From: an uncultured Actinomycetes bacterium | Lineage (GTDB): Bacteria > Actinomycetota > Thermoleophilia > UBA2241 | Length of the DNA stretch: 64,000 nucleotides | Assembly: GCA_963709345.1 (NCBI GenBank) | Contig: CAVPVX010000007.1 | Span: 608,001 to 672,000, forward strand | Direction: 5' to 3' | In this document: in pieces, positions 1-64,000 of the stretch | Numbering within the stretch: the stretch's first letter is position 1 | How the letters are laid out: each line of letters opens with the position of its first letter | Notes under the pieces: model-generated | What the model saw: only the letters and a program-made list of their open reading frames with translations | Told to the model about the DNA's origin: nothing | Database searches by the model: none | Translations under genes and position numbers: made by a program

Positions 1-2896
1 CGCCCTGCAGCTCGTGCACCGCCTCCTCGAGCATCTGCGCGTACATCTCGAAGCCGACGGCGGCGACGTGGCCGCTCTGCTCGTCGCCGAGCAGGTTGCC
101 GGCGCCGCGGATCTCGAGGTCGGCCATGGCGATCTTGAAGCCCGCGCCCAGGTCGGTGTGGTCGCTGAGCGTCGTCAAGCGCGCGGCGGCTTCGCTGGTG
201 AGCAGGTCCTCGCTCGGGTACAGCAGGTAGGCGTAGGCGTGCACGTCGCTGCGCCCGATGCGGCCGCGGATCTGGTAGAGCTGCGCCAGGCCCAGCATGT
301 CGGCGCGCTCGACGATCAGCGTGTTGGCGGTCGGGATGTCGATGCCGCTCTCGATGATCGACGTCGTGACGAGGATGTCGGCCTCGCCGGCGAGAAAGGC
401 GAGCATGACCTTCTCCAGGGAGCGTTCGGCCATCTGCCCATGGGCGACGAGGATGCGCGCGTCCGGCGCCAGCTCGCGCACGTGCTCCGCCGCCTGGTCG
501 ATGGTCTCGACGCGGTTGTGCAGGTAGAACGCCTGGCCGTCGCGCGCCAGCTCCTTCTCGACGGCGATGCGCACGAGCTCGTCGCGGTACTCGCCGATGT
601 AGGTGCGGATCTCGTGCCGGCCGCGTGGCGGCGTCTCGATCACGGAGATGTCGCGAATGCCGCTCAAGCTCATCTGCAGCGTGCGGGGGATCGGCGTCGC
701 AGAGAGGCTCATCACGTCCACCTGGAGCTTGAGGTTGCGCAGGAGCTCCTTCTGGCGCACGCCGAAGCGCTGCTCCTCGTCGACCACGACGAGGCCGAGA
801 TCCTTGGGACGGACATCGGTGCTCAGCAGCCGGTGCGTCCCGACCAGCACGTCGAGGCGCCCCGCGGCGAACTCGGCGAGGGACTTGCGCTGCTCCGCCC
901 CCGTGCGGAAGCGCGACACCATGCCTACCTTGACCGGCAGGTCGGCGAACCTCTCCTCGAACGTCATCCAGTGCTGCTCGGCGAGGATCGTCGTCGGGAC
1001 GAGGACGAGCGCCTGCTTGCCGGCCTCCACGGCCTTGAACGCGGCGCGCAGGGCCACCTCCGTCTTGCCGTAGCCCACGTCCCCGCAGATCAGGCGGTCC
1101 ATGGGATGCGGCGCCTCCATGTCGTTCTTGACCTCGTCGATGGCCGCGGCCTGGTCGTCGGTCTCGCCGAAGGCGAAAGTGTCCTCGAGACGACGCATGA
1201 GCTCGCCGTCGGGCGGGAAGGCGTAGCCGGGGATCGCCTGGCGGGAGGCGTAGATCTGCAGCAGTTCACCGGCCATCTCGACGACGGCCGTGCGCGCCCG
1301 CGTCTTCACGGTCTGCCAGTGCGTCCCGCCCAGCTTGTCGAGCGACGGGTTCGCCCCCGACGCGCCGATGTAGCGGCTCACCTTGCCGATCTGGTCGTGC
1401 GGCACGAAGACGCGGTCGTCGCCGCGGAACTCGAGCAGCAGGTAGTCGCGCGTGACGCCGCCGACCGTGCGCGTCTCGATGCCGGCGAAGCGGGCGATGC
1501 CGTGGTCCTCGTGCACCACGTAGTCGCCGAGGCGCACGTCGAAGAAGGTCGTGAGGCGCGTGCCGGCCGCGAAGCGCCGCTCACGCGGCGCCGCGCGGAT
1601 CAGCGCACGCTCGTTGATGACCGCGAGCTTGAGCTGCGACGAGACGAAACCCTCACGCAGCGGCGCCGCGACGAAGTACAGCCCCGGAGCCGCTTCTCCG
1701 CCGCGGTCGAGCTGCTCCGGCGTCACGACCTCGGCCGAAAGGTTGCGCAGCCGGTACGTGGCGCGCTCGGCCTCGCCGGCGTGACGGAAGACGATGAACA
1801 CCCGGTAGTCGTCGCGCACGAGGCGCTGCAGGTCGCGCTCCGCGCCGGCGACGTCACGGGCCGCGAACTGCGGCCGTGAGGCCGCGAACTGGAGCGGCTG
1901 GTCGCGCTTGACGATGTCGAGGTGCGGCGCGCGGACGAGAGCGGCGCGGATGTCGGCGAGCGGCACGTAGAGACGCCGGCGCAGGGCATCCCCCGGCACC
2001 GCCGTCGCGACCTCGGCCTCGAAATCGGCGAGAGCGCGATACGTCTCGTCGGCGTTGTACACCAGCCACGGGATCCCGGCCGCCTCGGCGGCTTCGCCAA
2101 GCGTGGTGAAGCCGCCGGCGAGCGCCGCGAGCGCACGCACGGCGGCGCGGCGCTCGAGCTCCTCCGGAGTCTCGTCGCGGCCGTCGCGTTCCCAGTCAGA
2201 CACCGCCTGCCGCAGGCCGGTGATGTAGTCCGGCTGCGCCGTGTCGGCCTCGAAGGCCGCGTACACCGTCACTCCGGGCAGGGTCCCCGTCGTCCGCTGC
2301 GAGTAGATCGAGAAGGTGCGCAGGCTCTCGACGTCGTCCCCCCAGAACTCGATGCGCAGCGGGTCGCCGAGCGCGGGGTATGCGTCGATCAGGCCGCCGC
2401 GCACGGCGAACTCGCCGCGGCCGCGTACCTGCTCGACGCGCTCGTAGCCGAGCTCCGCGAGGCGTGTCACCGCCGCGTCGAACGCCAGTTCCTCCCCCGG
2501 AGCGAGCCGTAGAGGCCTTGGCTGCAGCTCGAGCGGCAAGAAGCGCTCGAGCAGGGCCACGGCCTCACACACCACCACCGTGCCGGCCGCCAGAGAGGCG
2601 AGGGCCTGCTGGCGCTCGCCGACCACGTGAGGCGAGGGCGCAACGTCCGCTCCGTAGAGCACGCCGCGCGCCGGCAGCACCGGCACGTCGCCGTCGAGGT
2701 ACAGTGAGAGGTCGGCCGCCAGCCGCGTGGCGGTCTCGCCGTCCGGTGCGACCACGACTCGGCTGCCGCCGTCGCGCAGCGCCGCCGCGAGCAGGTACGG
2801 CGCGAAGAAGCTCGGCGCGCACGCAGCCGCGCCGCGCGCCAGGCGCGGCGCGGCTGCGGCGAACGCCTCGTCGTTCAGCAGGTAGTCGAGGAACAC
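1..2896 (-). CDS. mfd: Transcription-repair coupling factor (3' end runs off the window)
   Basis: Not in the ORF track; read manually. GTG at 2896 follows AAGGAGG. The Mfd helicase motif PMDRLICGDVGYGKT near 1102 is in the same frame. CarD-like VVHEDHGIARF region is present. Confidence 0.95.
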   Translation of the reverse strand, partial: MFLDYLLNDEAFAAAAPRLARGAAACAPSFFAPYLLAAALRDGGSRVVVAPDGETATRLAADLSLYLDGDVPVLPARGVLYGADVAPSPHVVGERQQALASLAAGTVVVCEAVALLERFLPLELQPRPLRLAPGEELAFDAAVTRLAELGYERVEQVRGRGEFAVRGGLIDAYPALGDPLRIEFWGDDVESLRTFSIYSQRTTGTLPGVTVYAAFEADTAQPDYITGLRQAVSDWERDGRDETPEELERRAAVRALAALAGGFTTLGEAAEAAGIPWLVYNADETYRALADFEAEVATAVPGDALRRRLYVPLADIRAALVRAPHLDIVKRDQPLQFAASRPQFAARDVAGAERDLQRLVRDDYRVFIVFRHAGEAERATYRLRNLSAEVVTPEQLDRGGEAAPGLYFVAAPLREGFVSSQLKLAVINERALIRAAPRERRFAAGTRLTTFFDVRLGDYVVHEDHGIARFAGIETRTVGGVTRDYLLLEFRGDDRVFVPHDQIGKVSRYIGASGANPSLDKLGGTHWQTVKTRARTAVVEMAGELLQIYASRQAIPGYAFPPDGELMRRLEDTFAFGETDDQAAAIDEVKNDMEAPHPMDRLICGDVGYGKTEVALRAAFKAVEAGKQALVLVPTTILAEQHWMTFEERFADLPVKVGMVSRFRTGAEQRKSLAEFAAGRLDVLVGTHRLLSTDVRPKDLGLVVVDEEQRFGVRQKELLRNLKLQVDVMSLSATPIPRTLQMSLSGIRDISVIETPPRGRHEIRTYIGEYRDELVRIAVEKELARDGQAFYLHNRVETIDQAAEHVRELAPDARILVAHGQMAERSLEKVMLAFLAGEADILVTTSIIESGIDIPTANTLIVERADMLGLAQLYQIRGRIGRSDVHAYAYLLYPSEDLLTSEAAARLTTLSDHTDLGAGFKIAMADLEIRGAGNLLGDEQSGHVAAVGFEMYAQMLEEAVHELQG

Positions 2897-3071
2897 GCGT
2901 GCCTCCTTCGGCAGCCCTCGGCGGGAGCGGCGGGGCCCGCGCTGCTACCGACGGGCACGCCGAACGCCCCGCGCGCCGGTTCTTTGGCATCCGAGCCGGT
3001 CTCCCGGCTCGTCGGGCGGCAGGGTTGAGAGCACATTCTAGCGGATGCGGCGTCCGGCGGCGTGACTGCCG

Positions 3072-4718
3072 TCAGCGGCCGGCACCCGACTCCGGCGCGG
3101 CGGCGTCGCGGATCACGACGACAGCTCTCGCCGGCGCCGTCTGGCGATTCCCCGCCACGTCGTAGGCGCGTCCGGTGACGGTGTAGGCGCCCTCCGGCCA
3201 GCCTGCCGGGAGCATCCAGACGCCACGCTCCCCGACGGCGACCGCCGGGATGCGGCGCTTCAGCAGCAGATCTCCCTCCTCGTCGCGCGCGTCCAGGACG
3301 ACGACGGCGCTGGCGCTGGAGAACGCGGGGTCGCTCAGCGTCCAGCGCACGGACGCCCTTCCCACCCCGCCGGCGTCCGACGCCACGAGGCTCACCCTCG
3401 GTGGCCGCGTGTCGCCTTCGCCGGGAGCGTCGACGAGCGCCTTGAGGCAGACGTTCGAGTGCGCGTCGCCGGCGCGCGTCACGAGGTCGGTCCAGTCGAG
3501 GCCGTCGGCGCTCACGTACGACTGGCCGCGCCCCGCCCGTGGCGCGATGAGCGCCGAGCGGCGCTCCACGGGGACGGGCTGCACCCAGCCGGGAGTCGCG
3601 ACGCGCACAGCGACCACGAACGGACGGCCCGTCTTCACGGCCACCGGCCGCTCGAGCCGCACCGTGTGATACCCCGGCACGGCCACCGTGCCCGCGGCGG
3701 CGACGGGTGCGCGGGCGACGCCGGCGACCGACCCGGCGACCCGGACCTCGTACGCGGTGCCCGGGACGGGTGTGTAGAAGGCGACCGCGGTGACCGCGCC
3801 CGAGCCGGCACAGCGGAAGCGGCTCGCGAACCACGCCCGGTCCTCGCCGAGACCGGTCCAGCTCGAGCGCCCCAGAGCGTCGTACTGGTAGATCGCATCG
3901 AAGTCGTCCGCGGCCGCAACGCGACTGAAGACCGCGAGCGCGTCCCCGAAGCCGGCATCGTGATACGAGATCCAGAAGTAGCCGTCGTCGCCCCAGTCCG
4001 TACCCCAGCTGTTCTTGACGAGGAAGGCGCCGTCGCCGGGTGGCCGGGTCGCGAACCGGGAGGCAGGGTACGCGTCGTCCCAGCCGACACACGAAACGTG
4101 ATGGTCGAGCTCGTCGCGGGTCGAGTAGTAGGAGCGCGTGTCGACGTTCCAGAACCGGAGTTCCTCGTCGGCGTTGTAGTCCATCGCGGCGTCGACCGCG
4201 CCGAAGGTGCACACCGCCCACTTCACGGCGTCGTTGTCGTACGGCCCTTCGCGCGTCGGCAGGAACAGGATCTCCTGGACGTGTCGGACGGCGCGCAGGT
4301 ACTCGGGCGACTCGCCGGGGCGCGGATACGGGTCGTCCCGCTCCAGCACCGGCCCCTCCCAGCGAGCGTAGTACGCCGCCGACAGCTCGCTCGGCGCCAT
4401 GCCCTCGTACTGCAGCAGCGAGCCGGTCTGGTTGGCGAGGTTGTTGACGGAGAAGCCGGGAGCTACTCCCTCAGAACGCAGCAGCGACGACTCGAGCGCG
4501 CCCGTCGCGGCCATGAAGGCGCAGGTGCTGAACCCCTCCTGCTCGCGCACCGCGGTCACGAGGCCCACGTCGCGCAGGTCGTACCGCGCGGGGAACGGGC
4601 CGGCCGGACCCCACGGCGGCACGCCGGCCCGCCCGGCCGTCGGCAGACCGCCGGAGAGCCCGGCGCACAGAGCGACGGCCAGGATGAGAGGCAGCGCCAT
4701 GCGCGCGGAGCGCTTCAC
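3072..4718 (-). CDS. Secreted papain-family (C1A) cysteine peptidase with lectin-like and C-terminal beta-sandwich domains
   Basis: Signal peptide; Q..C (EQEGFSTCAF), His (DHHVSCVGWDD) and Asn (VKNSWGTDWGDDGYFWISY) motifs; IYQYD lectin-like domain. Confidence 0.85.
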   Translation of the reverse strand: MKRSARMALPLILAVALCAGLSGGLPTAGRAGVPPWGPAGPFPARYDLRDVGLVTAVREQEGFSTCAFMAATGALESSLLRSEGVAPGFSVNNLANQTGSLLQYEGMAPSELSAAYYARWEGPVLERDDPYPRPGESPEYLRAVRHVQEILFLPTREGPYDNDAVKWAVCTFGAVDAAMDYNADEELRFWNVDTRSYYSTRDELDHHVSCVGWDDAYPASRFATRPPGDGAFLVKNSWGTDWGDDGYFWISYHDAGFGDALAVFSRVAAADDFDAIYQYDALGRSSWTGLGEDRAWFASRFRCAGSGAVTAVAFYTPVPGTAYEVRVAGSVAGVARAPVAAAGTVAVPGYHTVRLERPVAVKTGRPFVVAVRVATPGWVQPVPVERRSALIAPRAGRGQSYVSADGLDWTDLVTRAGDAHSNVCLKALVDAPGEGDTRPPRVSLVASDAGGVGRASVRWTLSDPAFSSASAVVVLDARDEEGDLLLKRRIPAVAVGERGVWMLPAGWPEGAYTVTGRAYDVAGNRQTAPARAVVVIRDAAAPESGAGR

Positions 4719-4833
4719 ACAGCCCTTCGTTTGGAGTCCGGCGGAGTCACGCCACCACTTATGGTCGGCGCCGCCGGCGAAGTCAAGCGCAGGCTTTCGA
4801 ACGGCCGCGGCGCATCATAGGATGGCGAGCAAG

Positions 4834-6259
4834 ATGGGAGAGACACACAGCGCACATCGACTGGCCGCGCGGGCCGGCGCCCGGACGTTCCGGGTCCGGT
4901 CCGCGCTTTTCGCACTCCTGCTCCTCGCCGCGGCTGCGGCCGGCGGCCTCTTCCCGGCCCGCGCGGCCGCCGGTCTCACCGACAGCATCGACGCCGCTCT
5001 GGCGAAGAGCGGCGTCTCCGCCTCCGGCACCGGCGTCTACATCTGGGATCTCGACGCGGCCCGGCTCGTGTACTCGCGCAACTCCGCCGCGGAGCTCACC
5101 CCAGCCTCGAACATGAAGCTGGTGACCAGCGCCGCGGCGCTCATCGACTGGGGAGGCGTGCACCGCATCCCCACGGACCTGTACACGCCGGACGTACCGG
5201 TGTACGAGGGCGTGCTCTACGGCGACGTGTACCTGCGCGGGCTCGGCGACCCCAGCCTGTCCACTCGCGCCTACCAGCGCCGGGAACTCGACATGACCAC
5301 GGCGTCGTTCGAGACCTTCAGCTGGCGGCTCAAGAAGGATGGCGTCAGAAGGATCCGCGGGCGCGTTCTCGGCGACGCCTCGTGGTTCGACAAGCAGAAG
5401 ACCGTCTCGACCTGGAAGACCCGGCCTGCACCTCGAGTGCGGCCCGCTCTCGGCGCTCTCCGGCAACCAGGGCCTGGACAACGGCAACCGCGTCAGCGTG
5501 CCGGCGACCTGGGCAGCCGGCCTCCTCACGACGTCGCTCCGCGCCGCCGGCGTCAAGGTCACCGGCGACCCCGGCAGCGGCAGGGTGCCCGTCGCGCTGC
5601 GCCTCGCCAAGCGCCAGTACTCGGCGCCGCTCAGCGTCCTCCTCAAGCACATGAACAAGGAGAGCGACAACTTCTTCGCCGAGATGCTCCTCAAGGGCCT
5701 CGGCAAGGACTTCCACGGTGAGGGGAGCACCGCTGCCGGCGCCGAGGCGAGCAGAGAGACGCTGCGAGTCTGCGGCGTCCAGGACGGCACGTACGTCGTG
5801 GAGGACGGCTCGGGCCTGAGCTACGGGAACCGCCTCACCGCGAGGGGGATCGTCACGCTGCTCGGCGCCATGCGCCGGCGGGACGACTTCAAGACCTACT
5901 ACGACTCGCTGGCGATCGCCGGCAAGGACGGGAGTCTGCGCCGGCGGATGCGCGGCACGGCCGCCGCCGGCAACGCCCGCGCCAAGACCGGCACGCTCAA
6001 CATCGCCTCGTGCCTCTCGGGCTACGTCAAGAGCAAGAACGAGCACCGCGTCGCCTTCGCGATACTCCTGAACAGCGACTCGGTGGACGCGGACGCGGCG
6101 TGGAAGGCGCAGGACGCGATCGTCGTGGCCCTCGCCAAGGCGACCCTGACGGGGAGGCGACTGCTGGTGGCCACGCCCAGCCGCCGTCAGCAGGTCGCCT
6201 CAGCGCTGGAGGCGGTTCACGTCGTTGGCGGCGGCCTCCAGCCCGGCGTCAACCCATAG
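4834..6259 (+). CDS. dacB: D-Ala-D-Ala carboxypeptidase/endopeptidase (peptidase S13, PBP4), +1 frameshift near 5420
   Basis: SxxK (PASNMK) lies in the first frame; SxN (ESDNFFAE) and KTG (AKTGTL) lie in the second frame. Confidence 0.88.
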
Positions 6260-6799
6260 CTCGACGGCGTCGGCCGCCGCCGCCACGACCGTGTCGACGT
6301 CCGCCCGGCTCTCGCGAAACGGGCTGAGCACGTAGTCGGCGACCACGTCCGGATCGGTGCTCGGCGGCCGGTCGACGCCGACGCGCAGCCGCGCGTACCC
6401 GGCTCCGACCAGCCCCGTGATGCTCTTGAGGCCGTTGTGACCGCCGCTGCCGCCGCCCTCGAGCAGTCGCAGCCGACCGAACGACAGGTCGATGTGGTCG
6501 TGCACGACGAGCACCGCGCCGAGCGGAACTCTGAGCGCGCGGGCAGCGGCGGCCACGCTGCGGCCCGAGTCGTTCATGAAGGTCGTGGGCTGCAGCAGCA
6601 GGGTCGGCCGGCCGGCGATGGAGCCCTCGGCGCAGCGCCCGTCGAACCCCCGCTTCGCGCGCGGGAAGCCGTGACGCCGCGCCAGTTCCTCGACGACGCG
6701 GTACCCGATGTTGTGCGGCGTGCCCTCGTACGTCGGCCCGGGATTCCCCAGGCCGACGACGAGGCGATCCACGCTCGATGCAGGGCGGAACAGCGCCAC
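6200..6799 (-). CDS. pth: Peptidyl-tRNA hydrolase
   Basis: LVVGLGNPG, HNIG, TFMNDSG and GGHNGLKS motifs; follows rplY. Confidence 0.95.
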   Translation of the reverse strand: MALFRPASSVDRLVVGLGNPGPTYEGTPHNIGYRVVEELARRHGFPRAKRGFDGRCAEGSIAGRPTLLLQPTTFMNDSGRSVAAAARALRVPLGAVLVVHDHIDLSFGRLRLLEGGGSGGHNGLKSITGLVGAGYARLRVGVDRPPSTDPDVVADYVLSPFRESRADVDTVVAAAADAVELWVDAGLEAAANDVNRLQR

Positions 6800-6831
6800 G
6801 ACGCCTCGCAGTCAGGCGGCCCGGCGACTGA

Positions 6832-7507
6832 TCAGGCCTCCGACTCGCCTTCCGCGTCGGCCTTGCCGACGATCTCCGGCTCGGCCTGGCCGGCCTCTGC
6901 TGCCTTCGAGGGCCTCTTCGCCCTCGACGCCCTCTTCCTCCTCGACCTTGCGCGGCGGAAGCACCGAGCAGAGCACTTCGTCCGGGTCGTTGAGGACTTC
7001 GACGCCGTCGGGCACCACGAGGTCCGAGACCTTGGCCGTCTCGTTGACGTCGAGCCCGCTGATGTCGAGCACGAGGTGCTCGGGGATGGCGGTGACGAGA
7101 ACCTTGATCGTGACCTCGCGCCTGGACTCGTCGAGCATGCCGCCTTCCTTGACGCCGACCGACTCGCCCTCGAAGCTCACCGCGACCGCCGTCTCGATGG
7201 TCTCGTCGAGGCGGATCTCCTGGAGGTCGACGTGAGTGACCGTCTGCTTGACGCGGTCGAGCTCAAGCTCCTTCACAATGGTCTTGTGGCCGGTCTTCTC
7301 ACCCTCGACGGTGACGTCGAGGACGGCGCGCGTGCCGGCGCTCGTGCCCAGCGCGTCGCGCAGGGCGTGCGGCTCGATGGAGATGAGGACGGCGTCGTGG
7401 CCGTGCCCGTAGATGACGCCGGGGATGAGCCCCGACTTGCGCAACCGCCTGGTGGCGCGAGAACCGGTGACGTCGCGCTTGTGCACGACGATGCTGACGT
7501 TGTCCAT
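6832..7507 (-). CDS. rplY: 50S ribosomal protein bL25/Ctc (acidic tail frameshifted near 6903)
   Basis: RRLRKSGLIPGVIYG, HVDL and GVKEGG motifs. The typical tail AEAGQAEPEIVGKADAEGESEA* is in the +1 frame and ends at 6832. Confidence 0.92.
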
Positions 7508-7520
7508 GCGTAGTCTCCTG

Positions 7521-8516
7521 CTAGAAGAGCTGATTCTCGCCGGCGAACAATTCGCTCACCGACTCGTCCTCGAACACGTTCTTGATGGTGCGCGCCAAGA
7601 TGTTGGCCACGCTGAGTACCTTGATCTTGGTGTCGTCCGGGGTGAGTTCGACGTGGAGCGTGTCGGTCACCACGACCTCCTTGACGGGCGACCGCCGGAT
7701 GAGCCCGAACGCCGGCCCGCTGAAGATGCCGTGCGTCGCCGTCACGTAGACCTCTTTGGCGCCGTTCTCGTAGAGCGTGTCGACGGCGGCGGTGATGGAG
7801 CCGCCGGTGTCGATCATGTCGTCGACGATGATCGCGATCTTGTCCTGCACGTTGCCGATGAAGTGCATGGTCTCGGCGCGGTTGTGTTCGGGGCGCATCT
7901 TGGTGAGCACGGCGAGGTCGGTGGAGGGCAGGCGGTTGATGAACCGCTTCGCCAGCTTGACGCCGCCGGCGTCGGCGGAGACGGCCACCAGCGGTGTGCC
8001 GCCGAAATCCTTGAAGCGGAAGTAGTCGGCCAGCATGGGCACCGCCGTCATGTGGTCGACAGGCTTCTCGAAGAACCCTTGGATCTGACCCTGGTGGAGG
8101 TCCATCGAGAGGACACGGTCGACGCCTGAGGCCTCGAGCAGCGCGGCGATGAGCCGCGCCGTGATGGGCTCGCGGGCGGCGCTCTTCTTGTCCTGCCGCG
8201 AGTACGGGTAGTAGGGCATCACGGCCGTGATGCGGCGCGCCGAGGCGAGCCGAGCCGCCTGGATCATGATGAGCAGTTCCATCACCTCATCGTTGAGGCG
8301 GTCTTTGGGAGACTGCACGATGAAGGCGTCGGCGCCACGGATGCTCTCGTCGAAGCGGGCGTAGATCTCCCCGTTCGCGAACGTCTTGAGGAGGATCCCG
8401 CCGAGATTGATGCCCAGCTTCTCGGCGATGCGTTCGCCGAGCTCAGGGTTGCTGCGCCCCGAGAACAGCATGAGTCGCTTCTGCGACGTGGTCACGCAGC
8501 AGGAGCTGTCCGCCAC
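7521..8516 (-). CDS. prs: Ribose-phosphate pyrophosphokinase
   Basis: FANGEI, YSRQDKK, DLHQGQIQGFF and VDDMIDTGGS motifs. Confidence 0.97.
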   Translation of the reverse strand: MADSSCCVTTSQKRLMLFSGRSNPELGERIAEKLGINLGGILLKTFANGEIYARFDESIRGADAFIVQSPKDRLNDEVMELLIMIQAARLASARRITAVMPYYPYSRQDKKSAAREPITARLIAALLEASGVDRVLSMDLHQGQIQGFFEKPVDHMTAVPMLADYFRFKDFGGTPLVAVSADAGGVKLAKRFINRLPSTDLAVLTKMRPEHNRAETMHFIGNVQDKIAIIVDDMIDTGGSITAAVDTLYENGAKEVYVTATHGIFSGPAFGLIRRSPVKEVVVTDTLHVELTPDDTKIKVLSVANILARTIKNVFEDESVSELFAGENQLF

Positions 8517-8555
8517 CTCGTCCTCACTTCCGTGTTGGCTGCCGGCCGATTCACG

Positions 8556-8564
8556 ATTGTACCA
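8556..8564 (-). promoter_or_regulatory. Extended -10 promoter (TGgTACAAT) upstream of prs
   Basis: Minus strand reads tttggTACAAT about 40 nt before the prs start. Confidence 0.55.
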
Positions 8565-8646
8565 AAGTAGGCGCGACGCCCGAGCCGGGAGGGCTCACGA
8601 GAGGGACGCCGCTTCGACGCCCCGCCCGCCGGCCCGCCTGCGGCGG

Positions 8647-10077
8647 CTACCGGGCGTCCTCTTTCTGCTCGCGCAGACGCCGCGCGGCACGGCGCTCGGC
8701 GTAGCCCTCGATGTTCTTCTGCTGGTCGCGAGCGACGGCGAGCGCGCCGGCCGGGACGTCGCGGGTGATCACCGAGCCGGCCGCCGTGAAGGCGCCGTCG
8801 CCGATGGTGACCGGCGCCACGATGGTCGTGTCGCTGCCAGTGCGCACGCCGTCGCCGATGGTCGTGGCGTGCTTGTCGTAGCCGTCGTAGTTGGCGGTGA
8901 TGTTGCCGGCGGCGATATTGCTGCCCCGCCCCACGACGGCGTCGCCGACGTAGCTCAGGTGCGGCACCTTGCTGCCCTCGCCGATGCGGCTGTTCTTGAT
9001 CTCGACGAAGGTCCCCGCCTTGGCGCCCTCGGCGAGGACGGTGTTCGGCCGGATGTAGGCGAACGGGCCGACGTTGCATCCCGAGCCGATCACGCACTCG
9101 AGCAGGTGCGAACTGACCACCCGGGCGCGGTCGCCGACGAAGACGTCGCGCAAGAAGCTGCCGGGCCCGATCTCGCCGGCGGCGCCCACAGTGGTGCGCC
9201 CGAGCAGGTGGGTGTTGGCGCGGATGAGCGTGTCGCGGCCGACCTCGACACCCCAGTCGACGAAGGTAGTGCCCGGGTCCTCGACGGTGACCCCGGCGAG
9301 CATCAGGCGCTCGACCAGCCGCCGGCGCATCGCGGCGTTGACCGTGGCGAGCTCGACTCGGGAGTTGACGCCCATGCACATCTCCTCGTCGTCGCTCTCG
9401 AACGAGGCGACCGTGTGCTCGGCGTCGAGGAGCAGGTGGACGACGTCGGTGAGGTACAGCTCACCCTGGGCGTTGTCGCTGCCCAGACGGTCCAGCGCCG
9501 GACGCAGGGCGTCGTCGCGAAAGACGTAGAGGCCCACGTTGATCTCGTCGATGCCGAGCTCGTCGCCGGCGGCGTCCTTGTGCTCGACGATCCGCGCGAC
9601 GCCCCCGGCCGCGTCGCGGACGACGCGGCCGTACTGAGCCGGGTCCTCGAGACGCACAGAGGTGAGCGTCGCGGCCGCGTCGGCGTGGACGTGCCGCTGG
9701 TGAAGGGCGGCGACGAAGGCGCCGTGGACCAGCGGCACGTCCCCGTAGAGGACCATGACGTCGCCGCGGAAGTCGTGCAGCGGCGCCAGTCCCGCGCGCA
9801 CGGCGTCGCCGGTGCCGCGCCGCTCCTGCTGGAGGGCGCGCTCGCAGCCCACGGGGAGGATGTCGGCGATCGTCTCCTGATCAGGGCCCGTGACCACGAC
9901 GATGCGCTCCGGAGACGCGCTCAGCGCCGCGTCGATGACGTAGGCGAGCATGGGGCGCCCGCAGACCTCGTGGAGCACCTTGGGGACGTCGGACTTCATG
10001 CGCGTGCCGAGACCGGCCGCGAGGATGACGACGGCCAGAGGCGGGCGCTTGGCTGCTGCTGTGCTCATGTGGCTCAC
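8647..10077 (-). CDS. glmU: Bifunctional UDP-GlcNAc pyrophosphorylase / glucosamine-1-phosphate acetyltransferase
   Basis: LAAGLGTRMKS, hexapeptide repeats, HLSYVGD and NYDG motifs. Confidence 0.97.
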   Translation of the reverse strand: MSHMSTAAAKRPPLAVVILAAGLGTRMKSDVPKVLHEVCGRPMLAYVIDAALSASPERIVVVTGPDQETIADILPVGCERALQQERRGTGDAVRAGLAPLHDFRGDVMVLYGDVPLVHGAFVAALHQRHVHADAAATLTSVRLEDPAQYGRVVRDAAGGVARIVEHKDAAGDELGIDEINVGLYVFRDDALRPALDRLGSDNAQGELYLTDVVHLLLDAEHTVASFESDDEEMCMGVNSRVELATVNAAMRRRLVERLMLAGVTVEDPGTTFVDWGVEVGRDTLIRANTHLLGRTTVGAAGEIGPGSFLRDVFVGDRARVVSSHLLECVIGSGCNVGPFAYIRPNTVLAEGAKAGTFVEIKNSRIGEGSKVPHLSYVGDAVVGRGSNIAAGNITANYDGYDKHATTIGDGVRTGSDTTIVAPVTIGDGAFTAAGSVITRDVPAGALAVARDQQKNIEGYAERRAARRLREQKEDAR

Positions 10078-10132
10078 CTTGTGGGAGTGACTGTGACCTC
10101 GTGCCGGCGCGGCGAGCCGCGCCTCCTCGTTC

Positions 10133-10207
10133 TGGCTGGGGCGGGAGGATTCGAACCTCCGGATGCCGGGACCAAAACCCGGTGCCTTACCACTTGGCTA
10201 CGCCCCA
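10133..10207 (-). tRNA. tRNA-Gln (TTG)
   Basis: TGGGGCGTAGCCAAGTGGTAAGGCA CCGGG-TTTTGGT-CCCGG ... GGTTCGAATCC ... CCCAGCCA; cloverleaf with encoded CCA; usual position before glmU. Confidence 0.97.
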
Positions 10208-10271
10208 GCGCCCGGCGACCCGGACGCCGTGAGACGACCGGCCGCCCGCCGCGAAGCGGCAGGGCATTCTA

Positions 10272-11171
10272 TCACTCCGCGCCGGGGCCGCGCCGGGGCG
10301 CAGCCGGCTGCAGGTCGGTGACGTACCAGGCGCGGGTGGGCGCCAGCGCCGCCCGCGCCGCCAGCGCCGCCTCCTCGCCGGCGAAGATCCCGAAGGCCGC
10401 GGCGCCGCTCCCAGTCATCGCCGCGGCCGCGGCTCCGGCGCCGCGGAGCCGCTCGATGAGCTCGCCCACCTGCGGCTTTCGGGACACCACACTCGCCTCG
10501 AGGTCGTTGGCGACCAGCGCCGCGACGTCGGCGGCCGTCTCCGCCGAGCGAACGGCGCCCGACAGCCCTCGCACTCTGGGCACGAAATCGCGCACGGTCA
10601 CCTCGGCGTCCTCGTCGCGCCAGCGATACACGGCCGCCGTGCTCAGCCCGAGATCGGGGATCGCGACGACGAGGTGCAGCGCCGGGAGCTCCACCGGCTT
10701 GAGGACCTGGCCGCGGCCCATCGCCAGCTGCGGCCCCGGCCAGAGGAAGAACGGCACGTCGCTGCCCACCGCGACGGCGACCTCGTAGCGGACCCTGAGC
10801 GAGAGATCGAGTGCGAAGAGCTGCTCGACGGCGAGGAGGGTAGCGGCCGCATCCGAGCTGCCGCCGCCCAGCCCGGCGCCCGGCGGCACGCGCTTGTCGA
10901 TGGTCACCCGGACCTCGAAGACGCGGTCGAGGCGCGTCTCGAGCTCGCGGACGAGCTTGGCCGCAAGGTTGTCGGCGCCGGGGGCGACGTCGCAGACGAC
11001 GTCCAGCCCGGCGCCCGGCGTGCGCTCGACCGTGACGTGGTCGGCGAGTGTCACCGGCAGCATCAGCGAGGCGATCTCGTGAAAACCGTCCGGCCGCACC
11101 GGCCCCACGAGCAACGCCAGGTTGAGCTTGGCCGGAGCGGCGATCTCGACGTGAGAGGGCCGCTCGGTCAC
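10272..11171 (-). CDS. ispE: 4-diphosphocytidyl-2-C-methyl-D-erythritol kinase
   Basis: APAKLNLAL, GAGLGGGSSDAA, GSDVPFF and MTGSG motifs. Confidence 0.95.
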   Translation of the reverse strand: MTERPSHVEIAAPAKLNLALLVGPVRPDGFHEIASLMLPVTLADHVTVERTPGAGLDVVCDVAPGADNLAAKLVRELETRLDRVFEVRVTIDKRVPPGAGLGGGSSDAAATLLAVEQLFALDLSLRVRYEVAVAVGSDVPFFLWPGPQLAMGRGQVLKPVELPALHLVVAIPDLGLSTAAVYRWRDEDAEVTVRDFVPRVRGLSGAVRSAETAADVAALVANDLEASVVSRKPQVGELIERLRGAGAAAAAMTGSGAAAFGIFAGEEAALAARAALAPTRAWYVTDLQPAAPRRGPGAE

Positions 11172-11238
11172 GACCCAAGACCTCGAAGCGCGCGGCGGCC
11201 GGCCGGCAGGGCCGCGCCCTGATGGGCTTCAGCCGTCG

Positions 11239-12162
11239 TCATGTGCCCGTCCCCGGCCAGCGGAGCTCCCGGGCGAAGACGAGCCACTGCGGCGGCGTGA
11301 GCTCTTCTGGGCGCGCCGCCTCCGAAAGCCCGAGCTCAACCAGCGCGCGGCGCACGTCGTCGCGAGTGAGGGTGACGCCGGCTCGCGCCGCACCGCCGAG
11401 CGAGTTGCCCAGCGTCTTGCGGCGCTGTCCGAAGCCGAGCCGCACGAGCTGCGCGACCGCGACGTACTCCGAGAGGGCCGGGGGGGCTTCGCCGGCCGGA
11501 TCTCCCGCCACGTCGCCCACCGGCGCGACACGCCGCACGAACGTGACGAAGCTCGACTCGACGCGGGGCTTGGGCCGGAAGGCGGTGGCGGGCACCGGCC
11601 TGACCTTCTCGAGCCGGCAGGCGAGCTGCGTGAGTACCGAAACGGCGGCATAGGCTTTGGTCGACGGCCGCGCGAACAGCCGCTCCCCAAGCTCGCGCTG
11701 CACCATGACCGCCCAGCGCCGCACCGACGGCAGGTCGAAGAGACTGGTCATGACGAGCGGGATGGCGATGTTGTAGGCGAGGTTGGCGACCAGCGCAGTC
11801 GGCGGCGGATCGAGCCCGGCGAGGTCCGCCTTGAGCGCGTCGCCGGCGTGCAGCCGCAGCCGCGGGTCGGCGGCGGAGAGCGCCTCGAGCCGCGGCAGCC
11901 AGCGGCGGTCGATCTCGAAGGCGTGCACAAGCCGGGCCCGCTCGAGCAGCGGCCGGGTGAGCATGCCGCCGGCCGCGCCCACCTCGAGGACGACGTCCTC
12001 GGGGCCGACCGCGGCCTGGTCGACGATGGCGCGCAGGACGTTGGCGTCGACCAGGTGGTTCTGGCCGTACCGCTTCATGGCGTGCGGCCGCGGGGGGCGA
12101 CTACGGTCGCCCGCGGCCGGGCCTCCGCCCGGCGCCGCGTGCCTGCGGCCGAAGTCGCTCAT
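11239..12162 (-). CDS. rsmA: 16S rRNA m6,2A dimethyltransferase (true start may be slightly downstream)
   Basis: KRYGQNHL, VLEVG, ANLAYNI, MVQRE, FRPKPRVES and FGQRRKTL motifs. Confidence 0.93.
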   Translation of the reverse strand: MSDFGRRHAAPGGGPAAGDRSRPPRPHAMKRYGQNHLVDANVLRAIVDQAAVGPEDVVLEVGAAGGMLTRPLLERARLVHAFEIDRRWLPRLEALSAADPRLRLHAGDALKADLAGLDPPPTALVANLAYNIAIPLVMTSLFDLPSVRRWAVMVQRELGERLFARPSTKAYAAVSVLTQLACRLEKVRPVPATAFRPKPRVESSFVTFVRRVAPVGDVAGDPAGEAPPALSEYVAVAQLVRLGFGQRRKTLGNSLGGAARAGVTLTRDDVRRALVELGLSEAARPEELTPPQWLVFARELRWPGTGT

Positions 12163-12186
12163 ACCGGCTCGCCGCCGGCGTTCACG

Positions 12187-12951
12187 TCAACCCGCCGCCT
12201 CGAGCCCGAAGACCCGGCGCGCGTTGGCGGTCGTCAGCGCGGCCAGCTCGTCGTGGCCGGCGTGGCGCACCTCGGCGAGCAGCACGGCCGTGTGCGCCAC
12301 CCAGGCGGGCACATTGCTGTTGCCGCGGTGGGGCACAGGCGTGAGGAACGGAGCGTCGGTCTCGACCAGCAGCCGGTCGTCACGCACGCGGGCGGCCGCA
12401 GCGCGGAGGTCGCCGGCGTTCTTGTAGGTCACGTTGCCGGCGAAACTGCAGTAGTACCCGCGCTCGTTGCACTCGTCGACGTGCCGCGGCAGGGAGAAGC
12501 AGTGCATGACGACGGTCAAGCCGGAGGCCTCGTCGGCCAGCTGCGCCATGGCCTCGTCGCCGGCCTCCCGCACGTGGACGACGAGCGGCAGGTCCACGCG
12601 GCGGGCCAGTTCGATCTGGGCGCTGAAGGCGCGTCGTTGCGCGTCGCGCGGCGACAGGTCGCGGTAGAAGTCGAGACCGCACTCACCGACGGCGACGACG
12701 CGGGGCCTGCGCGCGAGTCTCTCCAGTTCGGCGAGCAGCGCGTCGTCGAGCAGGTGGGCCTCGTGCGGGTGCAGCCCGGCGGTCGCGTACACGTCGCCGT
12801 GCGCGGCGGCGAGAGCCGCCGCCGTGCGGGAACTGGCCGCGTCGATACCGATGGTGACGACGGCGGCCAGGCCGGCGGCCCGCGCTTCTTCGAGCGCCCC
12901 CTCGGGGTCGCCGAGCATCTCCAGGTGGCAGTGGGAGTCGACGAGCATCAT
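12187..12951 (-). CDS. tatD: TatD family hydrolase
   Basis: DSHCHL, GLHPH, GECGLDF, HCFS and ETDAP motifs. Confidence 0.93.
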   Translation of the reverse strand: MMLVDSHCHLEMLGDPEGALEEARAAGLAAVVTIGIDAASSRTAAALAAAHGDVYATAGLHPHEAHLLDDALLAELERLARRPRVVAVGECGLDFYRDLSPRDAQRRAFSAQIELARRVDLPLVVHVREAGDEAMAQLADEASGLTVVMHCFSLPRHVDECNERGYYCSFAGNVTYKNAGDLRAAAARVRDDRLLVETDAPFLTPVPHRGNSNVPAWVAHTAVLLAEVRHAGHDELAALTTANARRVFGLEAAG

Positions 12952-12997
12952 ACGAGGTCCGGGCGGCGCGGCGGGCGGCGAAGGCACCGCAGCCGCC

Positions 12998-14527
12998 TCA
13001 GCCGGCGCCCTCGAGCCGCGGGAAGAGCGACGGGCCGGCAACGACCGTCGCGGGCTTGAGCGCCGCCCAGGTGGCATCCGCGAGCGCCGGGTCGGCGCCG
13101 GCCGGCGGCTGCCCCAGACGCCTGAGGATCTCGACCGCCGTGACGGGGATCACGGGGTACACGGCGAAAGCGACCAGGCGCAGGCCGGCGGCAAGGCCGT
13201 TGAGCGCGGCGTCCAGGCGCGCCGCCTGTGCCTCGTCCTTGGCGAGCTTCCACGGCGCCTCTTCCTCGACGAACCGGTTGAGGCGCCGCACGTACTCCCA
13301 TACGACGTCGAGCGCCGCCGTGACGGCGGTGGCCTCGTAGTGCGCGCAGGCGGCGGCCACCATGGCTTCGCCCTCGCGAGCCACGGCAGTCAAAGCCTCA
13401 CCCTCAGGTCCAACCTTAGGGATGACGCCGGCACGGTACTTCCCGATCATGCTGACGCTCCGGCTGACGAGGTTGCCGAGCTCGTTGGCCAGCTCGTTGT
13501 TGTAGCGGGCGCGCAGGCCCTCGAGGCTGACGTCGCCGTCCTGTCCCAGAGTCACTTCGCGCATGAGGTAGTACCTGAGCGGCTCGGCGCCGAGCTCCTC
13601 GATCACGGCGAACGGGTCGAGCACGTTGCCGCGCGTCTTGCTCATCTTCTCGCCGCCGACGAGCAGGTAGCCGTGGATGAGCTCGCCCGCGGGTAGCTCG
13701 TAGCCGGCGCTCATGAGAAGGGCCGGCCAGATCACCGCGTGGAACTTGAGGATGTCCTTGGCCAGGAAGTGGATCGCCGGCCAGTAGCGCGCCGTGAGGT
13801 CCTCACCGGGGCGCGCGTACGTGAGCGCCGAGAGGTAGTTGATGAGCGCGTCGACCCAGACGTAGATGACCTGCTCGTCGTCCCACGGCACCGGCACGCC
13901 CCACGTGATGCTGGAGCGGCTGATGCTGATGTCCTCAAGGCCCTGCTCGATGAAGGAGAGGGCCTCGTTGTAGCGCGACCTGGGCTTGACGAAGCCCGGG
14001 TTCGCGCGGAAGAAGTCGGCCAGGCGGTCCTGGTACTTGCTGAGCAGGAAGTAGTAGTTCTCCTCCTCGAGCCAGACCGGCTTGCTGCCGTGGTCCGGGC
14101 AGAGGCCCTCCGGCGTCAGGTCGCGCTCGTACCAGAAGCCCTCACAGGCGGTGCAGTACAGACCGCCGTACGTGCGCTTCTCGATGTCGCCGGCGGCCTT
14201 GAGCTTTTCGACAAAGCCCTGCACGAACGCCTCGTGCTCCGGGTCGGTGGTGCGGATGAAGAAGTCGTTGGAGGCGCCGACGGCCGCGGCGAGCGCGCGG
14301 TACCTCGGCGCCAGTTCGTCCACGTGCTGCTGCGGCGTGAGGCCGCGCTCCTCGGCCGCCTGGGCGACCTTGGTGCCATGCTCGTCGGTGCCGGTGAGGA
14401 AGAAGACGTCCTCGCCCTTCTGGCGGTGGTACCGCGCCAGCACGTCGGCGGCGATCGTCGTGTAGGCGTGGCCGTGATGCGGCTCGCCGTTGACGTAGTA
14501 GATGGGCGTGGTGATGTAGGTGCTCAT
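12998..14527 (-). CDS. metG: Methionyl-tRNA synthetase, short form without the C-terminal tRNA-binding domain
   Basis: ITTPIYYVN, HHGH (HIGH variant), GTDEHG, YVWVDAL and KMSKT motifs. Confidence 0.96.
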   Translation of the reverse strand: MSTYITTPIYYVNGEPHHGHAYTTIAADVLARYHRQKGEDVFFLTGTDEHGTKVAQAAEERGLTPQQHVDELAPRYRALAAAVGASNDFFIRTTDPEHEAFVQGFVEKLKAAGDIEKRTYGGLYCTACEGFWYERDLTPEGLCPDHGSKPVWLEEENYYFLLSKYQDRLADFFRANPGFVKPRSRYNEALSFIEQGLEDISISRSSITWGVPVPWDDEQVIYVWVDALINYLSALTYARPGEDLTARYWPAIHFLAKDILKFHAVIWPALLMSAGYELPAGELIHGYLLVGGEKMSKTRGNVLDPFAVIEELGAEPLRYYLMREVTLGQDGDVSLEGLRARYNNELANELGNLVSRSVSMIGKYRAGVIPKVGPEGEALTAVAREGEAMVAAACAHYEATAVTAALDVVWEYVRRLNRFVEEEAPWKLAKDEAQAARLDAALNGLAAGLRLVAFAVYPVIPVTAVEILRRLGQPPAGADPALADATWAALKPATVVAGPSLFPRLEGAG

Positions 14528-14575
14528 GGAGGCTAGTCTATCGCAGGCTCCGGGCGAACGGAGCCTGCGGCCGGT

Positions 14576-15151
14576 TCAGGCGCGGCGCCCGGCCGCCTTC
14601 GCCGCCGCGCCGTACGTCCCGATGCGCTCGCCCAGCGACCAGTACTCGCCCTCGACGTACGCGATCGGCTCGAGGGCGCCGGTCTTGACGCGGCCCTTGG
14701 CGTCGAGCACCTCCTCGTCGTACTGCACCGCCACGATCTCCGCCAGGTACAGATCGTGTGCGCCGAGGTCGAGCTGGTGACGCACGACGCACTCGATGTT
14801 GATCGGGCACTCCTCGATGAGCGGCGCGGCGACCTGCTTCGCCGGCCGCGCCGTGAGACCGAGCTCGGCGAACTTGTCGTGCTCGGCGCCGGACCAGACG
14901 CCGGCGAGGTCGACCTGCTCCAGCTGCCCGGCGCGCGGGATGTTGACGACGAACTCGCGCGCCGCGTCGACCAGACGATGTGAGTGGCGCGACGGTCGGA
15001 TGGCGACGCTCAGCATCGGCGGCTCCGAGCAGACGGTGCCCGCCCAGGCCAGCGTGATGATGTTGTCCTTCTCCTTGCCGTGCCCGGCGACGCTGAGCAG
15101 CACCACCGGTGCCGGCAGCAGCGCCGTCGACGGCTTGCGTTCGATCTTCAC
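14576..15151 (-). CDS. Flavin reductase-like (flavoredoxin family) protein
   Basis: PAPVVL, NIITLAW, EFVVNIP, ECPINIEC and GAHDL motifs; GTG start after GGAGG. Confidence 0.85.
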   Translation of the reverse strand: MKIERKPSTALLPAPVVLLSVAGHGKEKDNIITLAWAGTVCSEPPMLSVAIRPSRHSHRLVDAAREFVVNIPRAGQLEQVDLAGVWSGAEHDKFAELGLTARPAKQVAAPLIEECPINIECVVRHQLDLGAHDLYLAEIVAVQYDEEVLDAKGRVKTGALEPIAYVEGEYWSLGERIGTYGAAAKAAGRRA

Positions 15152-15270
15152 TGAAAGCCTCCTCCGCCGTGCGGTGTGGACGCTCGCTATCGTATCGCAG
15201 GATGAAAATCGCAGAATCACTGGCGTATCGGTGACGGCATTCGTACAATGGCCCGGTCGAAAGGAGCGTC

Positions 15271-15744
15271 ATGCGCAGGCAATCGCTGGACAAGACCGAC
15301 ATCGCCATAATCGGCCACCTGCAGGTCGACGGTCGCCGGGCCTTCACCACCATCGCCAAGGACCTCGGCATCTCCGAGGCGAGCGTGCGCCAGCGGGTCG
15401 CCCGGCTTCTGCGCACCAACGCGATGCAGATCGTCGCCGTCAGCAGCCCTCTCGACCTCGGGCTCATGTGGGCGCAGGTGCACCTGCGCGTCGCGGGCGA
15501 CCGCATCGAGGCCGTGGCCGAAGCGGTCGCCGAACTCCCGCAGGTCGACTACGTGAGCGTCTGCGCCGGCGACGTCGACGTCATCGTCGGCGTCGTCGCC
15601 CGCGACCGGGACGAACTGCACGACGTGCTCGTGAACCACATCCGCACCATCCCCGGCATCGAGCAGGCCGACTTCCTGCTGCACCTCAAGATCCTCAAGG
15701 ACAACTACGAGTGGTCGCCGGGCGAGGCTCCGGCGACAGCCTAG
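15271..15744 (+). CDS. Lrp/AsnC family transcriptional regulator
   Basis: LDKTDIAIIGHLQVDGRR helix-turn-helix plus C-terminal RAM domain. Confidence 0.92.
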   Translation: MRRQSLDKTDIAIIGHLQVDGRRAFTTIAKDLGISEASVRQRVARLLRTNAMQIVAVSSPLDLGLMWAQVHLRVAGDRIEAVAEAVAELPQVDYVSVCAGDVDVIVGVVARDRDELHDVLVNHIRTIPGIEQADFLLHLKILKDNYEWSPGEAPATA

Positions 15745-15757
15745 GGAGGCGAGAGCC

Positions 15758-17143
15758 ATGGGCGACCAGACACGCCCGAACGTGCACACTCCACCGCCGG
15801 GACCGAGGAGCCAGGCGCTGATGAAGCGCGGCGACGAGATCCTGCTCGGCGTGTCGCTCATCGGCGGCTGGCCGCCGAGCCACTTCGTCAGCAGGTACCG
15901 CGACGGCTGGTTCGTCGAGGACGTCGACGGCAACCGCTACATCGACTGGATCAACGGCTGGGCCAGCGCGCCGCTCGGGGGCAACCACCCCGAGTTGGTC
16001 GAGGCCGCCTGCCAGGGCCTCAAGGACTACGGCACCGAGTGCCTCTCGGCCCTGCGCGTGGAGCACCAGTGGCTGCTCGCCGAGAAGCTCCACGAGCTCG
16101 CCCCGGCGCCGCTCACCAAAGTCGTGTACGACACCACCGGCAGCGAAGTGGTGGAGAACGCCGTGCGCATCATGCGTGAGGCCGCCGGCCCTGCTCGCCC
16201 CTTCGTCATCACCTTCCTGGGCAGCTTCCACGGCGGCAACTACGGCACCGGCGCCATGGGCCCGCACAACGCCCACTACAATCACGCCATCGAGCCGTTC
16301 ATGAGCGGCTGGATCAACGTGCCCTTCCCCACCTGCTACCGCTGCCCGTACCACCTCGAGCACCCGGCCTGCAAACTCGCCTGCCTCGACTACATCGAGG
16401 AGATGATCCTCAAGTACAAGGCGACGCCCGACAGCATCGCGGGCGTCAACGTCGAGTTCATCCAGGGCGAGAACGGCGTGCAGATCCCGCCGCCCGAGTG
16501 GCCCAAGGCGCTCTCCGACCTGTGCAGGAAGTACGGCTGGATCCTCTACAACGACGAGGTCCAGGAGGGCGTCGGCCGTACCGGCAAGTGGTTCGCGATC
16601 GAGCACTGGCCCGGCGTCGAGGCCGAGCTGCTCAGCCTGGGCAAGGGCATCAGCGGCGGGCTCATGCCGCTCGCCTGCACGCTCGGCAGCGACCGCATGA
16701 GCGAGCCGGCCGGCGAGTTGTACACAGGCGGGACGTTCGCCGGCAATCCCGCCGCCTGCCTCATGGCGACCAAGCTGCTCGAGATCATCGAGCGCGACAA
16801 GGTGCTCGACAACGTCGCCGAACTCGAGAAGGTCGCCAAGGCCAAGTTCGGCGCGATGAGGGAGAAGTACGAGATCGTCGGCGACGTGCGCGTGATCGGC
16901 GCCTACATGTGCGTCGAGTTCGTCGAGGACAAGGACACGAAGGAGCCGGCGCACGACCTCACCCGCGAGATCGTCTACGCCATGGAGCGCAAGGGCGTGG
17001 TGCCGATCTACGAGCCGGCGTTCAACTACTTCCGTCCGACGCCGGCGCTCAACCAGCCGCCCGAGCTGTTCGCGCTCGGCTGCGACATCGTGGAAGAATG
17101 CGTGGCGGAAGTGAGCAAAGCGCACGCCAAGGGCGTGGCGTAA
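15758..17143 (+). CDS. Class III PLP aminotransferase (GabT/PatA-like)
   Basis: DVDGNRYID, TTGSEVVENA, EFIQGENG, DEVQEGVGRTG and the PLP lysine in LGKGISGG. Confidence 0.9.
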   Translation: MGDQTRPNVHTPPPGPRSQALMKRGDEILLGVSLIGGWPPSHFVSRYRDGWFVEDVDGNRYIDWINGWASAPLGGNHPELVEAACQGLKDYGTECLSALRVEHQWLLAEKLHELAPAPLTKVVYDTTGSEVVENAVRIMREAAGPARPFVITFLGSFHGGNYGTGAMGPHNAHYNHAIEPFMSGWINVPFPTCYRCPYHLEHPACKLACLDYIEEMILKYKATPDSIAGVNVEFIQGENGVQIPPPEWPKALSDLCRKYGWILYNDEVQEGVGRTGKWFAIEHWPGVEAELLSLGKGISGGLMPLACTLGSDRMSEPAGELYTGGTFAGNPAACLMATKLLEIIERDKVLDNVAELEKVAKAKFGAMREKYEIVGDVRVIGAYMCVEFVEDKDTKEPAHDLTREIVYAMERKGVVPIYEPAFNYFRPTPALNQPPELFALGCDIVEECVAEVSKAHAKGVA

Positions 17144-17162
17144 CGCCGGAGGAGAGGAACCG

Positions 17163-18122
17163 ATGACCAGCGAGGAGATGCCGTTCAGCGGCATTGCAAC
17201 CTTCTTCAAGGCCACGCATGTGGCGGCGCCTTCGACGGCTGAGGCCGATGTCGCCGTCATCGGCATCCCCTGGGACCTTGGTACGACCTATCGATCGGGC
17301 GCGCGCATGGGCCCGCGCGCCCTGCGCGAGGCCTCCTCGCTCTGGGGCTTCCAGCGCGACCGGGAGCCTCTTCTGGACGGTGACGCCGGCGTGGAACTGC
17401 TCGGCGGCGTTCGCTGGGCCGACTGCGGCGACGTCGTGATCGGTCCCATGTGGTCGCCGGAGCGCTTCCACAACGCAGTCGTCGAGCGGCTCCTGCCCAT
17501 CATGCGGGAGGGGCTCTTCCCCGTCATACTCGGTGGTGACCACTCGATCACGTACCCTGCGCTCAAGGCAGTGTCGCAGTCTCGTGACGGCGCTCCCTTC
17601 CAGCTCGTCCAGTTCGACACTCATATGGACTATTGGGAAGAGGAGGGTGGCCATCGATTCTCGCACGCGAGTCCGATCATCCGCTCGCACGAGGCCGGCT
17701 GGCTCGCCGGGCTGACGCAGTACGGCATCCGCAACCTCCACACGACCGACGACAACATCGCCTTGGCCAGAAGCCGCGGAGCGCACATCTTCTGGTGCGA
17801 ACAGGCGAAGGACATGCGCGTCGACGAGCTCGTCGAGCATCTCCCCGTGGGCGGCGACGTCTACATCACGTTCGACATCGACGCCCTCGATCCATCGATC
17901 GCGCCGGCCACCGGAACGCCCGAGCCTGGCGGCTTCAGCTACTACGAAGCCAAGGCGATCCTGCTCGCCGTCTGCGCGCGCTGCAACGTGATCGGCCTGG
18001 ACCTCGTCGAGGTGGCGCCGATGTACGACGGTCCCGGCCAGGTCACGTCGCTGCACGGCGCCCGGCTGATCCTCGACACGGTGGGCGCCGTCTTTCGCCG
18101 ACGCGCCGAGCTGCGCCGGTAG
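17163..18122 (+). CDS. speB: Agmatinase / ureohydrolase family protein
   Basis: GARMGP, GGDHS, DTHMD, DIDALDP, TGTPEPGG and DLVEVAP motifs. Confidence 0.82.
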   Translation: MTSEEMPFSGIATFFKATHVAAPSTAEADVAVIGIPWDLGTTYRSGARMGPRALREASSLWGFQRDREPLLDGDAGVELLGGVRWADCGDVVIGPMWSPERFHNAVVERLLPIMREGLFPVILGGDHSITYPALKAVSQSRDGAPFQLVQFDTHMDYWEEEGGHRFSHASPIIRSHEAGWLAGLTQYGIRNLHTTDDNIALARSRGAHIFWCEQAKDMRVDELVEHLPVGGDVYITFDIDALDPSIAPATGTPEPGGFSYYEAKAILLAVCARCNVIGLDLVEVAPMYDGPGQVTSLHGARLILDTVGAVFRRRAELRR

Positions 18123-18361
18123 GGAACTCCTCGTCGGCCGCGCCGCCGGCCCCGGCAGCGCCGATCGTCGTGCGACGCAAGAGGGTCAAGCTGGCGCAAC
18201 GGCAGCCGGCGACGCTTTCGGGCAGCGACCAGGGCAAGATCAGCCGTCTGGCGCGCCGGCTCGAATCCAACGCTCCAGACGATCGGCACTCTCGCCCATG
18301 CGCTGGGCATCGAGGTGTACCTGAGGCCGTGTGGGATCGCGCGGCGAGCAGCTGAGCCGGA

Positions 18362-19816
18362 TCAGTCCGGCAGCAGCACGCTGAACGTCGAGCCCTCGCC
18401 TTCCACGCTGCGTACCTCGAAGCGGCCGCCGACGCGCTCGACGAGGCGCTTGACGATCGAGAGTCCGAGACCATTGCCCTCGAGCTCCCGCGTCTCGGCG
18501 CGCTTCTCGCGAAAGAACTCCTCGAAGAGGCGCGCCAGGTTGTCCGGCTTGATGCCGATGCCGGTGTCGACGACATCGAGACGCAGCCAGCCGTCGTCGA
18601 CGGCGCCGCGGATCGTCACAGCCCCGTCGTCACGATTGTACTTGACGGCGTTGCCGACGAGGTTGCTGAGGAGGAGCTGCAGATCGTCGGCCCGGATCAG
18701 TGCCGGGGGCAGGTCGGCGGCCAGTTCGGTCGTGACCGTCACGCCTCTCTGGGCGCCGCGCTCGCGAGCGAGCTCCACGACCTCCTCCAGGACGGGAGCG
18801 ACCGGGACGAGTTCGGGCTCCTCGCCCTCCGGGGCCTGCTCGCTTCGCGCCAGGGTGAGCAGGTCGCGGATGAGCTCGACCAGATTGTCGATGCGGTGAT
18901 CGGCGCGCGCGACCATCGGGAGGTAGGGATCGAGGTCCTCGCCCAGGCTCTTGTCGGTCACGACCTCGAGCAATCCCTTGATCGATCCGAGTGGGCTCTT
19001 GAGCTCGTGCACCATGGTGCGGATGAAGCGCTGCTTCTCCATCGCGAGGCGCCGGACTTCGCTGATGTCGCTGAGCGTCACGATGCGGCCGCGCGCCGCG
19101 CCGTTTTCGTCGCGGAAGGTGACGATGCTCGCCATCCACGCCTGCTCGCCGATCTCGAGCTGGCGCACGGTGCGGTCTTTCGCCGGCGCCTCAAGGTGCT
19201 CGCAGAGCGGCGCCAGGGCGCCGCCGCCAAGCAGTTCCCGCGCCGGCCGCATGAGCACCTCGTCGTCGCTCGACTCGAGCAGCTCCAGCATCGGCGGGTT
19301 GGCGAGCACGACGTCGCCGTCGCGGTTGACCACGAGCACCGCGTCGCGCAGCGAACTCACCAGGGAGTGCGTCTGCGTCTTCTCCTCGGCCAGAGCGAGC
19401 AGGCTGGCCTCGTGCTCGACGCGCAGGCGCTCCGCGTCGGCGCGCGCCTGCTTGTGCCGCAGCAACGTCGCCACGACTCCGAGAAGGTCGTCTGGGTTGA
19501 ACGGCTTGGGCAGGAAGAAGTCCACACCCTGCCGCGTCGCCGCGATCGCCGTGTCGATGTTCGCGTACGCGGTGATCATGCAGATCATGGCGTCGCAGCC
19601 GCGCTGCTTCATCGTCTGCAGCAGGCTGAGGCCGTCGGTGTCCGGCAGACGGTAGTCGAGCAGCGCGACATCGTAGTCGCGTTCCTCCAGACGCGCAAGC
19701 GCGCCGGCGCCGTCTTCGGCCTCGCCGACCTCGTACCCCTCCATCTCGAGGATGACGCGGATGCCGCTGCGCACGCCGTACTCATCGTCGACGATGAGGA
19801 TGCTGCCTTCGGGCAT
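18362..19816 (-). CDS. Hybrid signalling protein: REC - PAS - histidine kinase
   Basis: ILIVDDE / LLDYRLPD receiver; VLVVNRDG PAS; HELKSPL H-box; NAVKY, DTGIG and GLGL boxes. Confidence 0.92.
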   Translation of the reverse strand: MPEGSILIVDDEYGVRSGIRVILEMEGYEVGEAEDGAGALARLEERDYDVALLDYRLPDTDGLSLLQTMKQRGCDAMICMITAYANIDTAIAATRQGVDFFLPKPFNPDDLLGVVATLLRHKQARADAERLRVEHEASLLALAEEKTQTHSLVSSLRDAVLVVNRDGDVVLANPPMLELLESSDDEVLMRPARELLGGGALAPLCEHLEAPAKDRTVRQLEIGEQAWMASIVTFRDENGAARGRIVTLSDISEVRRLAMEKQRFIRTMVHELKSPLGSIKGLLEVVTDKSLGEDLDPYLPMVARADHRIDNLVELIRDLLTLARSEQAPEGEEPELVPVAPVLEEVVELARERGAQRGVTVTTELAADLPPALIRADDLQLLLSNLVGNAVKYNRDDGAVTIRGAVDDGWLRLDVVDTGIGIKPDNLARLFEEFFREKRAETRELEGNGLGLSIVKRLVERVGGRFEVRSVEGEGSTFSVLLPD

Positions 19817-19845
19817 CGTGATCCCTTCTCTCGTCGTCCCGGCCC

Positions 19846-20280
19846 TCAGGCCTTGGCGGGGTCGCTGGTCGGGTCAGCCTCGCCGAGGACCGCCAGCTCT
19901 TCGATGATCGTGAGCACCTGCTTGCCGGTCACCGGCTTGTCCAGAAAACGTGTGAGGCCCGACCACTCGCGCAGGCCGGCCGCCTCACCGTCGAATCGTG
20001 TCCCCGTCTCGGCCGCCACCCCGCTGAGCATGACTCGCGGGATATGGCGGAGCCGCGCGTCCTTGCCGATCTGGTAGCCCAGCCGGAAGCCATCGTCCAC
20101 CTTCTCCATCATGAGGTCGAGGAAGATGATGCTCGGGGTCTCGTCCTCGAGCAGCGCGAGCGCAGCCTCCGGCGACTCCGCCGTGAGGACCCGATAGCCT
20201 CGGGCCTCGAGGTAGACCTTCTTGCCGTTCAGGAAGTCCCGGTCGTCGTCGACGAAGAGGACGGTCATGGCTTCAGTCAT
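19846..20280 (-). CDS. Single-domain response regulator
   Basis: LFVDDD, FLDLMM and FLDKP motifs; no output domain. Confidence 0.9.
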   Translation of the reverse strand: MTEAMTVLFVDDDRDFLNGKKVYLEARGYRVLTAESPEAALALLEDETPSIIFLDLMMEKVDDGFRLGYQIGKDARLRHIPRVMLSGVAAETGTRFDGEAAGLREWSGLTRFLDKPVTGKQVLTIIEELAVLGEADPTSDPAKA

Positions 20281-20283
20281 GGC

Positions 20284-22386
20284 TCACTCTCCTTGCGGGG
20301 CCTCAGGGCCTTTCGGCCCGGCCCCGGCGTCATTGGGATCGCCGATCATCGTCTTCTGCCCGGTGGCATGCGTACGGGGCAGCTCCACATGGAACGTCGT
20401 ACCGCGATCGGTCTCGCTGTCGAACCAGATGGTCCCGTTGTGCATCTTGACGATCCCGTAGCTTATGGGCAGGCCGAGGCCGGTACCCTTGCCGATGCTC
20501 TTGGTGGTGAAGAAGGGCTGGAAGACCTTGTCGCGGGCGCTCTGCGGGATGCCCGCGCCCTCGTCCCGCACCGACAGGCGGATGCGCCCGGTCTCGGGCA
20601 CCTCGCAGGCACTGACGGACACGGCGCCGTCGCGGCCCTCCATCGCCTCGACGCCGTTCTTCACGAGATTGATGAGGACCTGCGTCATCTGATCGCGGTC
20701 GAGGTCTGCCCGCAGACCCGGGGCCACGTCGACGATCAGCTCGACCGCGTGTCCACTCGGCTCGATGGTCGCGATCGCAGAATCGACCGCCTGACGGACG
20801 ACGGCGAGCACGTCTTCGGTCTGCAGGTGCACGCGGCTCTGGCGGGCGAAGTCGAGCAGGTTACCGACGATCTTCTTGCAGCGCTCGCCCTCTTCCGCGA
20901 CGAGCTTCAGGTCGTGGTCGAGGTCGTCGCGGTCGTTCAGTTTCTTCCCGAGAATGTGGATGTAGAGCAGGATCGTGCTCAGCGGGTTGTTGAGCTCGTG
21001 GGCGACGCCGGCCGCCATCTGGCCCATGCTGGCCAGCTTCTCGGTGTTGATGATGTGCCGGTGCACGTCGCGCAGGTCGCTCCAGGGCACGTTCAGCTCG
21101 GTGCAGACGCGCTCCGCCTGGTCGATCATGAAGGGCAGGCACATCGCGTCCTCCGCCATGCCGCAGTGCACGGCGACGGCCTTGGCCCGGCAGGTCTGGT
21201 AGCCGCACGCGCCGCAGTTGAGCTCGTCTTCGGGGAAGAACTTGTTGGTGCGCGCGAGGATCTCGCGGATCTCGTCCTCGGTCGGCTCGGTGAGGCGCTG
21301 GTCGTCGCTCACGTAGGCGCGGCCGAGCGGCAGGCCGGCGAAGCCCGCACGTGCGTCGTCGATCGGCTCGTCCGCGGCGGCGTCCGCGGCTTCCTGCTCC
21401 CGCCGGCACTCCGCGACGTAGTCGCTCACGCGGCGCTTGCGCAAGAGGCCGGGTTCTGAGGAGTTGATGCCCGGCCCACAGTAGCACCCGCGACACATGA
21501 GAGCCTCGACGAGCAGAGCACGGTCGGTCTCGAGCTCGCCGAGGCTGTCGAGCACCGCGACGGTCTCGTCGTGACCGCTGACCACCAGCACGTCGGGGTC
21601 GAGGATGCCGCGGTCCATGTTGGCGGTCTCGAGCAGGCCGCCGGGCAGCGGGAAGACCCGCGCCCGCCCCGCAGCCGGCTCGTCCCACACGGCCGCCGCG
21701 GCCATCTCCGGGACGACACCCCGTTCGGCCAGCAGGCGGTGTGCCTCCTGGAGCGTCAGGACCTCGTCGATGACGTCCGGCAGCAGCTCGTCGTGGGCCT
21801 CGGCCTTCTTGGCGACGCACGGACCGACGAACACGCAGTTGACCTCGTCGCCGTGAAGACCCTTGACGGCCAGAGCCGCGGCGATCATCGGCGAGACGAT
21901 CGGCACCAGCCGGTCGACGAACTCGGGACGATACTTGCGCACGTACTCCGCCACGGCCGGGCAAGCGGTGGCGATATGGATCCCGGTCGGGTTGGCGGCG
22001 AGATACTCTTCGTAGGCGCGACTCACCAGGTCGGCGCCTTGAGCGACCTCGACGACGTAGTCGAAGCCCGCGGCCTTGAAGGCGCCGACGACCTGCTCCG
22101 GCGGCGCATCGAAGCCGGCGGGGAACGACGGCGCCAGCAGTGCCGCGACCGGTACGTCCTCCTCGAGGAGCCAGGATGCGCGTTCGAGGCCGCTCGCATA
22201 CGTCTTGGCGTTCTGCGAGCACACCAGCGTGCAGTTGCCGCAGGAGATGCAGCGCTCGTGGACCACGACAGCCTGCCCGTCCTCCACGCGGATCGCCTGG
22301 GCCGGGCAGTCGCGGACGCATGTGTAGCAGCGCCGGCAGTTCTGCTTGATCGTCCTGATGACGCCTTCCATGGGAGCCTCCGTCAC
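20284..22386 (-). CDS. Sensory [FeFe]-hydrogenase (group C-type) fused to a histidine kinase
   Basis: N-terminal 2x[4Fe-4S]; H-cluster-like motifs ATACP, GPCVAKKAE and EALMCRGC; FeS domain NCGACGYQTC..C; AHELNNPL H-box and HATPase (FFTTK, GTGLGL). Confidence 0.9.
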   Translation of the reverse strand: MTEAPMEGVIRTIKQNCRRCYTCVRDCPAQAIRVEDGQAVVVHERCISCGNCTLVCSQNAKTYASGLERASWLLEEDVPVAALLAPSFPAGFDAPPEQVVGAFKAAGFDYVVEVAQGADLVSRAYEEYLAANPTGIHIATACPAVAEYVRKYRPEFVDRLVPIVSPMIAAALAVKGLHGDEVNCVFVGPCVAKKAEAHDELLPDVIDEVLTLQEAHRLLAERGVVPEMAAAAVWDEPAAGRARVFPLPGGLLETANMDRGILDPDVLVVSGHDETVAVLDSLGELETDRALLVEALMCRGCYCGPGINSSEPGLLRKRRVSDYVAECRREQEAADAAADEPIDDARAGFAGLPLGRAYVSDDQRLTEPTEDEIREILARTNKFFPEDELNCGACGYQTCRAKAVAVHCGMAEDAMCLPFMIDQAERVCTELNVPWSDLRDVHRHIINTEKLASMGQMAAGVAHELNNPLSTILLYIHILGKKLNDRDDLDHDLKLVAEEGERCKKIVGNLLDFARQSRVHLQTEDVLAVVRQAVDSAIATIEPSGHAVELIVDVAPGLRADLDRDQMTQVLINLVKNGVEAMEGRDGAVSVSACEVPETGRIRLSVRDEGAGIPQSARDKVFQPFFTTKSIGKGTGLGLPISYGIVKMHNGTIWFDSETDRGTTFHVELPRTHATGQKTMIGDPNDAGAGPKGPEAPQGE

Positions 22387-24113
22387 ACTGCCGCCGTATC
22401 GTGCCCGCGGCGGCGGCTCGTGTAGCTGCGATGCAGGAGGCGATGCGAGACCTCGCTCAGCGGGCGCCCGAGGAGGCCCTCGTACAGCGCCCGCAGCTCG
22501 GCGTTCTCGTGCGAGCGCCGAGCCCGGGAGCGCCTGTCCACTTCGTAGAGGCGCTGCAGCCGCTCCTTGATCGCCGCGGCGTCGGTGTCGTAGGGCTGGC
22601 CGCCGCCGCCGATGCAGCCGCCGGGGCAGCTCATCACTTCGACGAAGTGCACCGGCGGATCGGCGCTCAACAGCTCGTCGAGGACGTCCTTGACGCGGCC
22701 GAGACCGTTGACGACGGCGAGGCCGAGCTCGGCCTCACCGGCGCTCACCGCGAACCGGCGCACGCCCTCGGAGCCGCGAGCCTCGCTCACCTTGGGGCCG
22801 CCGGCGAGCTCCTCGCCGGCGGCGAGCAGGTAGGCGGTCCGCAGCGCAGCCTCCATGACGCCGCCGCTGCCGGCGAAGAGGCGACCGGCGCCGCTCGCCT
22901 CGGAGAAGGGCGGGTCGAGCGGCTCCAGCTCGGTCGCGTGCGCGAAATCCACGCCGAACCGGCCCCAGAGGTGCTCCAGTTCACGCGTGGTGAGCACGTA
23001 GTCCACGTCACCGAGGTCTTGTGCCTCGAACTTCTTCGCCGTGCAGGGCATGATCGAGACGACCACGAGCTTGTCCCGGTCGACCCCCGCCCGATCGGGG
23101 TAGATCTCCTTGATCAGCGCGCCGGCCATCTGCTGCGGGCTCTTGCAGGTCGAGAGGTGCGGGATCAACTCCGGGTGGTGTGTCTCGACGAAGTGTACCC
23201 ACGCCGGCGAGCAGCTCGTGAACATCGGCAGCACGCCGCCGTTCTCGATGCGGTCCAGCAGCTCGCTGCCCTCTTCCATGATCGTGAGGTCGGCGGCGAA
23301 GCCGGTGTCGAAGACGGCGTCGAAGCCGACCCGCTTGAGGGAGGAGGCGAGGCGCTCCAGCATTGTGCGCACGCCCTCGCTCTTGCTGTGGCCTTCGAGA
23401 AGCGTCGCCGGCACGGCGGGCGCCACCTGGGCGACGACCACGGTGTCGGGATCCGCGAGCGCGTCGACCACCTCGTCGACCTGGTCGCGTTCGACGATGG
23501 CGCCGGTCGGGCAGACCCGGGCGCACTGACCGCAGAACACGCAGTCGCTGACGTTGAGTCCAAGGCTGAAGCCCGGCGCGACCCTGGTCTGGAAGCCACG
23601 CCCGACGTAGTCGATGGCGCCCACACCCTGGATGTCGTGGCAGACGGTGACGCAGCGGCCACAGAGGACGCACTTGTCGGGGTCGCGCCAGAGTGCCGGC
23701 GAGCTGATGTCCATGGGGTGATGCTTGACCGCCCCGACGTACCGGCGCCGGCGCACGCCGAGGTCGGCGGCGAGATCCGCGAGCTCGCAGTCGCCGCCTC
23801 GCGCGCAGGAGAGGCAGTCCTGCGGATGACTCGCGACCAGCAGTTCCAGGATCGCGCGCCGCGCCTTGAGCACGCGCGGCGTGTGCGTCTGGACGCTGAG
23901 GCCGTCGCGCGCCTCGAGGGTGCAGCTCGTCTGCAGGCGCGGAACGCCCTCGACCTCGACGATGCACAGGCGGCACGAGGCCGACGGTGACGGCGCCCAG
24001 TCAAGGGAACACAGGTGCGGGATCTCGATACCGGCGCGGCGGGCCACCTGCAGGACGGTCTCGCCCTCCGTCACCTCGATCTCTCTGCCGTTGATGGTGA
24101 TGCTCATGGTCAT
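22383..24113 (-). CDS. hydA: [FeFe]-hydrogenase catalytic subunit (group A3-type)
   Basis: [2Fe-2S], His-ligated 4Fe and 2x[4Fe-4S] domains; P1 FTSCSPAW, P2 MPCTAKKFE, P3 EVMSCPGGCIGGGGQP; start MTMSITING. Confidence 0.95.
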   Translation of the reverse strand: MTMSITINGREIEVTEGETVLQVARRAGIEIPHLCSLDWAPSPSASCRLCIVEVEGVPRLQTSCTLEARDGLSVQTHTPRVLKARRAILELLVASHPQDCLSCARGGDCELADLAADLGVRRRRYVGAVKHHPMDISSPALWRDPDKCVLCGRCVTVCHDIQGVGAIDYVGRGFQTRVAPGFSLGLNVSDCVFCGQCARVCPTGAIVERDQVDEVVDALADPDTVVVAQVAPAVPATLLEGHSKSEGVRTMLERLASSLKRVGFDAVFDTGFAADLTIMEEGSELLDRIENGGVLPMFTSCSPAWVHFVETHHPELIPHLSTCKSPQQMAGALIKEIYPDRAGVDRDKLVVVSIMPCTAKKFEAQDLGDVDYVLTTRELEHLWGRFGVDFAHATELEPLDPPFSEASGAGRLFAGSGGVMEAALRTAYLLAAGEELAGGPKVSEARGSEGVRRFAVSAGEAELGLAVVNGLGRVKDVLDELLSADPPVHFVEVMSCPGGCIGGGGQPYDTDAAAIKERLQRLYEVDRRSRARRSHENAELRALYEGLLGRPLSEVSHRLLHRSYTSRRRGHDTAAV

Positions 24114-24118
24114 TCCTC

Positions 24119-26113
24119 TCAGGCGACGGCCAGCACGGCCTGTTTGGGGCAGGCGTCGGCGCAGGCGCCGCAGCCGGTGCACCGGTCGACGATGATGGAG
24201 TGCGCGAACGTGCGCTTGCCGATGATCGCCCCCGACGGGCAGTTCCTGGCGCAAAGGGTGCAGCCGGTGCAGAGTTCGGGGTCGATGTCGTACACGCGCA
24301 GACCCTGGCAGGCGCCGGCCGGGCAGACACCCTCCATGATGTGCGCCTCGTACTCGTCGCGGAAGAAGCGCAGCGTGCTGAGCACGGGGTTCGCGGCCGA
24401 CTGGCCGAGGCCGCAGAGCGACGTCTCCCTGACGACCTCCGCCAGCTCCTCCAGATGGAGGATGCCGCGGAAGCGCTCCAGCCGGCGCAGATCGTCGCCG
24501 ACGGGGCGCTCGGTGATCTCGGTGAGGATCTCGAGCATGCGCGTCGTACCCTCGCGACACGGGGTGCACTTGCCACAGCTCTCGTTGCGGATGAACCCAA
24601 TGAAGAACTTCGCAACGTCGACCATGCAGGAACGCTCGTCCATGACGACCATGCCGCCGGAGCCCATCATCGCGCCGAGCTCCTGGAGTGTCCCGTAGTC
24701 GGTGGCGACGTCGAGCAGATCGTCGGGGATGCAGCCGCCGCTCGGGCCGCCGATCTGGACGGCCTTGATGTGGTGGCCGGCGGGAGCGCCGCCGCCGATG
24801 TCGTAGACGACCTCGCGCAGCGGGACGCCGACCGGGACCTCGACGAGGCCCGTGTTGCGCACGCGGCCGCTGAGCGCGAAGACCTTGGTGCCGGCCGCGT
24901 CGCCGCGGCCGAGGCCCGCGAACCACTCGGCGCCGCCGTTCAGGACGGCCGGGATGTTGGCCAGCGTCTCGACGTTGTTGAGCACGGTCGGGCAGCCGTG
25001 CAGACCGGAGACCGCCGGGTAGGGCGGGCGGGGACGGGGCATGCCGCGCCCACCCTCGATGCTCGCCAGGATCGCCGTCTCCTCGCCGCAGACGAAGGCA
25101 CCGGCGCCCATCTTGATGGTGATGTCGAAGTCGACGAGGCTGCCGAGGATGTTCTTGCCGAGCAGCCCGGCGGCGCGGCACTGCTCGATCGCGTCGCGCA
25201 GCCGCTCTACCGCGAGTGGGTACTCGGCGCGACAGTACACATAGCCCCTGGTCGCGTTGATCGCGTAGGCGGCGACGATCATGCCCTCGACCACCCGGAA
25301 CGGGTCGCTCTCGAGTACGGCGCGGTCCATGAATGCGCCGGGATCGCCCTCGTCGGCGTTGCAGATCAGGTACTTCTGCGCCTTCGGCTGGTCGAGCGCG
25401 ACCTGCCACTTCCGCCCGGTCGGGAAGCCGGCGCCGCCACGCCCGCGGAGGCCGGAGGCGGTGACCTCGTCGCAGACCTCCTGCGGGGTCATCGTCGCCA
25501 GCGCCTTGGCGGCGGCGCGGAAGCCGCCGGCCGCGAGCGCTGCGTCGAGGCTCGCCGGGTCGACGACGCCGCAGTTCTCGAGCACCACCTTCGTCTGGCG
25601 CGCGAAGAACGGGGTCTCGGCGATGGGCGGTACGTCACGGTAGAGCCCGTCGGGATCGTCGTAGCGCCCGAGAAGGAAGCGGTTGCGCAGCTCCCCCCGC
25701 CCGAACACGGCCTCCAGGAACTCGTCGGCGGAGTCGGGACCGAGGTCGCAGTAGCTCAGTCGCACGCCTTCCTCGGTGACCACGTCGACGAAGACCTCGC
25801 GCTGACAGTAGCCGACGCAGCCGGTCTCGAGGATCGGCACGCTGAGCCCGCAGCGCTCGAAGTAGGCCTTCATCTTCGCGATCACCGTGGTCGCGCCGTT
25901 GGCGCGCCCGCAGGTGCCGGCACCGACGAAGACGACCATGCCGTCGCCGCCGAGCCGGGCGCGTGCGAGGCGCCGGGCGCGCTTCGAAGCACATGCCTCG
26001 TCGTCGTGACAGACGGGGCCGCGCTCGATGCAGGCGACCAGGTCGGAGCACGGCGTGGACGGCGCGTGCGTGCAACGGTCGCAGCAGGGCTCCGTGAGCA
26101 GGCTCTCGTTCAT
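24119..26113 (-). CDS. hydB: NuoF-like FMN/NADH-binding hydrogenase beta subunit
   Basis: GLRGRGGAGFPTG, CNADEGDPGAFMDR, FVCGEETA, GGPSGG and ESCGKCTPCREG motifs; C-terminal 2x[4Fe-4S]. Confidence 0.95.
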   Translation of the reverse strand: MNESLLTEPCCDRCTHAPSTPCSDLVACIERGPVCHDDEACASKRARRLARARLGGDGMVVFVGAGTCGRANGATTVIAKMKAYFERCGLSVPILETGCVGYCQREVFVDVVTEEGVRLSYCDLGPDSADEFLEAVFGRGELRNRFLLGRYDDPDGLYRDVPPIAETPFFARQTKVVLENCGVVDPASLDAALAAGGFRAAAKALATMTPQEVCDEVTASGLRGRGGAGFPTGRKWQVALDQPKAQKYLICNADEGDPGAFMDRAVLESDPFRVVEGMIVAAYAINATRGYVYCRAEYPLAVERLRDAIEQCRAAGLLGKNILGSLVDFDITIKMGAGAFVCGEETAILASIEGGRGMPRPRPPYPAVSGLHGCPTVLNNVETLANIPAVLNGGAEWFAGLGRGDAAGTKVFALSGRVRNTGLVEVPVGVPLREVVYDIGGGAPAGHHIKAVQIGGPSGGCIPDDLLDVATDYGTLQELGAMMGSGGMVVMDERSCMVDVAKFFIGFIRNESCGKCTPCREGTTRMLEILTEITERPVGDDLRRLERFRGILHLEELAEVVRETSLCGLGQSAANPVLSTLRFFRDEYEAHIMEGVCPAGACQGLRVYDIDPELCTGCTLCARNCPSGAIIGKRTFAHSIIVDRCTGCGACADACPKQAVLAVA

Positions 26114-26583
26114 GCCGCCTCCTCGGCGTCCGTCGTCACCGCGTCCAGCAGGTCGTCCAGCTTCTGCGCTGTCAGGTGGCCGTAGAACTCGCCGTCCAGC
26201 TTGATCACCGGCGCGATGGAGCAGGCGCCGAGGCAGGCGACCTCGACGACGGTGAAGCGGCCGTCGCCCGAGTTGCCGTCGTCGCGCAGCTTGAGACGCC
26301 GCTTCAGGTGCTGCGCCAGCACCAGACTCTGCTTCACGTGGCAAGCGGTGCCGCGGCAGACCTCGATCACGTGCTCACCGAGCGGCGCGAAGCGGAACTG
26401 GTTGTAGAAGGTGGCCACTCCGAACACCCGGCTCACCGGCGTGCCCAGAGCGCTCGCGACCTTCGCCATCGCCTCGACCGAGACGAAGCCCTCCGCTCCC
26501 TGGATCTCCTGCAGCAGCGGGATCAACTGGTCGCGGGTCAGCTCGTCACCGCGGGTGGCGATGATCATGTCGACCGCGGTCAT
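26110..26583 (-). CDS. hydC: NuoE-like [2Fe-2S] hydrogenase gamma subunit
   Basis: VATFYNQF, CRGTACH and CLGACSIAP motifs. Confidence 0.95.
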   Translation of the reverse strand: MTAVDMIIATRGDELTRDQLIPLLQEIQGAEGFVSVEAMAKVASALGTPVSRVFGVATFYNQFRFAPLGEHVIEVCRGTACHVKQSLVLAQHLKRRLKLRDDGNSGDGRFTVVEVACLGACSIAPVIKLDGEFYGHLTAQKLDDLLDAVTTDAEEAA

Positions 26584-26586
26584 GGG

Positions 26587-27012
26587 TCACGCTTCCTTGG
26601 TCGCCGCGGGCGTGTCGGCGTCGGCGAGCAGCGCGGCGATGGCGTCGGCGAGGTCGGCCAGCTTGACCGGCTTCTCGAAGAACTTGGCGGCCGGCCACTC
26701 GCGGTACATCATCGGCTCGAAGATGTGGGTCTTGGTCTCGAGTTCCTTGGTGAAACCGCTCATGATGATCACCGGGATAGCCTCGGTCTCGGGGTCGTCG
26801 CGGAGCTTGTAGGCGACGTTGAAGCCGTCGGTGTCGTAGTCCATCATGATGTCGAGCACGACGAGGTCGGGCCGCTGCTTCTTCAGTTGCTCTCGCGCCT
26901 CGATGCCGCTGTGGGCCGTGTCCACGGTGTAGCCGCGGGCCTCCAGGAACGCCTTGACGGACGTCACCAGGTCGCGGTCGTCGTCGACCATCAGGATGCG
27001 CTTGGCCTTCAC
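26587..27012 (-). CDS. Single-domain response regulator
   Basis: ILMVDDD, VLDIMM and FEKP motifs; GTG start after AAGGAGGAG. Confidence 0.9.
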   Translation of the reverse strand: MKAKRILMVDDDRDLVTSVKAFLEARGYTVDTAHSGIEAREQLKKQRPDLVVLDIMMDYDTDGFNVAYKLRDDPETEAIPVIIMSGFTKELETKTHIFEPMMYREWPAAKFFEKPVKLADLADAIAALLADADTPAATKEA

Positions 27013-27080
27013 GTCTCTCCTCCTTGGTTGGGCGGCTCCGCCGGTGTCCGCCGGCGCGAGCCGAGTAGTCCCTCTGCTCA

Positions 27081-27098
27081 CAGTGAAACTGTTCACAG
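27081..27098. promoter_or_regulatory. Rex operator upstream of the response regulator-hydCBA operon
   Basis: CAGTGAA-ACTG-TTCACAG versus the Rex consensus TTGTGAA-N4-TTCACAA. Confidence 0.75.
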
Positions 27099-27143
27099 TC
27101 GCCTCGAAAAAAACGCCTTCCTTCTCGCCCGCGCCCGCCCGAG

Positions 27144-27899
27144 TCATGACCGAATCCCCTGCCCCGCCGGCCGGACCGGCGCGGCCTCGGAGTCGGCGCC
27201 CCCCCGAACGCCGGCCACTTCGTCGCCGGCGACCGGGCCGTGCACCAGAAACGAGAGCAACTCGAGCTTGGATGCGATATCCGTGTGTTCTACGTAGCAG
27301 CCCTCGGGCGGCGTGACCCGCTTGGGCACGAAGTTCAGGATCGCGCGCGCGCCGGCCGCGGCGACTCGGTCGACCAACGCCTGGAGACCTTCCGGCCGGG
27401 TGGCGACGACCGCCATGTGGATGTCGAGCTCGCGCAGGACGGTCTCGAGATGGTCGACGTGATAGCAGCGCCGGCCGGCGTACATGCGGCCGACCTTCTC
27501 GGCGTCGACGTCGAAGGCGGCGGCGATATGGAAGCCGCGCTCCTCGAAGCCGCGGTAGGAGAGCAGGGCGCGTCCGAGATCACCGACCCCGAAGAGCGCG
27601 ATGGACTGGGTCTCGTCGGTGCCCATGATGCGGCTGATCGTGCGGCTCATCTGGAAGACGTTGTAGCCGCGGGAGATGTGCCCGAAGGTCCCGAAGGAGG
27701 CGAGGTCACGGCGAAGCTGCGCCGGCGTGACGCCGACGAGCTCGGCAAGCTGCTGGGAGTGGATGTCCTCGACACCGTCAGTGTGGAGCTCCTCCAACAC
27801 CTTCCGATAGACGCTGAGACGCTCGACCGTCTGCAGGGAAACCCGCTTCTCCGGGCGATGCAACTGCTTCGGTGCGGTGCCGCCGGTCTGTTCGCTCAT
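27144..27899 (-). CDS. rex: Redox-sensing transcriptional repressor Rex
   Basis: TVERLSVY, QLRRDLASFG..GYNV, Rossmann GVGDLGRAL and ILNFVP motifs. Confidence 0.95.
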   Translation of the reverse strand: MSEQTGGTAPKQLHRPEKRVSLQTVERLSVYRKVLEELHTDGVEDIHSQQLAELVGVTPAQLRRDLASFGTFGHISRGYNVFQMSRTISRIMGTDETQSIALFGVGDLGRALLSYRGFEERGFHIAAAFDVDAEKVGRMYAGRRCYHVDHLETVLRELDIHMAVVATRPEGLQALVDRVAAAGARAILNFVPKRVTPPEGCYVEHTDIASKLELLSFLVHGPVAGDEVAGVRGGADSEAAPVRPAGQGIRS

Positions 27900-27926
27900 G
27901 CTCAACGGTCCTCCCACGTCTCCTCC

Positions 27927-27962
27927 AGCTGTGACTCTATTCACAGCTCTACGCGCTGTCAA
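27927..27962 (-). promoter_or_regulatory. rex promoter (TTGACA-17-TAGAGT) with a Rex operator over the -10
   Basis: -35 at 27962-27957 and -10 at 27939-27934; palindrome AGCTGTGA-ctctat-TCACAGCT at 27927-27948. Confidence 0.82.
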
Positions 27963-28031
27963 GCGCCTCTGGGGAATCCGCTGGGCAGTCGGGCGCCGGC
28001 GAAGCGAGTGGCGCGCGGAGGGGCTGGTCCG

Positions 28032-28916
28032 CTAGCGGCCGAGAGCCGCCGCCAGAGCGGCGATGGACTCCGGCGGCGTGCCACAGCAACCGCCGACGAT
28101 GCCGGCGCCCAAAGCGGGGTAGCCGGAGACGATCGCGGCGAAGTGCTCGGGGGTTTCCCGGTAGACCGTCTCCCCACCCTCCAGCCGTGGCTGACCGGCA
28201 TTCGGCTGGGCGCAGGTGACGCCGCCGTTGAGCTCGGCGAGCACCGGCACGAGCGCCGTCATCGGCTCGGCGGTGATCTCGCAGTTGCAGCCGACGACGG
28301 CGGCGCCCGCGTCCTTGAGCTCGCGCACAGCCGCCGCGGGGTCGACGCCCATCATGGTGCGAAAGCCCTGGGCGGCCGGCTTGAAGGCCATGCTGGCCAG
28401 AACCGGACGGCCGGCCGCGGCGGCCACCGCCTCCTGGACGGCGATGCGCGCCTCCGTGAGGTCGAACATGGTCTCGACGTTCAGCAGGTCGACACCGCCG
28501 GCGACGAGGGCTTCCGCCTGCTCGGCGAACGTGGCGCGCAGCGCCTCCGGGTCGGCGGCGCCCATCGGCTTGAGCATGTGCCCGCACGGCCCGATGTCGC
28601 CGGCGACGTAGCGGCCCGGGAACTCCCGGTCGCGGACGCCGGTGGCGAGACGCGCGCCGGCTTCGTTGAGCTCCACGGCGCGGGCGGAGAGGCCGTGCGC
28701 CTCGAGACGCATGCCAGTACCGCCGAAGGTGTTGGTATTCACGATGTCGGAGCCGGCGGCGAAGAAACCGCGGTGGATGTCGGCGACCTCGTCGGGGTGC
28801 GAGACGTTCCACTCCTCGGGGCACTCGCCGGCGGCGAAGCCGCGCTCCATGAGCGCGCGCCCGAGGCCACCGTCCAGCAGCAGCGGTCGCTCGGCGATCA
28901 GTGCGAAGAGGTCCAT
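28032..28916 (-). CDS. Homocysteine S-methyltransferase family protein (stand-alone MetH Hcy-binding domain)
   Basis: LLDGG, TNTFG, ETMFD, GCNC, PNAG and GGCCGT motifs (Zn ligands). Confidence 0.9.
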   Translation of the reverse strand: MDLFALIAERPLLLDGGLGRALMERGFAAGECPEEWNVSHPDEVADIHRGFFAAGSDIVNTNTFGGTGMRLEAHGLSARAVELNEAGARLATGVRDREFPGRYVAGDIGPCGHMLKPMGAADPEALRATFAEQAEALVAGGVDLLNVETMFDLTEARIAVQEAVAAAAGRPVLASMAFKPAAQGFRTMMGVDPAAAVRELKDAGAAVVGCNCEITAEPMTALVPVLAELNGGVTCAQPNAGQPRLEGGETVYRETPEHFAAIVSGYPALGAGIVGGCCGTPPESIAALAAALGR

Positions 28917-28962
28917 GCCCGGCAGTCTACCAGACCGGGGGCCGTGGCTCAGGGGCGCGGCC

Positions 28963-29823
28963 TCAAGAGCGCGCCGCCACCTCGCGCGTGAGGCGCTCGG
29001 CCTCGCGGCGCGGCAGGCCGAGGCAGACGTGCAGGGCCGCGGCGGCGTCCCGGCGCGACAAGCCGCGGCCGAGCAGGGTCTCCGCCGCGGCCACCGCGGC
29101 GGGGCGGCGGGCGACGTCCGGGTCGAGTGGCGCTCCGACGTCGATCACCAGGGTGATCTCGCCGCGCACGGCCGCCGTCGGGCCGGCGTCGGGCCCAGGC
29201 ACAGGGTTGCGCTCGCTCAGGTCGAGCAGCGAGCCCCGCACGACCTGCTCGTGCACTTTCGTGAGCTCCCTGCAGATGGCGGCGCGCCCCTCCGGCAGCG
29301 CCGCCGCCAGCACGGCCAGGCTGCGCGCGAGCCGCCGGCCGGTCTCGAACGCGATCACGAGGCCGCCGGAGCGGCGCCACTCGGTGAAGGCGACCTCGAG
29401 CTCGCGCGCGCGGCGCGGAAGATAGCCGACGAAGCGAAAGCCGTCGCCGCCGATGCCGGCGGCGACGAGCGCCGTGAGCACCGCCGACGGCCCCGGAAGC
29501 ACCGTCATCTCCAGGTCTTCAGCAACGACGCGCTCGATGAGGCGCATGCCGGGATCCTGCACGCCGGGCATCCCGGCGTCGGTGACGAGCGCGACCGTGG
29601 ATCCGCCTCGCAGCAGGCGGAGGACCGCGTCGGTCTTCTGCAGTTCGTTGTGCTGGAAGAAGCTGGTAAGCGGGGTGTGGATGGCGAAGTGGCTGAGCAG
29701 CTTCCGCGTCCGCCGCGTGTCTTCGGCGGCGACCAGCTCGGCGTCGCGCAGCGCCTCGAGGACGCGCGGCGACACGTCCCCGAGATTGCCGATGGGGGTG
29801 GCGCATACGTAGAGCATGGTCAT
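28963..29823 (-). CDS. rsmI: 16S rRNA C1402 2'-O-methyltransferase
   Basis: LYVCATPIGNL, AAEDTR, DAGMPGVQDPG and RELTKVHE motifs. Confidence 0.95.
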   Translation of the reverse strand: MTMLYVCATPIGNLGDVSPRVLEALRDAELVAAEDTRRTRKLLSHFAIHTPLTSFFQHNELQKTDAVLRLLRGGSTVALVTDAGMPGVQDPGMRLIERVVAEDLEMTVLPGPSAVLTALVAAGIGGDGFRFVGYLPRRARELEVAFTEWRRSGGLVIAFETGRRLARSLAVLAAALPEGRAAICRELTKVHEQVVRGSLLDLSERNPVPGPDAGPTAAVRGEITLVIDVGAPLDPDVARRPAAVAAAETLLGRGLSRRDAAAALHVCLGLPRREAERLTREVAARS

Positions 29824-30341
29824 CCCTCCCGCAGAAAGCGTTCGATGAAGAGGACGTCGACCTCGCGGCCGCCGACCCGCGCGTGGCGCCGCGCGGTGCC
29901 GACGACCATGAAGCCGAGCGCAAGGTGATACGCGAGCGAGTCGAGGTTGTCGGCGCGCAGGTCGGTGAACACCTTGTCGTAGCCGAGGTCGAGGGCGGCG
30001 GCGAAGGAGGCTCGCGCCAGCGCCGCCCCCACGCCCCGGCGACGGTGAGCAGCGTCGACGTACGTGCCCATGGTCGAGACGTGGTCGAACTCGTGGGTCA
30101 CGAACGTGTTCCACGGGATCACCGTCTGGACGCCGACGACCCCGGCCGCGGGGTCCGTGGCGACGTGCATGAACGCGCGCTCGGGAAGTGCCTCGATGTA
30201 GGCGCGCTCCTCGGCGACGGTGAACGGCGTATCGAGCAGGCTGTGGCGGCCGCCGAGGATGATCGCGTTCAGCACGGCGCCGACTCCGGCGGCGTCGTCC
30301 GGGCCGGCGCGCCTGATCGAGATCCCGGCCGCGGAGCTCAC
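29820..30341 (-). CDS. GNAT family N-acetyltransferase
   Basis: YVDAAHRRRGVG acetyl-CoA motif; N..SLAYH..LGF. Confidence 0.85.
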   Translation of the reverse strand: MSSAAGISIRRAGPDDAAGVGAVLNAIILGGRHSLLDTPFTVAEERAYIEALPERAFMHVATDPAAGVVGVQTVIPWNTFVTHEFDHVSTMGTYVDAAHRRRGVGAALARASFAAALDLGYDKVFTDLRADNLDSLAYHLALGFMVVGTARRHARVGGREVDVLFIERFLREG

Positions 30342-30778
30342 GCCGGCGGCCTGCGAATGACCACCATGATCTCCAGCTCGTCGAACTCGATCGGCCGACG
30401 CCCCCGGACGCCGGCCGCGCCGCCCCAGACGTACGCGATGGGGAACCCGGCCGCTCCCCAAAGCAGGGCGAGCTCGCTGGGCACGTAGCCACACTTGCGC
30501 AGCGGAAGGCTGCGCGGCTCATCCTCGGTCTGCCGCTCCATGTCGCACGCCTCGGTCAGCGTCGCAGAGTCGAAAGCGCCGTGCTCGCTCCCGTCCAGCC
30601 TCGCGGCGTGGGTCATGGGCAGGCCGTGGAGGGCGGTGAGCAAGGACCGCGGCCACGGCGCAACGCCCAGCTCTTCCACGAGGCACTCAGCCTCGCGCAC
30701 GCTGTCGGTGGTGAACGCCTCGTTCGCATACGGAGACGCGCAGCCGTCGAAGGACTCGCGCCAGACACTGTCGGTCAT
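30338..30778 (-). pseudogene. Internally deleted class I SAM methyltransferase remnant
   Basis: N-terminus (W..FD..A..Y..EAFT) and C-terminus (YVPSEL..GF..VWGG..E.MVV) resemble this family; the GxGxG core is missing. Confidence 0.5.
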
Positions 30779-30998
30779 GCTGCTCCAGTCGGAGATCGGC
30801 TCCATTCTTTCAGGAGTGAGCCTGGGGAGCGAGTGGGCGTGCCCTGCCGGGGTGATGAAGACGCGCCCGGCCGGCGCAGGAGGACAACCGCGGCCTGCGC
30901 AGGGAGGGATGCGTCCATGTTCCGACCATCGGCTCTGGGCGCCACGGCCACAACCCCCCTGGGCAGGCGGTGGGGCCGTTGGCGGTAGACTTGCGACC

Positions 30999-31196
30999 AT
31001 GATGGACTGGCCCGCACGCATCGGTACGGCGCGCCCGTCGGACGCCCCCGCCCTGGCCGGCCTCTGCACGGAGCTCGGCTGTCGGTCGCCGGAGGCACAG
31101 TTCCGCGACCGGCTGTGCCTGCTCGCCGATCCCGAGCGGACGCTCCCCGGCTGCCGGACCGTCAAGGACCAGCGCGTCTACGAGTACCTGCCGTGA
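30999..31196 (+). pseudogene. Internally deleted GNAT remnant (65 aa)
   Basis: ARPSDAPALAGL..ELG GNAT start joined directly to a G.RTVKDQRVY GNAT end; TAGACT -10 lies 7 nt before the ATG. Confidence 0.5.
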
Positions 31197-32027
31197 AGCG
31201 CATCGTCCTCGGCGACTGCCTCGACGTGCTGTCCGGGCTGCCCGACGGCTGCGCCCGGCTGATCTACGTCGACCCGCCGTTCAACACCGGCAAGGACGCA
31301 GCGACGCACGCAGTCTCGCACCGTGCGCGACGCACGCGGTGACCGCACCGGCTTCAAGGGCGAACGCTACCGCAGCGAAGTGCTCGGCACGCACGTCGTG
31401 GCCCGACGCCTTCGACGACTACCTCGGCTTCCTGAGGCCGCGGCTCGCGGAGGCGCGGCGCGTCCTTGCCCGGGACGGCTCGCCTCTTCTTCCACATCGA
31501 CCCGCGCGAGGGCCACTACTGCAAGGTGCTGCTCGACGAGGTCTTCGGACGCGACTCGTTCCTCAACGAGATCGTCTGGGCCTACGACTACGGCGGGCGC
31601 ACGCAAGAAGCGCTGGCCGGCCAAGCACGACATGCATCTTCTGGTACGCCCGCGACCCCGCCCGCTACGTCTTCCGCCACGACGACATCGATCGCGTCCC
31701 CTACATGGCGCCCGGCCTCGTCGGCCCCGAGAAGGCCGCCCGCGGCAAGACGCCGACGGACGTGTGGTGGCAGACCATCGTCAGCCCCACCGGCACCGAG
31801 AAGACCGGCTACCCGACGCAGAAGCCTCTCAAGGTCCTCGAGCGCATCGTGCGCGTCCACTCGGATCCCGGCGACCTCGTGCTCGACTTCTTCGCCGGGA
31901 GTGGCACGACCGGCGAGGCGGCGGCGCGTCTCGGCAGGCACTACCTGCTCGTCGACTCCAACCCCGAGGCGGTCCGGGTCATGAGCTCACGGCTGGCGTG
32001 GGACGCTCCCGAGGTCTTCTCGGGTGA
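31193..32027 (+). pseudogene. Orphan N4/N6 site-specific DNA methyltransferase (beta class), at least five frameshifts; 3' end approximate
   Basis: GDCL, YVDPPF, FLNEIVWAY, YPTQKP and DFFAGSGTT motifs are spread over successive frames. Confidence 0.8.
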
Positions 32028-32124
32028 GAGACGCGCGATCGACTCCACGGCCTGCGCAGCCGGAGGCCCGGGAAGCCGCGCGATCGCGCACGGCAGCCCG
32101 ACCCGCGAACGACAGGCGACCCGA

Positions 32125-32170
32125 GACGGCGAAGGGGCCGGCTCCTCACGGAACCGGCCCCTTCGCCGTC
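32125..32170. terminator. GC-rich hairpin between the convergent methyltransferase and ferredoxin genes
   Basis: GACGGCGAAGGGGCCGG ... CCGGCCCCTTCGCCGTC, perfect 17-bp stem. Confidence 0.75.
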
Positions 32171-32188
32171 GGTCTCTGCCGGTTCAGA

Positions 32189-32446
<258 letters not shown>

Positions 32447-32486
32447 TCAAGACGACGAGGAGCCCGGGCCGGGAACCCGGCACCGG

Positions 32487-33522
32487 TCACGTCGTGGAAT
32501 GAGGACCCGGCGACCGTCCGTCGCCCGGGAAGAGCTCCGTGAGCGCCAGCGCGGCGGCGCCGATGAAGCCGGCATCGGCGCCCAGCGCGGCCGGGACGAT
32601 GCGCACGCGGTCGCGCGCCGGAGGCAGGCCGCGGGCGGCGAGGACGCGCCGGGCGGGAGCCAGCAGGAGCTCGCCCGCCGCCGCCGCGCCGCCGCCGATG
32701 ACGACCAGCTCGGGGTCGAAGATGTTGACCAGCGTCACGAGTCCCGCGCCCAGATACTCGCCGGCGCGCTCGACGAGAGCGGCGGCGCCGGCGTCGCCGC
32801 CCAGCGCCAGTTCCGTGAGCAGGCGGCTGTCGACCGCGCTCGCCGGCGGCCAGGGCGCGGCCCAGCGCCGAGTCCGGGTGGGCGCGGGCATGCGCCGCAG
32901 CCGCCGCGCCCATCGCGGTACCGGAAGCGTACGCCTCGAGACACCCCCTGCCGGGACACCCGCCCGGGCAGTCGGGGCCGTCGATGTCCAGGATGATGTG
33001 GCCGAGCTCCGCGGCCGCACCGCTCGCGCCGCGGTACGGACGGCCCCGGCAGATGATGCCGCCGCCGACGCCGGTCCCAAGGGTGAGCATGAGCATCTCG
33101 CTCGTCCCCGCACCGGCGCCGAAGACGTGCTCCCCGACCGTAGCCGCCGTGGCGTCGTTGTCGAGAGCGACGGGCAGCCCGGTGTGGGCGCGCAGGATGT
33201 CGCGCAACGGCACGTCGGCGAGCGGCAGGTTGACCGACTCGATGACGGCGCCGGCGTCGAAGTCGACCATGGAGGCCACCCCGACGCCGATCGCGTCGGC
33301 GTCGCCCGCCGCTGCGAGCCGGTCGACGCAGGCGAGAATGCCGGCCAGACACTCCGCCGACGAAGACTGGCTCGTCGGCGCCACGAACCGTTCGCCCACG
33401 AGCGGCGTCTCCAGCCCGGGAGACGGATGCGCGCCGCGAGCGGGCAGACTCCCGCGCACGAGCGCTCCGGCGACCTTGGTGCCGCCGATGTCGACGCCGA
33501 TGATCGTGTGCTCCGGGCCCAT
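32487..33522 (-). CDS. ROK family sugar kinase (glucokinase-like), frameshift near 32838
   Basis: GVDIGGTK, DNDA, TLGTGVGGG, ELGH and CPGGC..GCLE motifs; the C-terminus DPELVVIGGG..AGFIGAA is in the adjacent frame. Confidence 0.88.
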
Positions 33523-33665
33523 GACGACCCGCAGCTTACCATGGTGTAGACTCGGCACCAGAGGAAGCGCCCGCTCTCGGGCGTGATCAGCTGAAACGCC
33601 GGCGCCCCGCCCCCCGCGACCACCAACGCACCAGGCGTTGCCTCGCGCGCGCGAGGCGCACTCGC

Positions 33666-34856
33666 ATGACGAGACAGGACGACAGAGAAGGGCCGAAGGC
33701 CTACCGGACGTACAAGGCGCGCCGCACCCGGCGCAGCCACGTCGACGACGAGCTCGCCGGAGCACGCCGCGCGCGCGAGCCTCGCCCTCGCAGCCACGAG
33801 GCGAAGGTCGGCCGAGCCTCCGCCGACTACCCGGAGCGCAGCGACAAGGCGTACCACACCTACGGGCCCGCCCCGTCCGGGGGCAAGGGCGGCGGCAAGA
33901 AGAGCAGGCACGGAGGAGGCGGCCGACCGGCCAGACGGCGGCGGCGCTTCCGCTGGTGGTACGTACCCGTGGGCGTCTTCGCGGCCCTGGCGATCGCCGG
34001 CGTCGTCCTCACCGTCCTCGCCTGGCCCGGCTACCAGACCTTCGACCGCGCCGTCGACAAGTCCAACAAGCGCCTCGACAAGAAGACCAAGGCGCGGCTC
34101 GACCCCGACGCCGGCTGGATCTGGCGCAACGGGACCACACTGCTGCTGCTGGGCGTCGACAGCAAGGCGGGTGAGCCCGCCCGCTCGGACACGATCATGC
34201 TGATGCGCTTCAACCCGAAGACTCGCACGATCAACCAGCTCTCCATCCCGCGCGACACGAAGGTCGAGATCCCCGGCCGCGGCACCGGCAAGATCAACAC
34301 CGCGATGTTCTGGGGCGGCCCGTCACTCGCCCTCCAGACCGTGCAGGAGTTCACCGGCATCCCCATCAACCACGTGATGGTCGTCGACTTCAAGGGCTTC
34401 CCCCGCCTCGTCAACGCGGTGGGCGGCGTCGACATGAGGATCCCGAAGACGGTCACGACGACCGCCGGCAGCAACGCCCGGACGGTCGTCTTCAAGAAGG
34501 GCATGCACCACTTCGACGGCAAGTACGCGATGCTCTACGTACGCATCCGTTACGCCGACGACGACTTCCACCGCGCCTCCCGCCAGCAGGCGTTCATCCA
34601 GGCGCTCCAGAAGAAGATCGCGCAGCCGTCAAACGTCACCCGGCTTCCCGAGATCGGCAAGCGGTTCATGAGCGGCGTCGCCACAGATCTGACGACCAAC
34701 CAGATCCTCGAGCTCGCCTACCTCAAGTGGCGCTCCGGCGACGGCAAGAAGATGGTCATGACCGGCACTCCCGGCTGGGAAGGCGGAGTCTCATACGTCT
34801 TCCCGCCCGACGAGGCCACCCGCACCCGCCAGCTCGAGCGCTTCCTCGGCGACTGA
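33666..34856 (+). CDS. LytR-CpsA-Psr (LCP) family phosphotransferase
   Basis: Transmembrane helix; LLLGVDS, RSDTIML, SIPRDT and RIR..DDFHR..RQQ motifs. Confidence 0.92.
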   Translation: MTRQDDREGPKAYRTYKARRTRRSHVDDELAGARRAREPRPRSHEAKVGRASADYPERSDKAYHTYGPAPSGGKGGGKKSRHGGGGRPARRRRRFRWWYVPVGVFAALAIAGVVLTVLAWPGYQTFDRAVDKSNKRLDKKTKARLDPDAGWIWRNGTTLLLLGVDSKAGEPARSDTIMLMRFNPKTRTINQLSIPRDTKVEIPGRGTGKINTAMFWGGPSLALQTVQEFTGIPINHVMVVDFKGFPRLVNAVGGVDMRIPKTVTTTAGSNARTVVFKKGMHHFDGKYAMLYVRIRYADDDFHRASRQQAFIQALQKKIAQPSNVTRLPEIGKRFMSGVATDLTTNQILELAYLKWRSGDGKKMVMTGTPGWEGGVSYVFPPDEATRTRQLERFLGD

Positions 34857-34863
34857 GTCGCGC

Positions 34864-35649
34864 TCAGTACTCCACGGCGACCAGAGCGAGGCCGCGCGCC
34901 GGAGCAGTCTGACCCATGCGCCGGCGCTCCCCGGTCGCCAGGGCTGCGGCGAAGTCGTCGCACGTCGTGCGCCCCTGGCCCACGTCGACCATCGAGCCCA
35001 CGGCCACTCGCACCATGTTGTGCAGGAAGCTGCCGGCGGTGATCTCGAAGCGCCACTCGCCGCCCTCTCCGTCCGGCGTGGGACCCACGCGGCGCCACTC
35101 CGCCGAGAGCACCTCGCGCACGCAGGTGTGGTACATGTGCGCCGACGGGGTGAGAGCGGCGAAGTCGCGGTGGCCGGGCAGCAGCCGCGCCGCCGCCGCC
35201 AGCGCCGCCCCGTCGAGCGCGCCGCGCAGATTCCAGACGAAGGTGCGCTCGGCGACGGGCTTCACCGGAGACGCCCACAGCCGGTAGACGTAGGTGCGCG
35301 AGCGCGCCGCCCTGGCGCTGAAACCGGGCGCCGCCGGTGACACCTTCACAACCGCGACGGCCGGCGGCAGCAGAGCGTTGAGCGACATCCGCAGGCGCTC
35401 CGGCCGGACGTCTCGACGGGCGCAGGAGAACGAAGCCACCTGCGCCCACGCGTGGACGCCGGCGTCCGTCCGGCCGGCGACGCTGAGGCGGACGCTCTCA
35501 CGAAGCACGGTGGCGAGCGCCTCTTCCAGCACGCCTTCGACGGTCCGCTGCCCGGGCTGCTTCGCCCAGCCCCGGAAACCGGTGCCCTCGTACGTCAGAT
35601 CCAGACGCCAGACCGGCGGCGCGTCGCCGCCCCGTGTCGCCTCGCTCAC
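34864..35649 (-). CDS. truA: tRNA pseudouridine(38-40) synthase
   Basis: YEGTGFRGW, AGRTDAGVHA, FLHNMVR and TAPARGL motifs. Confidence 0.95.
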   Translation of the reverse strand: MSEATRGGDAPPVWRLDLTYEGTGFRGWAKQPGQRTVEGVLEEALATVLRESVRLSVAGRTDAGVHAWAQVASFSCARRDVRPERLRMSLNALLPPAVAVVKVSPAAPGFSARAARSRTYVYRLWASPVKPVAERTFVWNLRGALDGAALAAAARLLPGHRDFAALTPSAHMYHTCVREVLSAEWRRVGPTPDGEGGEWRFEITAGSFLHNMVRVAVGSMVDVGQGRTTCDDFAAALATGERRRMGQTAPARGLALVAVEY

Positions 35650-35691
35650 GTGGCCTCCTTGCGGCGTCTCGAGTACAGGATCCCCGGCATC

Positions 35692-36474
35692 CTATACGAG
35701 GAGCCCCACGGCGATGACCGCCGCAGTGAGGGCCAGAAGGACGGCGTCGGCCACTCCGGCGCGCAGCGGGTGCAGCCTCGTCCGGACGATCCCCGGCCGG
35801 TAGCAGCGCGCCTCCATGGCCAGCGCCAGCTCGTCCGCGCGGCGAAAGCTGAGCACGAACAGCGGGACGAGCACGGGCACAAGAGCGCGGGCGCGCCTGC
35901 CGATGCCGCCGCTGCGAAAGTCGGCGCCACGGGCGCGCTGGGCACGCATGATCTGGTCGAGTTCGACGAGCAACGTCGGGATGAAGCGCAGGGCGATCGT
36001 GACCATGAGCGCCAGTTCGTCGGTCGGCACGCGCAGGCGACGGAGCGGCCTGCCCAGCCAGGCGAGACCGTCGGTGAGCGCGATCGGCGGCGTCGTGAGG
36101 GTGAGCACGGAGCCGATCAGGACGAGGACGATGAGCCGTAGACTGAGGAAGGCCGCGAGGTCGAGACCGGCCCACGAGAGCTCAAAGATCCAGAAGCTGA
36201 AGAAGGGCACCCCGGGAGCGAAGAGCACCTGGGCGAGAAAGGTGAAGCCGACCAGCCACAGGAGCGGCCGCACGGCGCGCCAGAACCAGGCCGCAGGGAC
36301 ACCGCTGAGCGCGAAGGCAGCCGCGCCGGCGCCGGCGAACACGAGCAGCCCCGCGTAGGAGTCGCGCACGAACAGCGCCACCGCGAGCACGCTGACGGCG
36401 ACGAACTTGGTGCGAGGGTCGAGACGGTGGATCGGCGACGTGCCCGGGTAGTATTGGGCGATGGTCGCCTTCAC
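35692..36474 (-). CDS. ecfT: ECF transporter transmembrane component T
   Basis: HRLDPRTK, ALRFIP, AQRARG and AMEARCY motifs. Confidence 0.93.
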   Translation of the reverse strand: MKATIAQYYPGTSPIHRLDPRTKFVAVSVLAVALFVRDSYAGLLVFAGAGAAAFALSGVPAAWFWRAVRPLLWLVGFTFLAQVLFAPGVPFFSFWIFELSWAGLDLAAFLSLRLIVLVLIGSVLTLTTPPIALTDGLAWLGRPLRRLRVPTDELALMVTIALRFIPTLLVELDQIMRAQRARGADFRSGGIGRRARALVPVLVPLFVLSFRRADELALAMEARCYRPGIVRTRLHPLRAGVADAVLLALTAAVIAVGLLV

Positions 36475-37337
36475 GACAGGAGTTCGGCGGCCGCGGCGGC
36501 CGTTCGGGGAGCTTCACGAGGGTCGCGCCCGAGGCGCCGCCACAGCGTGACCAACAAGGGCTCGCGCAGGCGGTTCGCAGCGAGCAGACGGGCGCCGGCG
36601 TCACCGAAGTCCCAGGCGCCGACGCTCACCACGCGCCCCTCGTCGAGGAGGAGCAGCTCGTCGCAAAGCGCCCAGGCGAGGTCGATGTCGTGCGTCGCGA
36701 GCACCAGCGTCACCCCGCCGTCCTTGAGCCGCCGCAGGATGTGCACAAGCTCGCGCCGCGTCTGAGGGTCGAGGCTCACGAAAGGCTCGTCGAGCAAGAG
36801 CAGACGAGGCTTCATCGCGAGCACGCCGGCCAGGGCGAGCCGCCGCTGTTCGCCCCCGGAAAGCGTGTACGGGTGGCGGTCGCCGAAGTCCGCCGGCGGC
36901 AGCCCCGACAGATCCATCGCCGCATCGACCGCAGCCGTGACATCGGCGTCGGACCAGCCCAGACGACGCGGACCAAAGGCCACGTCCTCCTTCGCCGTCG
37001 CCGCGAAGAGCTGCAGCTCGGGCGCCTGGAACACGAGGCCGACCTCACGGCGCAGCTCCGCGTGGCCCGACTCACCAGAGGCACACCCGTCGAGGAAGAC
37101 GACGCCGGACTCGGCCTCGTCGAGTCCGCGCACGACCTGCAGAAGCGTCGACTTGCCGGAGCCTGACGCCCCCAGCAACGCCAGCGACCCGCCGGCGGCC
37201 AGCTCGAAGCTCACGTCGCGAAGGGCGGGTATCGCACGCCGCCCCTCGCTGTAGGAGAAGCCGACACCGCGGCAAGCGACGGCTATGCCGGGCGGCGAGC
37301 CTCCCCGGCCGGCCGGTGCCGAGGACCTCTGGCTCAC
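36471..37337 (-). CDS. ecfA2: ECF transporter ATPase A2
   Basis: GASGSGKST, FQAPELQLF, LSGGEQRR and LDEP motifs. Confidence 0.9.
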   Translation of the reverse strand: MSQRSSAPAGRGGSPPGIAVACRGVGFSYSEGRRAIPALRDVSFELAAGGSLALLGASGSGKSTLLQVVRGLDEAESGVVFLDGCASGESGHAELRREVGLVFQAPELQLFAATAKEDVAFGPRRLGWSDADVTAAVDAAMDLSGLPPADFGDRHPYTLSGGEQRRLALAGVLAMKPRLLLLDEPFVSLDPQTRRELVHILRRLKDGGVTLVLATHDIDLAWALCDELLLLDEGRVVSVGAWDFGDAGARLLAANRLREPLLVTLWRRLGRDPREAPRTAAAAAELLS

Positions 37338-38188
37338 GACGGCCCCTGCAGAGCGCCGACGAGATCGTCCAGCGTCAGCGGCAACGGGCCGTCGAGACGG
37401 CGCCCGCGGCCGGCGAGCTCGAGCGCGACCTCACCGGCCGCGGGCAGCCCGAGACCCAGACGCCGCACCAGAGCGCCGTCGCCGAAGAGACCGGCGGCGG
37501 CGCCCGCGTACACGACAGACCCGCGTTCGAGCGCCAGCGCGCGGTCGGCGCCGGGCACCTCGTCCATCTCCTGCGTGACGAAGACGATCGCGAGGCCGCC
37601 GTCCCGCAGCGCCGCGACGGCCTCGAGCACCTCTTCGCGGCCCGCCGGGTCGAGCATCGCCGTCGGCTCGTCCAGCACCAGCACCTTCCGCGGCACGGCC
37701 AGGACGCCCGCCAGCGCCGTGCGCTGCTTCTGGCCGCCGGAGAGCAGGTGCGGCTCGCGGCGGCGCAGGTCGCCCAGCCCGAACCTCTCAAGCATCTCGT
37801 CGACCCGGGCCCGCATGTCGGCCGGCGGCCAGCCGAGGTTCTCGAGGCCGAAGGCTATGTCGTCCTCCACGCAGTCGGCGACCAGCTGGTTCTCGGGATT
37901 CTGGAAAAGGACGCCCACGTCTCGCCGCGCCCCGAACCTGCCATCCTCGCTCAGCAGGTCGTGCCCGACGGCGACGGCGCGACGCGCGAAGGCGGCCTTC
38001 TCGAGGCCGCCCAGGATACGCGCCAGCGTGGACTTGCCGGAGCCGTTGGCGCCCACGACGGCGAGTGTCCGCCCGGCCTCGACCACCAGGGAGAGGTCGG
38101 CGAGCGCGTCGGCGCGCGCGCCGGCGTACCGGTAGTGCAGACCGGCGATGTCGACGAGCGGAGGTGAGCTGGGCAGAGGCGGGATCAT
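37334..38188 (-). CDS. ecfA1: ECF transporter ATPase A1
   Basis: GANGSGKST, FQNPENQ, LSGGQKQR and DEPTAMLDP motifs. Confidence 0.92.
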   Translation of the reverse strand: MIPPLPSSPPLVDIAGLHYRYAGARADALADLSLVVEAGRTLAVVGANGSGKSTLARILGGLEKAAFARRAVAVGHDLLSEDGRFGARRDVGVLFQNPENQLVADCVEDDIAFGLENLGWPPADMRARVDEMLERFGLGDLRRREPHLLSGGQKQRTALAGVLAVPRKVLVLDEPTAMLDPAGREEVLEAVAALRDGGLAIVFVTQEMDEVPGADRALALERGSVVYAGAAAGLFGDGALVRRLGLGLPAAGEVALELAGRGRRLDGPLPLTLDDLVGALQGPS

Positions 38189-38282
38189 ACGAGCCGAAGC
38201 TTATCGCATCGTCCACGGCGGCCCGGCCGTCCCGGCCGGCATGGCCACCGGATGCCTCGCCGGCCGCTGCGATGGGAGCGGA

Positions 38283-38331
38283 ACCATGAGCGACGGGGCG
38301 GGCCCTTCGAGCCCGCCCCGTCGCTCATGGT
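38283..38331. terminator. Long perfect hairpin closing the hdr-like operon
   Basis: ACCATGAGCGACGGGGCGGGC-ccttcga-GCCCGCCCCGTCGCTCATGGT, 21-bp stem. Confidence 0.75.
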
Positions 38332-38342
38332 CATTGGGTACT

Positions 38343-38381
38343 GCCGACGGACGGCGCGACCGCGCCGCGAGATCGTCAGCC
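38343..38381 (-). promoter_or_regulatory. Putative bacterial SECIS element after the UGA of the FmdB-like gene
   Basis: UGA-G-GCUGACG-aucucg-CGGCGC-GGUC-GCGCCG-uc-CGUCGGC; the GGUC apical loop starts 20 nt after the UGA. Confidence 0.65.
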
Positions 38382-38582
38382 TCAGCCGAACCCGCTGCTG
38401 CGCTGCGGAGCGCCGCACGACGGATCCGAGAGGGCGCCGTTGCGGAAGAAGCTCGCGAGCGTCTGCCGCACATGCTGCGAGCGACACTCGGGACAGCGCT
38501 TCTGTTTGTCGCGTATCGCGACCCGCGTCAGAACCTCGAACGTGTGGCCGCAGTCCTTGCAGATGAGATCGATGTGCGCCAT
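38376..38582 (-). CDS. FmdB-family zinc-ribbon protein, probable C-terminal selenocysteine (GFG-U-G)
   Basis: CKDC..CPEC zinc ribbon; TTC GGC TGA GGC TGA followed by a SECIS-like hairpin. If the UGA is a stop, the gene ends at 38382. Confidence 0.8.
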
Positions 38583-38616
38583 GGGCGGTGCCTGCTCCTT
38601 GGGTGAGTCGGGGGCG

Positions 38617-39099
38617 TCAGATGAACAGGTTGACGTTGGCCTCGTCGGCCTTTCCGAGGTAGGCCGCCACGCCCTCGAACTCGATGTCGTCGATGAGCTC
38701 CTCCTTCGTGAAGCCCAGGATGTCCATCGAGAGCGTGCAAGCGACGAACTCCACGCCCATCTCGCGGGCGCTGTCGAAGAGCTCCTCGAGCGACATTCCG
38801 CCGGCGTCCTTTGTGGCCTTCCTCATCATGGGACTGCCGGCTCCGGCGAAGTTCATCTTGGAGAGTCCGAGCTTCTTCGTGCCCTTGGGCATCATCCGGC
38901 CGAACATCGACTGAAGCGTAGACTTCTTGGCCTCGGTCGGGACCTTCTCCGGCTTGCGGAGGATGTTCAGACCCCAGAAGGTGCAGAAGATCGTGACGTC
39001 GTCGCCCATAGCGGCGGCGCCGTTGGCGATGATGAGTGCCGCCATCACCTTGTCGAAGTCGCCACTGAACAGGATGATCGTCTTCTTGGTCGTGTCCAC
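38617..39099 (-). CDS. DsrE/DrsE_2-family sulfur-relay protein
   Basis: FSGDFDK, IIANGAAAMG, FCTFWGL and ACTLSMD (conserved Cys) motifs. Confidence 0.9.
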   Translation of the reverse strand: MDTTKKTIILFSGDFDKVMAALIIANGAAAMGDDVTIFCTFWGLNILRKPEKVPTEAKKSTLQSMFGRMMPKGTKKLGLSKMNFAGAGSPMMRKATKDAGGMSLEELFDSAREMGVEFVACTLSMDILGFTKEELIDDIEFEGVAAYLGKADEANVNLFI

Positions 39100-39163
39100 T
39101 CCAGCACCTCCAGTGCTGTCCGTTTGTTGCCTTTCGAGACCGGGGGCCTGCGCGGGCCCTGCC

Positions 39164-40150
39164 TCAGGAGGCGGATGCCTCGCGCAGGTACTCGGAGATA
39201 TCCTTGAACCGCATGGTGTCGCCGGCGGCGGTACTCAGGTTGACGAAGCACATGGGGCACATCGTGACGCACTCGGGCGCGGCGGCTCGCAGCTGCTCGA
39301 CGCGCTTCTGCGCGTTGGCGGCCGCCTTCTGCGGGTAGAGTGACTCGACGGGGCCGCCGCAGCACCAGGTCTGGCGACCCGCGTACTCCGGGTCGAGGAC
39401 GGTGACGCCGGCGGCCGCAAGCAGCTCGCGCGGCTCGTCGACGACGCCCTCGTAGCGGGCGAAGACGCAGGAGTCGTGCAGCACGACTTCAGCGGGGGAG
39501 ATGCCGGCGCGTTTGCCGCCGCTTCCGTTGCCGCCGAAGTCCCTCTCCGCCAGCACCTCGAGGTAGCTCTTCACCTCGACGTCGTACCCCTTGAGGATCT
39601 TGGGATACACGGTGCGAAGCATCGTCGTGGTGTGCGGGTCGACGGTGATCACGGTCTTCACGGCGTGCTTCTTGAACACCGCGTGGACCTTCTTGGCGTG
39701 CTCGACGACGACCTCGTCGAGCCCGAGATCGTAGGCCAGGGCGCCCGAGTACAGGTCGTCCTCGTAGAGAGCGCCGAACTCGACGCCGGCGTCGCGGAGC
39801 AGATGCACGACATTGATCGGCACCTGATCGTAGCGGGCGCGCTCCTTCGCCGAGGGGCGCGCCATGAACGCCGAGATGTTGACGAACCGGTTCACCTTTC
39901 GACCGAGGCCGGTGTACTTGGCCAGCCATGAGTCGCCGAACTTCACCTCGGCCTTGACGAGGCCTTCGATGTACGGGATGAGCTGGTACATCATCCCCGT
40001 GTAGAGCACGGTCGCGCCGCCGCGCGGGAGGCCGAGGCCCTCGGTCCACTTGGTCGCCACCTTGGGGGACAGCGGCAGCACCGACTTGCGCAGGCGCAGG
40101 TTGTCGCCGAGGATGCCGATCACGTCGCCGGTCGGGAGAGGCATCGTCAT
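39164..40150 (-). CDS. CCG-domain Fe-S protein (HdrB/HdrD-like) with only the C-terminal CCG intact
   Basis: HDSC..WCCGG..MCPMC; the first repeat is degenerate (YTGM, DLYSG, VDPHT). Confidence 0.85.
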   Translation of the reverse strand: MTMPLPTGDVIGILGDNLRLRKSVLPLSPKVATKWTEGLGLPRGGATVLYTGMMYQLIPYIEGLVKAEVKFGDSWLAKYTGLGRKVNRFVNISAFMARPSAKERARYDQVPINVVHLLRDAGVEFGALYEDDLYSGALAYDLGLDEVVVEHAKKVHAVFKKHAVKTVITVDPHTTTMLRTVYPKILKGYDVEVKSYLEVLAERDFGGNGSGGKRAGISPAEVVLHDSCVFARYEGVVDEPRELLAAAGVTVLDPEYAGRQTWCCGGPVESLYPQKAAANAQKRVEQLRAAAPECVTMCPMCFVNLSTAAGDTMRFKDISEYLREASAS

Positions 40151-40461
40151 CCCTCCCCGTGGCCGAACGTCGTACGGACGATGTGATGCCGGAGCGTGCG
40201 CACGTTCTCGGCGATGTGTACGCCGGACGGGCAGTTCTCCTCGCACATCTTGCACAGCAGACAGGAGAAGACGCTCTCCGTCTCCTCCCGAACCTTGTCC
40301 TCCATGCCGAGAAGCACGTGGCGGAACAGCTTGCGCACCTCGACGTCGACACCCATCGGGCAGATGGCGGAGCACACCCCGCAGTTCATGCAGGCGTCGG
40401 CGTTGAACTCATCAGAGCACGCCAGTTCCGTCGCCAGCCCGGGGTTCACGAGAGCAGTCAT
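40147..40461 (-). CDS. HdrC-like 2x[4Fe-4S] protein
   Basis: CMNCGVCSAICP and CLLCKMCEENCP. Confidence 0.88.
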   Translation of the reverse strand: MTALVNPGLATELACSDEFNADACMNCGVCSAICPMGVDVEVRKLFRHVLLGMEDKVREETESVFSCLLCKMCEENCPSGVHIAENVRTLRHHIVRTTFGHGEG

Positions 40462-40751
40462 TTGCCCTCCCTCTCCACCACTTGATAGCGGTAGTAGCCG
40501 TCGTCGGTGACTTCTTTGATCTCGGCGAGCCAGCCGTACTTGCGCAGGCCCATGACCCAGAACATCACCTCATGGGTCGGGCGCTCGACGGCGGCCGCGA
40601 TCTCGGGCACCGTGAGCGGTCCGTCTTCAAGCGCTGCGAGGATGCGGCGGCGCATGACCTGCTCGTCGCGGACGACCTCACGGACGTCGCGTTGTCCTGG
40701 AGCGGCGTCCCGGATCACGGGTCGCCGGCCTGACCCGGTGGTCTGCGTCAT
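40458..40751 (-). CDS. Small winged-helix protein within the hdr operon
   Basis: ILAALEDGPLTVPEIA...GLRKYG...YYRY; overlaps both neighbours. Confidence 0.8.
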   Translation of the reverse strand: MTQTTGSGRRPVIRDAAPGQRDVREVVRDEQVMRRRILAALEDGPLTVPEIAAAVERPTHEVMFWVMGLRKYGWLAEIKEVTDDGYYRYQVVEREGK

Positions 40752-42487
40752 GAGCAGCTCACCTCCATCATGCCGTCGATCATCGATCTGATCTGGGCGT
40801 CGGTGTAGCCCTGCAGGTCGGTCGCGTCCACGGGGCAGACGGGCACGCAGCCGCCGCAGCCCTTGCACGCCGTCTTGATGACCTGCGCCACCTGTTTGCC
40901 GTCCATCTCGACCTGCTCGATGGCGTCGTAGGGACACGCCTCAAGACACTTGCCGCACCAGGTGCAGGCGGCGGTGTCGACGATGGCGACCATCGGGTCG
41001 AGCTCGGCGTAACCGCGCTTGAGCATGGCGCCACTGTGCGTGACGGCGGCGAGGCCGCTGGCGACCGCCTCGGCCGAGTTCTTCGGCGACTGGCAGGAGC
41101 CACAGATGGTGACGCCGTCCACGATGGTCTCCACCGGGCGCAGCTTGGGGTGGATCTCGTTGTAGAAGCCGTCGTTGCCGACCGGCAGCTTGAGTACGCT
41201 GACGAGCTCGCCGTTCTCGCGCGGTACCATGCCGGTGACGAGCACGACGAGGTCGGCGGGTATGGCGACTTCTTCGCCCCCGGTGAGCAGGTCCTTCGTG
41301 GTGACCTTGAGACCGCCGGACGGGAGCTTCTCCACCTCCGGCGGTTCGTCGTCCGGCATGCGCAGATACAGCGAGCCCTTCTCACGCGACTCGTTCCAGA
41401 GCAGCTCGTACTTGCCGTAGGTGCGGATGTCGCGGTAGAGGTGGTACTGGCGCAGTCCGGCGAGGCCCTTCTCGGCCGCCTTGAGCGCAGCGTGCACGGC
41501 GGCTGTGCAGCAGTAGCGCGAGCAGTAGGTGTGAGCGCCTTCGACGCTCTCGTCCTGGCGACTGCCGACGCAGTAGATGTAGGCGATGGTCTTGACGGGC
41601 CGGCCGTTGTACTCGAGCGAACCGGCCGCTTCATCCACCATCTTCTTGAACTCCGGCAGAGTGACGACACCGTCCAGGCCGTAGCCGAACTCGCCGGCCG
41701 CCGGCTCGTAGGTGTCCGCGCCGGTGGCGACGATGATCGAGCCCACGTCGACCTGGACGGTCTCGAGCTGCTCGCCGTGGATGGCGATCGTCACCTGGTT
41801 GTTGCCGAAGCTGCCGCTCTTGGCCATCAGCTCGGCGTTCGTGTACACGGTGATCGCCGGATGAGCGCGCACCTTCTCTTCGAGGGTCGCGATCAGCTCG
41901 GCGCCCTTGCGCTCGTTCGGGTACATCTCGGCGAATCCGGCGACGCGGCCGCCGAGCTGCGGCTCCTTCTCGACGAGGAATACGCCGAGGCCGATCTCGG
42001 CCAAGCCGAGGGCGGCGCGCAGGCCGGCCACCCCGCCGCCCACCACAAGGCTTCTCGGCGTCGTCTCGACGACGATCGGCTCGAGCGGCTCGGTGAGGCG
42101 CGTCCGGTTGATTCCGGCGCGGACGAGCCGCACCGCCTTCTCGGTCGCGCCCGTATGGTCGTCGGTGTGCGTCCACGAGCACTGCTCGCGGACGTTGACC
42201 TGCGTGTACTGGAACGGGTTCATGCCGGCGCGCTTGGCCACGTCACGGAAGGTGACCGTGTGCAGCTTGGGCGAGCACGAGGCGACGACGAGCGCGTCGA
42301 GGCCCTGCTCCTCCGCGTCCTGCACGATCTCCTGCTGGGTCGCGTCGGAACAGGTGAACATGGCGGAGCGGGCGACGACGACGTCGTCGTCTCCCTTGAT
42401 CTCCTCGACGACCTTGTCGACGTCGACGTAGTCGCCGATGTTGCCGCCGCACTGACAGACGTACACGCCGATCTTGCGGCCGCTCAT
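40748..42487 (-). CDS. hdrA: Heterodisulfide reductase subunit A-like flavoprotein
   Basis: IGVYVCQCGGNI, ASCSP, NVREQCSW, GGGVAG, CVGSR, CSRYCC and HPKLRP motifs; C-terminal 2x[4Fe-4S]. Confidence 0.92.
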   Translation of the reverse strand: MSGRKIGVYVCQCGGNIGDYVDVDKVVEEIKGDDDVVVARSAMFTCSDATQQEIVQDAEEQGLDALVVASCSPKLHTVTFRDVAKRAGMNPFQYTQVNVREQCSWTHTDDHTGATEKAVRLVRAGINRTRLTEPLEPIVVETTPRSLVVGGGVAGLRAALGLAEIGLGVFLVEKEPQLGGRVAGFAEMYPNERKGAELIATLEEKVRAHPAITVYTNAELMAKSGSFGNNQVTIAIHGEQLETVQVDVGSIIVATGADTYEPAAGEFGYGLDGVVTLPEFKKMVDEAAGSLEYNGRPVKTIAYIYCVGSRQDESVEGAHTYCSRYCCTAAVHAALKAAEKGLAGLRQYHLYRDIRTYGKYELLWNESREKGSLYLRMPDDEPPEVEKLPSGGLKVTTKDLLTGGEEVAIPADLVVLVTGMVPRENGELVSVLKLPVGNDGFYNEIHPKLRPVETIVDGVTICGSCQSPKNSAEAVASGLAAVTHSGAMLKRGYAELDPMVAIVDTAACTWCGKCLEACPYDAIEQVEMDGKQVAQVIKTACKGCGGCVPVCPVDATDLQGYTDAQIRSMIDGMMEVSCS

Positions 42488-45255
42488 GCCTTCACCTTCA
42501 CTTTCGACTCTTCCGCGACTTTCGCTCTCTCCAGATGAGCAGCGGCCTGTGCGACCGCGGCGCCCGCGTGGAGAATGGAGTCGGGGATGTCCTTGGCCCC
42601 GGCGGCCGCGCCCGCGACGAACACGCCGGGGAGGTTGGTGCGGCCGGGGTCCATGTCTTCGTCGGCTTCGCCGACGTAGTAGTAGTCGTCGAGCGCCAGG
42701 GCCTCGCCGGCGCCGTCGAAAAGCTCGGCGACGCCGCGACCGGGCTGGACGCCGACCGCGAGCACGACCATGTCGTGCTCCGTCTCGACGAGCGCGCTGC
42801 CGTTCTCGATGTCCTCGTAGCGGAGCGTGAGGTTGCCTTCGTCGGTCTCGGTGATACCCGAGACGCGGCCCTTCACGAAGTTGGCGCCCATGTCTTTGGC
42901 CTGCTCGTAGAACTCGTCGTACCCCTTGCCCACGGAGCGTACGTCGATGTAGTAGACGGTGACGTCGGCGAGCGGCAGGGCGCCCATGATGAGCTGGTTC
43001 TGCTTGACCGAGTACATGCAGCAGATCTTGGAGCACAGCGGGTTGTCCACGGTGTCGTCGCGGGACCCGGTGCACAGGATGTAGGCGATGTTGTCCGGCA
43101 CCTTGCCGTCGCTGGGGCGAAGCACGGCGTTGTACGGCCGGGTCGGCGCCAGCAGGCGGTCCATCTGCATGCCGGTGACGACGTTCTTGTAGCGGCCGAA
43201 TCCGTACTGCGGCTTCGCGTCGGCCGGGAAGAGGTTGAAGCCCGTGGCCAGGACCACGCTGCCGAACTCCGCCTCGATCTCCTTCTCGCGCATGCTGAAG
43301 TCGATGCAGTCGGCGGGGCAGATGTCCACGCACGCGTGGCACTCGGAGCAGACACCGCAGTCGAGGCAGCGGCTCGCGCTGTGCAGCGCCTCTTCCTCGG
43401 TCATCGTCTGCTCGTCCTCGTAGAACTCGCCCGGCGCAAGTGTCACGGTCTCCCGCGGGTTGAGAGGCTCGATGCGGCTGTACGTCGCCTGCCGCCTCAG
43501 AACGGCCTCCTTGTCCACCATCGGCAGAGGGCCGTCGAATGCCGCGGGATCCAGCTCCAGGCCCTGGAGGAAGCGGTCGATCATGAAGGCCGCCCGCCAG
43601 CCCTGGCCGGCGGCGGAAGTGATCATCGAGGGGCCGGAGACGACGTCGCCGGCGGCAAACACGCGAGGCACGCTGGTCTGCAGGGTGCCCGGATCCGCCT
43701 TGATCGTCCCGGTGCTGTTGATGGGGAGACCGAAGGCGCCCGCGTCGGGTCTCATGCCCGCGGCGACGACCACGAGGTCGCACTCAAGGCTTCCGAGGGT
43801 CTCGTCCTCATACTGCGGGCTGAAGCTGCCCTCCTCGTCGAACACCGAGACGCAACGCAGGAGCTCGACGCTGCGCACGGCGTCGCCGCCGCTGAACTGA
43901 CGCACCCCGCACGAGTTCTGGAAGGCGACGCCCTCCTGGCGAGCCTCCTCGACCTCCCAGGCATGCGCGGGCATCTGCTCGTGGGCTTCGAGGCTCGCCA
44001 CCTGTACCGATGCGGCCTTCAGCCGCAGCGCGGTGCGCGCCGCATCGAGGGCGACGTTGCCGCCTCCGACCACAACGACACGCTTGCCCTCGACGTCCAG
44101 CTCTTCGCCAAGCTTGGCGGCGCGGAGGAAGTCGGCGGAGCGCATGACGCCGCGAAGATCCTCGCCGGGCACGCCGAGCTTCGTGCCGAGGTGCGTACCC
44201 ACAGCCACGAGCACGGCGTCGTAGCCTGCCTCCTTCAACTCGTCCAGATCCTCGACGCGCGAGTCCGTCTCTATCACCACGCCGGCCGCCGTCACATTCG
44301 CGAGGTCCTGGTCGACGACTTCGTTCGGGAGGCGGTACGGCGGGAGCGCCAGACGCAGCAGACCACCCGGCTGAGACGCGGCTTCGAAGACCTTCACCCC
44401 GTAGCCCTTGCGGGCCAGATGCCAGGCCGCGGTCACACCGGCCGGGCCGGAGCCGATCACCGCCACCTTCTTACCGTTGGGATCCGCGATCTTGACGCTC
44501 GTCTCGCCCTTGGCGTAGTGAGTGTCTGCGATGAAGCGCTTGAGGCGGCGGATGGAGAGGGATCCCTCCAGATCGCCCCGCATGCACTCAGCCTCGCACG
44601 GGGCGTAGCACGCCCGGCCGAGGCTGCCGACCAGCGGCGTCGCCTCGCAGACAAGGTCGAACGCCTTCTCGTACTCGCCGCTGCGTATGAGCGCGACATA
44701 GCCGTGCGCCTTGATGCCCGCAGGGCACTCGTAGCTGCACGGCGAGACGCCCTCGCGGCTGATCACGGCCTTCTTCGGCACCGCCTGGGGGAAGGCGATG
44801 TACGCCGCCCGCCGCGACACCATGTCGGCGTTGAACTCGTCGGGGACGGCGACGCTGCAGGCCATCTCGCACTGGCGACAGCCGGTGCAGGCGACCTCGT
44901 CGACGTATTTCGGCTTCTGCAGGATCCGGGCGTGATAGGTGCCGTCGCCGTTGGCGCGGATGCCCTCGACCTCGGCGTACGTGAGTACGTCGATGTTGGG
45001 GTGGTGGATGGTCGCGGCCATCTTGGGGGTGGAGATGCAGCTGGCGCAGTCGAGCGTCGGGAACACCTTGCTGAGCAGGATCATCTTGCCGCCGACGCTG
45101 GCGTCCTTCTCGACGACGAGGACCTTGTAGCCCATGTCGCCGAGCTTGAGCGCCGACTCCATACCGCCGATGCCGCTGCCGACCACCAGAGCGTCGTACT
45201 TGAGCGCTGCACCTTCGGCGCCCCGCTCGATAGCTTCGCTTCGTTGGCTGTTCAT
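42484..45255 (-). CDS. HdrL-like protein: HdrA with an inserted GltD-type NAD(P)H oxidoreductase module
   Basis: GSGIGG, FPTLDCASC and an inserted ferredoxin; CPAG, GRACYAPCE, GSGPAG, GGGNVALD and RCLDC; then CTGSR and CSKICCMYSVK. Confidence 0.9.
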   Translation of the reverse strand: MNSQRSEAIERGAEGAALKYDALVVGSGIGGMESALKLGDMGYKVLVVEKDASVGGKMILLSKVFPTLDCASCISTPKMAATIHHPNIDVLTYAEVEGIRANGDGTYHARILQKPKYVDEVACTGCRQCEMACSVAVPDEFNADMVSRRAAYIAFPQAVPKKAVISREGVSPCSYECPAGIKAHGYVALIRSGEYEKAFDLVCEATPLVGSLGRACYAPCEAECMRGDLEGSLSIRRLKRFIADTHYAKGETSVKIADPNGKKVAVIGSGPAGVTAAWHLARKGYGVKVFEAASQPGGLLRLALPPYRLPNEVVDQDLANVTAAGVVIETDSRVEDLDELKEAGYDAVLVAVGTHLGTKLGVPGEDLRGVMRSADFLRAAKLGEELDVEGKRVVVVGGGNVALDAARTALRLKAASVQVASLEAHEQMPAHAWEVEEARQEGVAFQNSCGVRQFSGGDAVRSVELLRCVSVFDEEGSFSPQYEDETLGSLECDLVVVAAGMRPDAGAFGLPINSTGTIKADPGTLQTSVPRVFAAGDVVSGPSMITSAAGQGWRAAFMIDRFLQGLELDPAAFDGPLPMVDKEAVLRRQATYSRIEPLNPRETVTLAPGEFYEDEQTMTEEEALHSASRCLDCGVCSECHACVDICPADCIDFSMREKEIEAEFGSVVLATGFNLFPADAKPQYGFGRYKNVVTGMQMDRLLAPTRPYNAVLRPSDGKVPDNIAYILCTGSRDDTVDNPLCSKICCMYSVKQNQLIMGALPLADVTVYYIDVRSVGKGYDEFYEQAKDMGANFVKGRVSGITETDEGNLTLRYEDIENGSALVETEHDMVVLAVGVQPGRGVAELFDGAGEALALDDYYYVGEADEDMDPGRTNLPGVFVAGAAAGAKDIPDSILHAGAAVAQAAAHLERAKVAEESKVKVKA

Positions 45256-45692
45256 GCGGTCGCCTTCCGGGTCGTCGGTCCCAAGCCGGAGAGGGACTCC
45301 GAGTATTCGTGCATGTAGTTGGTGAAGGGCTCCGCGCAGACGGAACAGATCGCGGCCATGCGCACTCTCTGCGGCTCGTAGCCCCTCTCGACCAGCAGTG
45401 CCTGCGCGTCCATCATGATCTTGGCGGTGCGCTGGCTGCAGTCGGGCAGGAACGCGCACTCCTCGCCGTCGGCGGCGATGAAGACTCCGTCGAAACCCTG
45501 CTCCATGGCGTAGAGGATCCAGCTCGGCTTGATACCACTGGTGCACGGAACGCTGATCACCATGACCTTGGGCGAGTAGTGCATGTGCGAACTGCCGGCC
45601 AGGTCGATGCCCGGGTCGGAGATGTTGTTGGTGCTGAAGACCAGGATGCGCGGGGAATATGCCTGATCGTCGAGTGCGGCAGTCTCGGCCAT
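45252..45692 (-). CDS. MvhD/FlpD-like Fe-S subunit (atypical Cys pattern)
   Basis: ILVF....SDPGIDLAG, VPC, GFDGVF and RVRM motifs; N-terminal CxxC absent, C-terminal CSVC present. Confidence 0.85.
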   Translation of the reverse strand: MAETAALDDQAYSPRILVFSTNNISDPGIDLAGSSHMHYSPKVMVISVPCTSGIKPSWILYAMEQGFDGVFIAADGEECAFLPDCSQRTAKIMMDAQALLVERGYEPQRVRMAAICSVCAEPFTNYMHEYSESLSGLGPTTRKATA

Positions 45693-45694
45693 CG

Positions 45695-45946
45695 TCACTT
45701 CATCTTCTTCACGAAGAGGCGCATGAAGCCCGGCTCCTCGACCACGCCCAGATACTCGTGACCCATCTTCTTGGACCACGCCGGGAGGTCCTTGGTCGTG
45801 CCGCTGTCGGTCGCCTGGACCTCCATCACGCCGCCTACGGAGACGCTGGGAATGCCCTTCTTGGCGGCCAGGATGGGACCAGGGCACGAGGTGCCTCGCG
45901 CGTCGACGACTTTCTCTACCTGGATGTTGGCGAGGTCTTCGGACAT
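45695..45946 (-). CDS. tusA: TusA/SirA family sulfur carrier
   Basis: VDARGTSCPGP (CPxP persulfide Cys) and D.G...DLPAW motifs. Confidence 0.92.
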   Translation of the reverse strand: MSEDLANIQVEKVVDARGTSCPGPILAAKKGIPSVSVGGVMEVQATDSGTTKDLPAWSKKMGHEYLGVVEEPGFMRLFVKKMK

Positions 45947-45990
45947 GATGGTCTCCTTCGTGCTTGCTAGACTGGATTCGACGCTTGTGC

Positions 45991-46008
45991 TTGTGATTTC
46001 TTTCTCAA
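45991..46008. promoter_or_regulatory. Rex-like operator upstream of tusA
   Basis: TTGTGAT-TTCT-TTCTCAA, two mismatches to TTGTGAA-N4-TTCACAA, in an AT-rich intergenic patch. Confidence 0.65.
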
Positions 46009-46083
46009 TCCAAGGGCCGGTGAGCCCCTCTTCAATGTGCTGACGGAGCGGTGTCCTGCCGCGTGGCCGGCGGCTTCGGTGTC

Positions 46084-46512
46084 TCACACCTGAGGCGCCA
46101 CCGGCGCATCCGGCGCCCCAGTCCCATCCGGCCGGGCACGCGCGGCATCGAGGAACTCGGCGACCTGCAGCGATTCACCCTGTGCGACGTGCTGCTCCAC
46201 CAGCGCCTCGCGGATGAGGGCGCACGCCTCCATGAATTTGCGGTTCGTGACGCGGTAGTACACGGTCTGAGCCTCTTTGCGCGACGCCACGAGCCGGCGC
46301 TCTTTGAGCACGCGCAGGTGCTGCGAGACGTTGTGGACCGAGATACCGACCTCCTCGGCGAGGTCGCCCACGCACTTCTCCTCGTCGCAGATGGCGTGCA
46401 GGATCGCCTGACGATGCTCGTTCGCGAGAGCCCGACAGAGGTCTGCATGCATCCGAAAGAGCGGCTTGAGATCCGGCGCGGCGGGCGTGTCACTGTCGTT
46501 GCATACTTGCAT
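46084..46512 (-). CDS. ArsR/SmtB family transcriptional regulator
   Basis: ALANEHR..IL, CVGDLA, VSQHLRVL and VYYR motifs; Cys residues in several helices. Confidence 0.92.
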   Translation of the reverse strand: MQVCNDSDTPAAPDLKPLFRMHADLCRALANEHRQAILHAICDEEKCVGDLAEEVGISVHNVSQHLRVLKERRLVASRKEAQTVYYRVTNRKFMEACALIREALVEQHVAQGESLQVAEFLDAARARPDGTGAPDAPVAPQV

Positions 46513-46516
46513 ACTT

Positions 46517-46564
46517 ACATATATACGCTATAGATGTCGCGCCGTCAAGTGCAGTCATTCACAA
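46517..46564 (-). promoter_or_regulatory. arsR promoter (TTGACG-17-TATATA) with an ArsR-type inverted repeat and a Rex-like box
   Basis: ACATATATA-cgc-TATAGATGT at 46517-46537; minus strand TTGTGAA-TGAC-TGCACTT at 46564-46547 overlaps the -35. Confidence 0.65.
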
Positions 46565-46678
46565 GCCTGGCGCGCGCGTATTCTCGCCCGCCGGGCGGCG
46601 AGCTCGGTGTGCGTCCTGGGCGCCTTCTCCCACAGGCGCTCCCGCATCCGGCGCCGTGGCCGGCCCGGCAACGCAAGA

Positions 46679-46709
46679 GGGGCGGGCGGCCCTTCCGGCC
46701 GCCCGCCCC
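46679..46709 (-). terminator. Terminator hairpin after rplQ
   Basis: GGGGCGGGCGGCC-loop-GGCCGCCCGCCCC followed by TCTTGCGTT on the minus strand. Confidence 0.7.
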
Positions 46710-46738
46710 CCAAACAAGGGACGTCTGTCTGCTGCGCG

Positions 46739-47089
46739 CTACACCAGCTCGATGTACGCCTGCTCGCTGCCGTCGCCGGGGCGCGGGCCGAGCTTGATGA
46801 TGCGCGTGTACCCGCCGTGACGGTCGGCGTAGCGAGGCGCCACGTCGTTGAACAGCTTGTACACGATCTTCTTGTTGCGCAGCATGGCGATCGCCTGACG
46901 GCGCGCGTGCAGATCGCCGCGCTTGCCCAGCGTGATGGCCTCTTCGACCATCGGGCGGACTTCCTTGGCGCGCGCTACGCCGGTCTTGACCTTCTCGTGC
47001 TCGAGGACCTGGCAGGCGAGACCCGACAGCAGCGACCGCCGCTGGTCGGGAGCCATGTTGAACTTGCGGCCTGAGTTCTGATGGCGCAT
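46739..47089 (-). CDS. rplQ: 50S ribosomal protein bL17
   Basis: MRHQ...GGYTRIIKLGPRPGDG. Confidence 0.96.
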   Translation of the reverse strand: MRHQNSGRKFNMAPDQRRSLLSGLACQVLEHEKVKTGVARAKEVRPMVEEAITLGKRGDLHARRQAIAMLRNKKIVYKLFNDVAPRYADRHGGYTRIIKLGPRPGDGSEQAYIELV

Positions 47090-47090
47090 G

Positions 47091-48038
47091 TTACTCGTCA
47101 CCCCGCAAAGAGAGCCCGCGCTCGATGAGCTTTTCCTTGACCTCGTCGATGCTCTTCTTGCCGAAGTTCGGGATGTTGAGCAGCTCGGCCTCTGTCTTGG
47201 AGACCAGGTCGCCGACGGTCTGGATACCCTCGCGCTTGAGGCAATTGTAGGAACGGACGCCGAGCTCGAGCTCCTCGATGAGCACGTCGTCCATGCCGCC
47301 TCCGACCTGCATGGAGTCAAGCCCCTCGATCGGGAGCTCCTCGCTGGAACGCGTGCGGTCGGGGTCGGTGAAGATCGACATCCGGTCGACGAGGATCTCG
47401 GCGGCTTCCCTCAGCGCCTCTTCGGGCAGGAGAGCACCGTTGGTCGTGATGTCGAGTATGAGCTTGTCGTAGTCTGTACGCTGGCCGACACGGGCGCTCT
47501 CGACGTGGTACGAGACACGCTTGATGGGGCTGAAGATCGAATCCATCGGAATGACCCCGATGACCGTCTCCGGCGTCTTGTTGCCCTCAGCCTGCACGTA
47601 GCCCGTACCGCGCCTGACGGTGATCAGCATCTCGATGGCGCCGCCGTCGGAGAGCGTCGCGATCTGATGATCCGGGTTGAGGATCTCCAGCTCCGCCGGG
47701 ATGTCGACGTCGGCGGCCACGACCTTGCCGGGCTTGTCCTTGTACAAGCGGACCTGGACCTCGTCGAGCTCACCATGCAGGCGGCAGACGAGCTCCTTGA
47801 GGTTCAGGATGACGTCGGTGACGTCTTCCTTGACGCCCTTGACGGTGGTGAACTCGTGGGCGACGCCTTCGATCTTGACTGAACTGACGGCTGCGCCCTC
47901 GAGCGACGACAGCAGGACCCGGCGCAGCGCGTTGCCGAACGTATGCCCGAAACCGCGATCGAGAGGCTCGACCTCAAAGCGCGCGCGGTTGCCGGCGAGC
48001 TGCTCGCGGGTGATGTTGGGCATCTGAAACTGTAGCAA
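47091..48038 (-). CDS. rpoA: RNA polymerase alpha subunit
   Basis: [22 protein letters not shown] and VRSYNCLKR motifs; TTG start after AGGAGG. Confidence 0.97.
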
Positions 48039-48084
48039 CTGGCCTCCTGTAGACTCTTCGCCGCGGGTTAGCTGCTGCAGCGGA

Positions 48085-48705
48085 TTATTTGGAGTACAGC
48101 TCGACGATGAGCTGCTCCTGCACCGGGGCGTCGATCTCGTCGCGCTCGGGAGCGCGCAGGACCTTGCCGGTGAGGTTGTCATGGTCGACCAGGAGCCACG
48201 GCGAGACCGACGACGTGAGATCGGTCGCGGCGCGCACGGTCTCGACGGCCTTGCTGTTGGAGCGCATCGCCACCACGTCGTCAGGGCGGACCTGGTACGA
48301 CGGGATGTCGACCTTCTTGCCGTTGACGGTGAAGTGGGCGTGGCACACCAGCTGACGCGCCTGGCGCCTCGATGCGCCGAAGCCGAGGCGGTACACGACA
48401 TTGTCGAGCCGCATCTCAAGGATGCGCAGAAGGTTCTCGCCGGTGATGCCGTCCTTGCGGCTGGCCATCACGTAATACCGGTGGAACTGCTTCTCGAGCA
48501 CCTGGTAGTAGCGGCGCGCCTTCTGCTTCTCACGCAACTGCAGAAGGTACTCACTCTGCTTGATGCGGCCGCGGCCGTGCTCCCCCGGCGGGTACGAGCG
48601 CCGCTCTACCGCGCACTTGTCCGTGAGGCACCGCTCGCCCTTGAGAAAGAGCTTCTCAGCCTCGCGGCGACACTGCTTGCACTGTGCTGACGTATCTTTC
48701 GCCAC
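48085..48705 (-). CDS. rpsD: 30S ribosomal protein uS4
   Basis: [22 protein letters not shown] and IVELYSK motifs. Confidence 0.97.
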
Positions 48706-48715
48706 GTAGACCTTC

Positions 48716-49114
48716 CTAGACCCTGCGACGCTTGCGCGGGCGGCAGCCGTTGTGCGGCACCGGCGTCACGTCTTTGACACTGATGATCTCGAGGCCGGCG
48801 GCCTGCAGCGACCGCACGGCGGTCTCGCGGCCCGAACCCGGGCCACGCACGAAGACCTCGACCTTCTGGAGACCCTGCTCCATGCCCTTCTTGGCGCATG
48901 ACTCCGCCGTCACCTGTGCGGCGAACGGCGTGCTCTTGCGCGAACCCTTGAAGCCGACCGATCCGGCGCTCTCCCACGCGATGACGTTGCCCTCTTTGTC
49001 GGTGAGCGTCACCAGCGTGTTGTTGAACGACGTCTTGATGTGCGCCTGGCCGACGGCGATGTTCTTGCGGACCTTGCGCCGCTGACGACCCTTGGCTCTC
49101 TGAGGCTTAGCCAC
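48716..49114 (-). CDS. rpsK: 30S ribosomal protein uS11
   Basis: RKSTPFAAQ and [12 protein letters not shown] motifs. Confidence 0.97.
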
Positions 49115-49143
49115 TCTGCTCTACTCCTCCGCTACTGGTGCGG

Positions 49144-49515
49144 TCACTTCTTGCGCTTGCCGCTGATCGTCCTCTTCGGACCCTTGCGAGAGCGCGCGTT
49201 GGTGCGCGTGCGCTGCCCGTTCACCGGCATGCCGCGACGGTGGCGGATGCCCCGGTAGCAGCCGATGTCCATGAGCCGCTTGATGTTCTGGGAGCGCTCG
49301 CGGCGCAGGTCGCCCTCGACCGTGACTTCACGGTCGATGGCGTCGCGGAGCCGGATGATCTCCTCTTCGGTGAGATCACGCACCTTGGTGTTCGGGTCGA
49401 TGCCCACGACACCGAGGACCTTGTTGGACGTCGACCGCCCGACACCGTAGATGTACGTGAGACCGATCTCGACCCGCTTCTGCGGCGGGATGTTGACGCC
49501 TGAGATACGTGCCAT
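49144..49515 (-). CDS. rpsM: 30S ribosomal protein uS13
   Basis: MARISGV and GQRTRTNAR motifs. Confidence 0.97.
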
Positions 49516-49521
49516 GCGGAC

Positions 49522-49635
49522 TTACCCCTGCCTCTGACGATGACGCGGGTTCGAGCAGATCACCTGCACGGTACCGCGCCGGCGGATGATCTTGCACTTC
49601 TCGCACATCTGCTTGACTGAAGCTCTTACCTTCAT
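49522..49635 (-). CDS. rpmJ: 50S ribosomal protein bL36
   Basis: Manual translation [37 protein letters not shown]; below the ORF-track size cutoff. Confidence 0.96.
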
Positions 49636-49707
49636 CGGTGATCCTCGCTTGTGCACGCGGTGCGCCTGAGGCCCCGCGCGCCGCCTCCGGGCGACCGCGC
49701 GCGGCCG

Positions 49708-49929
49708 CTACTTGAACCGGTACGTGATCCTGCCCCTGCTGAGGTCGTAGGGCGACAGTTCCACCTTGACCCTGTCTCCGGGCAGGATGCGGATGTAGTT
49801 CATGCGCATCTTGCCGGAGATGTGGGCGAGCACTTCGTGGTTGTTGTCGAGGTGAACGCGGAACATCGTGTTCGGCAACGCCTCGACAACCTCGCCCTCG
49901 ATCTCGATGGCTTCTTCTTTGTTCGCCAT
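49708..49929 (-). CDS. infA: Translation initiation factor IF-1
   Basis: [10 protein letters not shown] and [17 protein letters not shown] motifs. Confidence 0.97.
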
Positions 49930-49961
49930 GCTCCCTACTCGTCGACAGACAGCGGCCTGAC

Positions 49962-49970
49962 ATACTACCA
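49962..49970 (-). promoter_or_regulatory. Internal extended -10 promoter (TGgTAGTAT) before infA
   Basis: Lies in the map-infA intergenic gap. Confidence 0.5.
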
Positions 49971-50042
49971 TAAACCATGGGGCCCACAAACCCCACCATC
50001 CACGGCGGCGCGGCGGCCGAGGCCCGCGCCGTTCCCACGACG

Positions 50043-50816
50043 CTACACCGCTGCGCCACCATTCTCCGACCGGCGGCGCGTGAACACCCGCGGCGCCTTC
50101 TTGCCGACGCCCACCGTGTGCTCGAAGTGCGCCGAGAGCGAACCGTCGGCGGTGTGGATGGCCCACCCGTCGTCCGCGACGACCACCTCGTGCCCGCCGG
50201 CGTCGACCATCGGCTCGATGGCGAAGACCATGCCCTCCTCGAGTCGCGGGCCGCGCCCGGGATCCCCGTAGTTGGGGATCTGCGGGTCTTCGTGCATCTC
50301 CTTGCCCACACCGTGCCCGACCAGCGAGCGCACCACGCTGAAGCCCGCGGCCTCGACCACTTCCTGGATCGCATGCGAGATGTCACCCAACCGGCGGCCG
50401 TCTCGACACTCCGCGAGTCCGGCCTCCAGCGACTCCGCCGTCACCTCGGCCAGGCGGCGCGCCTCGGCTTCGACGAAGCCGATGAGGAGCGTTTGAGCCG
50501 AGTCGGCGATGTAACCGTCGAGCGTCACCCCGACGTCCAGGCTGAGCAGGTCTCCCTCCGCCACGCGATAGTCGCCGGGGATCCCGTGCACGACCATGTC
50601 GTTCGGCGAGGCGCAGATCGAGCCCGGAAAGCCCTGGTAGCCGAGGAACGTCGGGGTCCCGCCGCGCTCCCTGATGAAACGCTCGGCGAGCGCGTCCAGT
50701 TCCCCGGTCGTCATGCCCGGCCGAGCCGCGTCCGCAAGCGCGTCGAGGCAGTCGGCGAGGATCGCACCGGCAGCTGCGATCTTAGCGAGCTCGGTTGCCG
50801 ACCTGCGGACGATCAC
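50043..50816 (-). CDS. map: Type I methionine aminopeptidase
   Basis: VVHGIP, GHGVG, HEDP, AIEPM and SAHFEHTV motifs. Confidence 0.96.
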
Positions 50817-50822
50817 GCGGTG

Positions 50823-51491
50823 TCAGTCACCGGAGAGGATGCGCTCGACGTGCGCGTAAACGTCATCCGGCATCTTCCCGCCGCCGAACACGCTGTCGAG
50901 CACGTGGCGCTCCGTGTAGTACTCGACGAGAGGGGCGGTCTGCCGCTCGTACACCTCGAGCCGGTTGCGTACGGTCTCCTCGTTGTCATCGGCGCGCTGG
51001 ACGAGGGTGCCGCCGCAGGCGTCGCAGATGCCGTCCGCTTCCGGCGGATCGAAGGTCACGTTGTAGGGCTTGCCGCAGGCGCCGCACGACCGTCGGCCGG
51101 CGAGTCGCTCCACCAGTTCATCGGCGGGAACGTCGATGAGCACGACGTGAGTGATGGCCCTGCCGGCCTCCGCGAGTATCCCGTCGAGGCGCTCGGCCTG
51201 GGCGATGGTGCGCGGGAAGCCGTCGAGCAGAAAGCCCTCGCGAGCGTCCGGCTCGGCCAGCCGCTCCCGGACCACACCGATCACGACTTCGTCGGGGACG
51301 AGAGAGCCGGAGTCAATGTGCTTCTGCGCTTCACGACCCATGTCGGTGCCATTGGCAACGGCGTCACGCAGCATCTCACCGGTCGAGATGTGCGGAAGTC
51401 CGTATGCCGCCACGATACGCTCGGCCTGCGTCCCCTTTCCGGCGCCGGGGGCGCCGAGGAGGACGATGTTGCGTGCTGTCGGCCGTGTCAT
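50823..51491 (-). CDS. adk: Adenylate kinase (zinc lid)
   Basis: GAPGAGKGTQA and LDGFPRT motifs; CxxC..CxxC lid. Confidence 0.97.
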   Translation of the reverse strand: MTRPTARNIVLLGAPGAGKGTQAERIVAAYGLPHISTGEMLRDAVANGTDMGREAQKHIDSGSLVPDEVVIGVVRERLAEPDAREGFLLDGFPRTIAQAERLDGILAEAGRAITHVVLIDVPADELVERLAGRRSCGACGKPYNVTFDPPEADGICDACGGTLVQRADDNEETVRNRLEVYERQTAPLVEYYTERHVLDSVFGGGKMPDDVYAHVERILSGD

Positions 51492-51498
51492 CGCACTC

Positions 51499-52764
51499 CT
51501 ACTTGAGGAAGCCCTCGTAGTGCCGCATGAGGAGTTGAGCTTCCATCTGCCGCATGGTGTCGAGCGCCACGCCGACGACGATCAGGAGCGAGGTGCCGCC
51601 GAAGTAGAACGGCACATTGACCGGCGGGCGCGACAGCAGCCAGGGCAGCACCGCCAGGGAGGCCAGGAAGAGGGCCCCTGGGAAGGTGAGCCGCGTCAGG
51701 ATACGGTCGAGGAACTCGGCCGTGGGCCGGCCGGGGCGCACACCAGGGATGAACCCGCCGTACTTCTTGAGATTGTCGGCCTGGTCGATCGGGTTGAACG
51801 TCACGGCCGTGTAGAAGTACGTGAAGATGATGATGAGGATGGCCTCGCCGATGATGTACAGGACCGTGCTCGGCCCGAACATCCGCGTGAACCACCCACC
51901 GATGCCGTCGGTGCCCAGGAACTGCGCGAACGTGGGCACGATCATCATCACCGACGAGGCGAAGATGACGGGGATCACGCCAGCCATGTTCACCTTGAGC
52001 GGGATGAACGTGCTGGTACCGCCCATCATGCGGCGCCCCACGACGCGCTTGGCGTACTGCACCGGGACGCGGCGCTCACCGGTCGTGATCCAGATGACCC
52101 CGACGACGACGGCCAGGGCGATGATGCCGAAGAGAAGGATCGGGAGCAGGCTCATCGTGAACAACTGCGCGGCGCCCGACGGGATGCTCGAGACGATACT
52201 GATGAAGATGATGATCGACATGCCGTTGCCGATGCCCCGCGCAGTGATGAGCTCGCCGAGCCACATGACCATCACGGCGCCGGCGACCAGGCTCGTGATG
52301 ATGAGCGCCGCCCGCCACCAGTTGAGGTCCGGCAGGGCATTGTACTGGCGGAACAGGGCGATGTAGCCCACCGACTGTACGAGCGAGAGGGCCACGGTGA
52401 GCCAGCGCGTGTACTTGGTGATCTGCTTCTGGCCCTGCTCGCCCTCTTTGGCCAGCTCCTCGAGCTTGGGAATCACGACGGTGAGGAGCTGCATGATGAT
52501 CGACGCGGTGATGTACGGCATGATGCCGAGCGCAAAGACGGCGACGCGCGCGAGCGCGCCGCCTGAGAACAGGTCAAGGAACCCGACGACCCCGGCTCCA
52601 CCCTCCTCGAAGAACTGCTTGAGCGCGCCGATGTCGATACCCGGGACGGGCACGTACGCGCCGAACCTGTAGATCGCCACCATCCCCGCCGTGAAGAGGA
52701 GCTTCGTGCGAAGCTCCGGGATCATCCAGGCGTTGGTGAGCGACTGCCACAGCTTGTTGTTCAC
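51499..52764 (-). CDS. secY: Preprotein translocase SecY
   Basis: LGIMPYITASII, GIGNG, IPGVRPG and GGTSLLI motifs. Confidence 0.97.
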   Translation of the reverse strand: MNNKLWQSLTNAWMIPELRTKLLFTAGMVAIYRFGAYVPVPGIDIGALKQFFEEGGAGVVGFLDLFSGGALARVAVFALGIMPYITASIIMQLLTVVIPKLEELAKEGEQGQKQITKYTRWLTVALSLVQSVGYIALFRQYNALPDLNWWRAALIITSLVAGAVMVMWLGELITARGIGNGMSIIIFISIVSSIPSGAAQLFTMSLLPILLFGIIALAVVVGVIWITTGERRVPVQYAKRVVGRRMMGGTSTFIPLKVNMAGVIPVIFASSVMMIVPTFAQFLGTDGIGGWFTRMFGPSTVLYIIGEAILIIIFTYFYTAVTFNPIDQADNLKKYGGFIPGVRPGRPTAEFLDRILTRLTFPGALFLASLAVLPWLLSRPPVNVPFYFGGTSLLIVVGVALDTMRQMEAQLLMRHYEGFLK

Positions 52765-52786
52765 AGCCCCATCCCCCCGACGCGTT

Positions 52787-53263
52787 TCAGAGGAGCTCGG
52801 CCTTGCCGCCGGCCGCCTCGATCTTCTCGACGGCGCTGCGAGAGTACATGTGGACGCGGACGTTCAGCGCCACAGGGAGCTCTCCACCGCCGAGCACCTT
52901 GATCGGCGTGCGCGTGTTCTTGACTATGCCCTTGGCGACGAGCGCTTCCGGGGTGACCTCGTCACCGGCCGAGAAGGCGTTCGCCAGCCGGCCGACGTTG
53001 ACCGGCACCGCAAAGGTCCGGAACGGGCCGATCGGCATGCTCTTCTTCATGTGGGGCCCGCGAAGTTTGCCGAGACGCATGTAGAGCGGCATCTGGCCGC
53101 CTTCGTAGCCCGGGCGCACACCTCCGCCGGAGCGGGCATTGTATCCCTTGTGCCCCTTGCCCGACGTCTTGCCCTGGCCGGAGCCCTTGCCGCGACCGAG
53201 ACGCTTGGTCGCTTTGGTCGAGCCGGGGTTGGGGCGCAGGTTATGGAGTCCTAGTTCAGCCAT
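52787..53263 (-). CDS. rplO: 50S ribosomal protein uL15
   Basis: GRGKGSG and EGGQMPL motifs. Confidence 0.96.
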   Translation of the reverse strand: MAELGLHNLRPNPGSTKATKRLGRGKGSGQGKTSGKGHKGYNARSGGGVRPGYEGGQMPLYMRLGKLRGPHMKKSMPIGPFRTFAVPVNVGRLANAFSAGDEVTPEALVAKGIVKNTRTPIKVLGGGELPVALNVRVHMYSRSAVEKIEAAGGKAELL

Positions 53264-53264
53264 G

Positions 53265-53459
53265 TCACGACTTCTTCGCTGCCGGGCGCACCTCGAGGAG
53301 GTACGCGACCTTGTTCACCATGCCGCGGATCACGGGGGTGTCCTCGTGGACCACGGTGTGACGGATCCTCTTCAGGCCGAGGGCGCGAAGCGTGCCGCGG
53401 TGATCGGGCTTGCGACCGATCGCGCTCTTGACCTGGGTGATCTCGAGGTAGCTCGTCAT
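53265..53459 (-). CDS. rpmD: 50S ribosomal protein uL30
   Basis: [18 protein letters not shown]. Confidence 0.95.
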
Positions 53460-53464
53460 ACGCC

Positions 53465-54025
53465 TCAGGCCTCCTTGGCGGGAGCGGCGGCCTCTGCGGC
53501 CTCCGGCACACGCTGGTCGAGGCCGAGCACCTGGGCCACCGAGATGCCGCGCAGGCGCGCCTGGCCCTCGGGCGTCTTCAGGGACTGGAGCCCCGCGACG
53601 GTGGCACGCACCAGGTTGATCGGGTTCGTCGTGCCGAGCGACTTGGTCAGGATGTCGCGCACGCCGGCGAGCTCGAGCACGGCGCGAACGCCGCCGGCGG
53701 CGATGACGCCGGTACCCGGCGCGGCCGGCTTGAGCAGCACGCGCGCCGCACCGAAGCGGCCCGTCACCTGATGGGTGGTCGTCGTGCCGTTGTAGCGGGG
53801 CACGGTGAACAGGTTCTTCTTCGCGTCTTCGATCGCCTTCTGGATCGCCAGCGGCACTTCGCGCGCCTTGCCGTAGCCGGCGCCCACATGACCGTTCTCG
53901 TCACCGACGACGACCAGAGCCGTGAAGGAGAACCGCCGGCCGCCTTTGACGACTTTGGCGACGCGGTTGATGTCGACGACGCGCTCTTTGAGCTCGTTGC
54001 CTTCGCTGAATGATCCTCTAGCCAC
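53465..54025 (-). CDS. rpsE: 30S ribosomal protein uS5
   Basis: [15 protein letters not shown]. Confidence 0.97.
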
Positions 54026-54043
54026 GGGGTCCTATTCTCCTTG

Positions 54044-54397
54044 TCAGAAAACCAGGCCGCCCTCGCGGGCGCCCTCGGCGAGAGCCTTGACTCGGCCGTG
54101 ATACAGATAGCCTGAGCGATCGAACACGACGCGCTCGACGCCCTTGTCTTTGGCCCTCTGCGCCAGAAGCTCGCCGACTCTCTTGGCGACCTCGGCCTTC
54201 TTGAGCCCGGCGCCGTCGATCTCGGCGGAGCGGGCGGCGACGATCGTCGCCGCGGCGCCGTCGTCGACGAGCTGGGCGTAGATCGCGCGGTTCGAGCGGA
54301 ACACCGAGACGCGCGGGCGCTCGGTCGTACCCTCGATGCGCCCGCGGATGCGGCGCTTGCGCCGGGTGCGGGCTTCTCTGATGCTTTGTACGCTCAT
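54044..54397 (-). CDS. rplR: 50S ribosomal protein uL18
   Basis: [16 protein letters not shown]. Confidence 0.96.
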
Positions 54398-54429
54398 CTT
54401 CTGGTCGTTCCTCTTCTCTCAGGCAGCGC

Positions 54430-54963
54430 CTAGGCGCGCTTGCCGACCTTGCGCTGGACGTACTCGCCGGAGTACCGGATGCCCTTGCCCTTGTACGGCT
54501 CGGGCGGCCGGACGGACCGCACCTTGGCGGCGATCTCGCCGACGACCTGCTTGTCGATACCCTTCACGACGACCACGGTGGCCTGCGGCGTCTCGAAGAC
54601 GATGTGCTCCGGCGGCTCGATGAGCACCGGGTGACTGTAGCCGACCAGCAGCTCGAGGTCGTTGCCCTTGAGGCTGGCGCGGTAGCCGACGCCCACGATC
54701 TCGAGACGCTTCTCGAAACCGTCGGTGACGCCGGTCACCATATTGGCTATCAGCGTGCGCGTGAGTCCGTGCAGCGAGCGATGCTGACCGCTGTCGGTGG
54801 GTCGCTTGACCGCGATGACGCCGTCGGCGACCTCGACGATCATCTCGCGCGGGACCCTCTGGGTGAGTTCACCCTTCGGGCCTTTCACTGTGACGACGGC
54901 GTTGTCGTACTTGAAGTCCACGCCGTCGGGCAGCGGGATGGGTGCTCTTCCGATCCTCGACAT
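54430..54963 (-). CDS. rplF: 50S ribosomal protein uL6
   Basis: MSRIG and RPPEPYKGKGIRY motifs. Confidence 0.97.
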   Translation of the reverse strand: MSRIGRAPIPLPDGVDFKYDNAVVTVKGPKGELTQRVPREMIVEVADGVIAVKRPTDSGQHRSLHGLTRTLIANMVTGVTDGFEKRLEIVGVGYRASLKGNDLELLVGYSHPVLIEPPEHIVFETPQATVVVVKGIDKQVVGEIAAKVRSVRPPEPYKGKGIRYSGEYVQRKVGKRA

Positions 54964-54972
54964 GTGCCGTCC

Positions 54973-55371
<399 letters not shown>

Positions 55372-55384
55372 GATCCTCGCCTCC

Positions 55385-55570
55385 TCACCAGCTCGACTTG
55401 GTCAGACCGGGGATGACGCCCTGGTGCGCGACCTCGCGCAGGCAGATGCGGCAGAGCCCGAACTTGCGGTAGTACGCACGCGGCCGACCGCATCGCTGGC
55501 AGCGGTTGTACTCGCGCGTCTTGTAGCGCTGCTTGCGCCCGGCTTTCACCACGAGGGATGTCTTGGCCAT
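55385..55570 (-). CDS. rpsZ: 30S ribosomal protein uS14 (zinc type Z)
   Basis: RCQRCGR..LCRIC. Confidence 0.95.
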
Positions 55571-55583
55571 GCTTCAGATGCTC

Positions 55584-56132
55584 CTAGTTCGAACGGAACG
55601 GCATGCCGAGCTTGGTCAGCAGAGCACGCCCCTCCTCGTCCGTCTTGGCGGTCGTCGTGATCACGATGTTGAGACCGCGGAACTCCTCCACCGAGTCGTA
55701 GTCGATCTCGGGGAAGATCGTCTGCTCGCGCACGCCCATGGCGAAGTTGCCACGACCGTCGAACTGGTCCGGCGAGATGCCGCGGAAGTCGCGGATGCGC
55801 GGCAGCGCGATGGACACGAGACGGTCGATCATCTCGTACATACGCTCACCGCGCAGCGTCACGCGACAGCCGATGGACATGCCCTCGCGGAGCTTGAAGC
55901 TGGCGATCGACCGGCGCGCCTTGGTGATGGCCGGCCGCTGGCCGGCGATCAGAGCGAGCTCCTCGACGGCTTCGTCCAGCAGCTTCGCATTGGTCTTCGC
56001 CTCACCGACACCCATGTTGAGGGTCACCTTGGTGACGCGAGGGACCTCCATCACGTTGTGATAGCCGAGCTCCTCTTTGAGCTCGGGCACGATCTCGCTG
56101 AAATACTTTTCCTTGAGCCTGGCCATCGTCAC
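55584..56132 (-). CDS. rplE: 50S ribosomal protein uL5
   Basis: [15 protein letters not shown] and FDGRGN motifs. Confidence 0.97.
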
Positions 56133-56471
56133 TTACGCCTTGTCGATGTCTTTGCCGCAATTCTCGCGACGGCACTTGCGGACCTTGCCGCCACCCTCGA
56201 GCAGCCGGTACCCCACGCGGGTGGGCTGGCCGCAGGCGGGGCAGACGACCATCACGTTCGACACATCGATGGGCGCCTCGCGCTCGATGACTCCGCCTTG
56301 CGGGTTCTTCTTCGGGTTGGGCTTGGTGTGCTTCTTGACCATGTTGAGCCGCTCGAGGAAGACGCGACCCTTCTCGGTGTCGACGCGCATCACCTTGCCG
56401 GTCTTGCCGGATTCCTTGCCGCTGACGACCTTGACCTGGTCGCCCTTCTTCACCTTGATCTTGCTCATCAC
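56133..56471 (-). CDS. rplX: 50S ribosomal protein uL24
   Basis: [12 protein letters not shown] and EAPIDVSNV motifs. Confidence 0.96.
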
Positions 56472-56836
56472 AGCACCTCAGGAGCGAGCGACACGATCTT
56501 CATGAAGTTCTTCTCGCGCAGCTCGCGAGCGACGGGACCGAAGATGCGGGTCCCTCGCGGGTTGTTCTGGTTGTCGATGAGGACGGCGGCGTTCTCGTCG
56601 AACGCGATGTAGGTGCCGTCTTTGCGACCGTATTCCTTCTTGGTACGCACGATGACCGCGCGCACGACTTCGCCCTTCTTCACGCTGCCGCCGGGCGTGG
56701 CGACCTTGACGGTACCGACGATGATGTCGCCGACCGTGCCGTAGCGCCGCCTGGAGCCGCCACGGATCCGGATACAGAGGATCTCGCGCGCGCCCGTGTT
56801 GTCGGCGACTCGTAGTCTGGACTCAACCTGGATCAT
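56468..56836 (-). CDS. rplN: 50S ribosomal protein uL14
   Basis: VADNTGA and [12 protein letters not shown] motifs. Confidence 0.97.
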
Positions 56837-56857
56837 TTGCTTCCTCTGCCGGCTTTC

Positions 56858-57313
56858 TTACTTGGCCTTCTCGAGTATCTCGAGGAGGCGCCAACGCTTC
56901 ATCGCGCTCAGCGGACGCGTCTCGACGACTCTCACGAGATCGCCGACGCCGGCCGCGTTCTGCTCATCATGGGCGTGGAGCTTGCTCGAGCGGCGAACGA
57001 CCTTGCCGTACCGCTTGTGCGTCTGCGCCACGTCGATGCGTACCACGATCGTCTTGTCCATGCCGTCGCCGACGACGATGCCGCGACGTTCCTTGCGACC
57101 CGGCACCTTCTCGGGCGCCTTGCGCTCGGCCTTCGCCTTGCCACGCGCCGCCGAGACCTTCTTCGCCGGCTTGACGGCGGGAGCGGCGGTCTTCTTGGCG
57201 GCGGTCTTCTTGGGGGCCGCCTTCTTCGCTGTGGCCTTCTTGGCCGCCGGCTTGCGCGCCGCGGACTGCTTCTGAGCGGGCTTGCCGCTGTCTGTCTTCT
57301 TCGTCGTTGCCAT
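56858..57313 (-). CDS. rpsQ: 30S ribosomal protein uS17 with Lys/Ala-rich N-terminal extension
   Basis: MDKTIVV, HDE and ETRPLS..KRW motifs. Confidence 0.95.
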
Positions 57314-57528
57314 CAGGCTTCACCACCGGCTGCCTTGCGTACACGCTCGCGTTCGGCCTGCATGGTGAGCAGGCGAGCGATCTCGCGGCGCGTCGCGTTC
57401 AATTGATGCGGGTTGTCGAGCTGCCCGGTGGCGTGCTGGAAGCGCAGGTTGAAGAGCTCCTTACGCGTATCCTTGAGGCGCACGACGAGCTCGTCGTCGG
57501 AGAGCTCCCGGAGCTTGCTAGCCTTCAA
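57313..57528 (-). CDS. rpmC: 50S ribosomal protein uL29
   Basis: [14 protein letters not shown]. Confidence 0.96.
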
Positions 57529-57943
57529 AGAGACTGCCCTCCCTCGTCACGAACTTACACTTGATGGGCAGCTTGTGCGCCGCCAGGCGCATGGCCTCGC
57601 GAGCCACCGGCTCGCTCACGCCGGCCAGCTCGAACATGACTTTGCCCGGCTTGACCACGGCCACCCACGACTCAGGCGATCCCTTGCCGCCGCCCATACG
57701 CGTCTCGGCGGCCTTGCGGGTGATCGGCTTGTGCGGGAAGACGTTGATCCAGACCTTGCCGCCACGCTTGATATGGCGCGTCATGGCGATACGAGCGGCC
57801 TCGATCTGGCGGTTCGTTATCCAGCCGCGGTCCATCGCCTTGAGTCCGAACTGCCCGAACTCGACGCTGGTGCCGCCCTTGGCGGTGCCGGCCATACGAC
57901 CGCGCATCTGTTTTCTATGCTTGACTCTCTTCGGCAGGAGCAT
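57518..57943 (-). CDS. rplP: 50S ribosomal protein uL16
   Basis: QIEAAR, RMGGGKG and HKLP motifs. Confidence 0.97.
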
Positions 57944-57961
57944 CGTCTACGTCCTCTCCCG

Positions 57962-58939
57962 TCAGCTCTGCTCGGTCTTGGGCGCGTCGGGCTTGGTCTC
58001 AGGCTTTGGCGCGTCGGCCGGCTTGGCCGAGCGGTTCGGGGCCTGACGACCCATCGGTGCCTTGGGGCCCACGGACGGCCGCTGGCCGCCGGGACCGCGA
58101 TTCTGGCCGCCGGGACCACGCCCGGGACCGCCGGGACCACGACCCGGGCCGCCGGGACCACGCCCGGGACCGCCGGGACGACCGCCGCCAGCTCCGCCGG
58201 GGCGCCCCCCGCCGGGGCCGTCGCGGCGAGGACCGCGCCGGTCGCGGCCGCGGTCGTCGCGGCGCTGGTCGTCGCGCTCCTGGCGGGCCTTGGCCTCGTC
58301 CATCGGGTAACCTTCGGGCAGGATCTCGCCCTTGTTGATCCAGACCTTCACGCCGATGCGGCCGAACGTCGTTCGAGCCTCACGGAACCCGTAGTCGATG
58401 TCGGCGCGAAGTGTGTGCAGCGGTACGCGGCCTTCACTGTAGTGCTCGTTGCGCGCCATCTCCGCGCCGCCCAGACGACCGCCGCAACGGACGCGCATGC
58501 CGGCGGCCCCGGAGCGCATGGCGCTCGTGAGGGCGCGCTTCATGGCGCGACGGAAGCTGACGCGGTTCTCGAGCTGCTCGGCGATGGACTGGGCGACCAG
58601 CACCGCGTCGAGCTCAGGACGCTTGACCTCGATGATGTTCACCTGGACGTTCTTGTGCGTCATGCCGTGAATCTCTTTGCGCAAGGCGTCGACCTCCGAC
58701 CCGCTCTTGCCGATCACGATGCCCGGCCGAGCGGTGTGGATGTCGATGGTGATGTTGTTCTTGTCCTTACGGATGATGATCCGCGAGAGACCGGCGTGAG
58801 AGAGCTTCCCCAGGATGTGCTCGCGGATGTGCTCGTCCTCGGCCAGGAACTCCTTGAACTCTTTCTCCGTGTACCAGTGCGACTTCCAGTCGTGGATGAT
58901 GCCGACGCGGAAGCCGCCCGGATGCACCTTCTGGCCCAT
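57962..58939 (-). CDS. rpsC: 30S ribosomal protein uS3 with Gly/Pro/Arg repeat tail
   Basis: [15 protein letters not shown] and [14 protein letters not shown] motifs. Confidence 0.97.
58085..58225. repeat. 21-bp tandem repeats encoding (GPGGPGR)n in the uS3 tail
   Basis: gccgggaccacgcccgggacc-like units repeated several times. Confidence 0.85.
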
Positions 58940-59283
58940 TAGGAACGGCCCTCCCTCTGATCGACCGCGACGGTGATATGACTGCTGCGCTTGCGGATGC
59001 GATTGACGCGGCCCATCGCGCGGAACTGCCACCGCTTGAGGGTAGGACCCTCATCGACGCGAATTTCCTTGACGTACAGGTCATCAGCCGAGAGGGCATT
59101 GTTGTGCTCGGCGTTCGCGACGGCGGAATCGAGCACCGCGGCGACGACACGAGCGGAGTTACGGTTGGCGAAGAAGAGCGTGCTGCGGGCCTCGGCCACG
59201 GACTTGCCGCGGATGAGGTCGGCCGCCTCGCGCGCCTTGCGCGGGGCCACCCTGACGTACTTCGCCTGTGCTCTGACTGCCAT
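58939..59283 (-). CDS. rplV: 50S ribosomal protein uL22
   Basis: SAVANA, EGPTLKR and SHIT motifs. Confidence 0.96.
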
Positions 59284-59289
59284 TCCTGC

Positions 59290-59568
59290 TTACCTTCTCG
59301 CCGAGCGGTCGCCCTTGATGTGACCGCGGAACGTCCGGGTGAGCGCGAACTCTCCCAGTTTGTGACCGACCATCGATTCGCTGATGAAGATGGGCACGTG
59401 CTTGCGCCCGTCGTGAACGGCGATGGTGTGACCGACCATGTCGGGGAAGACTGTGGATGCCCGCGACCAGGTCTTGATCATCTTCTTCTGGCCGGCGGCG
59501 TTCATCTGCTCGATGCGCTTGATGAGGCGCTCGTCGACGAACGGACCCTTCTTTGCTGACCTGCTCAA
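59290..59568 (-). CDS. rpsS: 30S ribosomal protein uS19
   Basis: KKGPF, TWSR and GHKLGEF motifs. Confidence 0.97.
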
Positions 59569-59583
59569 AAGGTGCCTCCTGCC

Positions 59584-60422
<839 letters not shown>

Positions 60423-60423
<1 letters not shown>

Positions 60424-60710
60424 TACCTGCCCTCGAAGAATTCGATCTTGTCGCCGGGCGCCAGCTGCACAACGGCCTTCTTCCAGGCCGAGGTACGCCC
60501 CTTGGTGACTCCGCGGCGCTTCGGCTTGGGACGGATGTTCGCGGTGGCGACGCCCACGACCGTGACGCCGAACAGCTGCTGGACAGCCTGTGCGATCATC
60601 GTCTTGTGCGCGTCGGGATGCACCTCGAACGTGTACCGGCCGTGGTCTATCTGCGCGTAGCTCTTCTCGCTGATGATCGGCCGGATGATGATCTTCTCTG
60701 CTTCAACCAT
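60423..60710 (-). CDS. rplW: 50S ribosomal protein uL23
   Basis: PIISEK and WKKAVV motifs. Confidence 0.95.
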
Positions 60711-60713
60711 GAC

Positions 60714-61790
60714 TCACGCCTCGTTCAGGGCGGCGAACGCCTTCTCGGTGAAGACCAGCGAGCGGGCACGAAGCACCTGCTCGGTGGACAGGGCGGCCAC
60801 CTCCGACGCCTCGGCGTACGGGAGGTTGCGGACCGACTTCGCGACTGTAGGCTCGTCGTGCGTGACGATGAGCACCGGCGCCGCGATGTCGAGGTTGACG
60901 AGGAACTCGTCGACGGTGCGGGTGCTCGGCTCCGCCAGATCCAGGCCGGCGGCCACGAACACGCGCCCGTTCTCCGCCCGGTCGCTGAGAGCCATGGCGA
61001 GAGCCTGGCGCACGACCTTGCGATTGACCTTGATGGCGAAGCTGCGCGGCTGCGGCCCGAAGGCGATGCCACCGCCCACGCGCACGGGGGACTTGACGCT
61101 GCCGGCGCGCGCACGGCCGGTGCCCTTCTGGCGGTAGAGCTTGGCGGTGGAGCCACTGACCTGGCCGCGCGTCTTGCTCGACGCCGTGCCCCGGCGACGT
61201 GCGGCCTGCTCGGCGCGCACGACGAGGTGAAGCGTGTTGACGTCGGCGGGCACGCCGAAGCGATCTTCCGCCAGCTTGCGCGTCTCCAGTTCCTTGCCCG
61301 AGAGATCCACCACAGTCGCGACCCCGGCGGCGCCGCGGCGCGGCTCCGGCGTGGTCTTCTCGGCGGCGGCGGGCTTCGGCGGGCGCTCGGCCACGAGCTT
61401 CTCGGCCGGCGGCGCGGCCTTCCCGGCGGCCGGTTTCTTGGCGGCGGCCTTCTTGGCGGCGGGCTTCGCAGCCGTGGCCTTCTTGGCAGCGGGCTTCTTC
61501 GCCGGCTTCGCAGCGGCTGCCGACTTATCGGCGGCCGGCTCGGCCTTCTCGGCCGCGGGCTTGGCGGCCGGCTTCTTCGCGGCCGGCTTCTTCGCGGCCG
61601 GCTTCTTCGCGGCCGGCTTCTTCGCGGCCGGCTTGTCGACGGCCTTGTCGGAGGCGCCCGTCTCGGCCTGAGCCTTCTTTGCCGCGGGCTTGCGCGCGGC
61701 AGACTTCGCGGCGGCCGGCTCGGTCTCGGTCTTCTCGGGCGCGGCGGCGGCCTCGACGTCTGATGTGTTCTTGATCTCGTCGGCGGTCAC
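60714..61790 (-). CDS. rplD: 50S ribosomal protein uL4 with long PAAKK-rich N-terminal extension
   Basis: [12 protein letters not shown] and [10 protein letters not shown] motifs; GTG start right after rplC. Confidence 0.93.
61560..61635. repeat. 15-bp tandem repeat (KPAAK)n in the uL4 extension
   Basis: ggccggcttcttcgc repeated four times, plus degenerate copies. Confidence 0.9.
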
Positions 61791-61792
61791 TG

Positions 61793-62407
61793 CTACCTAC
61801 CCTTGATGACGACGACGGAGTTCTTGGCGCCCGGAACGGAGCCCTTGATGAGGAGCAGGTTGTTCTCGACGTCACGGCGGACGATCTTGAGTCCCTGCTG
61901 CGTGACGCGTTCCGCTCCCATGTGCCCACTCATGCGCATGCCCTTGAAGACACGGGCCGGATACGCGCTGGCGCCGATAGAACCCGGCTGGCGGACGTTG
62001 TGCGAACCGTGAGTCTCAGGGCCGCGGGAGAAGTTGTGCCGCTTGATGGTGCCCTGGAACCCCTTGCCCTTGCTCACGCCGGCGACGGTGACGGCTTGGC
62101 CATCCTCAAACGCCTCTACAGTGACGGTGTCGCCGACCTTGAGGTCGCCGGCGCCGTCGAACTCCGCGAGGTGACGCATGCCGTGCTTGAGGCCGGCCTT
62201 CTTGAGATGGCCGAGCTCGGGCTTGCTGATGTGCTTGTCCTTACACTCCTCGAAGGCGAGCTGGACGGCCTCGTAGCCGTCGCAATCGAGAGTGCGCACC
62301 TGTGTGACAGGGCACGGCCCAGCCTGCACGACAGTCACGGCGATCACATTGCCGTCGTCGTCGAACAGCTGGGTCATCCCCATCTTTTTGCCGATGATAC
62401 CTGTCAT
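61793..62407 (-). CDS. rplC: 50S ribosomal protein uL3
   Basis: GKKMGMTQ, GKGFQG and HGS..R.PGSIG motifs. Confidence 0.97.
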   Translation of the reverse strand: MTGIIGKKMGMTQLFDDDGNVIAVTVVQAGPCPVTQVRTLDCDGYEAVQLAFEECKDKHISKPELGHLKKAGLKHGMRHLAEFDGAGDLKVGDTVTVEAFEDGQAVTVAGVSKGKGFQGTIKRHNFSRGPETHGSHNVRQPGSIGASAYPARVFKGMRMSGHMGAERVTQQGLKIVRRDVENNLLLIKGSVPGAKNSVVVIKGR

Positions 62408-62411
62408 CGCT

Positions 62412-62720
62412 CTACAGCTTGATCTCGATGTGGACACCGGCCGGCAGATCGAGACGCATCAACTGGTCGACGGTCTTGGGCGTCGGCTGATGGATGTCGA
62501 TGAGCCGTTTGTGCGTGCGGATCTCGAAGTGCTCGCGGGAGTCCTTGTCCTTGAACGGGCTCTTGATCACGCAATACACGTTCTTCTCTGTCGGGAGCGG
62601 CACGGGACCAGAGATGGTCGCGCCACTGCGCTGCGCCGTTTCCACGATGGACTGCGCGCTGCGCTCGATCTGCTCCGGATCGTAAGACTTCAACCTTATG
62701 CGAATCTTCTGCTGAGCCAC
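62412..62720 (-). CDS. rpsJ: 30S ribosomal protein uS10
   Basis: IRIRLK, GPVPLPT and RTHKRLIDI motifs. Confidence 0.97.
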
Positions 62721-62808
62721 TCTAGCCTTCTCTGTCCTGTTCACGTGGCCGGGCGTGTCGCGCACGCAGGCGTGCTGGGAGCACGCCCGACCCAATCTGA
62801 TCCTGTGC

Positions 62809-64000
62809 CTATTCGATGATCTTGGTGATAGCGCCGGCGCCCACAGTGCGGCCGCCTTCACGGATGGCGAAACGCAGACCCTCGTCCATGGCGATCGGCG
62901 TGATGAGTTTGACTTCCATCACCGTGTTGTCGCCCGGCATGACCATCTCGACACCCTCCTCGAGGGTGATGACGCCGGTCACGTCGGTCGTGCGGAAGTA
63001 GAACTGCGGACGATAGCCGTTGAAGAACGGCGTGTGGCGGCCGCCCTCGTCCTTGGAGAGGACGTACACCTGGGTCAGGAAGTGCGTGTGACCAGTGATG
63101 CTGCCGGGCTTGCAACAGACCATGCCGCGCTCGACCTCTTCGCGCTTGGTGCCGCGCAGCAGCACACCGACGTTGTCGCCGGCACGTCCCTCGTCGAGCA
63201 GCTTACGGAACATCTCGACGCCGGTGACTGTGGTCTTCATGGGCTTTTCGCGCATACCGACGATCTCGATCTCCTCGCCGACCTTGACGATGCCGCGCTC
63301 GACACGGCCGGTGGCGACGGTGCCGCGACCGGTGATCGTGAAGACGTCCTCGACAGGCATGAGGAACGGCTTGTCGACGTCGCGCTCGGGCTGGGGAAGA
63401 TACGAGTCCAGAGCGTCGGTGAGCTCCAGGATGCTCTTGCACCACTCGCAGTCTTCCTTGCCGCAGCCGCACTCGAGGGCCTTGAGGGCCGAGCCCTTGA
63501 TGACCGGCAGATCGTCGCCCGGGAACTCATACTCGCTGAGCAACTCGCGGACTTCCATCTCGACGAGTTCGATGAGCTCGGGGTCGTCGACCAGGTCGAC
63601 CTTGTTCATGTAGACGATGATGTTCGGCACGTTGACCTGATGCGCCAGGAGGATGTGCTCGCGGGTCTGCGGCATGGGGCCGTCGTCCGCGCCCACCACG
63701 AGGATCGCCGCATCCATCTGGGCGGCGCCGGTGATCATGTTCTTGATGTAGTCGGCGTGGCCCGGGCAGTCGACGTGAGCGTAGTGGCGCTTCTCGGTCT
63801 CGTACTCGACGTGCGCGGTAGCGATGGTGATGCCGCGCTCGCGCTCTTCCGGCGCCTTGTCGATCATGTCGAACGCGGTGAACTCCGTGTTGCCACCGCG
63901 GTTGTGCAGCACGAGCGTGATCGCAGCGGTGAGTGTGGTCTTGCCATGGTCGACGTGACCGATGGTGCCCACGTTCATATGGGGCTTGCTGCGGTCAAAC
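62809..64000 (-). CDS. tuf: Elongation factor Tu (5' end beyond the window)
   Basis: [21 protein letters not shown] and GGRHTPFF motifs. Confidence 0.98.

Follow-up and report, generated by a model that had tools for sequence, protein, structure and literature searches.

A histidine kinase with a fused sensory-type [FeFe]-hydrogenase module, encoded in a hydrogenase operon adjoining rex and putatively gated by H2 or redox state

Whether a histidine kinase that carries a hydrogenase-like sensor can report H2 to the cell, and to which partners, is the question raised by hydS-HK, a gene placed in a hydrogenase operon of an uncultured Actinomycetes bacterium (Table 1; the window is the whole stretch of 64,000 nucleotides that was analysed). 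The reading favoured here is that its product is probably a soluble dimeric kinase, gated by H2 or by redox state, which heads a circuit of two kinases and three receivers, with Rex setting transcription separately.

Table 1. Features of the hydrogenase operon and of its upstream region (positions in the window; residue numbers of hydS-HK on the 695-aa copy).
Feature	Position	Strand	Description
Promoter-like site before rex	27934..27962	-	TTGACA-17-TAGAGT
Perfect Rex-type palindrome	27930-27945		TGTGAATAGAGTCACA; overlaps promoter-like site of rex
rex	27144..27899	-	NADH/NAD+ redox-sensing transcriptional repressor, 251 aa; Pfam Put_DNA-bind_N + CoA_binding
Second Rex-operator-like palindrome	27082..27097	-	TGTGAACAGTTTCACT; 1 mismatch; within the 131-bp rex-RECa gap
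RECa	26587..27012	-	Lone receiver, 141 aa; GTG start behind AAGGAGGA; first gene of hydrogenase operon
hydC	26110..26583	-	NuoE-like [2Fe-2S] subunit, 157 aa
hydB	24119..26113	-	NuoF-like FMN/NADH subunit, C-terminal 2x[4Fe-4S]; ATG overlaps hydC stop
hydA	22383..24113	-	Group A trimeric-type catalytic subunit, 576 aa; L1 motif FTSCSPAW
hydS-HK	20284..22371	-	Sensory-type hydrogenase module fused to histidine kinase, 695 aa; alternative GTG start at 22386
N-terminal ferredoxin part	22219..22338	-	Two CxxCxxCxxxC motifs, aa 12-51
H-domain	21472..22149	-	aa 75-300; ATACP 134-138, GPCVAKKAE 183-191, CRGC 293-296
C-terminal Cx2Cx4Cx16C cluster motif	21139..21216	-	aa 386-411; Pfam FeS PF04060
Predicted signalling helix	21001..21138	-	aa 412-457; last cluster Cys to phospho-accepting His458 (20998-21000)
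HisKA + HATPase_c	20371..21027	-	aa 449-511 and aa 558-667; H, N, G1, F and G2 boxes
RECb	19846..20280	-	Lone receiver, 144 aa; 3 bp past hydS-HK
REC-PAS-HisKA-HATPase kinase	18362..19816	-	484 aa; last gene of operon; convergent arginase-family gene beyond

Pfam searches supported the fused architecture claimed by the first-pass annotation, in the order 2x[4Fe-4S] ferredoxin, [FeFe]-hydrogenase H-domain, Cx2Cx4Cx16C cluster (a motif defined as in PMC8163306) and HisKA/HATPase. In the GTG-started frame, ORF 20284-22386(-), to which the Pfam residue numbers refer, matches were found to the Fer4 dicluster (aa 14-60, E 5e-7), Fe_hyd_lg_C (aa 80-305, E 8e-35), FeS PF04060 (aa 389-418, E 3e-7), HisKA (aa 454-516, E 7e-15) and HATPase_c (aa 563-672, E 2e-26). 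The length of 700 aa given earlier counts from this upstream GTG and gives way to that of the database copy, which starts at the ATG at 22371. The Pfam search detected no PAS domain in hydS-HK at E 0.01, and HisKA begins about 40 residues past the last cluster Cys; since HisKA stands where, in the usual definition of group C, a PAS domain would follow the C-terminal cluster, the protein is not a member of M2f and fits the kinase-linked subgroup. The reading frame is intact, with a GC3 of 0.90 in a genome of 70% GC. By hydropathy the protein is soluble, its sole hydrophobic window (KD19 1.75, aa 151-169) being buried within the H-domain core, in agreement with the cytoplasmic location proposed previously. 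The AlphaFold2 model reached a mean pLDDT of 83.5, mostly above 90 over aa 1-420, and Foldseek related its sensor half to Desulfovibrio [FeFe]-hydrogenase (TM 0.68, rmsd 3.6 A) and its C-terminal half to the kinase core of ZraS (TM 0.76), which was also the best solved relative of the kinase part by sequence (E 3e-33).

The sensory character of the module was evident in its H-cluster motifs. HMMER alignments to solved hydrogenases placed ATACP on TSCCP, GPCVAKKAE on MPCTAKKFE and LMC-RGC, with a gap of one residue, on MTCPEGC, and thereby upheld what had been stated earlier for all three motifs, whose positions were checked. Four H-cluster Cys are retained in hydS-HK, the last two spaced CxxC instead of CxxxC, and the position of the proton-relay Cys (C299, CpI numbering) is occupied by Ala (Ala133+3) in hydS-HK and by Cys in none of 24 aligned kinase-fused relatives. 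Among these 24, the eight ferredoxin Cys, the L2 Cys and Glu, both L3 Cys, the four C-terminal Cys and the kinase box residues (H458, N568/N572, D603-G605-G607 and G629-G631-G633) are invariant, the L1 Cys is present in 23 and the residue preceding it is never Cys. Domains and motifs thus bore out the description of a sensory-type (group C-like) [FeFe]-hydrogenase module joined to a catalytically complete histidine kinase. No NCBIfam model scored above its cut-off for hydS-HK, and architecture and tree position suggest that it is a putative member of HydDB group C1.

These same residues bear on what the module might sense. An unlikely alternative is that it responds to redox state and not to H2, the H-domain being a relic scaffold devoid of the [2Fe] subsite and the kinase reading the reduction of [4Fe-4S] clusters, as governed by the ferredoxin pool or O2 damage, in the manner of NreB, an Fe-S-based kinase. 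The H-domain is flanked by 12 conserved Cys for three [4Fe-4S] clusters, and the presence of Rex in the same cluster shows a locus tuned to redox state. Moreover, the L3 loop is one residue short between its two cluster Cys in 53 of 60 output-fused representatives (four more being ambiguous), against only 5 of 68 PAS-type or other representatives; the predicted uptake of a [2Fe] subsite by this shortened pocket is the doubtful point that speaks against the H2-sensor reading. In PMC11406978, H-cluster motifs were hardly found by motif searches in group C1 proteins, and H2 sensing was left open by its authors. However, the 24 diverse relatives keep the four H-cluster Cys positions without exception or almost so, and with them the PCxxKxxE Lys and Glu and the Pro that follows the L1 Cys; the relic-scaffold idea is disfavoured because a mere scaffold would not need conserved H-cluster residues. 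It is further opposed by the maturase genes hydE, hydF and hydG, all encoded in the genome (hydE 298.5 bits, cut-off 254.6), and by the hydrogenase genes that lie beside the module, at two loci here and at others in Ignavibacteriota and Bacteroidales.

The gene context agreed with the neighbours described in the first-pass annotation, Pfam finding a lone REC and a REC-PAS kinase after hydS-HK and a lone REC before hydC. Together they form a tightly packed single operon, REC-hydC-hydB-hydA-hydS/HK-REC-REC/PAS/HK, with intergenic gaps of 2-29 bp from RECa through the last kinase. A second, paralogous cassette adjoins hydE, hydF and hydG in the same genome. The full gene order of the window was retained in 7/7 same-genus loci and that of the paralogous type in 10/10 loci (one truncated by the contig end), both sets being close kin and not independent. 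The three-gene core of HydS-HK, lone REC and REC-HK also recurs in three further phyla, where 5/5 full-length loci have it (Ignavibacteriota, Bacteroidales and Bacillota).

Such proximity to hydA, from which hydS-HK is separated by 11 bp in one operon, is also what would be seen if the module were a fourth HydABC subunit that docks and exchanges electrons, the kinase reporting turnover or flux and not free H2. The N-terminal ferredoxin domain is typical for electron entry, and group C3 proteins are treated as the 'T' subunit of some bifurcating enzymes in PMC11406978. This proposal is nevertheless considered very doubtful, given that hydCBA is missing beside the cassette at two loci, one from another family of the class (L096) and one from Bacillota (L029), and that the output domains are swapped freely, like those of stand-alone sensors.

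This exchange of outputs was observed in a tree of 128 representative sensor-part relatives plus the window protein and its paralog, which resolved into two clades. One, of 63 members, holds PAS-type tails only, and the other (n=67, support 95) comprises 45 kinase, 14 sigma54-activator and 3 GGDEF fusions and 5 others, two of them MCP. For 26 of 28 representatives, the His lies 33, 40, 47, 54 or 68 residues past the last cluster Cys; these steps of seven point to a predicted coiled-coil transmitter between the last cluster and the phospho-His. That the sensor half is inert, an evolutionary leftover fused to a kinase that only its partners drive, be it the lone receivers or the second kinase, is hardly credible, for although a ligand response is not directly evidenced for any member, the frame is intact with its high GC3, the sequences are strongly conserved across five phyla and the linker keeps its heptad register across fusions.

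With regard to the output, the multi-step phosphorelay proposed by the first-pass annotation could not be maintained. No HPt or other phosphotransfer protein was detected by Pfam in the operon or the paralogous locus, and the only HPt match that Pfam gave for the genome lies on another contig (C11), although Spo0B-like proteins would escape PF01627. Moreover, the REC of the second kinase is N-terminal and hence an input. As no HPt is present, this is not a classical phosphorelay; a circuit of two kinases and three receivers describes it better. The acidic pair, phospho-Asp and Lys are kept in all six REC domains of the operon and the paralogous locus. Every receiver in both loci and in three loci from other phyla (L009, L012 and L029) is either lone or N-terminal to a kinase; Pfam revealed no DNA-binding response regulator in any of these five loci, and tblastn maps of the loci of 18 relatives left no unassigned gap for one. 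The genome contains no true sigma54 activator, the best score being 31.8 bits. The four lone receivers of the two loci scored 100-217 bits against their own profile, and the other receivers of the genome at most 76.

The operon head carries a further regulator. Its rex product exceeded the cut-offs of NCBIfam Rex models (e.g. NF003995, 201.9 bits against a cut-off of 126), and the palindromes were scored as Rex-type by the pattern TGTGAN6TCACA, which we take to be the core of the published Rex operator. This pattern occurs three times in the 64 kb, against 0.73 expected, and two of these matches lie less than 900 bp apart, in the rex promoter and before RECa. As judged from these putative palindromes at promoter positions and from the rex gene, the locus fits a Rex regulon. 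Neither rex nor the two operator-like palindromes appeared in the first-pass annotation, whose statement that the system lacks a DNA-binding output holds for response regulators in the scanned loci and fails in having overlooked them.

Taken as a mechanism, the favoured H2- or redox-gated kinase would receive its input through two N-terminal [4Fe-4S] clusters, an H-cluster pocket that lacks the proton-relay Cys and a C-terminal [4Fe-4S] cluster. [quoted passage not shown] The phosphoryl group would then reach the receivers encoded alongside. Its likeliest first acceptor may be the N-terminal REC of the REC-PAS kinase, whose PAS would add a second signal, an order of transfer suggested by the kinship of kinase and receiver types as judged by eye. 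The end points would be the two lone receivers, of a subfamily present only at hydrogenase loci, acting by protein contact and not DNA binding, perhaps on a post-translational or distant target, and transcription of the operon would be set separately by Rex, i.e., by NADH/NAD+.

A broader proposal, quite unlikely as it stands, is that the hydrogenase module of this clade could serve as an all-purpose H2 input, coupled by a single heptad-registered helix to kinases, sigma54 activators, cyclases and outputs of chemoreceptor type. In this cassette the signal would end on the lone receivers of a subfamily confined to hydrogenase loci, which would act post-translationally, e.g., on HydABC or Rex, so that H2 pressure and NADH/NAD+ are merged with no DNA-binding response regulator involved.

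For [FeFe]-hydrogenases of groups C and D a role in sensing is still termed putative, the main grounds for it being a PAS domain and low activity (PMC8924675, PMC10055695); the latest study of the HydS of Thermoanaerobacter mathranii, TamHydS, calls the finding of an interaction partner critical (PMC13104023). In hydS-HK the partner is covalently attached, and autophosphorylation would offer a direct read-out of the predicted H2 sensing, with the heptad-spaced linker as a testable model of transmission. Rex and the conserved four-gene circuit, which has no DNA-binding output, together suggest a way in which fermenters may integrate H2 pressure with NADH load in controlling bifurcating hydrogenases, and related cassettes in Melioribacteraceae-type genomes may open genetics in cultured relatives.

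Among known systems, the closest is HydDB [FeFe] group C1, listed as 'histidine kinase-linked (putative)' in Table 1 of PMC5037454, and hydS-HK would be an added case of this already known, biochemically uncharacterised kind; the literature yielded no biochemical study of any member of the kinase-fused clade. In Hydrogenedentota, HATPase_c was seen within group C1 proteins and 21 of 53 lay next to group A3 genes, according to PMC11406978. The heptad-helix fusion, the REC/REC-HK cassette and the Rex link are not described in the accessible portions of these two accounts, although Fig. S4 of PMC11406978 may show the architecture. PMC8163306 presents the HydS of Thermotoga maritima, TmHydS (group C, M2f), and TamHydS (group D, M2e) as low-activity putative sensors. 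TmHydS shares with hydS-HK the 2x[4Fe-4S] N-terminus, the absence of the C299 relay, the Met353-to-Gly exchange and the Cx2Cx4Cx16C motif, whereas it ends in PAS without enzymatic output where hydS-HK continues directly into HisKA/HATPase; PAS-type relatives keep CxxxC in L3, in contrast to the CxxC of the hydS-HK clade, and the Met497 position is Ser in TmHydS and Leu in hydS-HK. [quoted passage not shown] Unlike hydS-HK, it carries no fused output domain, and it has Ser instead of Gly at Met353.

In the HoxBC-HoxJ-HoxA and HupUV-HupT-HupR systems ([NiFe], HydDB group 2b), a hydrogenase of low activity signals H2 to a histidine kinase, which controls hydrogenase genes. The likeness is in outline: metal site and fold are unrelated, and sensor and kinase are separate with an NtrC-type DNA-binding output, whereas in the present circuit sensor and kinase are fused and no receiver carries an output domain. 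Rex-controlled hydrogenase operons of anaerobes belong to the Rex regulon, reportedly treated by Ravcheev et al. in 2012, and resemble this locus in having rex beside hyd genes and TGTGA-N6-TCACA sites at promoter positions; here, in contrast, Rex is combined with a dedicated two-kinase circuit in the same operon. Finally, Myxococcus RedCDEF and Caulobacter DivJ/PleC-DivK are multi-kinase networks that end on lone receivers acting by protein contact, and they share with the hydS-HK circuit two kinases, several receiver domains and no DNA-binding output; there is no sequence kinship beyond common domains, and the input of the present circuit is a hydrogenase module.

The G+C content of the window was approximately 70%, and the minus-strand ORFs of the hydrogenase gene row presented GC3 values of 0.85–0.93. 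From RECa, the first of the two lone receivers flanking the hydrogenase genes, to the last kinase, the genes were separated by intergenic gaps of 2–29 bp or overlapped, and because of this packing the seven genes from RECa through REC-PAS-HisKA-HATPase look like one operon.

Features of the window and of the second hydrogenase locus (L007, on contig C7 of the source genome)
Feature	Location	Strand	Remark
rex	27144-27899	-	then 131-bp gap before RECa
RECa (lone receiver)	26587-27012	-	first gene of packed row
hydC	26110-26583	-	
hydB	24119-26113	-	
hydA (catalytic type)	22383-24113	-	
hydS-HK	20284-22371	-	
RECb (lone receiver)	19846-20280	-	
REC-PAS-HisKA-HATPase	18362-19816	-	convergent arginase-family gene beyond
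HATPase_c_2-Fer4-truncated H-domain-FeS protein	L007:1563-3131	+	522 aa
HydA (catalytic type)	L007:8827-10599		
HydA (catalytic type)	L007:16857-18794		
Lone receiver	L007:10736-11143		
Lone receiver	L007:14760-15134		
Second-locus order, part 1	C7:295-320 kb		rex; HATPase_c_2-Fer4-truncated H-domain-FeS protein; PHP protein; hydC; hydB-GltD fusion; hydA
Second-locus order, part 2	C7:295-320 kb		lone REC; 684-aa HydS-HK paralog; REC-HK; lone REC; hydC, hydB, hydA
Second-locus order, part 3	C7:295-320 kb		GAF kinase; hydG; lyase; hydF; hydE

Five Pfam domains were identified on the hydS-HK ORF, namely a Fer4 dicluster, Fe_hyd_lg_C (E 8e-35), the FeS domain PF04060, HisKA (E 7e-15) and HATPase_c (E 2e-26), and the public database copy of the protein comprises 695 aa with an ATG start at 22371. 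The sensory-type motifs named for this protein in the first-pass annotation were all borne out by alignments to solved hydrogenases and by residue checks. ATACP aligned with TSCCP, the proton-relay Cys (C299 in CpI numbering; PMC8163306) being replaced by Ala; GPCVAKKAE aligned with MPCxxKxxE, with the Met353-to-Gly change also reported for TmHydS, the group C HydS of Thermotoga maritima (PMC8163306); LMC-RGC aligned with MxCxxGC, shorter by one residue; and the C-terminal cluster motif was exactly the Cx2Cx4Cx16C of groups C and D (PMC8163306).

The AlphaFold2 model of hydS-HK, with 24 relatives as input, reached a mean pLDDT of 83.5; its sensor half matched a Desulfovibrio [FeFe]-hydrogenase (TM 0.68, rmsd 3.6 Å, ~370 columns) and its C-terminal half the ZraS kinase core (TM 0.76). 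The single hydrophobic window above 1.6 lay within the well-modelled H-domain core, which indicates, by the model, that hydS-HK is a soluble protein. Helices were modelled at 412–425 and 430–477, beginning directly past Cys411. Linker length, measured in residues as the distance of the phospho-accepting His from the final Cys of the cluster where a kinase follows directly, was 47 in 15 of 28 representatives, 40 in four, 54 in four, 33 in two, and 68, 48 and 49 in one each. One modulo-7 class holds 26 of these 28 linkers and 145 of the 147 in all collected proteins with both motifs, many of which are close kin, the five distinct lengths thus weighing more than the counts. The model is compatible with a coiled coil that leaves the C-terminal cluster domain and continues unbroken into the DHp helix. 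Linkers of engineered PAS-kinases are heptad-dependent.

Database relatives of the whole hydS-HK protein number in the thousands, and the best 120 all presented the same four-domain core, several being named Thermoleophilia; a further kinase fusion was named Armatimonadota and a sigma54 fusion Bacillota. The search with the sensor part (435 aa) across 1.84 billion entries returned 4378 cluster representatives at E <= 1e-3, 765 of them at E <= 1e-30. Removal of 21 proteins below 540 aa and of P0211, which is without the C-terminal motif, from the best 150 representatives left 128, labelled by local phmmer with domain probes (one by Pfam): 43 carried a kinase, 14 a sigma54 activator, 3 a GGDEF domain and 68 other tails. 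When 20 of the 128 were analyzed with Pfam, direct sigma54 AAA+/HTH outputs were found in nine, PAS-sigma54 in three, GGDEF in two, and GGDEF-HD, a HisKA_3 kinase, a PAS kinase and a GAF-GAF kinase in one each, while two had no C-terminal match at E 1e-6. Direct fusions of the sensor module to sigma54 AAA+/HTH, GGDEF (one with an HD-GYP-type HD) and MCP domains were observed among the database proteins P0140, P0156, P0153, P0139, P0260, P0203 and P0161; in the open-access literature searched, no description of a sigma54- or GGDEF-fused sensor module was found.

A FastTree phylogeny of the sensor parts, rooted on three HydA paralogs, with local SH-like support only and restricted to query-nearest representatives, revealed one clade of 63 rows, all tails (support 89), and another of 67 rows (support 95) to which all the kinase, activator and GGDEF fusions belong. 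A 21-row subclade with 20 kinases (support 97) includes the window protein as well as its paralog. Among 11 tails analyzed with Pfam, PAS was detected in five of six sampled from the first clade, four of these matches lying under Pfam cut-off scores, and the second clade yielded two MCP-signal fusions, one PAS and two tails without match. The short CxxC form of the L3 motif accompanied the output fusions, occurring in 53 of 60 output-fused proteins (four ambiguous, CCxGC; three long) and in 5 of 68 tails. On sequence grounds, the kinase/activator/GGDEF clade looks like HydDB groups C1/C2 and the PAS clade like C3 or M2f. Free exchange of outputs on one conserved module is normal behaviour for a sensory input domain, and in our view this swapping, as comparative evidence, speaks more strongly for a sensory role than does the PAS argument of the literature.

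Of 24 same-genus genomes, 22 contained the sensor part, as did 1 of 16 genomes from other families of the class; Fe_hyd_lg_C was absent in 15 of these 40 relatives, and two of the 40 (83% and 98% complete) had a catalytic-type Fe_hyd_lg_C without a sensor match. In tblastn maps, the order rex-RECa-hydCBA-hydS/HK-RECb-REC/PAS/HK was kept in 7/7 same-genus loci, with broken matches of hydB or the last kinase in two of them. In another family of the class, locus L096 (G027:C1:112200-132100) presented rex-RECa-hydS/HK-RECb-REC/PAS/HK, RECa being followed there by the sensor gene with no intervening hydCBA. Since RECa is kept there without hydCBA, it travels with the signalling genes rather than with the enzyme genes.

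Outside the phylum, the patterns used for the search lay within the kinase, and 75 of the 80 loci fetched therefore proved to be ordinary kinases; five (L009–L012 and L029) were full-length relatives, of which L009, L012 and L029 were run through Pfam and L010 and L011 mapped by tblastn only. Loci of Melioribacteraceae (L009) and Stygiobacter (L011) presented hydCBA-hydS/HK-REC-REC/HK-REC-hydCBA'-kinase, and an Ignavibacteriae locus (L010) retained hydCBA-hydS/HK-REC-REC/HK, with a REC-hydC pair on the opposite side. A Bacteroidales locus carried hydCBA-hydS/HK-REC-REC/HK-rex-...-hydG, and a Bacillota MAG hydS/HK-REC-REC/HK alone. Proteomics of Melioribacter roseus assigned [FeFe]-hydrogenase to tags MROS_2480-2482 and 2487-2488, the four tags between being unnamed in that source (PMC5492636); by analogy with L009, these four may be the signalling cassette, which would give it a cultured host.

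Six Fe_hyd_lg_C matches were found in the source genome, all on contig C7. A second, larger hydrogenase island at C7:295000-320500 (L007, L008) harbors a paralog of the HydS-HK cassette, two more sets of the trimeric HydABC type and hydG/hydF/hydE, and its order was kept in 10/10 loci mapped by tblastn, one ending at a contig edge. The signalling cassette is present twice in the source genome, both copies with hydrogenase genes, and the two HydS-HK proteins share 45% identity across the sensor part. Since hydG, hydF and hydE are encoded, the source organism can, judging by its gene content, make H-clusters. One HydB of this locus (1017 aa) is fused to a GltD-like NAD(P)H/FAD domain. Moreover, a 522-aa protein kept in 10/10 second-type loci, followed by a PHP-domain protein, combines HATPase_c_2 (anti-sigma-type, SpoIIAB-like), a Fer4 dicluster, no more than the first ~100 H-domain positions and the C-terminal FeS motif, and may be another, degenerate sensor of a different signalling type.

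The L1 motif of all three catalytic-type HydA paralogs is TSCSP or SSCSP, the textbook form being TSCCP, and its Ser presumably occupies C300, the position of the Cys ligand of [4Fe-4S]H. SCSP was found in 29 of 33 L1 words of the fetched loci; one HydA ortholog, at locus L090, carries SCCP, and in two Ignavibacteriota loci SCSP is present in the second HydA too. TSCSPGW also appears in a paper on Melainabacteria (PMC3787301). Three more genomic TSCCP/SSCSP words were discarded, having arisen by chance and out of frame within short stop-to-stop frames.

Regarding the output, the first-pass annotation had proposed a phosphorelay with no DNA-binding output, which overlooks two putative operator palindromes and the gene directly upstream of the row, identified as Rex by NCBIfam models above their cut-off. 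The core pattern that we take to be the Rex operator was matched three times in 64 kb (0.73 expected), two of the three in the rex/RECa region. A perfect Rex-type palindrome overlaps the –10 element of the region's only promoter-like site, and a second, with one mismatch, lies inside the rex-RECa gap. Because of the adjacent Rex gene and the two operator-like sites, the operon is probably transcribed under the control of NADH/NAD+, to which the two-component genes would add a further layer. A contact of Rex with RECa would be speculative; complex prediction of a Rex dimer with RECa yielded no support for one, an outcome that speaks neither for nor against it.

A phosphorelay in the strict sense is not supported, as no HPt was found by Pfam at the window locus or the second locus; contig C11 carries the only Pfam HPt match in the genome. 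The possibility that an 'NtrC-family' type kinase has sigma54 activators for partners was rejected, the best PF00158 match in the genome scoring 31.8 bits in a search that was also positive in 14/14 control genomes and found no true sigma54 activator in the source genome. The four lone receivers scored 100–217 bits with the lone-receiver profile, every other receiver of the genome scoring 76 or less, and have in common LDxMMxxxxDGF and an insertion of 7–10 residues ahead of the conserved Lys; by these sequence features they are a subfamily of their own, confined in this genome to the two hydrogenase loci. The first target of HydS-HK would be the REC domain of the second kinase, which is NtrC-like, as judged solely by the HExxNPL-type H-box and by how the receiver looks; that second kinase, of PhoR-like type, would afterwards charge the lone receivers, and these would act on proteins.

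The data show directly that the ligand and catalytic motifs are intact, that maturases are encoded, that the gene has an operon context, that the cassette is conserved, that outputs are swapped and that linker length is periodic; we infer H2 to be the ligand of hydS-HK. The main rival is that redox state alone, not H2, would be the signal. The C-terminal cluster of TamHydS, the group D HydS of Thermoanaerobacter mathranii, was not reduced by H2 (PMC13104023), which by analogy would count against a simple H2-transmission model, as does the doubt expressed in PMC11406978 about an H-cluster in the group C1 proteins of that study. The finding is of practical value: since hydS-HK has a hydrogenase-type sensor and its own kinase as a read-out, the long-standing question of whether such proteins sense H2, and by what route the signal passes on, can be put to a direct test.

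Group C is still defined by its PAS fusion in reviews and in a 2024 Cell paper, where TmHydS and TamHydS are the only characterised enzymes named (PMC8924675, PMC11216029). In the open-access literature searched, kinase-fused HydS was found only in the HydDB table and in a remark on Hydrogenedentota, and no description of the two-kinase/three-receiver cassette, the heptad linker or the Rex pairing was found. To judge from its domains, hydS-HK would be filed under an already known kind, because group C1 was already listed in HydDB as 'histidine kinase-linked (putative)' (PMC5037454) and HATPase_c was noted within C1 proteins in 2024 (PMC11406978).

Follow-up and report, generated by a model that had tools for sequence, protein, structure and literature searches.

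A first-pass annotation of this locus proposed that four Rex-like boxes join a hydrogenase island and a sulfur/Hdr island into a single NADH-sensing regulon, which raises the question of whether all four boxes answer to the same Rex protein. In the window (the whole 64-kb stretch of DNA that was analysed), the 18-bp boxes were located by sequence at 27081, 27929, 45991, and 46547:

27081..27098: box 1, CAGTGAA-ACTG-TTCACAG; predicted Rex1-type operator between the stop codon of rex1 and the first gene of the hydrogenase operon, which encodes a response regulator
27929..27946: box 2, CTGTGAC-TCTA-TTCACAG; predicted Rex1-type operator whose centre contains the rex1 -10 hexamer (putative autoregulation)
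45991..46008: box 3, TTGTGAT-TTCT-TTCTCAA; conserved Rex-like element in the arsR-tusA spacer, 44 nt before the start codon of tusA
46547..46564: box 4, AAGTGCA-GTCA-TTCACAA; conserved Rex-like element abutting the arsR -35-like hexamer, with a 2-nt overlap

Occurrence of the boxes in the window and genome

A search with TTGTGAANNNNTTCACAA at up to three mismatches returned exactly these four sites in the window, against 0.27 expected, and none of 100 shuffles of the window reached four matches. Each box stands 2 or 3 mismatches from the general consensus, and all four fall between called genes, so that both the positions and the intergenic placement given by the first-pass annotation hold. 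Across the whole genome (3.11 Mb) the same search yields 23 matches, of which 16 are intergenic and 7 coding by rough in-house gene calls, with intergenic DNA making up 16% of the genome; when each intergenic segment was shuffled on its own with dinucleotides preserved, 2.5 ± 1.5 matches were found (maximum of 6 in 40 shuffles). For the particular spacers, the shuffles give match probabilities of 0.0002 to 0.0016 over the four boxes (0.0016 for box 3 and 0.0002 for box 4).

Rex1 and the hydrogenase island

Boxes 1 and 2 flank rex1, upstream of a response regulator-HydCBA [FeFe]-hydrogenase operon. The genes concerned are as follows (domain assignments from Pfam):

27144..27899, minus strand: rex1, Rex paralog of 251 aa, winged helix plus Rossmann domain (PF06971 and PF02629)
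26587..27012, minus strand: response regulator with a receiver domain only, the first gene past box 1 (Response_reg)
26110-26583, minus strand: hydC, NuoE-like
24119-26113, minus strand: hydB, NuoF-like
22383-24113, minus strand: hydA, [FeFe] hydrogenase
20284-22371, minus strand: HydS-like sensory hydrogenase fused to a histidine kinase (Fe_hyd_lg_C, HisKA, and HATPase_c)
19846-20280, minus strand: response regulator
18362-19816, minus strand: hybrid kinase

The hydCBA genes thus span 22383..26583 and the HydS/response regulator/hybrid kinase genes 18362..22371, both on the minus strand. Rex1 scores 201.9 bits against the NCBIfam Rex model (cut-off, 126), retains its Rossmann motifs, and matches Rex chains in the PDB with an E value of 2e-34, the GxGxxG and FD motifs being aligned. 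The hyd genes reach 693.8 bits, slightly below the cut-off of 765, for the NCBIfam NADH-dependent [FeFe] hydrogenase group A6.

A promoter scan places the rex1 promoter, TTGACA-17-TAGAGT, at 27962..27934 on the minus strand, with TAGAGT inside box 2, as the first-pass annotation had it; the alignment shows the -10 embedded in box 2 in all 12 loci. Both boxes are kept in 12/12 loci of the genus and in 10/10 further orthologous loci, and their dialect, C[TA]GTGA[AT]-N4-[AT]TCAC[TA]G, is sharply defined, with only two occurrences in the genome. Under a matrix built from 22 Rex1-box sites of relatives, box 1 scores 26.4 bits and box 2 25.3 bits, and the next-best site genome-wide, in a coding region, scores 13.0 bits. 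Given their retention at all orthologous loci examined and their positions, over the rex1 promoter and preceding the hydrogenase operon, these two boxes are, as far as sequence can tell, clear operators of a Rex-type repressor, Rex1. The same scan does not link all four boxes to one Rex, since box 3 (10.1 bits) and box 4 (7.6 bits) lie at noise level.

The arsR promoter and the sulfur/Hdr cluster

Boxes 3 and 4 belong to a different neighbourhood (cluster genes from Pfam, NCBIfam, and gene calls):

46520..46548, minus strand: arsR promoter, read by eye; -35 TTGACG (46548..46543), 17-nt spacer, -10 TATATA (46525..46520)
46084..46512, minus strand: arsR, ArsR/SmtB-family regulator of 142 aa with Cys42, Cys47, and Cys97 (Pfam HTH_5)
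38382..45946, minus strand: sulfur/Hdr cluster, consisting of the following genes
45695-45946, minus strand: tusA
45252-45698, minus strand: mvhD-like
42484-45255, minus strand: HdrA with a GltD-like NAD(P)H module
40748-42487, minus strand: HdrA2-like
40458-40718, minus strand: small ORF
40147-40461, minus strand: HdrC-like
39164-40144, minus strand: HdrB-like, CCG domain
38617-39099, minus strand: DsrE2
38382-38582, minus strand: Zn-ribbon protein

The arsR promoter, read by eye and conserved in 30/30 loci, was missed by the consensus promoter scan, as the second hexamer (TATATA) does not end in T. The arsR ATG (46512) follows the -10 by 7 nt, and the mRNA is therefore probably leaderless. 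Box 4, described in the first-pass annotation as lying at the arsR -35, does abut TTGACG, but overlaps it by just 2 nt. ArsR itself scores 84.1 bits against NCBIfam HTH_metalloreg (cut-off, 55) and merely 45.8 bits against the BigR model (cut-off, 155). The strongly conserved -10/+1 stretch of arsR, AAGCAAGTATGCAAAT, has no repeat at box 3 and is a better candidate for the ArsR operator than boxes 3 and 4. Within the Hdr cluster, the 923-aa subunit carries an NAD(P)-binding GltD module (NCBIfam), which makes redox control plausible there. At most 0.19 of the words sampled from the region occurred in any one sequencing run.

Three Rex paralogs and a second operator dialect

The genome carries three Rex paralogs with similar recognition helices (A-Q-x-R-[RK]-D), whereas the wing residues differ between Rex1 (GHISRGY) and Rex2 (GTRGVGY). 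Besides the Rex1 dialect we find a second one, class B (TTGTG-N8-CACAA), conserved upstream of cydAB (25/30 loci) and of hemL-rex2 (13 of the 18 relatives fetched, and also G000 and two more), both classic actinobacterial Rex targets. In Streptomyces, cydABCD and rex-hem are the founding Rex targets, according to the available part of PMC5355995. By analogy with Streptomyces and by the logic of autoregulation, class B would belong to Rex2. At one mismatch or fewer, this dialect has 13 intergenic matches, box 3 (one mismatch) among them, and 4 coding matches, compared to 3.7 ± 1.8 in shuffles.

All 30 of 30 orthologous arsR-tusA loci have box 3, in the form TTG[AC]GAA-N4-NNCACAA (in the sense of the gene). 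Box 4 is kept in about 16 of 30 loci as TTGTGAA-N4-[TC]GCAC, with a variable 4-nt spacer, and is absent from about 14; in five of the loci without it, a replacement class-B box scoring 12.0 to 17.3 bits stands about 120 nt ahead of arsR. Likewise, G050 lacks box 3 and has instead a 19.9-bit class-B box about 140 nt upstream of tusA. A paralogous gene for a 1,481-aa HdrA/GltD protein also has a box, which is shared by 3 of the 20 paralog loci fetched. Under the class-B matrix, with which intergenic matches clearly dominate only above ∼14 bits, box 3 scores 9.6 bits and box 4 9.3 bits (genome ranks 56 and 73), and many coding-region matches outscore both; the median over orthologs of box 3 is 11.95 bits, compared to 3.05 under the Rex1 matrix. 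Boxes 3 and 4 thus appear to fit class B better than the Rex1 dialect, yet with twilight scores. Moreover, box 4 occurs in genomes where no Rex1-like match was found (G020, G005, G024, G014, G018, and G019) and is absent from several that have Rex1 (G010, G016, G012, G015, and G002).

Readings of boxes 3 and 4

Together, these data suggest that the window holds operators of two Rex paralogs, with boxes 3 and 4 most probably weak Rex2 operators, a reading to which we give about an even chance. Less likely, though a possibility to be weighed, is that both boxes are functional and conserved but read by the ArsR-type regulator or some other factor, their likeness to Rex sites being partial and coincidental and boxes 1 and 2 staying Rex1 operators. 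This would fit their twilight scores under both lineage-specific matrices, and also the finding that in 30/30 orthologs box 3 carries, in its left half, A or C in place of the central T of TGTG common to all Rex dialects, and that it merges into a direct repeat, CACAAGCACAAG, which is conserved. At several loci only ∼10 nt separate box 3 from the tusA Shine-Dalgarno sequence, so that the box lies within the transcribed leader, and a possible variant makes it an A/C-rich, U-poor leader tuning tusA translation; no Rfam family matched the region, however, and no covariation was seen by eye at the flanks of box 3 in the alignment of orthologous loci. In the case of box 4, the terminal "TT" is just the start of the -35 TTGAC. 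Outside family f1 and genus g8, none of 13 orthologous clusters (11 from f4 and 2 from f3) has a box of at least 10 bits within 1.5 kb upstream. Against a non-Rex factor, the conserved 7-N4-7 layout of box 4 with its variable spacer matches the architecture of Rex boxes, and ArsR has its better candidate site in AAGCAAGTATGCAAAT. In other species, too, unrelated and stronger class-B boxes have taken over in these regulatory regions, a turnover difficult to account for without recruitment of one and the same factor.

The proposal that a single Rex encoded in the window binds all four boxes, making both islands one regulon, is improbable by our estimate. All four boxes are close to the general consensus, sites with 3 mismatches are weakly bound by Streptomyces Rex (PMC5355995, available part), and the similar recognition helices make cross-binding possible; the gap in Rex1-matrix scores (10.1 and 7.6 bits against 25 to 26, with 13.0 for the best coding match), the mismatched presence of box 4 and Rex1 across relatives, and the divergent wings argue against it. 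Of the first-pass proposal, what stands is that boxes 1 and 2 are predicted Rex operators and that boxes 3 and 4 are not chance; given three paralogs, the noise-level Rex1 scores, and the box 4/Rex1 mismatch across genomes, "one regulon" is better read as two or three Rex-paralog regulons. We consider it very unlikely that boxes 3 and 4, and class-B boxes generally, are CRP/FNR-family sites, even though TGTGA-N6-TCACA is a core common to CRP, the genome encodes one true CRP/FNR-family protein (cNMP_binding plus HTH_Crp_2), cydAB is CRP dependent in some mycobacteria, and box 4 has its midpoint at roughly -42.5 to -43.5 from the inferred start, near a class II activator position. The recognition helix of that protein reads E-T-L-S-R, which we take to be of the FNR/FixK type with TTGAT-like half-sites rather than the R-E-x-x-x-R type of CRP; in class-B boxes neither the A of TGTGA nor the T of TCACA is conserved, the Rex-like outer T...A of TTGTG...CACAA is, and one of these boxes lies upstream of a rex operon. 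Least probable of all, and already disfavoured, is chance matching in spacers somewhat AT-richer than the genome: the matrix scores are in the noise range, but the low shuffle probabilities and the conservation of the boxes in 30 and about 16 loci, while their flanks diverge, speak against it. Boxes 3 and 4 are therefore more probably, on sequence grounds, conserved look-alikes answering to a Rex copy other than Rex1, with roughly even odds that Rex binds these candidate sites.

Proposed regulation

From the box sequences and how they are conserved, together with the paralogs and the two dialects, we infer a pairing of proteins with boxes, a response to NADH, and a physiology. Rex1 would be dedicated to the hydrogenase island, binding box 2 on its own -10 and box 1 ahead of the response regulator-hydCBA-hydS operon; at low NADH/NAD+ it would repress rex1 and the hydrogenase operon, and NADH would release it. 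Boxes 3 and 4 would be cis-elements serving the arsR-tusA-mvhD-hdrA/gltD-hdrABC-dsrE2 cluster and would most probably act as weak operators for Rex2, the presumed canonical actinobacterial Rex encoded in the hemL-rex2 operon; the putative Rex2 dialect in the genus, TTGTG-N8-CACA[AT], is kept ahead of both cydAB and hemL-rex2. Occupancy of box 4 would hinder RNA polymerase at the arsR -35, and that of box 3 would block transcription entering tusA, with the ArsR-type repressor as a second input, possibly for sulfane sulfur. Co-induction of the hydrogenase and Hdr/sulfur islands by NADH we would only infer.

Comparison with known systems

The sulfur side of the locus resembles the sulfane-sulfur-responsive ArsR-type systems (sHdrR/SoxR of Hyphomicrobium denitrificans, BigR, and SqrR), in which, in the available part of PMC12423496, an ArsR-family gene heads a tusA/dsrE/hdr-like cluster and its own promoter is probably repressed by the regulator; that part yielded no sHdrR operator sequence. 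In contrast to those systems, the Hdr here is of the NAD(P)H-linked HdrA-GltD/MvhD/HdrBC type and not lipoate-dependent sHdr, and ArsR falls far below the BigR cut-off. With the Rex regulon of Streptomyces coelicolor and S. avermitilis (cydABCD, rex-hemACD, nuo, and atp), as described in the same part of PMC5355995, the genome shares an 18-bp inverted repeat (TTGTGAA-N4-TTCACAA), an autoregulated rex linked to a heme-biosynthesis gene, a cydAB target, operators overlapping the -35, -10, or transcription start, TTGTGCA half-sites, and tolerance of weak 3-mismatch sites; among the footprinted Streptomyces operators there are some with a TTGTGCA half-site, some that consist of a single half-site, 3-mismatch sites with weak binding, and others that extend across the -35. 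It differs in having three Rex paralogs, a Rex2-type dialect with GC-rich, variable inner positions (TTGTGCC...GGCACAA), a Rex1-type dialect with outer C...G, and a TusA/Hdr/DsrE2 cluster among the candidate targets, of which we found no report as a Rex target in the literature searched.

The closest parallel to the hydrogenase island is found in Firmicutes and Desulfovibrionia (Ruminococcus albus, Caldicellulosiruptor, and the Hnd hydrogenase of Solidesulfovibrio), where Rex plus HydS control has already been proposed for electron-bifurcating [FeFe] hydrogenases (PMC10084766, available part): as here, rex adjoins hydABC, a Rex box lies in the hydrogenase promoter region, and a HydS-like sensory hydrogenase is within the locus (PMC10084766 and PMC6391272, available parts). 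The present host, however, is an uncultured Thermoleophilia (Actinomycetota) lineage, its Rex1 is an extra paralog apparently restricted to the hydrogenase locus, and its HydS is fused to a histidine kinase. By this analogy, the proposed Rex1 control of the island would be of the known Rex-plus-HydS type for bifurcating [FeFe] hydrogenases, and since boxes 1 and 2 are clear and boxes 3 and 4 probably belong to a different Rex copy, Rex control through the four boxes would be plausible, but would extend a familiar type of control in an ordinary way.

RESULTS

The first-pass annotation had joined four 18-bp Rex-like sites (boxes 1 to 4, at 27081, 27929, 45991 and 46547) into one NADH-sensing Rex regulon covering the hydrogenase and Hdr/sulfur islands. 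All four 18-mers are present at these positions, and they are the only matches to TTGTGAANNNNTTCACAA with three or fewer mismatches in the 64-kb window, where 0.27 would be expected and four were reached in 0 of 100 shuffles. Extended to the complete genome (11 contigs, 3.11 Mb, with the window at C7:608001-672000), the search gave 23 matches, 16 of them in the 16% of the genome called intergenic and 7 in coding sequence; since the genes were called with our own rough codon-usage caller, with no annotation behind them, these labels are approximate. Shuffling the intergenic segments one by one with dinucleotides kept yielded 2.5 ± 1.5 matches (maximum of 6 in 40), against the 16 observed, and in dinucleotide shuffles the match probability per spacer lay between 0.0002 and 0.0016 for all four boxes. 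Given this excess and these low probabilities, the objection raised by the annotation itself, of equally frequent matches in random intergenic DNA, falls away.

The hydrogenase island is arranged as follows, in transcription order:

27929, box 2
27144-27899, minus strand, rex1
27081, box 1
26587-27012, minus strand, receiver-only response regulator
next, minus strand, hydC, hydB and hydA
then, minus strand, HydS-like sensory hydrogenase fused to a histidine kinase; response regulator; hybrid kinase

Rex1 aligns to solved Rex structures (E = 2e-34), with the GxGxxG and FD motifs in place. Box 1 precedes the start of the response-regulator gene by ∼70 nt, and box 2 covers the −10 of the rex1 promoter found by promoter scan (TTGACA-17-TAGAGT, 27962..27934). 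Each has three mismatches to TTGTGAA-N4-TTCACAA, every one outside GTGAA...TTCAC in box 1 and at two outer positions plus position 7 (GTGAC) in box 2, leaving the GTGA/TCAC cores unbroken in both. Both boxes are found in all 12 Rex1 loci, with the consensus C[TA]GTGA[AT]-N4-[AT]TCAC[TA]G, and the −10 hexamer (TAGAAT in most relatives) is central in box 2 in 12 of 12; they recur in 10 of 10 further loci from a species collection, whose genomes may overlap the 12-locus set. A Rex1 matrix built from 22 sites of 11 relatives, with the window's genome excluded, scores boxes 1 and 2 at 26.4 and 25.3 bits, and the next-best site in the genome, a coding one, at 13.0 bits. Conservation, matrix scores and positions at the rex1 −10 and the hydrogenase operon all argue for boxes 1 and 2 as Rex operators, and we consider it highly probable that they are operators of Rex1. 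On this evidence, Rex1 would be a local regulator with two operators, one at its own promoter and one at the head of the hydrogenase operon.

Immediately on the transcriptionally downstream side of box 1 (27060-27081), relatives have a third half-site, CTGTGAA, overlapping the end of the box, so that these genomes may hold two overlapping Rex1 boxes; in the window, the half-site is degenerate (CTGTGAG). Elsewhere in the window, at 32413-33911, a ROK-family gene lies in two overlapping frames (Pfam ROK positions 2-191 and 195-293), a split that is a frameshift or an assembly error.

The sulfur/Hdr cluster and its upstream neighbor read, in transcription order:

46739-47089, minus strand, rplQ
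46547, box 4
46084-46512, minus strand, arsR
45991, box 3
45695-45946, minus strand, tusA
45252-45698, minus strand, mvhD-like
42484-45255, minus strand, 923-aa HdrA with an inserted GltD-like NAD(P)-binding module
40748-42487, minus strand, HdrA2-like
then, minus strand, small ORF; HdrC-like; HdrB-like (CCG domain); DsrE2; Zn-ribbon protein

The arsR-tusA-hdr-dsrE2 cluster (38382-46512) thus sits between rplQ and the ecfA-ecfA'-ecfT-truA genes (35692-38188). Unlike this arrangement, arsR is divergent from another gene in most relatives, so the cluster has moved with its promoter boxes retained. ArsR orthologs (63 to 83% identity) occur in 32 of 53 genomes of the genus, and in the 30 loci compared, a promoter-like TTGAC-N17/18-TATATA is always followed by a highly conserved AAGCAAGTATGCAAAT that reaches the ATG. 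Because the ATG lies only 7 nt past the −10 and the conserved stretch runs up to it, the arsR mRNA is probably leaderless. A consensus promoter scan of the arsR region called no promoter, and the one described here is read by eye and from conservation. Immediately after the −10 (46495-46530), the near-invariant AAGCAAGTATGCAAAT contains a tandem GCAAGTAT/GCAAATAC, and this stretch is the likeliest candidate for the ArsR operator; the available part of PMC12423496 gives no operator sequence for sHdrR. A search of sequencing runs with 45200-46900 returned no run with more than 0.19 of the sampled words, all matches being contigs. After rplQ, a perfect GC-rich hairpin without a T-run (46665-46705, GGGGCGGGCGGCC...GGCCGCCCGCCCC) probably marks the end of the ribosomal-protein operon transcript.

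The window's genome encodes three Rex paralogs, Rex1, Rex2 (40% identical; C7:721906-722553) and Rex3 (35% identical). In a search that covered this genome and the whole genomes of 40 relatives, Rex1 orthologs (69 to 82% identity) were found in only 11 of the 40. All three proteins have the winged helix (PF06971), the Rossmann fold with GxGxxG and the ribose-binding acidic residue of the family, as judged from Pfam and PDB matches; G104, G106, G109 and F129-D130 are invariant in the three-way alignment, and Rex1 and Rex3 exceed the cut-off of the NCBIfam Rex model. Their wings read GHISRGY (Rex1), GTRGVGY (Rex2) and GSPNKGY (Rex3).

Rex3 (346 aa; C7:294944-296058, or 2445-3559 of locus L066) has a C-terminal extension of ∼130 aa with no Pfam match at E ≤ 1e-4. 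The protein encoded next to it (522 aa) joins an anti-sigma-type ATPase domain to an Fe-S sensor of the [FeFe]-hydrogenase-like kind. The promoter of Rex3, TTGACA-17-GAGAAT, leads directly into a Rex box that is kept in both Rex3 ortholog loci inspected.

Within 1.5 kb on either side of rex2, none of 15 loci has a box with four or fewer mismatches to the canonical 14-position consensus; a candidate rex2 operator is visible only upstream of hemL (identified by TIGR00713, 591 bits), with a looser TGTG-N8-CACA core. This palindrome, TTGTG-N8-CACA[AT], precedes hemL-rex2 in the window's genome, in two more loci and, at the same position, in 13 of 18 further relatives. Of 30 cydA loci, 25 have the same core, here called class B, ∼130 nt ahead of the gene, typically as TTGTGCC-N4-GGCACAA; two cydA sites have a TTGCG half, like the orthologs of box 3. 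A class-B matrix from 37 sites in relatives (24 cydA, 13 hemL), scanned across the window's own genome, recovers its hemL box (C7:723917) at 19.8 bits and its cydA box (C2:417720) at 16.9 bits; of the ten best matches, nine are intergenic. With at most one mismatch, TTGTG-N8-CACAA has 13 intergenic matches in this genome, box 3 included, and 4 coding ones (3.7 ± 1.8 in shuffles). The other intergenic sites precede hemL-rex2, cydAB, a second response regulator-nuoE-nuoF operon, the gene for a 1481-aa HdrA/GltD paralog and that for a 4Fe-4S protein; several more of the 13 precede genes without an obvious redox role.

Two of these loci deserve description. The class-B box at C7:309023 (L069; 15.1 bits on the class-B matrix) stands before an operon for a response regulator, a NuoE-like and a NuoF-like protein (C7:309262-311343), pointing to another NADH-linked enzyme, a hydrogenase or dehydrogenase, under Rex-type control. 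The 1481-aa protein (C7:493165-497610; L070) is a fused HdrA-GltD-HdrA, 39% identical to the 923-aa subunit of the window; the Rex-like box ∼110 nt upstream of its gene (C7:493055) is kept in 3 of 20 paralog loci compared.

Boxes 3 and 4 occupy positions compatible with repression, box 3 in the arsR-tusA spacer, 44 nt from the tusA ATG, and box 4 overlapping by 2 nt the −35-like hexamer of the arsR promoter. Box 3 has two mismatches to the general Rex consensus, including TCTC for TCAC in the core, and box 4 has three. Within the genus, box 3 is found in 30 of 30 arsR-tusA loci (in gene sense TTG[AC]GAA-N4-NNCACAA, then GCACAAG), and box 4 in ∼16 of 30, as TTGTGAA-N4-[TC]GCAC adjoining the −35. 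In these box 4 loci, all seven bases of the half-site are unchanged, the four spacer nucleotides vary, and the upstream DNA is unalignable. Five loci without the −35-adjacent box 4 carry another class-B box (12.0 to 17.3 bits) ∼120 nt upstream of arsR, and one genome without box 3 (G050) has a 19.9-bit box ∼140 nt upstream of tusA. The strongest argument for one recruited factor is this apparent turnover inside the same regulatory regions. In other families, a box 3-like element is found in only 2 of 15 loci; no box of at least 10 bits occurs within 1.5 kb upstream in any of 11 loci of family f4 outside genus g8 or in either of two f3 loci, and arsR there mostly runs directly into tusA.

DISCUSSION

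Of the single regulon proposed in the first-pass annotation, the half comprising boxes 1 and 2 stands as putative Rex1 operators, and the half comprising boxes 3 and 4 is unlikely to belong with them. On the Rex1 matrix, these two reach 10.1 and 7.6 bits, a range in which coding matches are equally common. Moreover, box 4 is present in six genomes where the search gave no Rex1-like match (G020, G005, G024, G014, G018 and G019) and absent from five that bear Rex1 (G010, G016, G012, G015 and G002). Because of these low scores and this mismatched occurrence, one Rex1 regulon over both islands is unlikely. On the class-B matrix, box 3 reaches 9.6 bits (rank 56 overall, 21st among intergenic sites) and box 4 reaches 9.3 bits (rank 73 and 24th), which places both in the twilight zone; orthologs of box 3 reach a median of 11.95 and a maximum of 13.3 bits on this matrix, compared with a median of 3.05 on that of Rex1. 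Two observations count against a Rex reading of box 3: its left half lacks the central T of TGTG in 30 of 30 orthologs, and in several loci it lies ∼10 nt from the Shine-Dalgarno sequence. For both boxes, the lack of any box of at least 10 bits in the f4 and f3 loci examined points the same way. Weighing these points, we regard the chance that some Rex paralog binds boxes 3 and 4 as about even; another factor may serve them, or box 3 may have a leader function.

The TGTGA-N6-TCACA core is common to Rex and CRP sites, which would allow the boxes to be CRP-type. Both the protein and the DNA speak against this reading, as the genome encodes a single true CRP/FNR-family protein (cNMP and HTH_Crp_2 domains), whose recognition helix, ETLSR, we take to be of the FNR/FixK rather than the CRP type, and the A and T required by CRP are not conserved in the class-B boxes. 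For 45850-46800, the best Rfam match is PYLIS_2 (17.6 bits, E = 0.28), far below the gathering score, so box 3 does not correspond to any known RNA element; as a hairpin, its GCTTG/CAAGC flanks are without covariation in 30 orthologs examined by eye. Nor does box 3 resemble a sigma-70 −35 of tusA, with no TANNNT-like −10 seen 16 to 18 nt downstream in the loci inspected, and in some loci it runs directly into the Shine-Dalgarno sequence, which likewise argues against a promoter.

Alongside the observed sequences, their conservation, the paralogs and the dialects, we infer which protein pairs with which box, the response to NADH and the electron-sink physiology. At low NADH/NAD+, Rex1 would repress rex1 and the response regulator-hydCBA-hydS operon. 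Boxes 3 and 4 would, more probably, be bound weakly by Rex2, which together with an ArsR-type repressor would thereby gate expression of the Hdr/TusA/DsrE2 cluster with its NAD(P)H link. Tentatively, and with considerable doubt about the whole, NADH sensing in anaerobic Thermoleophilia could be split over three Rex paralogs and their dialects. Rex1 would then be the private switch of the bifurcating HydABC hydrogenase, and Rex3, with its C-terminal extension, would be paired with a HydS-like sensor. Rex2 would be the ancestral copy that controls cydAB and hemL and, with a sulfane-sulfur-sensing ArsR, would also gate the NAD(P)H-linked HdrA-GltD/MvhD/HdrBC-TusA-DsrE2 module, turning it on only when excess reductant coincides with a sulfur acceptor.

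If confirmed, Rex paralogs within one genome would have separable operator dialects, and different regulons would be merged wherever consensus-based calls pool every TTGTGAA-N4-TTCACAA look-alike. The uncharacterised NAD(P)H-linked Hdr/TusA/DsrE2 cluster may have joint redox and ArsR-type control, which would offer a handle on how it disposes of reductant onto a sulfur carrier. Among the papers that our literature search listed on TusA, DsrE or Hdr, none mentions Rex; of those that combine Rex, FlxABCD and HdrABC, PMC10084766, as far as available, treats hnd, not hdr.

In Streptomyces, Rex control was founded on cydABCD and the rex-hem operon as targets, and the footprinted operators of S. avermitilis include a TTGTGCA half-site, lone half-sites, weakly bound sites with three mismatches and operators across the −35 (PMC5355995, as far as available). 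Among the three paralogs, Rex2 has the wing most like that of T-Rex. Earlier work already proposed that Rex and HydS control bifurcating hydrogenases (PMC10084766 and PMC6391272, as far as available). Since Rex control of these enzymes is a familiar concept, the contribution of boxes 1 and 2 is limited to one more lineage, the uncultured Thermoleophilia; the operators themselves are of a known kind, accompanied by a candidate new regulon member and paralog-specific dialects.

Follow-up and report, generated by a model that had tools for sequence, protein, structure and literature searches.

Among Hdr-type systems, those known as sHdr show parallels with the locus described here. According to passages of PMC11094781, sHdr is always accompanied by TusA and DsrE-type transferases, and an excerpt of PMC6067878 gives its gene order as shdrA-H-C2-B2. 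In type II sHdr, as outlined in parts of this literature, C2 and B2 are fused and just one non-cubane cluster is present; this type occurs mostly in Chloroflexota, Actinobacteriota and Bacillota. The stretch of DNA analysed here (the window, 64,000 nt) contains on its minus strand, between positions 38376 and 46512, ten co-oriented genes in the order arsR, tusA, mvhD, hdrL, hdrA, wHTH, an hdrC-like gene, a gene for an HdrB-fold protein with one CCG domain (ccg), dsrE and fmdB. The locus thus resembles sHdr in that hdrA, a small ORF, hdrC and a gene for a one-cluster CCG protein follow each other in the same order. Assignment to sHdr was nevertheless rejected, as HdrB1C1 and a linked LbpA are both missing and HdrA is of the methanogen type. 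Assignment to Qmo or to a Dsr-linked system was likewise rejected because the source genome contains no dsrA, no aprA above cut-off and no DsrC. No lipoate-binding gene is present in the window, in agreement with the preliminary description, and the only GcvH-family gene of the genome lies on another contig. These observations also support the earlier view that the cluster is distinct from sHdr, Qmo and Flx-Hdr; it does not depend on Dsr, Apr or LbpA. Full-text literature searches found no paper describing this cluster, and the operon seems to be unstudied so far.

Layout, borders and distribution of the operon

Proteins were assigned to families by Pfam and NCBIfam profile searches. The profile matches, the coordinates and five successive ATGA overlaps (mvhD>hdrL>hdrA>wHTH>hdrC>ccg) confirmed that the ten genes form a co-oriented and mostly tightly coupled operon. 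At the other junctions the gaps amount to 137 nt (arsR>tusA), 2 nt (tusA>mvhD), 64 nt (ccg>dsrE) and 34 nt (dsrE>fmdB). The two strong hairpins that had been proposed to enclose the operon were corroborated by their folding energies, with none of 200 shuffles being as good in either case. The upstream GC-rich hairpin (46677–46711, minus strand, as for all features below; −41.2 kcal/mol, z −5.37) lies just after rplQ at the 5' border of the inserted module. The downstream, terminator-like one (38282–38332; −53.3 kcal/mol, z −9.41) marks the 3' border and has a perfect stem of at least 21 bp, its 21-nt arms being 100% complementary. A consensus terminator scan flagged neither hairpin because both lack a T tail. 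In the source genome the cluster occupies 8.5 kb as a single unit, flanked by rplQ and ecfA; these two genes are adjacent in all five of five congeners. This supports the notion of a self-contained cluster, and the region is best explained as a single operon that moved as one unit.

A putative σ70-like promoter (46519–46548) comprises a −35 element TTGACG at 46543–46548 and a −10 element GTATATAT at 46519–46526. In the window and in 31 related loci, the arrangement TTGAC-N17/18-GTATATAAG can be aligned ahead of the arsR start, which suggests that it functions as a promoter. It ends approximately 7 nt before the arsR ATG and would thus leave an absent or very short mRNA leader; a consensus promoter scan did not flag this element. 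In one study, two metatranscriptome libraries yielded contigs that covered all 30 bins of the stretch with a likeness of at least 85%, which is weak evidence for transcription given that DNA may have been present in the libraries.

Conservation was counted in 80 of 169 genome loci found, with denominators referring to those loci whose flank allows the respective count. The order tusA-mvhD-hdrL-hdrA-wHTH-hdrC-ccg is kept wherever countable (61/62 to 77/77), and the individual genes are present throughout (hdrC and wHTH, 77/77 each; hdrA, 73/73; hdrL, 66/66; mvhD, 63/63). Cluster-bearing loci are labelled Actinomycetota, Bacillota (including Desulfotomaculum-type isolates), Chloroflexota and Dormibacterota; Desulfotruncus, Desulfallas and Desulfotomaculum copahuensis are among the cultured bacteria that have it. 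The gene order is hence maintained across phyla; within the class of the source genome the distribution is patchy (30 of 201 genomes). The gene tusA is located upstream of mvhD in 61 of 62 loci and downstream in the single exception. Directly after ccg, dsrE is found in 45 of 75 loci, and it lies within or adjoins the cluster in 50 of 57, with none found nearby in the other seven. The proposal that tusA and dsrE belong with the cluster was thereby borne out. The source genome possesses one copy of each, both in this cluster only, and its three other Hdr clusters contain neither. Neighbouring genes in relatives encode proteins of sulfur trafficking or reactive-sulfur metabolism (rhodanese, class-V aminotransferase, extra DsrE, extra TusA, SQR-like flavoprotein, TauE, OsmC, thioredoxin).

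The electron-transfer core and its sulfur carriers

HdrL (42484–45255; 923 aa) consists of HdrA halves around a GltD/NfnB-like insert (Fer4_20 plus Pyr_redox_2). This NAD(P)H-FAD-2x[4Fe-4S] module splits the thioredoxin-reductase-like FAD domain of HdrA at the site of the inserted ferredoxin domain. Residues 1–170 and 631–916 match methanogen HdrA (5odc, 1.5e-100), residues 170–640 match the NfnB-like chains 9bov, 9n5u, 8oh5_C, 4ylf_B and 5jca_L, and the N-terminal and C-terminal domains of HdrA are missing. HdrA (40748–42487; 579 aa) comprises an N-terminal 4-Cys domain, the FAD domain and a C-terminal 2x[4Fe-4S] ferredoxin domain. It contains invariant cysteines and lacks the inserted ferredoxin domain (model positions ~231–320 unmatched). 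The domain losses of the two proteins are complementary, each lacking what the other retains, and HdrL and HdrA jointly rebuild one methanogen-type HdrA pair. HdrA itself matches methanogen HdrA (5odc_A) with 3e-115 as opposed to 1.8e-28 for sHdrA (6tjr). The preliminary description regarded a GltD module as the entry site for NAD(P)H; the presence of an NAD(P)H module stands, but it is nearest to NfnB-type modules. Elsewhere in the source genome, which is rich in Hdr/MetV-type anaerobic modules, HdrL/HdrA/MvhD modules are combined with a MetV-like protein or ordinary HdrBC.

The MvhD/FlpD-like [2Fe-2S] protein (45252–45692; 146 aa; FlpD PF02662, 8e-29) retains five cysteines in 60/60. The HdrC-like 2x[4Fe-4S] ferredoxin (40147–40461; 104 aa) has eight cysteines in 72/72, is shorter than methanogen HdrC models (144–198 positions) and scores 53.6 bits with the CoB_CoM_SS_C model, under the cut-off of 160. 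The CCG protein (39164–40150; 328 aa; one CCG domain, 1e-11) has C228, C263, C264, C298 and C301 as its only invariant cysteines. Its single intact CCG motif implies one non-cubane cluster site, whereas HdrB has two. The earlier view of this protein needs correction insofar as the AF2 model (pLDDT 83.5) displays a full HdrB-like two-lobe fold in which only the C-terminal five-Cys motif is retained. Its nearest structures are EtfD (9ojn, TMq 0.67) and then LutA, with HdrB at ~0.5, and it scores only 24 bits to the HdrB paralogues of its own genome. The gene for the nearest fused Fer4-CCG relative with genomic context (n=1) follows that for a GlcD-like FAD oxidase. Given EtfD as best structural match and this GlcD-partnered relative, chemistry on disulfides or persulfides cannot be deduced from family membership. 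The CCG protein is presumed to be the catalytic or output end. Taken together, the architecture offers three electron ports, i.e., the NfnB-like module, MvhD with the C-terminal ferredoxin domain, and HdrC-CCG, which points to a wiring more complex than a linear chain from NAD(P)H to sulfur.

Both sulfur carriers have an invariant cysteine. TusA (45695–45946; 83 aa; PF01206, 1e-18) carries Cys21 within a CPGP motif, invariant in 61/61. DsrE (38617–39099; 160 aa) is a sulfur transferase of the DrsE_2 type (PF13686, 4e-60; 3pnx_A, 5e-38) with a single conserved cysteine, Cys121, in 44/44; with the DsrE2 equivalog model it scores 81.8 bits, under the cut-off of 210.

Regulator, winged-helix protein and selenoprotein

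ArsR (46084–46512; 142 aa; HTH_5, 8e-13) belongs to the ArsR/SmtB family (subfamily model, 84 bits; cut-off 55). Its nearest solved structures are NolR, HlyU, SmtB and BigR, and its conserved cysteines are C26 (25/25), C47 (24/25) and C97 (25/25). An orthologue with at least 45% identity lies upstream of the cluster in only 31 of 62 loci, and in Desulfotruncus arcticus a CsoR-type repressor replaces it. The wHTH gene (40458–40751) is located between hdrA and hdrC in 77/77 loci and encodes a Cys-free protein of 97 aa with sub-threshold HTH matches only. Its core is highly conserved among relatives, and the AF2 model (pLDDT 82.7; four helices plus wing) retrieved only generic wHTH structures. 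This protein may serve as a subunit, an adaptor or a regulator. ArsR-like features were also observed in it.

The probable selenoprotein of the preliminary description proved real. It is the FmdB-family zinc-ribbon protein (38376–38582; 68 aa; Zn_ribbon_8, 3e-10; TIGR02605, 40.2 bits, cut-off 31.3), whose ORF was called as 38385–38582. Decoding of TGA at 38382–38384 as Sec places the true stop at 38376–38378 and results in a C-terminus C-x10-Sec-Gly with G before Sec (G-Sec-Gly). All 11 intact homologues (source genome and six related loci) end with (Y/F)G-TGA-G(x)-stop, and 10/10 FmdB homologues in databases are read as stopping exactly before this TGA. In the window, the stem of a SECIS-like hairpin (38351–38368; 7-bp stem, GGUC loop) starts 13 nt downstream of the TGA; across 11 aligned copies this distance ranges from 11 to 14 nt. 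Loop and inner stem are invariant, 77/77 cells of the stem are paired, and two of seven pairs show compensatory changes. The genome encodes selA, tRNA-Sec, selD and selB. An FmdB gene is found within 10 kb of the cluster in only 6 of 80 loci, and in the window's own family FmdB occurs in 16/20 genomes without the cluster and 15/16 with it. Sec-containing FmdB is a lineage-specific extra outside the core.

Proposed function and alternatives

Our best, albeit tentative, reading is that TusA/DsrE-bound sulfane sulfur is reduced by NAD(P)H; substrate, direction and stoichiometry we infer. We propose that the operon encodes an Hdr-type iron-sulfur flavoprotein complex, soluble and cytoplasmic, that is devoted to the two sulfur-carrier proteins; MvhD, the HdrC-like 2x[4Fe-4S] protein and the single-site HdrB-fold protein complete the wiring of HdrL/HdrA. 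Electrons would be supplied by NAD(P)H via the NfnB-like module, and a ferredoxin-type carrier probably uses a second port through MvhD and the C-terminal ferredoxin domain of HdrA. The HdrC/CCG end may then act on sulfur at the carrier cysteines, similar to DsrK on DsrC trisulfide. Candidate substrates are persulfides or polysulfides carried by TusA or DsrE, and a TusA-S(n)-DsrE bridge linking the two. The couples of S0 or polysulfide with sulfide lie at approximately −260 to −270 mV. Against such couples NAD(P)H offers little driving force, with nothing left over to reduce ferredoxin, and simple persulfide reduction hence leaves the bifurcation-type wiring unexplained.

The reaction might run in the opposite direction, with sHdr-like oxidation of TusA/DsrE-bound sulfane sulfur towards sulfite and electrons passing to NAD(P)+ via the NfnB-like module. 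This module would stand in for the outlet that LbpA and lipoamide dehydrogenase provide in sHdr, and ferredoxin, co-oxidised or co-reduced, could supply a pull. The constant company of TusA and DsrE-type transferases (passages of PMC11094781), the mirrored order shdrA-H-C2-B2 (excerpt of PMC6067878) and, in the same partial accounts, the occurrence of one-cluster type II sHdr in the phyla of the cluster speak for it, as do the genes for the TauE sulfite exporter and DUF1634 located 3–4 kb downstream in some relatives. We consider it unlikely, however. The sHdrB1/C1 pair, whose two non-cubane clusters are part of the proposed catalytic unit, is missing, and the cluster has a single one-motif CCG protein; no lbpA is linked; HdrA is far closer to its methanogen counterpart; the TauE homologue of the source genome is unlinked to the cluster; and that genome's wealth of anaerobic modules and the presence of the cluster in Desulfotomaculum-type genera argue in the same direction. 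These genera are strict anaerobic sulfate reducers, and with NAD(P)+ as acceptor the oxidation of sulfane sulfur as far as sulfite is uphill.

Alternatively, the substrate might be a low-molecular-weight or protein disulfide rather than sulfane sulfur, or the complex might shuttle electrons among NAD(P)H, ferredoxin and another acceptor, with TusA/DsrE supplying sulfur, e.g., for maturation of Fe-S clusters or a thio-cofactor. This is compatible with pure electron-transfer proteins among the CCG-domain kin (EtfD and LutA rank first and second), with the GlcD-partnered fused relative, with a cysteine-desulfurase-like gene adjoining some relatives, and with the reuse of HdrL/HdrA/MvhD beside MetV-like protein and HdrBC, which characterizes the input module as generic. 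Yet maturation hardly explains the cross-phylum linkage of tusA (62/62 including downstream) and dsrE or their invariant cysteines, and both are absent from the three other Hdr clusters; we regard this possibility as distinctly unlikely. Highly improbable is a role in selenium handling, with the Sec protein joining DsrE and a TusA/YedF-like carrier in the reduction or trafficking of selenium species for selenophosphate synthesis. The terminal selenoprotein gene, the complete Sec machinery and the weak scores of TusA (25.7 and 21.2 bits) with the YedF models for selenium metabolism agree with such a role, but these scores are far under the cut-offs (79 and 110) and under the TusA score (45.2). 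Moreover, selD is common in the class regardless of the cluster (25/30 genomes with, 118/171 without), and FmdB is rarely nearby and as frequent in the family without the cluster as with it.

Returning to the reduction of carrier-bound sulfane sulfur, the likeliest net product would be sulfide, formed under anoxia. The Cys-bearing regulator, of the ArsR type here and of the CsoR type elsewhere, may turn on expression, and Sec-containing FmdB could be an accessory of this lineage that contributes a redox-active tail. The complex probably connects NAD(P)H with protein-bound sulfur by electron transfer, and its physiological role may consist in detoxification or in the use of S0/polysulfide.

Operon structure, putative promoter and regulators

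The ten co-oriented genes listed in the preliminary description (38376–46512) are all confirmed on the minus strand. Pfam and NCBIfam assignments agree with the names given to an ArsR/SmtB regulator, TusA, an MvhD/FlpD protein, HdrL (923 amino acids), HdrA (579 amino acids), an HdrC-like 2×[4Fe-4S] protein (104 amino acids), a CCG protein (328 amino acids, one CCG domain), a DsrE protein of the DrsE_2 type and an FmdB zinc-ribbon protein. The 97-amino-acid winged-helix protein (wHTH) encoded between hdrA and hdrC matched no family above threshold in either collection. From mvhD through hdrL, hdrA, wHTH and hdrC to ccg the genes are joined by five successive ATGA overlaps, and the gap between tusA and mvhD is 2 nt. 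The two strong hairpins reported to bound the operon were recovered, one folding at −41.2 kcal/mol (z −5.4) and the other at −53.3 kcal/mol (z −9.4); 0 of 200 shuffled sequences did as well in either case, and the arms of the latter are perfect over 21 nt.

The genome to which the window belongs (3.1 Mb, 69% G+C, 98% complete) differs from its congeners at the site of the operon. In five of five congeneric genomes examined (G128, G008, G002, G014 and G032) rplQ and ecfA are spaced by ~125–260 nt, and the cluster is located elsewhere in two of these genomes and absent from three. In the window the same two genes are 8.55 kb apart (38189–46738), with the whole arsR-to-fmdB unit in between. Because genes that adjoin in the congeners are split here by the complete unit, the operon has moved as a self-contained module. 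Neither flanking direct repeats nor mobile-element genes were found at the insertion site in the window. The sole Rfam match of the window at gathering threshold is a tRNA (10136–10207).

Upstream of arsR (46519–46548) an element composed of TTGAC, a spacer of 17–18 nt and GTATATAAG is followed after a few bases by the ATG, and this arrangement is kept in the window and 31 related loci. The element would fit a promoter from which a leaderless or near-leaderless mRNA is made. A scan for consensus promoters and terminators flagged neither this element nor the two hairpins. In Desulfotruncus arcticus (related locus L073, 3662–4000) the position upstream of tusA that is taken by ArsR in Actinomycetota is held by a divergent gene for a CsoR-family 'metal-sensitive repressor'. 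Sensors of thiols and persulfides are known in both regulator families. Since the solved relatives of the cluster ArsR include BigR and HlyU, a role as a BigR/SqrR/HlyU-type persulfide sensor was considered; we do not claim it because the conserved cysteines of ArsR miss those of HlyU in the alignment. Contigs of two metatranscriptome libraries from one study cover 30 of 30 bins of the stretch at a likeness of at least 85%, which is a weak hint that relatives are transcribed since such libraries can contain DNA. None of the sequencing runs holds more than 0.24 of the words of the stretch; these shares are small, and no habitat is therefore claimed from them.

Carrier linkage, distribution and a candidate selenoprotein

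A pattern search with one genome per species yielded 169 loci with a relative of the CCG protein, of which the best 80 were fetched. The ten window proteins were placed on these by tblastn, and only loci with enough flank were counted. Among the best 80 of 169, hdrC and wHTH are each present at 77 of 77 countable loci, hdrA at 73 of 73, hdrL at 66 of 66 and mvhD at 63 of 63. The gene tusA lies upstream at 61 of 62 countable loci, the exception being L069 with tusA just downstream; dsrE follows ccg directly at 45 of 75 and is found in or beside the cluster at 50 of 57 (none was detected close to the cluster in L039, L042, L052, L055, L068, L078 and L079). The proposed linkage of tusA and dsrE to the cluster is thus borne out. 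An ArsR orthologue of at least 45% identity is encoded upstream at 31 of 62 countable loci of the same set.

Each carrier has a single cysteine, which is invariant (TusA Cys21 in 61/61, DsrE Cys121 in 44/44), and in the window's genome both tusA and dsrE are single-copy genes present only in the cluster. TusA, whose Cys21 belongs to the CPxP motif, scores 67.2 bits with PF01206 (cut-off 28.6) and does not reach the E. coli-type TusA equivalog (45.2 versus 78). DsrE scores 202.7 with Pfam DrsE_2 (cut-off 25) and 81.8 with the NCBIfam DsrE2 equivalog (cut-off 210). The genes flanking related clusters (45 flanking ORFs at nine loci) are largely of the sulfur-trafficking or reactive-sulfur type, including those for rhodanese, a class-V aminotransferase, a classical DsrE, a second DrsE_2 protein, a second TusA, an SQR-like flavoprotein with DUF6951, TauE with DUF1634, OsmC, a YgaP-like membrane domain, thioredoxin and DUF5714.

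Two further arrangements recur among the relatives. In L002, L005, L071 (~13.6–20.4 kb) and L079 a second, divergent copy of the cluster (arsR-tusA-mvhD-short hdrL-hdrA-wHTH-hdrC; 27–60% identity) is located on the opposite strand a few kb from the first. Many relatives (L016, 11583–12798; L007, L015, L022, L041 and L047) encode after dsrE a protein of ~135 amino acids that has no Pfam match and may, judging by its sequence, be DsrE-like, and at Thermoleophilia-type loci a DUF5714 protein also follows dsrE. A tblastn search of the window's genome gave no homologue of either protein.

Actinomycetota-type labels (Thermoleophilia, Gaiellales, 'Actinomycetes' and one Acidimicrobiaceae) account for 60 of the 80 loci and Bacillota-type labels for 12; five are of Chloroflexota type, one is Dormibacterota and two are unlabelled. 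The Bacillota-type loci include the only cultured carriers, namely Desulfotomaculum copahuensis, Desulfotruncus arcticus, D. alcoholivorax and a Desulfallas sp., and these Desulfotomaculum-type genera are sulfate reducers. A relative of the CCG protein was detected in 30 of 201 genomes sampled from the window's class: 15 of 35 in the window's own family (plus the window's genome itself), 12 of 35 in a second family, 2 of 32 in a third and 0 of 98 in the remainder. Relatives occur in many soil, sediment and groundwater assemblies as well.

The window's fmdB reads ...SSGFG-TGA-GGC-TGA. Eleven intact copies were compared, eight of them from six related loci and three from the window's own genome (G000), which carries, besides the window copy, two more fmdB genes that share the ...G-TGA-G tail and the hairpin: one on contig C1 that is 82% identical (locus L082, G000:C1:322800-324500) and one on contig C4 (L083, G000:C4:296700-298700). 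All 11 end (Y/F)G-TGA-G(x)-stop with a cysteine 8–10 residues before the TGA. A 7-bp stem with an invariant GGUC loop, presumably comparable to the SECIS loop of E. coli fdhF, begins 11–14 nt past the TGA in the 11 copies; 77 of 77 cells of this stem pair, with compensatory changes at two of seven pairs (in three cells), as opposed to 21–61% in slid controls. The genome has selA, selB, selD (with an in-frame TGA of its own) and tRNA-Sec, clustered at G000:C1:120215-140595. The conserved TGA, the SECIS-like hairpin at its canonical distance and the Sec machinery together support the earlier suggestion that the cluster encodes a probable selenoprotein. Ten of 32 database homologues were examined, and all 10 stop exactly before the TGA, with a Cys form in none of them; gene callers currently truncate the protein.

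Sec forms of the same zinc-ribbon family (TIGR02605) are described from ocean metagenomes and carry Sec within the ribbon motif, as CxxU or UxxU, in the accessible parts of the reports (PMC2398784, PMC13188914). By contrast, both CxxC pairs are Cys in the proteins described here, and the predicted Sec is penultimate in a conserved C-x8-10-U-G tail. Because the published forms place Sec in the ribbon motif, the C-terminal-Sec form appears to be new. A full-text search on FmdB returned no account of the cluster.

FmdB was rejected as a core part of the cluster, since it is encoded within 10 kb at only 6 of 80 loci. In the window's own family fmdB is as frequent in genomes without the cluster (16/20) as in those with it (15/16), and in the second family its frequency is higher where the cluster is present (6/12) than where it is absent (2/23); these are related genomes and the counts are non-independent. 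A selenium link through co-occurrence of selD with the cluster was likewise dropped as there is no enrichment; selD occurs in 143 of 201 genomes of the class, in many with a TGA. One of the two additional fmdB genes of the window's genome is preceded by osmC, another arsR and a gene for a small ferredoxin, and the other lies beside a gene for a DsbD-like membrane protein. The former module is located 5–7 kb downstream of the cluster in L015, L016, L022 and L023.

Predicted subunits and their relation to known Hdr, Dsr and Nfn systems

HdrA is similar to the methanogen HdrA (5odc_A, 3e-115) and far less so to sHdrA of a sulfur oxidiser (6tjr_A, 1.8e-28). Based on invariant cysteines and motifs it retains the four-Cys domain at the N-terminus, the FAD domain including the Cys cluster and, at the C-terminus, the ferredoxin domain with two clusters, and it is devoid of the inserted ferredoxin domain (model positions ~231–320 unmatched). 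In HdrL, residues 1–170 and 631–916 correspond to the FAD domain of HdrA (5odc_A, 1.5e-100) without the N- and C-terminal domains, and residues 170–640 form an NfnB/GltD-like NAD(P)H-FAD-two-cluster module with 9bov, 9n5u 'NfnA', 8oh5_C, 4ylf_B and 5jca_L as best matches. HdrL and HdrA thus look like two halves of an asymmetric HdrA pair that would assemble from both polypeptides. Five cysteines of MvhD are kept in 60/60 relatives and eight of the HdrC-like protein in 72/72.

The only invariant cysteines of the CCG protein are C228, C263, C264, C298 and C301, which make up one CCG motif. Its AlphaFold model (pLDDT 83.5) has a two-lobe HdrB-type fold and matches best EtfD of Mycobacterium smegmatis (E 6e-10, TMq 0.67), followed by LutA and HdrB (TMq ~0.5); to the HdrB paralogues of its own genome the protein is remote (24 bits). 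More distant family members of ~400–440 amino acids are Fer4+CCG fusions (Pfam, three of three checked). One such relative of 429 amino acids on a metagenome contig (L087, 2866–5573) overlaps the end of a gene for a GlcD-like FAD-linked oxidase, a context which shows that the wider CCG family includes predicted partners of the 2-hydroxyacid-dehydrogenase type. A link of the family to sHdrB3 was rejected on the same ground, since in this fused relative, the one whose gene context was examined, the neighbour is the GlcD-like oxidase gene and not shdr genes. A search for longer CCG forms returned only four, which are distant membrane HdrD/EtfD-like proteins. No specific identity could be assigned to wHTH, for which PDB sequence search, Atlas and Foldseek gave only generic winged-helix or ArsR-like likeness; a complex prediction of HdrA 135–579, HdrC and CCG with wHTH (score 0.04, mark 0.32) speaks neither for nor against wHTH as a subunit.

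With methanogenic HdrABC-MvhAGD (5odc) the cluster shares the HdrA FAD domain, the N- and C-terminal cluster domains, MvhD, an HdrC-type ferredoxin, the HdrB fold and a wiring of the flavin-bifurcation type. It differs in that the HdrA functions are divided between two different polypeptides, the NfnB-like module replaces the inserted ferredoxin domain, HdrC is truncated and the HdrB-like protein has one of two CCG motifs, the C-terminal one being intact. None of the ten cluster genes encodes the hydrogenase subunits MvhA or MvhG according to Pfam and NCBIfam, and in bacteria CoM and CoB would not be expected. The Nfn-type module of HdrL (residues 170–640) aligns with NfnAB structures (4ylf, 5jca, 9n5u and 8oh5) at 1e-56 to 1e-87. 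Such NfnB-like modules bind NAD(P)H, FAD and two [4Fe-4S] clusters; here the module is inserted in an HdrA scaffold instead of being paired with NfnA. The window's genome contains three further Hdr clusters (L084, G000:C7:490500-503500; L085; L086): one comprises a fused HdrL-HdrA of 1500 amino acids, MvhD, a MetV-like protein (PF12225), HdrC and HdrB and resembles acetogen Hdr-MetFV clusters, another is a plain hdrC-hdrB-hdrA-mvhD, and the third has two large HdrA/HdrL-like genes.

DsrK/HdrD and mycobacterial EtfD also combine a ferredoxin-like dicluster part with a single catalytic CCG unit. In the cluster the two parts are separate soluble proteins without a membrane partner, and the NCBIfam model of DsrK scores 21.5–22.9 bits against a cut-off of 400. 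Neither dsrA nor a gene of the DsrC/TusE family was found in the genome. The view that the cluster is not Qmo is upheld: it has no membrane subunit (the qmoC model gives 27.4 bits versus 300 on the HdrC-like protein), and no aprA above cut-off is present in the genome (31 versus 642 bits). With regard to FlxABCD-HdrABC, general Pfam models revealed no flavoprotein or ferredoxin genes in the cluster beyond those listed.

The name HdrL stems from the genome paper on Desulfobacterium autotrophicum, where a heterodisulfide reductase/glutamate synthase fusion beside mvhD, linked to dsrABC or fdh genes and once to hdrA in a tandem hdrL/hdrA locus, was speculated to pass electrons from NADH to sulfite (PMC2702500). 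It shares with our HdrL the fusion of HdrA with a GltD/NfnB-like NAD(P)H module and the adjoining mvhD, whereas no tusA/dsrE/one-CCG module is described in the accessible part of that paper. A biochemical characterization of HdrL was not found in the literature searched, as far as its text was accessible.

Published sHdr gene orders are shdrC1B1AHC2B2 (type I) and shdrC1B1AHB3-etfAB-emo (type II), each with LbpA (PMC6067878, PMC11094781), and Thermomicrobium provides an expressed example (PMC6776052). As far as the accessible text goes, sHdr and the present cluster both link genes for cytoplasmic Hdr-like Fe-S flavoproteins with tusA and with genes of the dsrE family, and both have a small ORF between hdrA and hdrC (the second hdrC in sHdr); like the cluster, type II has a one-cluster CCG unit (sHdrB3) and is found in the same phyla. 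For wHTH and sHdrH the match is one of gene position. By contrast, the cluster is devoid of an sHdrB1/C1 pair and has a single hdrC-like gene and a single CCG gene with one five-Cys motif, whereas the sHdrB1/C1 pair is the proposed catalytic unit with two non-cubane clusters. Neither LbpA nor a lipoate ligase is linked to the cluster, and EtfAB/EMO are absent from it; LbpA was found neither in the window nor among the neighbours scanned at nine related loci, and the genome's single GcvH-family match is on another contig (C1). sHdrA is short (~350 amino acids, FAD and one cluster, no ferredoxin domains) in contrast to the methanogen-type HdrA of 579 amino acids, and MvhD and the NfnB-like NAD(P)H module are unlisted in the quoted sHdr gene orders. 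The earlier statement that this is not sHdr therefore stands on three missing features: the B1C1 pair, a linked LbpA and a short sHdrA.

Proposed function and significance

Of the sulfur-carrier-linked redox system put forward in the preliminary description, the parts, cofactor motifs, gene coupling and carrier linkage hold, and the action on carrier sulfur and the exchange with NAD(P)H are what we infer from sequence. We propose that the sulfur on TusA and/or DsrE is the substrate of the HdrC/one-cluster CCG end. DsrK and DsrC offer the analogy, in which a CCG cluster works on sulfur bound to a small carrier protein, and the CCG end would work as DsrK does on DsrC trisulfide without being a member of the DsrK family. 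At the NfnB-like module electrons would pass to or from NAD(P)H, and a ferredoxin-type carrier is probably a further exchange partner, via MvhD and the C-terminal ferredoxin domain.

For the net reaction our tentative choice, with a little less than an even chance of being correct, is that sulfane sulfur on the carriers is reduced to sulfide. It is favoured because HdrA has a core of the reductive, methanogen type, because the oxidative system's catalytic unit, B1C1, is not present, because the hosts look anaerobic, given the other three Hdr clusters of the window's genome (a MetV-like gene being part of one) and Desulfotomaculum-type carriers, and because the families of the regulators have thiol- or persulfide-sensing members. 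It is weakened by the pure electron-transfer proteins among the CCG relatives and by redox potentials that leave reduction of sulfane sulfur little driving force. Operation in the oxidative direction, as in sHdr, is compatible with the sHdr-like gene order and with the TauE genes near clusters in relatives; in view of the reductive-type core and the lack of B1C1 we consider it unlikely.

A more elaborate version, which we regard as quite improbable, would make the complex an NAD(P)H:ferredoxin:carrier-protein-polysulfide oxidoreductase with flavin-based electron bifurcation or confurcation. Two different bifurcation-type flavin modules (HdrA-type and NfnB-type) would then be fused in one enzyme, and the substrate, a TusA-S(n)-DsrE 'protein heterodisulfide', would be split at one non-cubane cluster. 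In the window's lineage the C-x(8-10)-Sec-Gly tail of FmdB might serve as a DsrC-like swinging-arm co-substrate forming a selenotrisulfide. Such an enzyme would join sHdr types I and II as a third class of Hdr system linked to TusA/DsrE, and persulfide dioxygenase would have in it an energy-coupled counterpart that works anaerobically.

No description of the cluster was found in the full-text literature searched; subscription reviews, which lie outside that search, may mention it. Hdr-like enzymes tied to TusA and DsrE have so far been known from the sulfur-oxidising sHdr pathway. The cluster represents a second, differently wired solution with no lipoate protein, a built-in NAD(P)H module and a methanogen-type bifurcating core, and it is common, its hosts being poorly understood anaerobic Actinomycetota, Chloroflexota and Bacillota that reduce sulfate. 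Should its substrate be sulfane sulfur on the carriers, whether reduced or oxidised, the cluster would close a gap in the handling of S0, polysulfide and persulfide by non-Dsr anaerobes, alter how 'sulfur-cycling potential' is read from metagenomes and, since four cultured carriers exist, provide a tractable system for a single non-cubane cluster acting on a protein-bound sulfur substrate. The C-terminal-Sec FmdB would add a new form to the bacterial selenoproteome. The system is widespread, has kept its architecture and can be tested in cultured strains, and it joins two bifurcation-type flavin modules to sulfur carriers.
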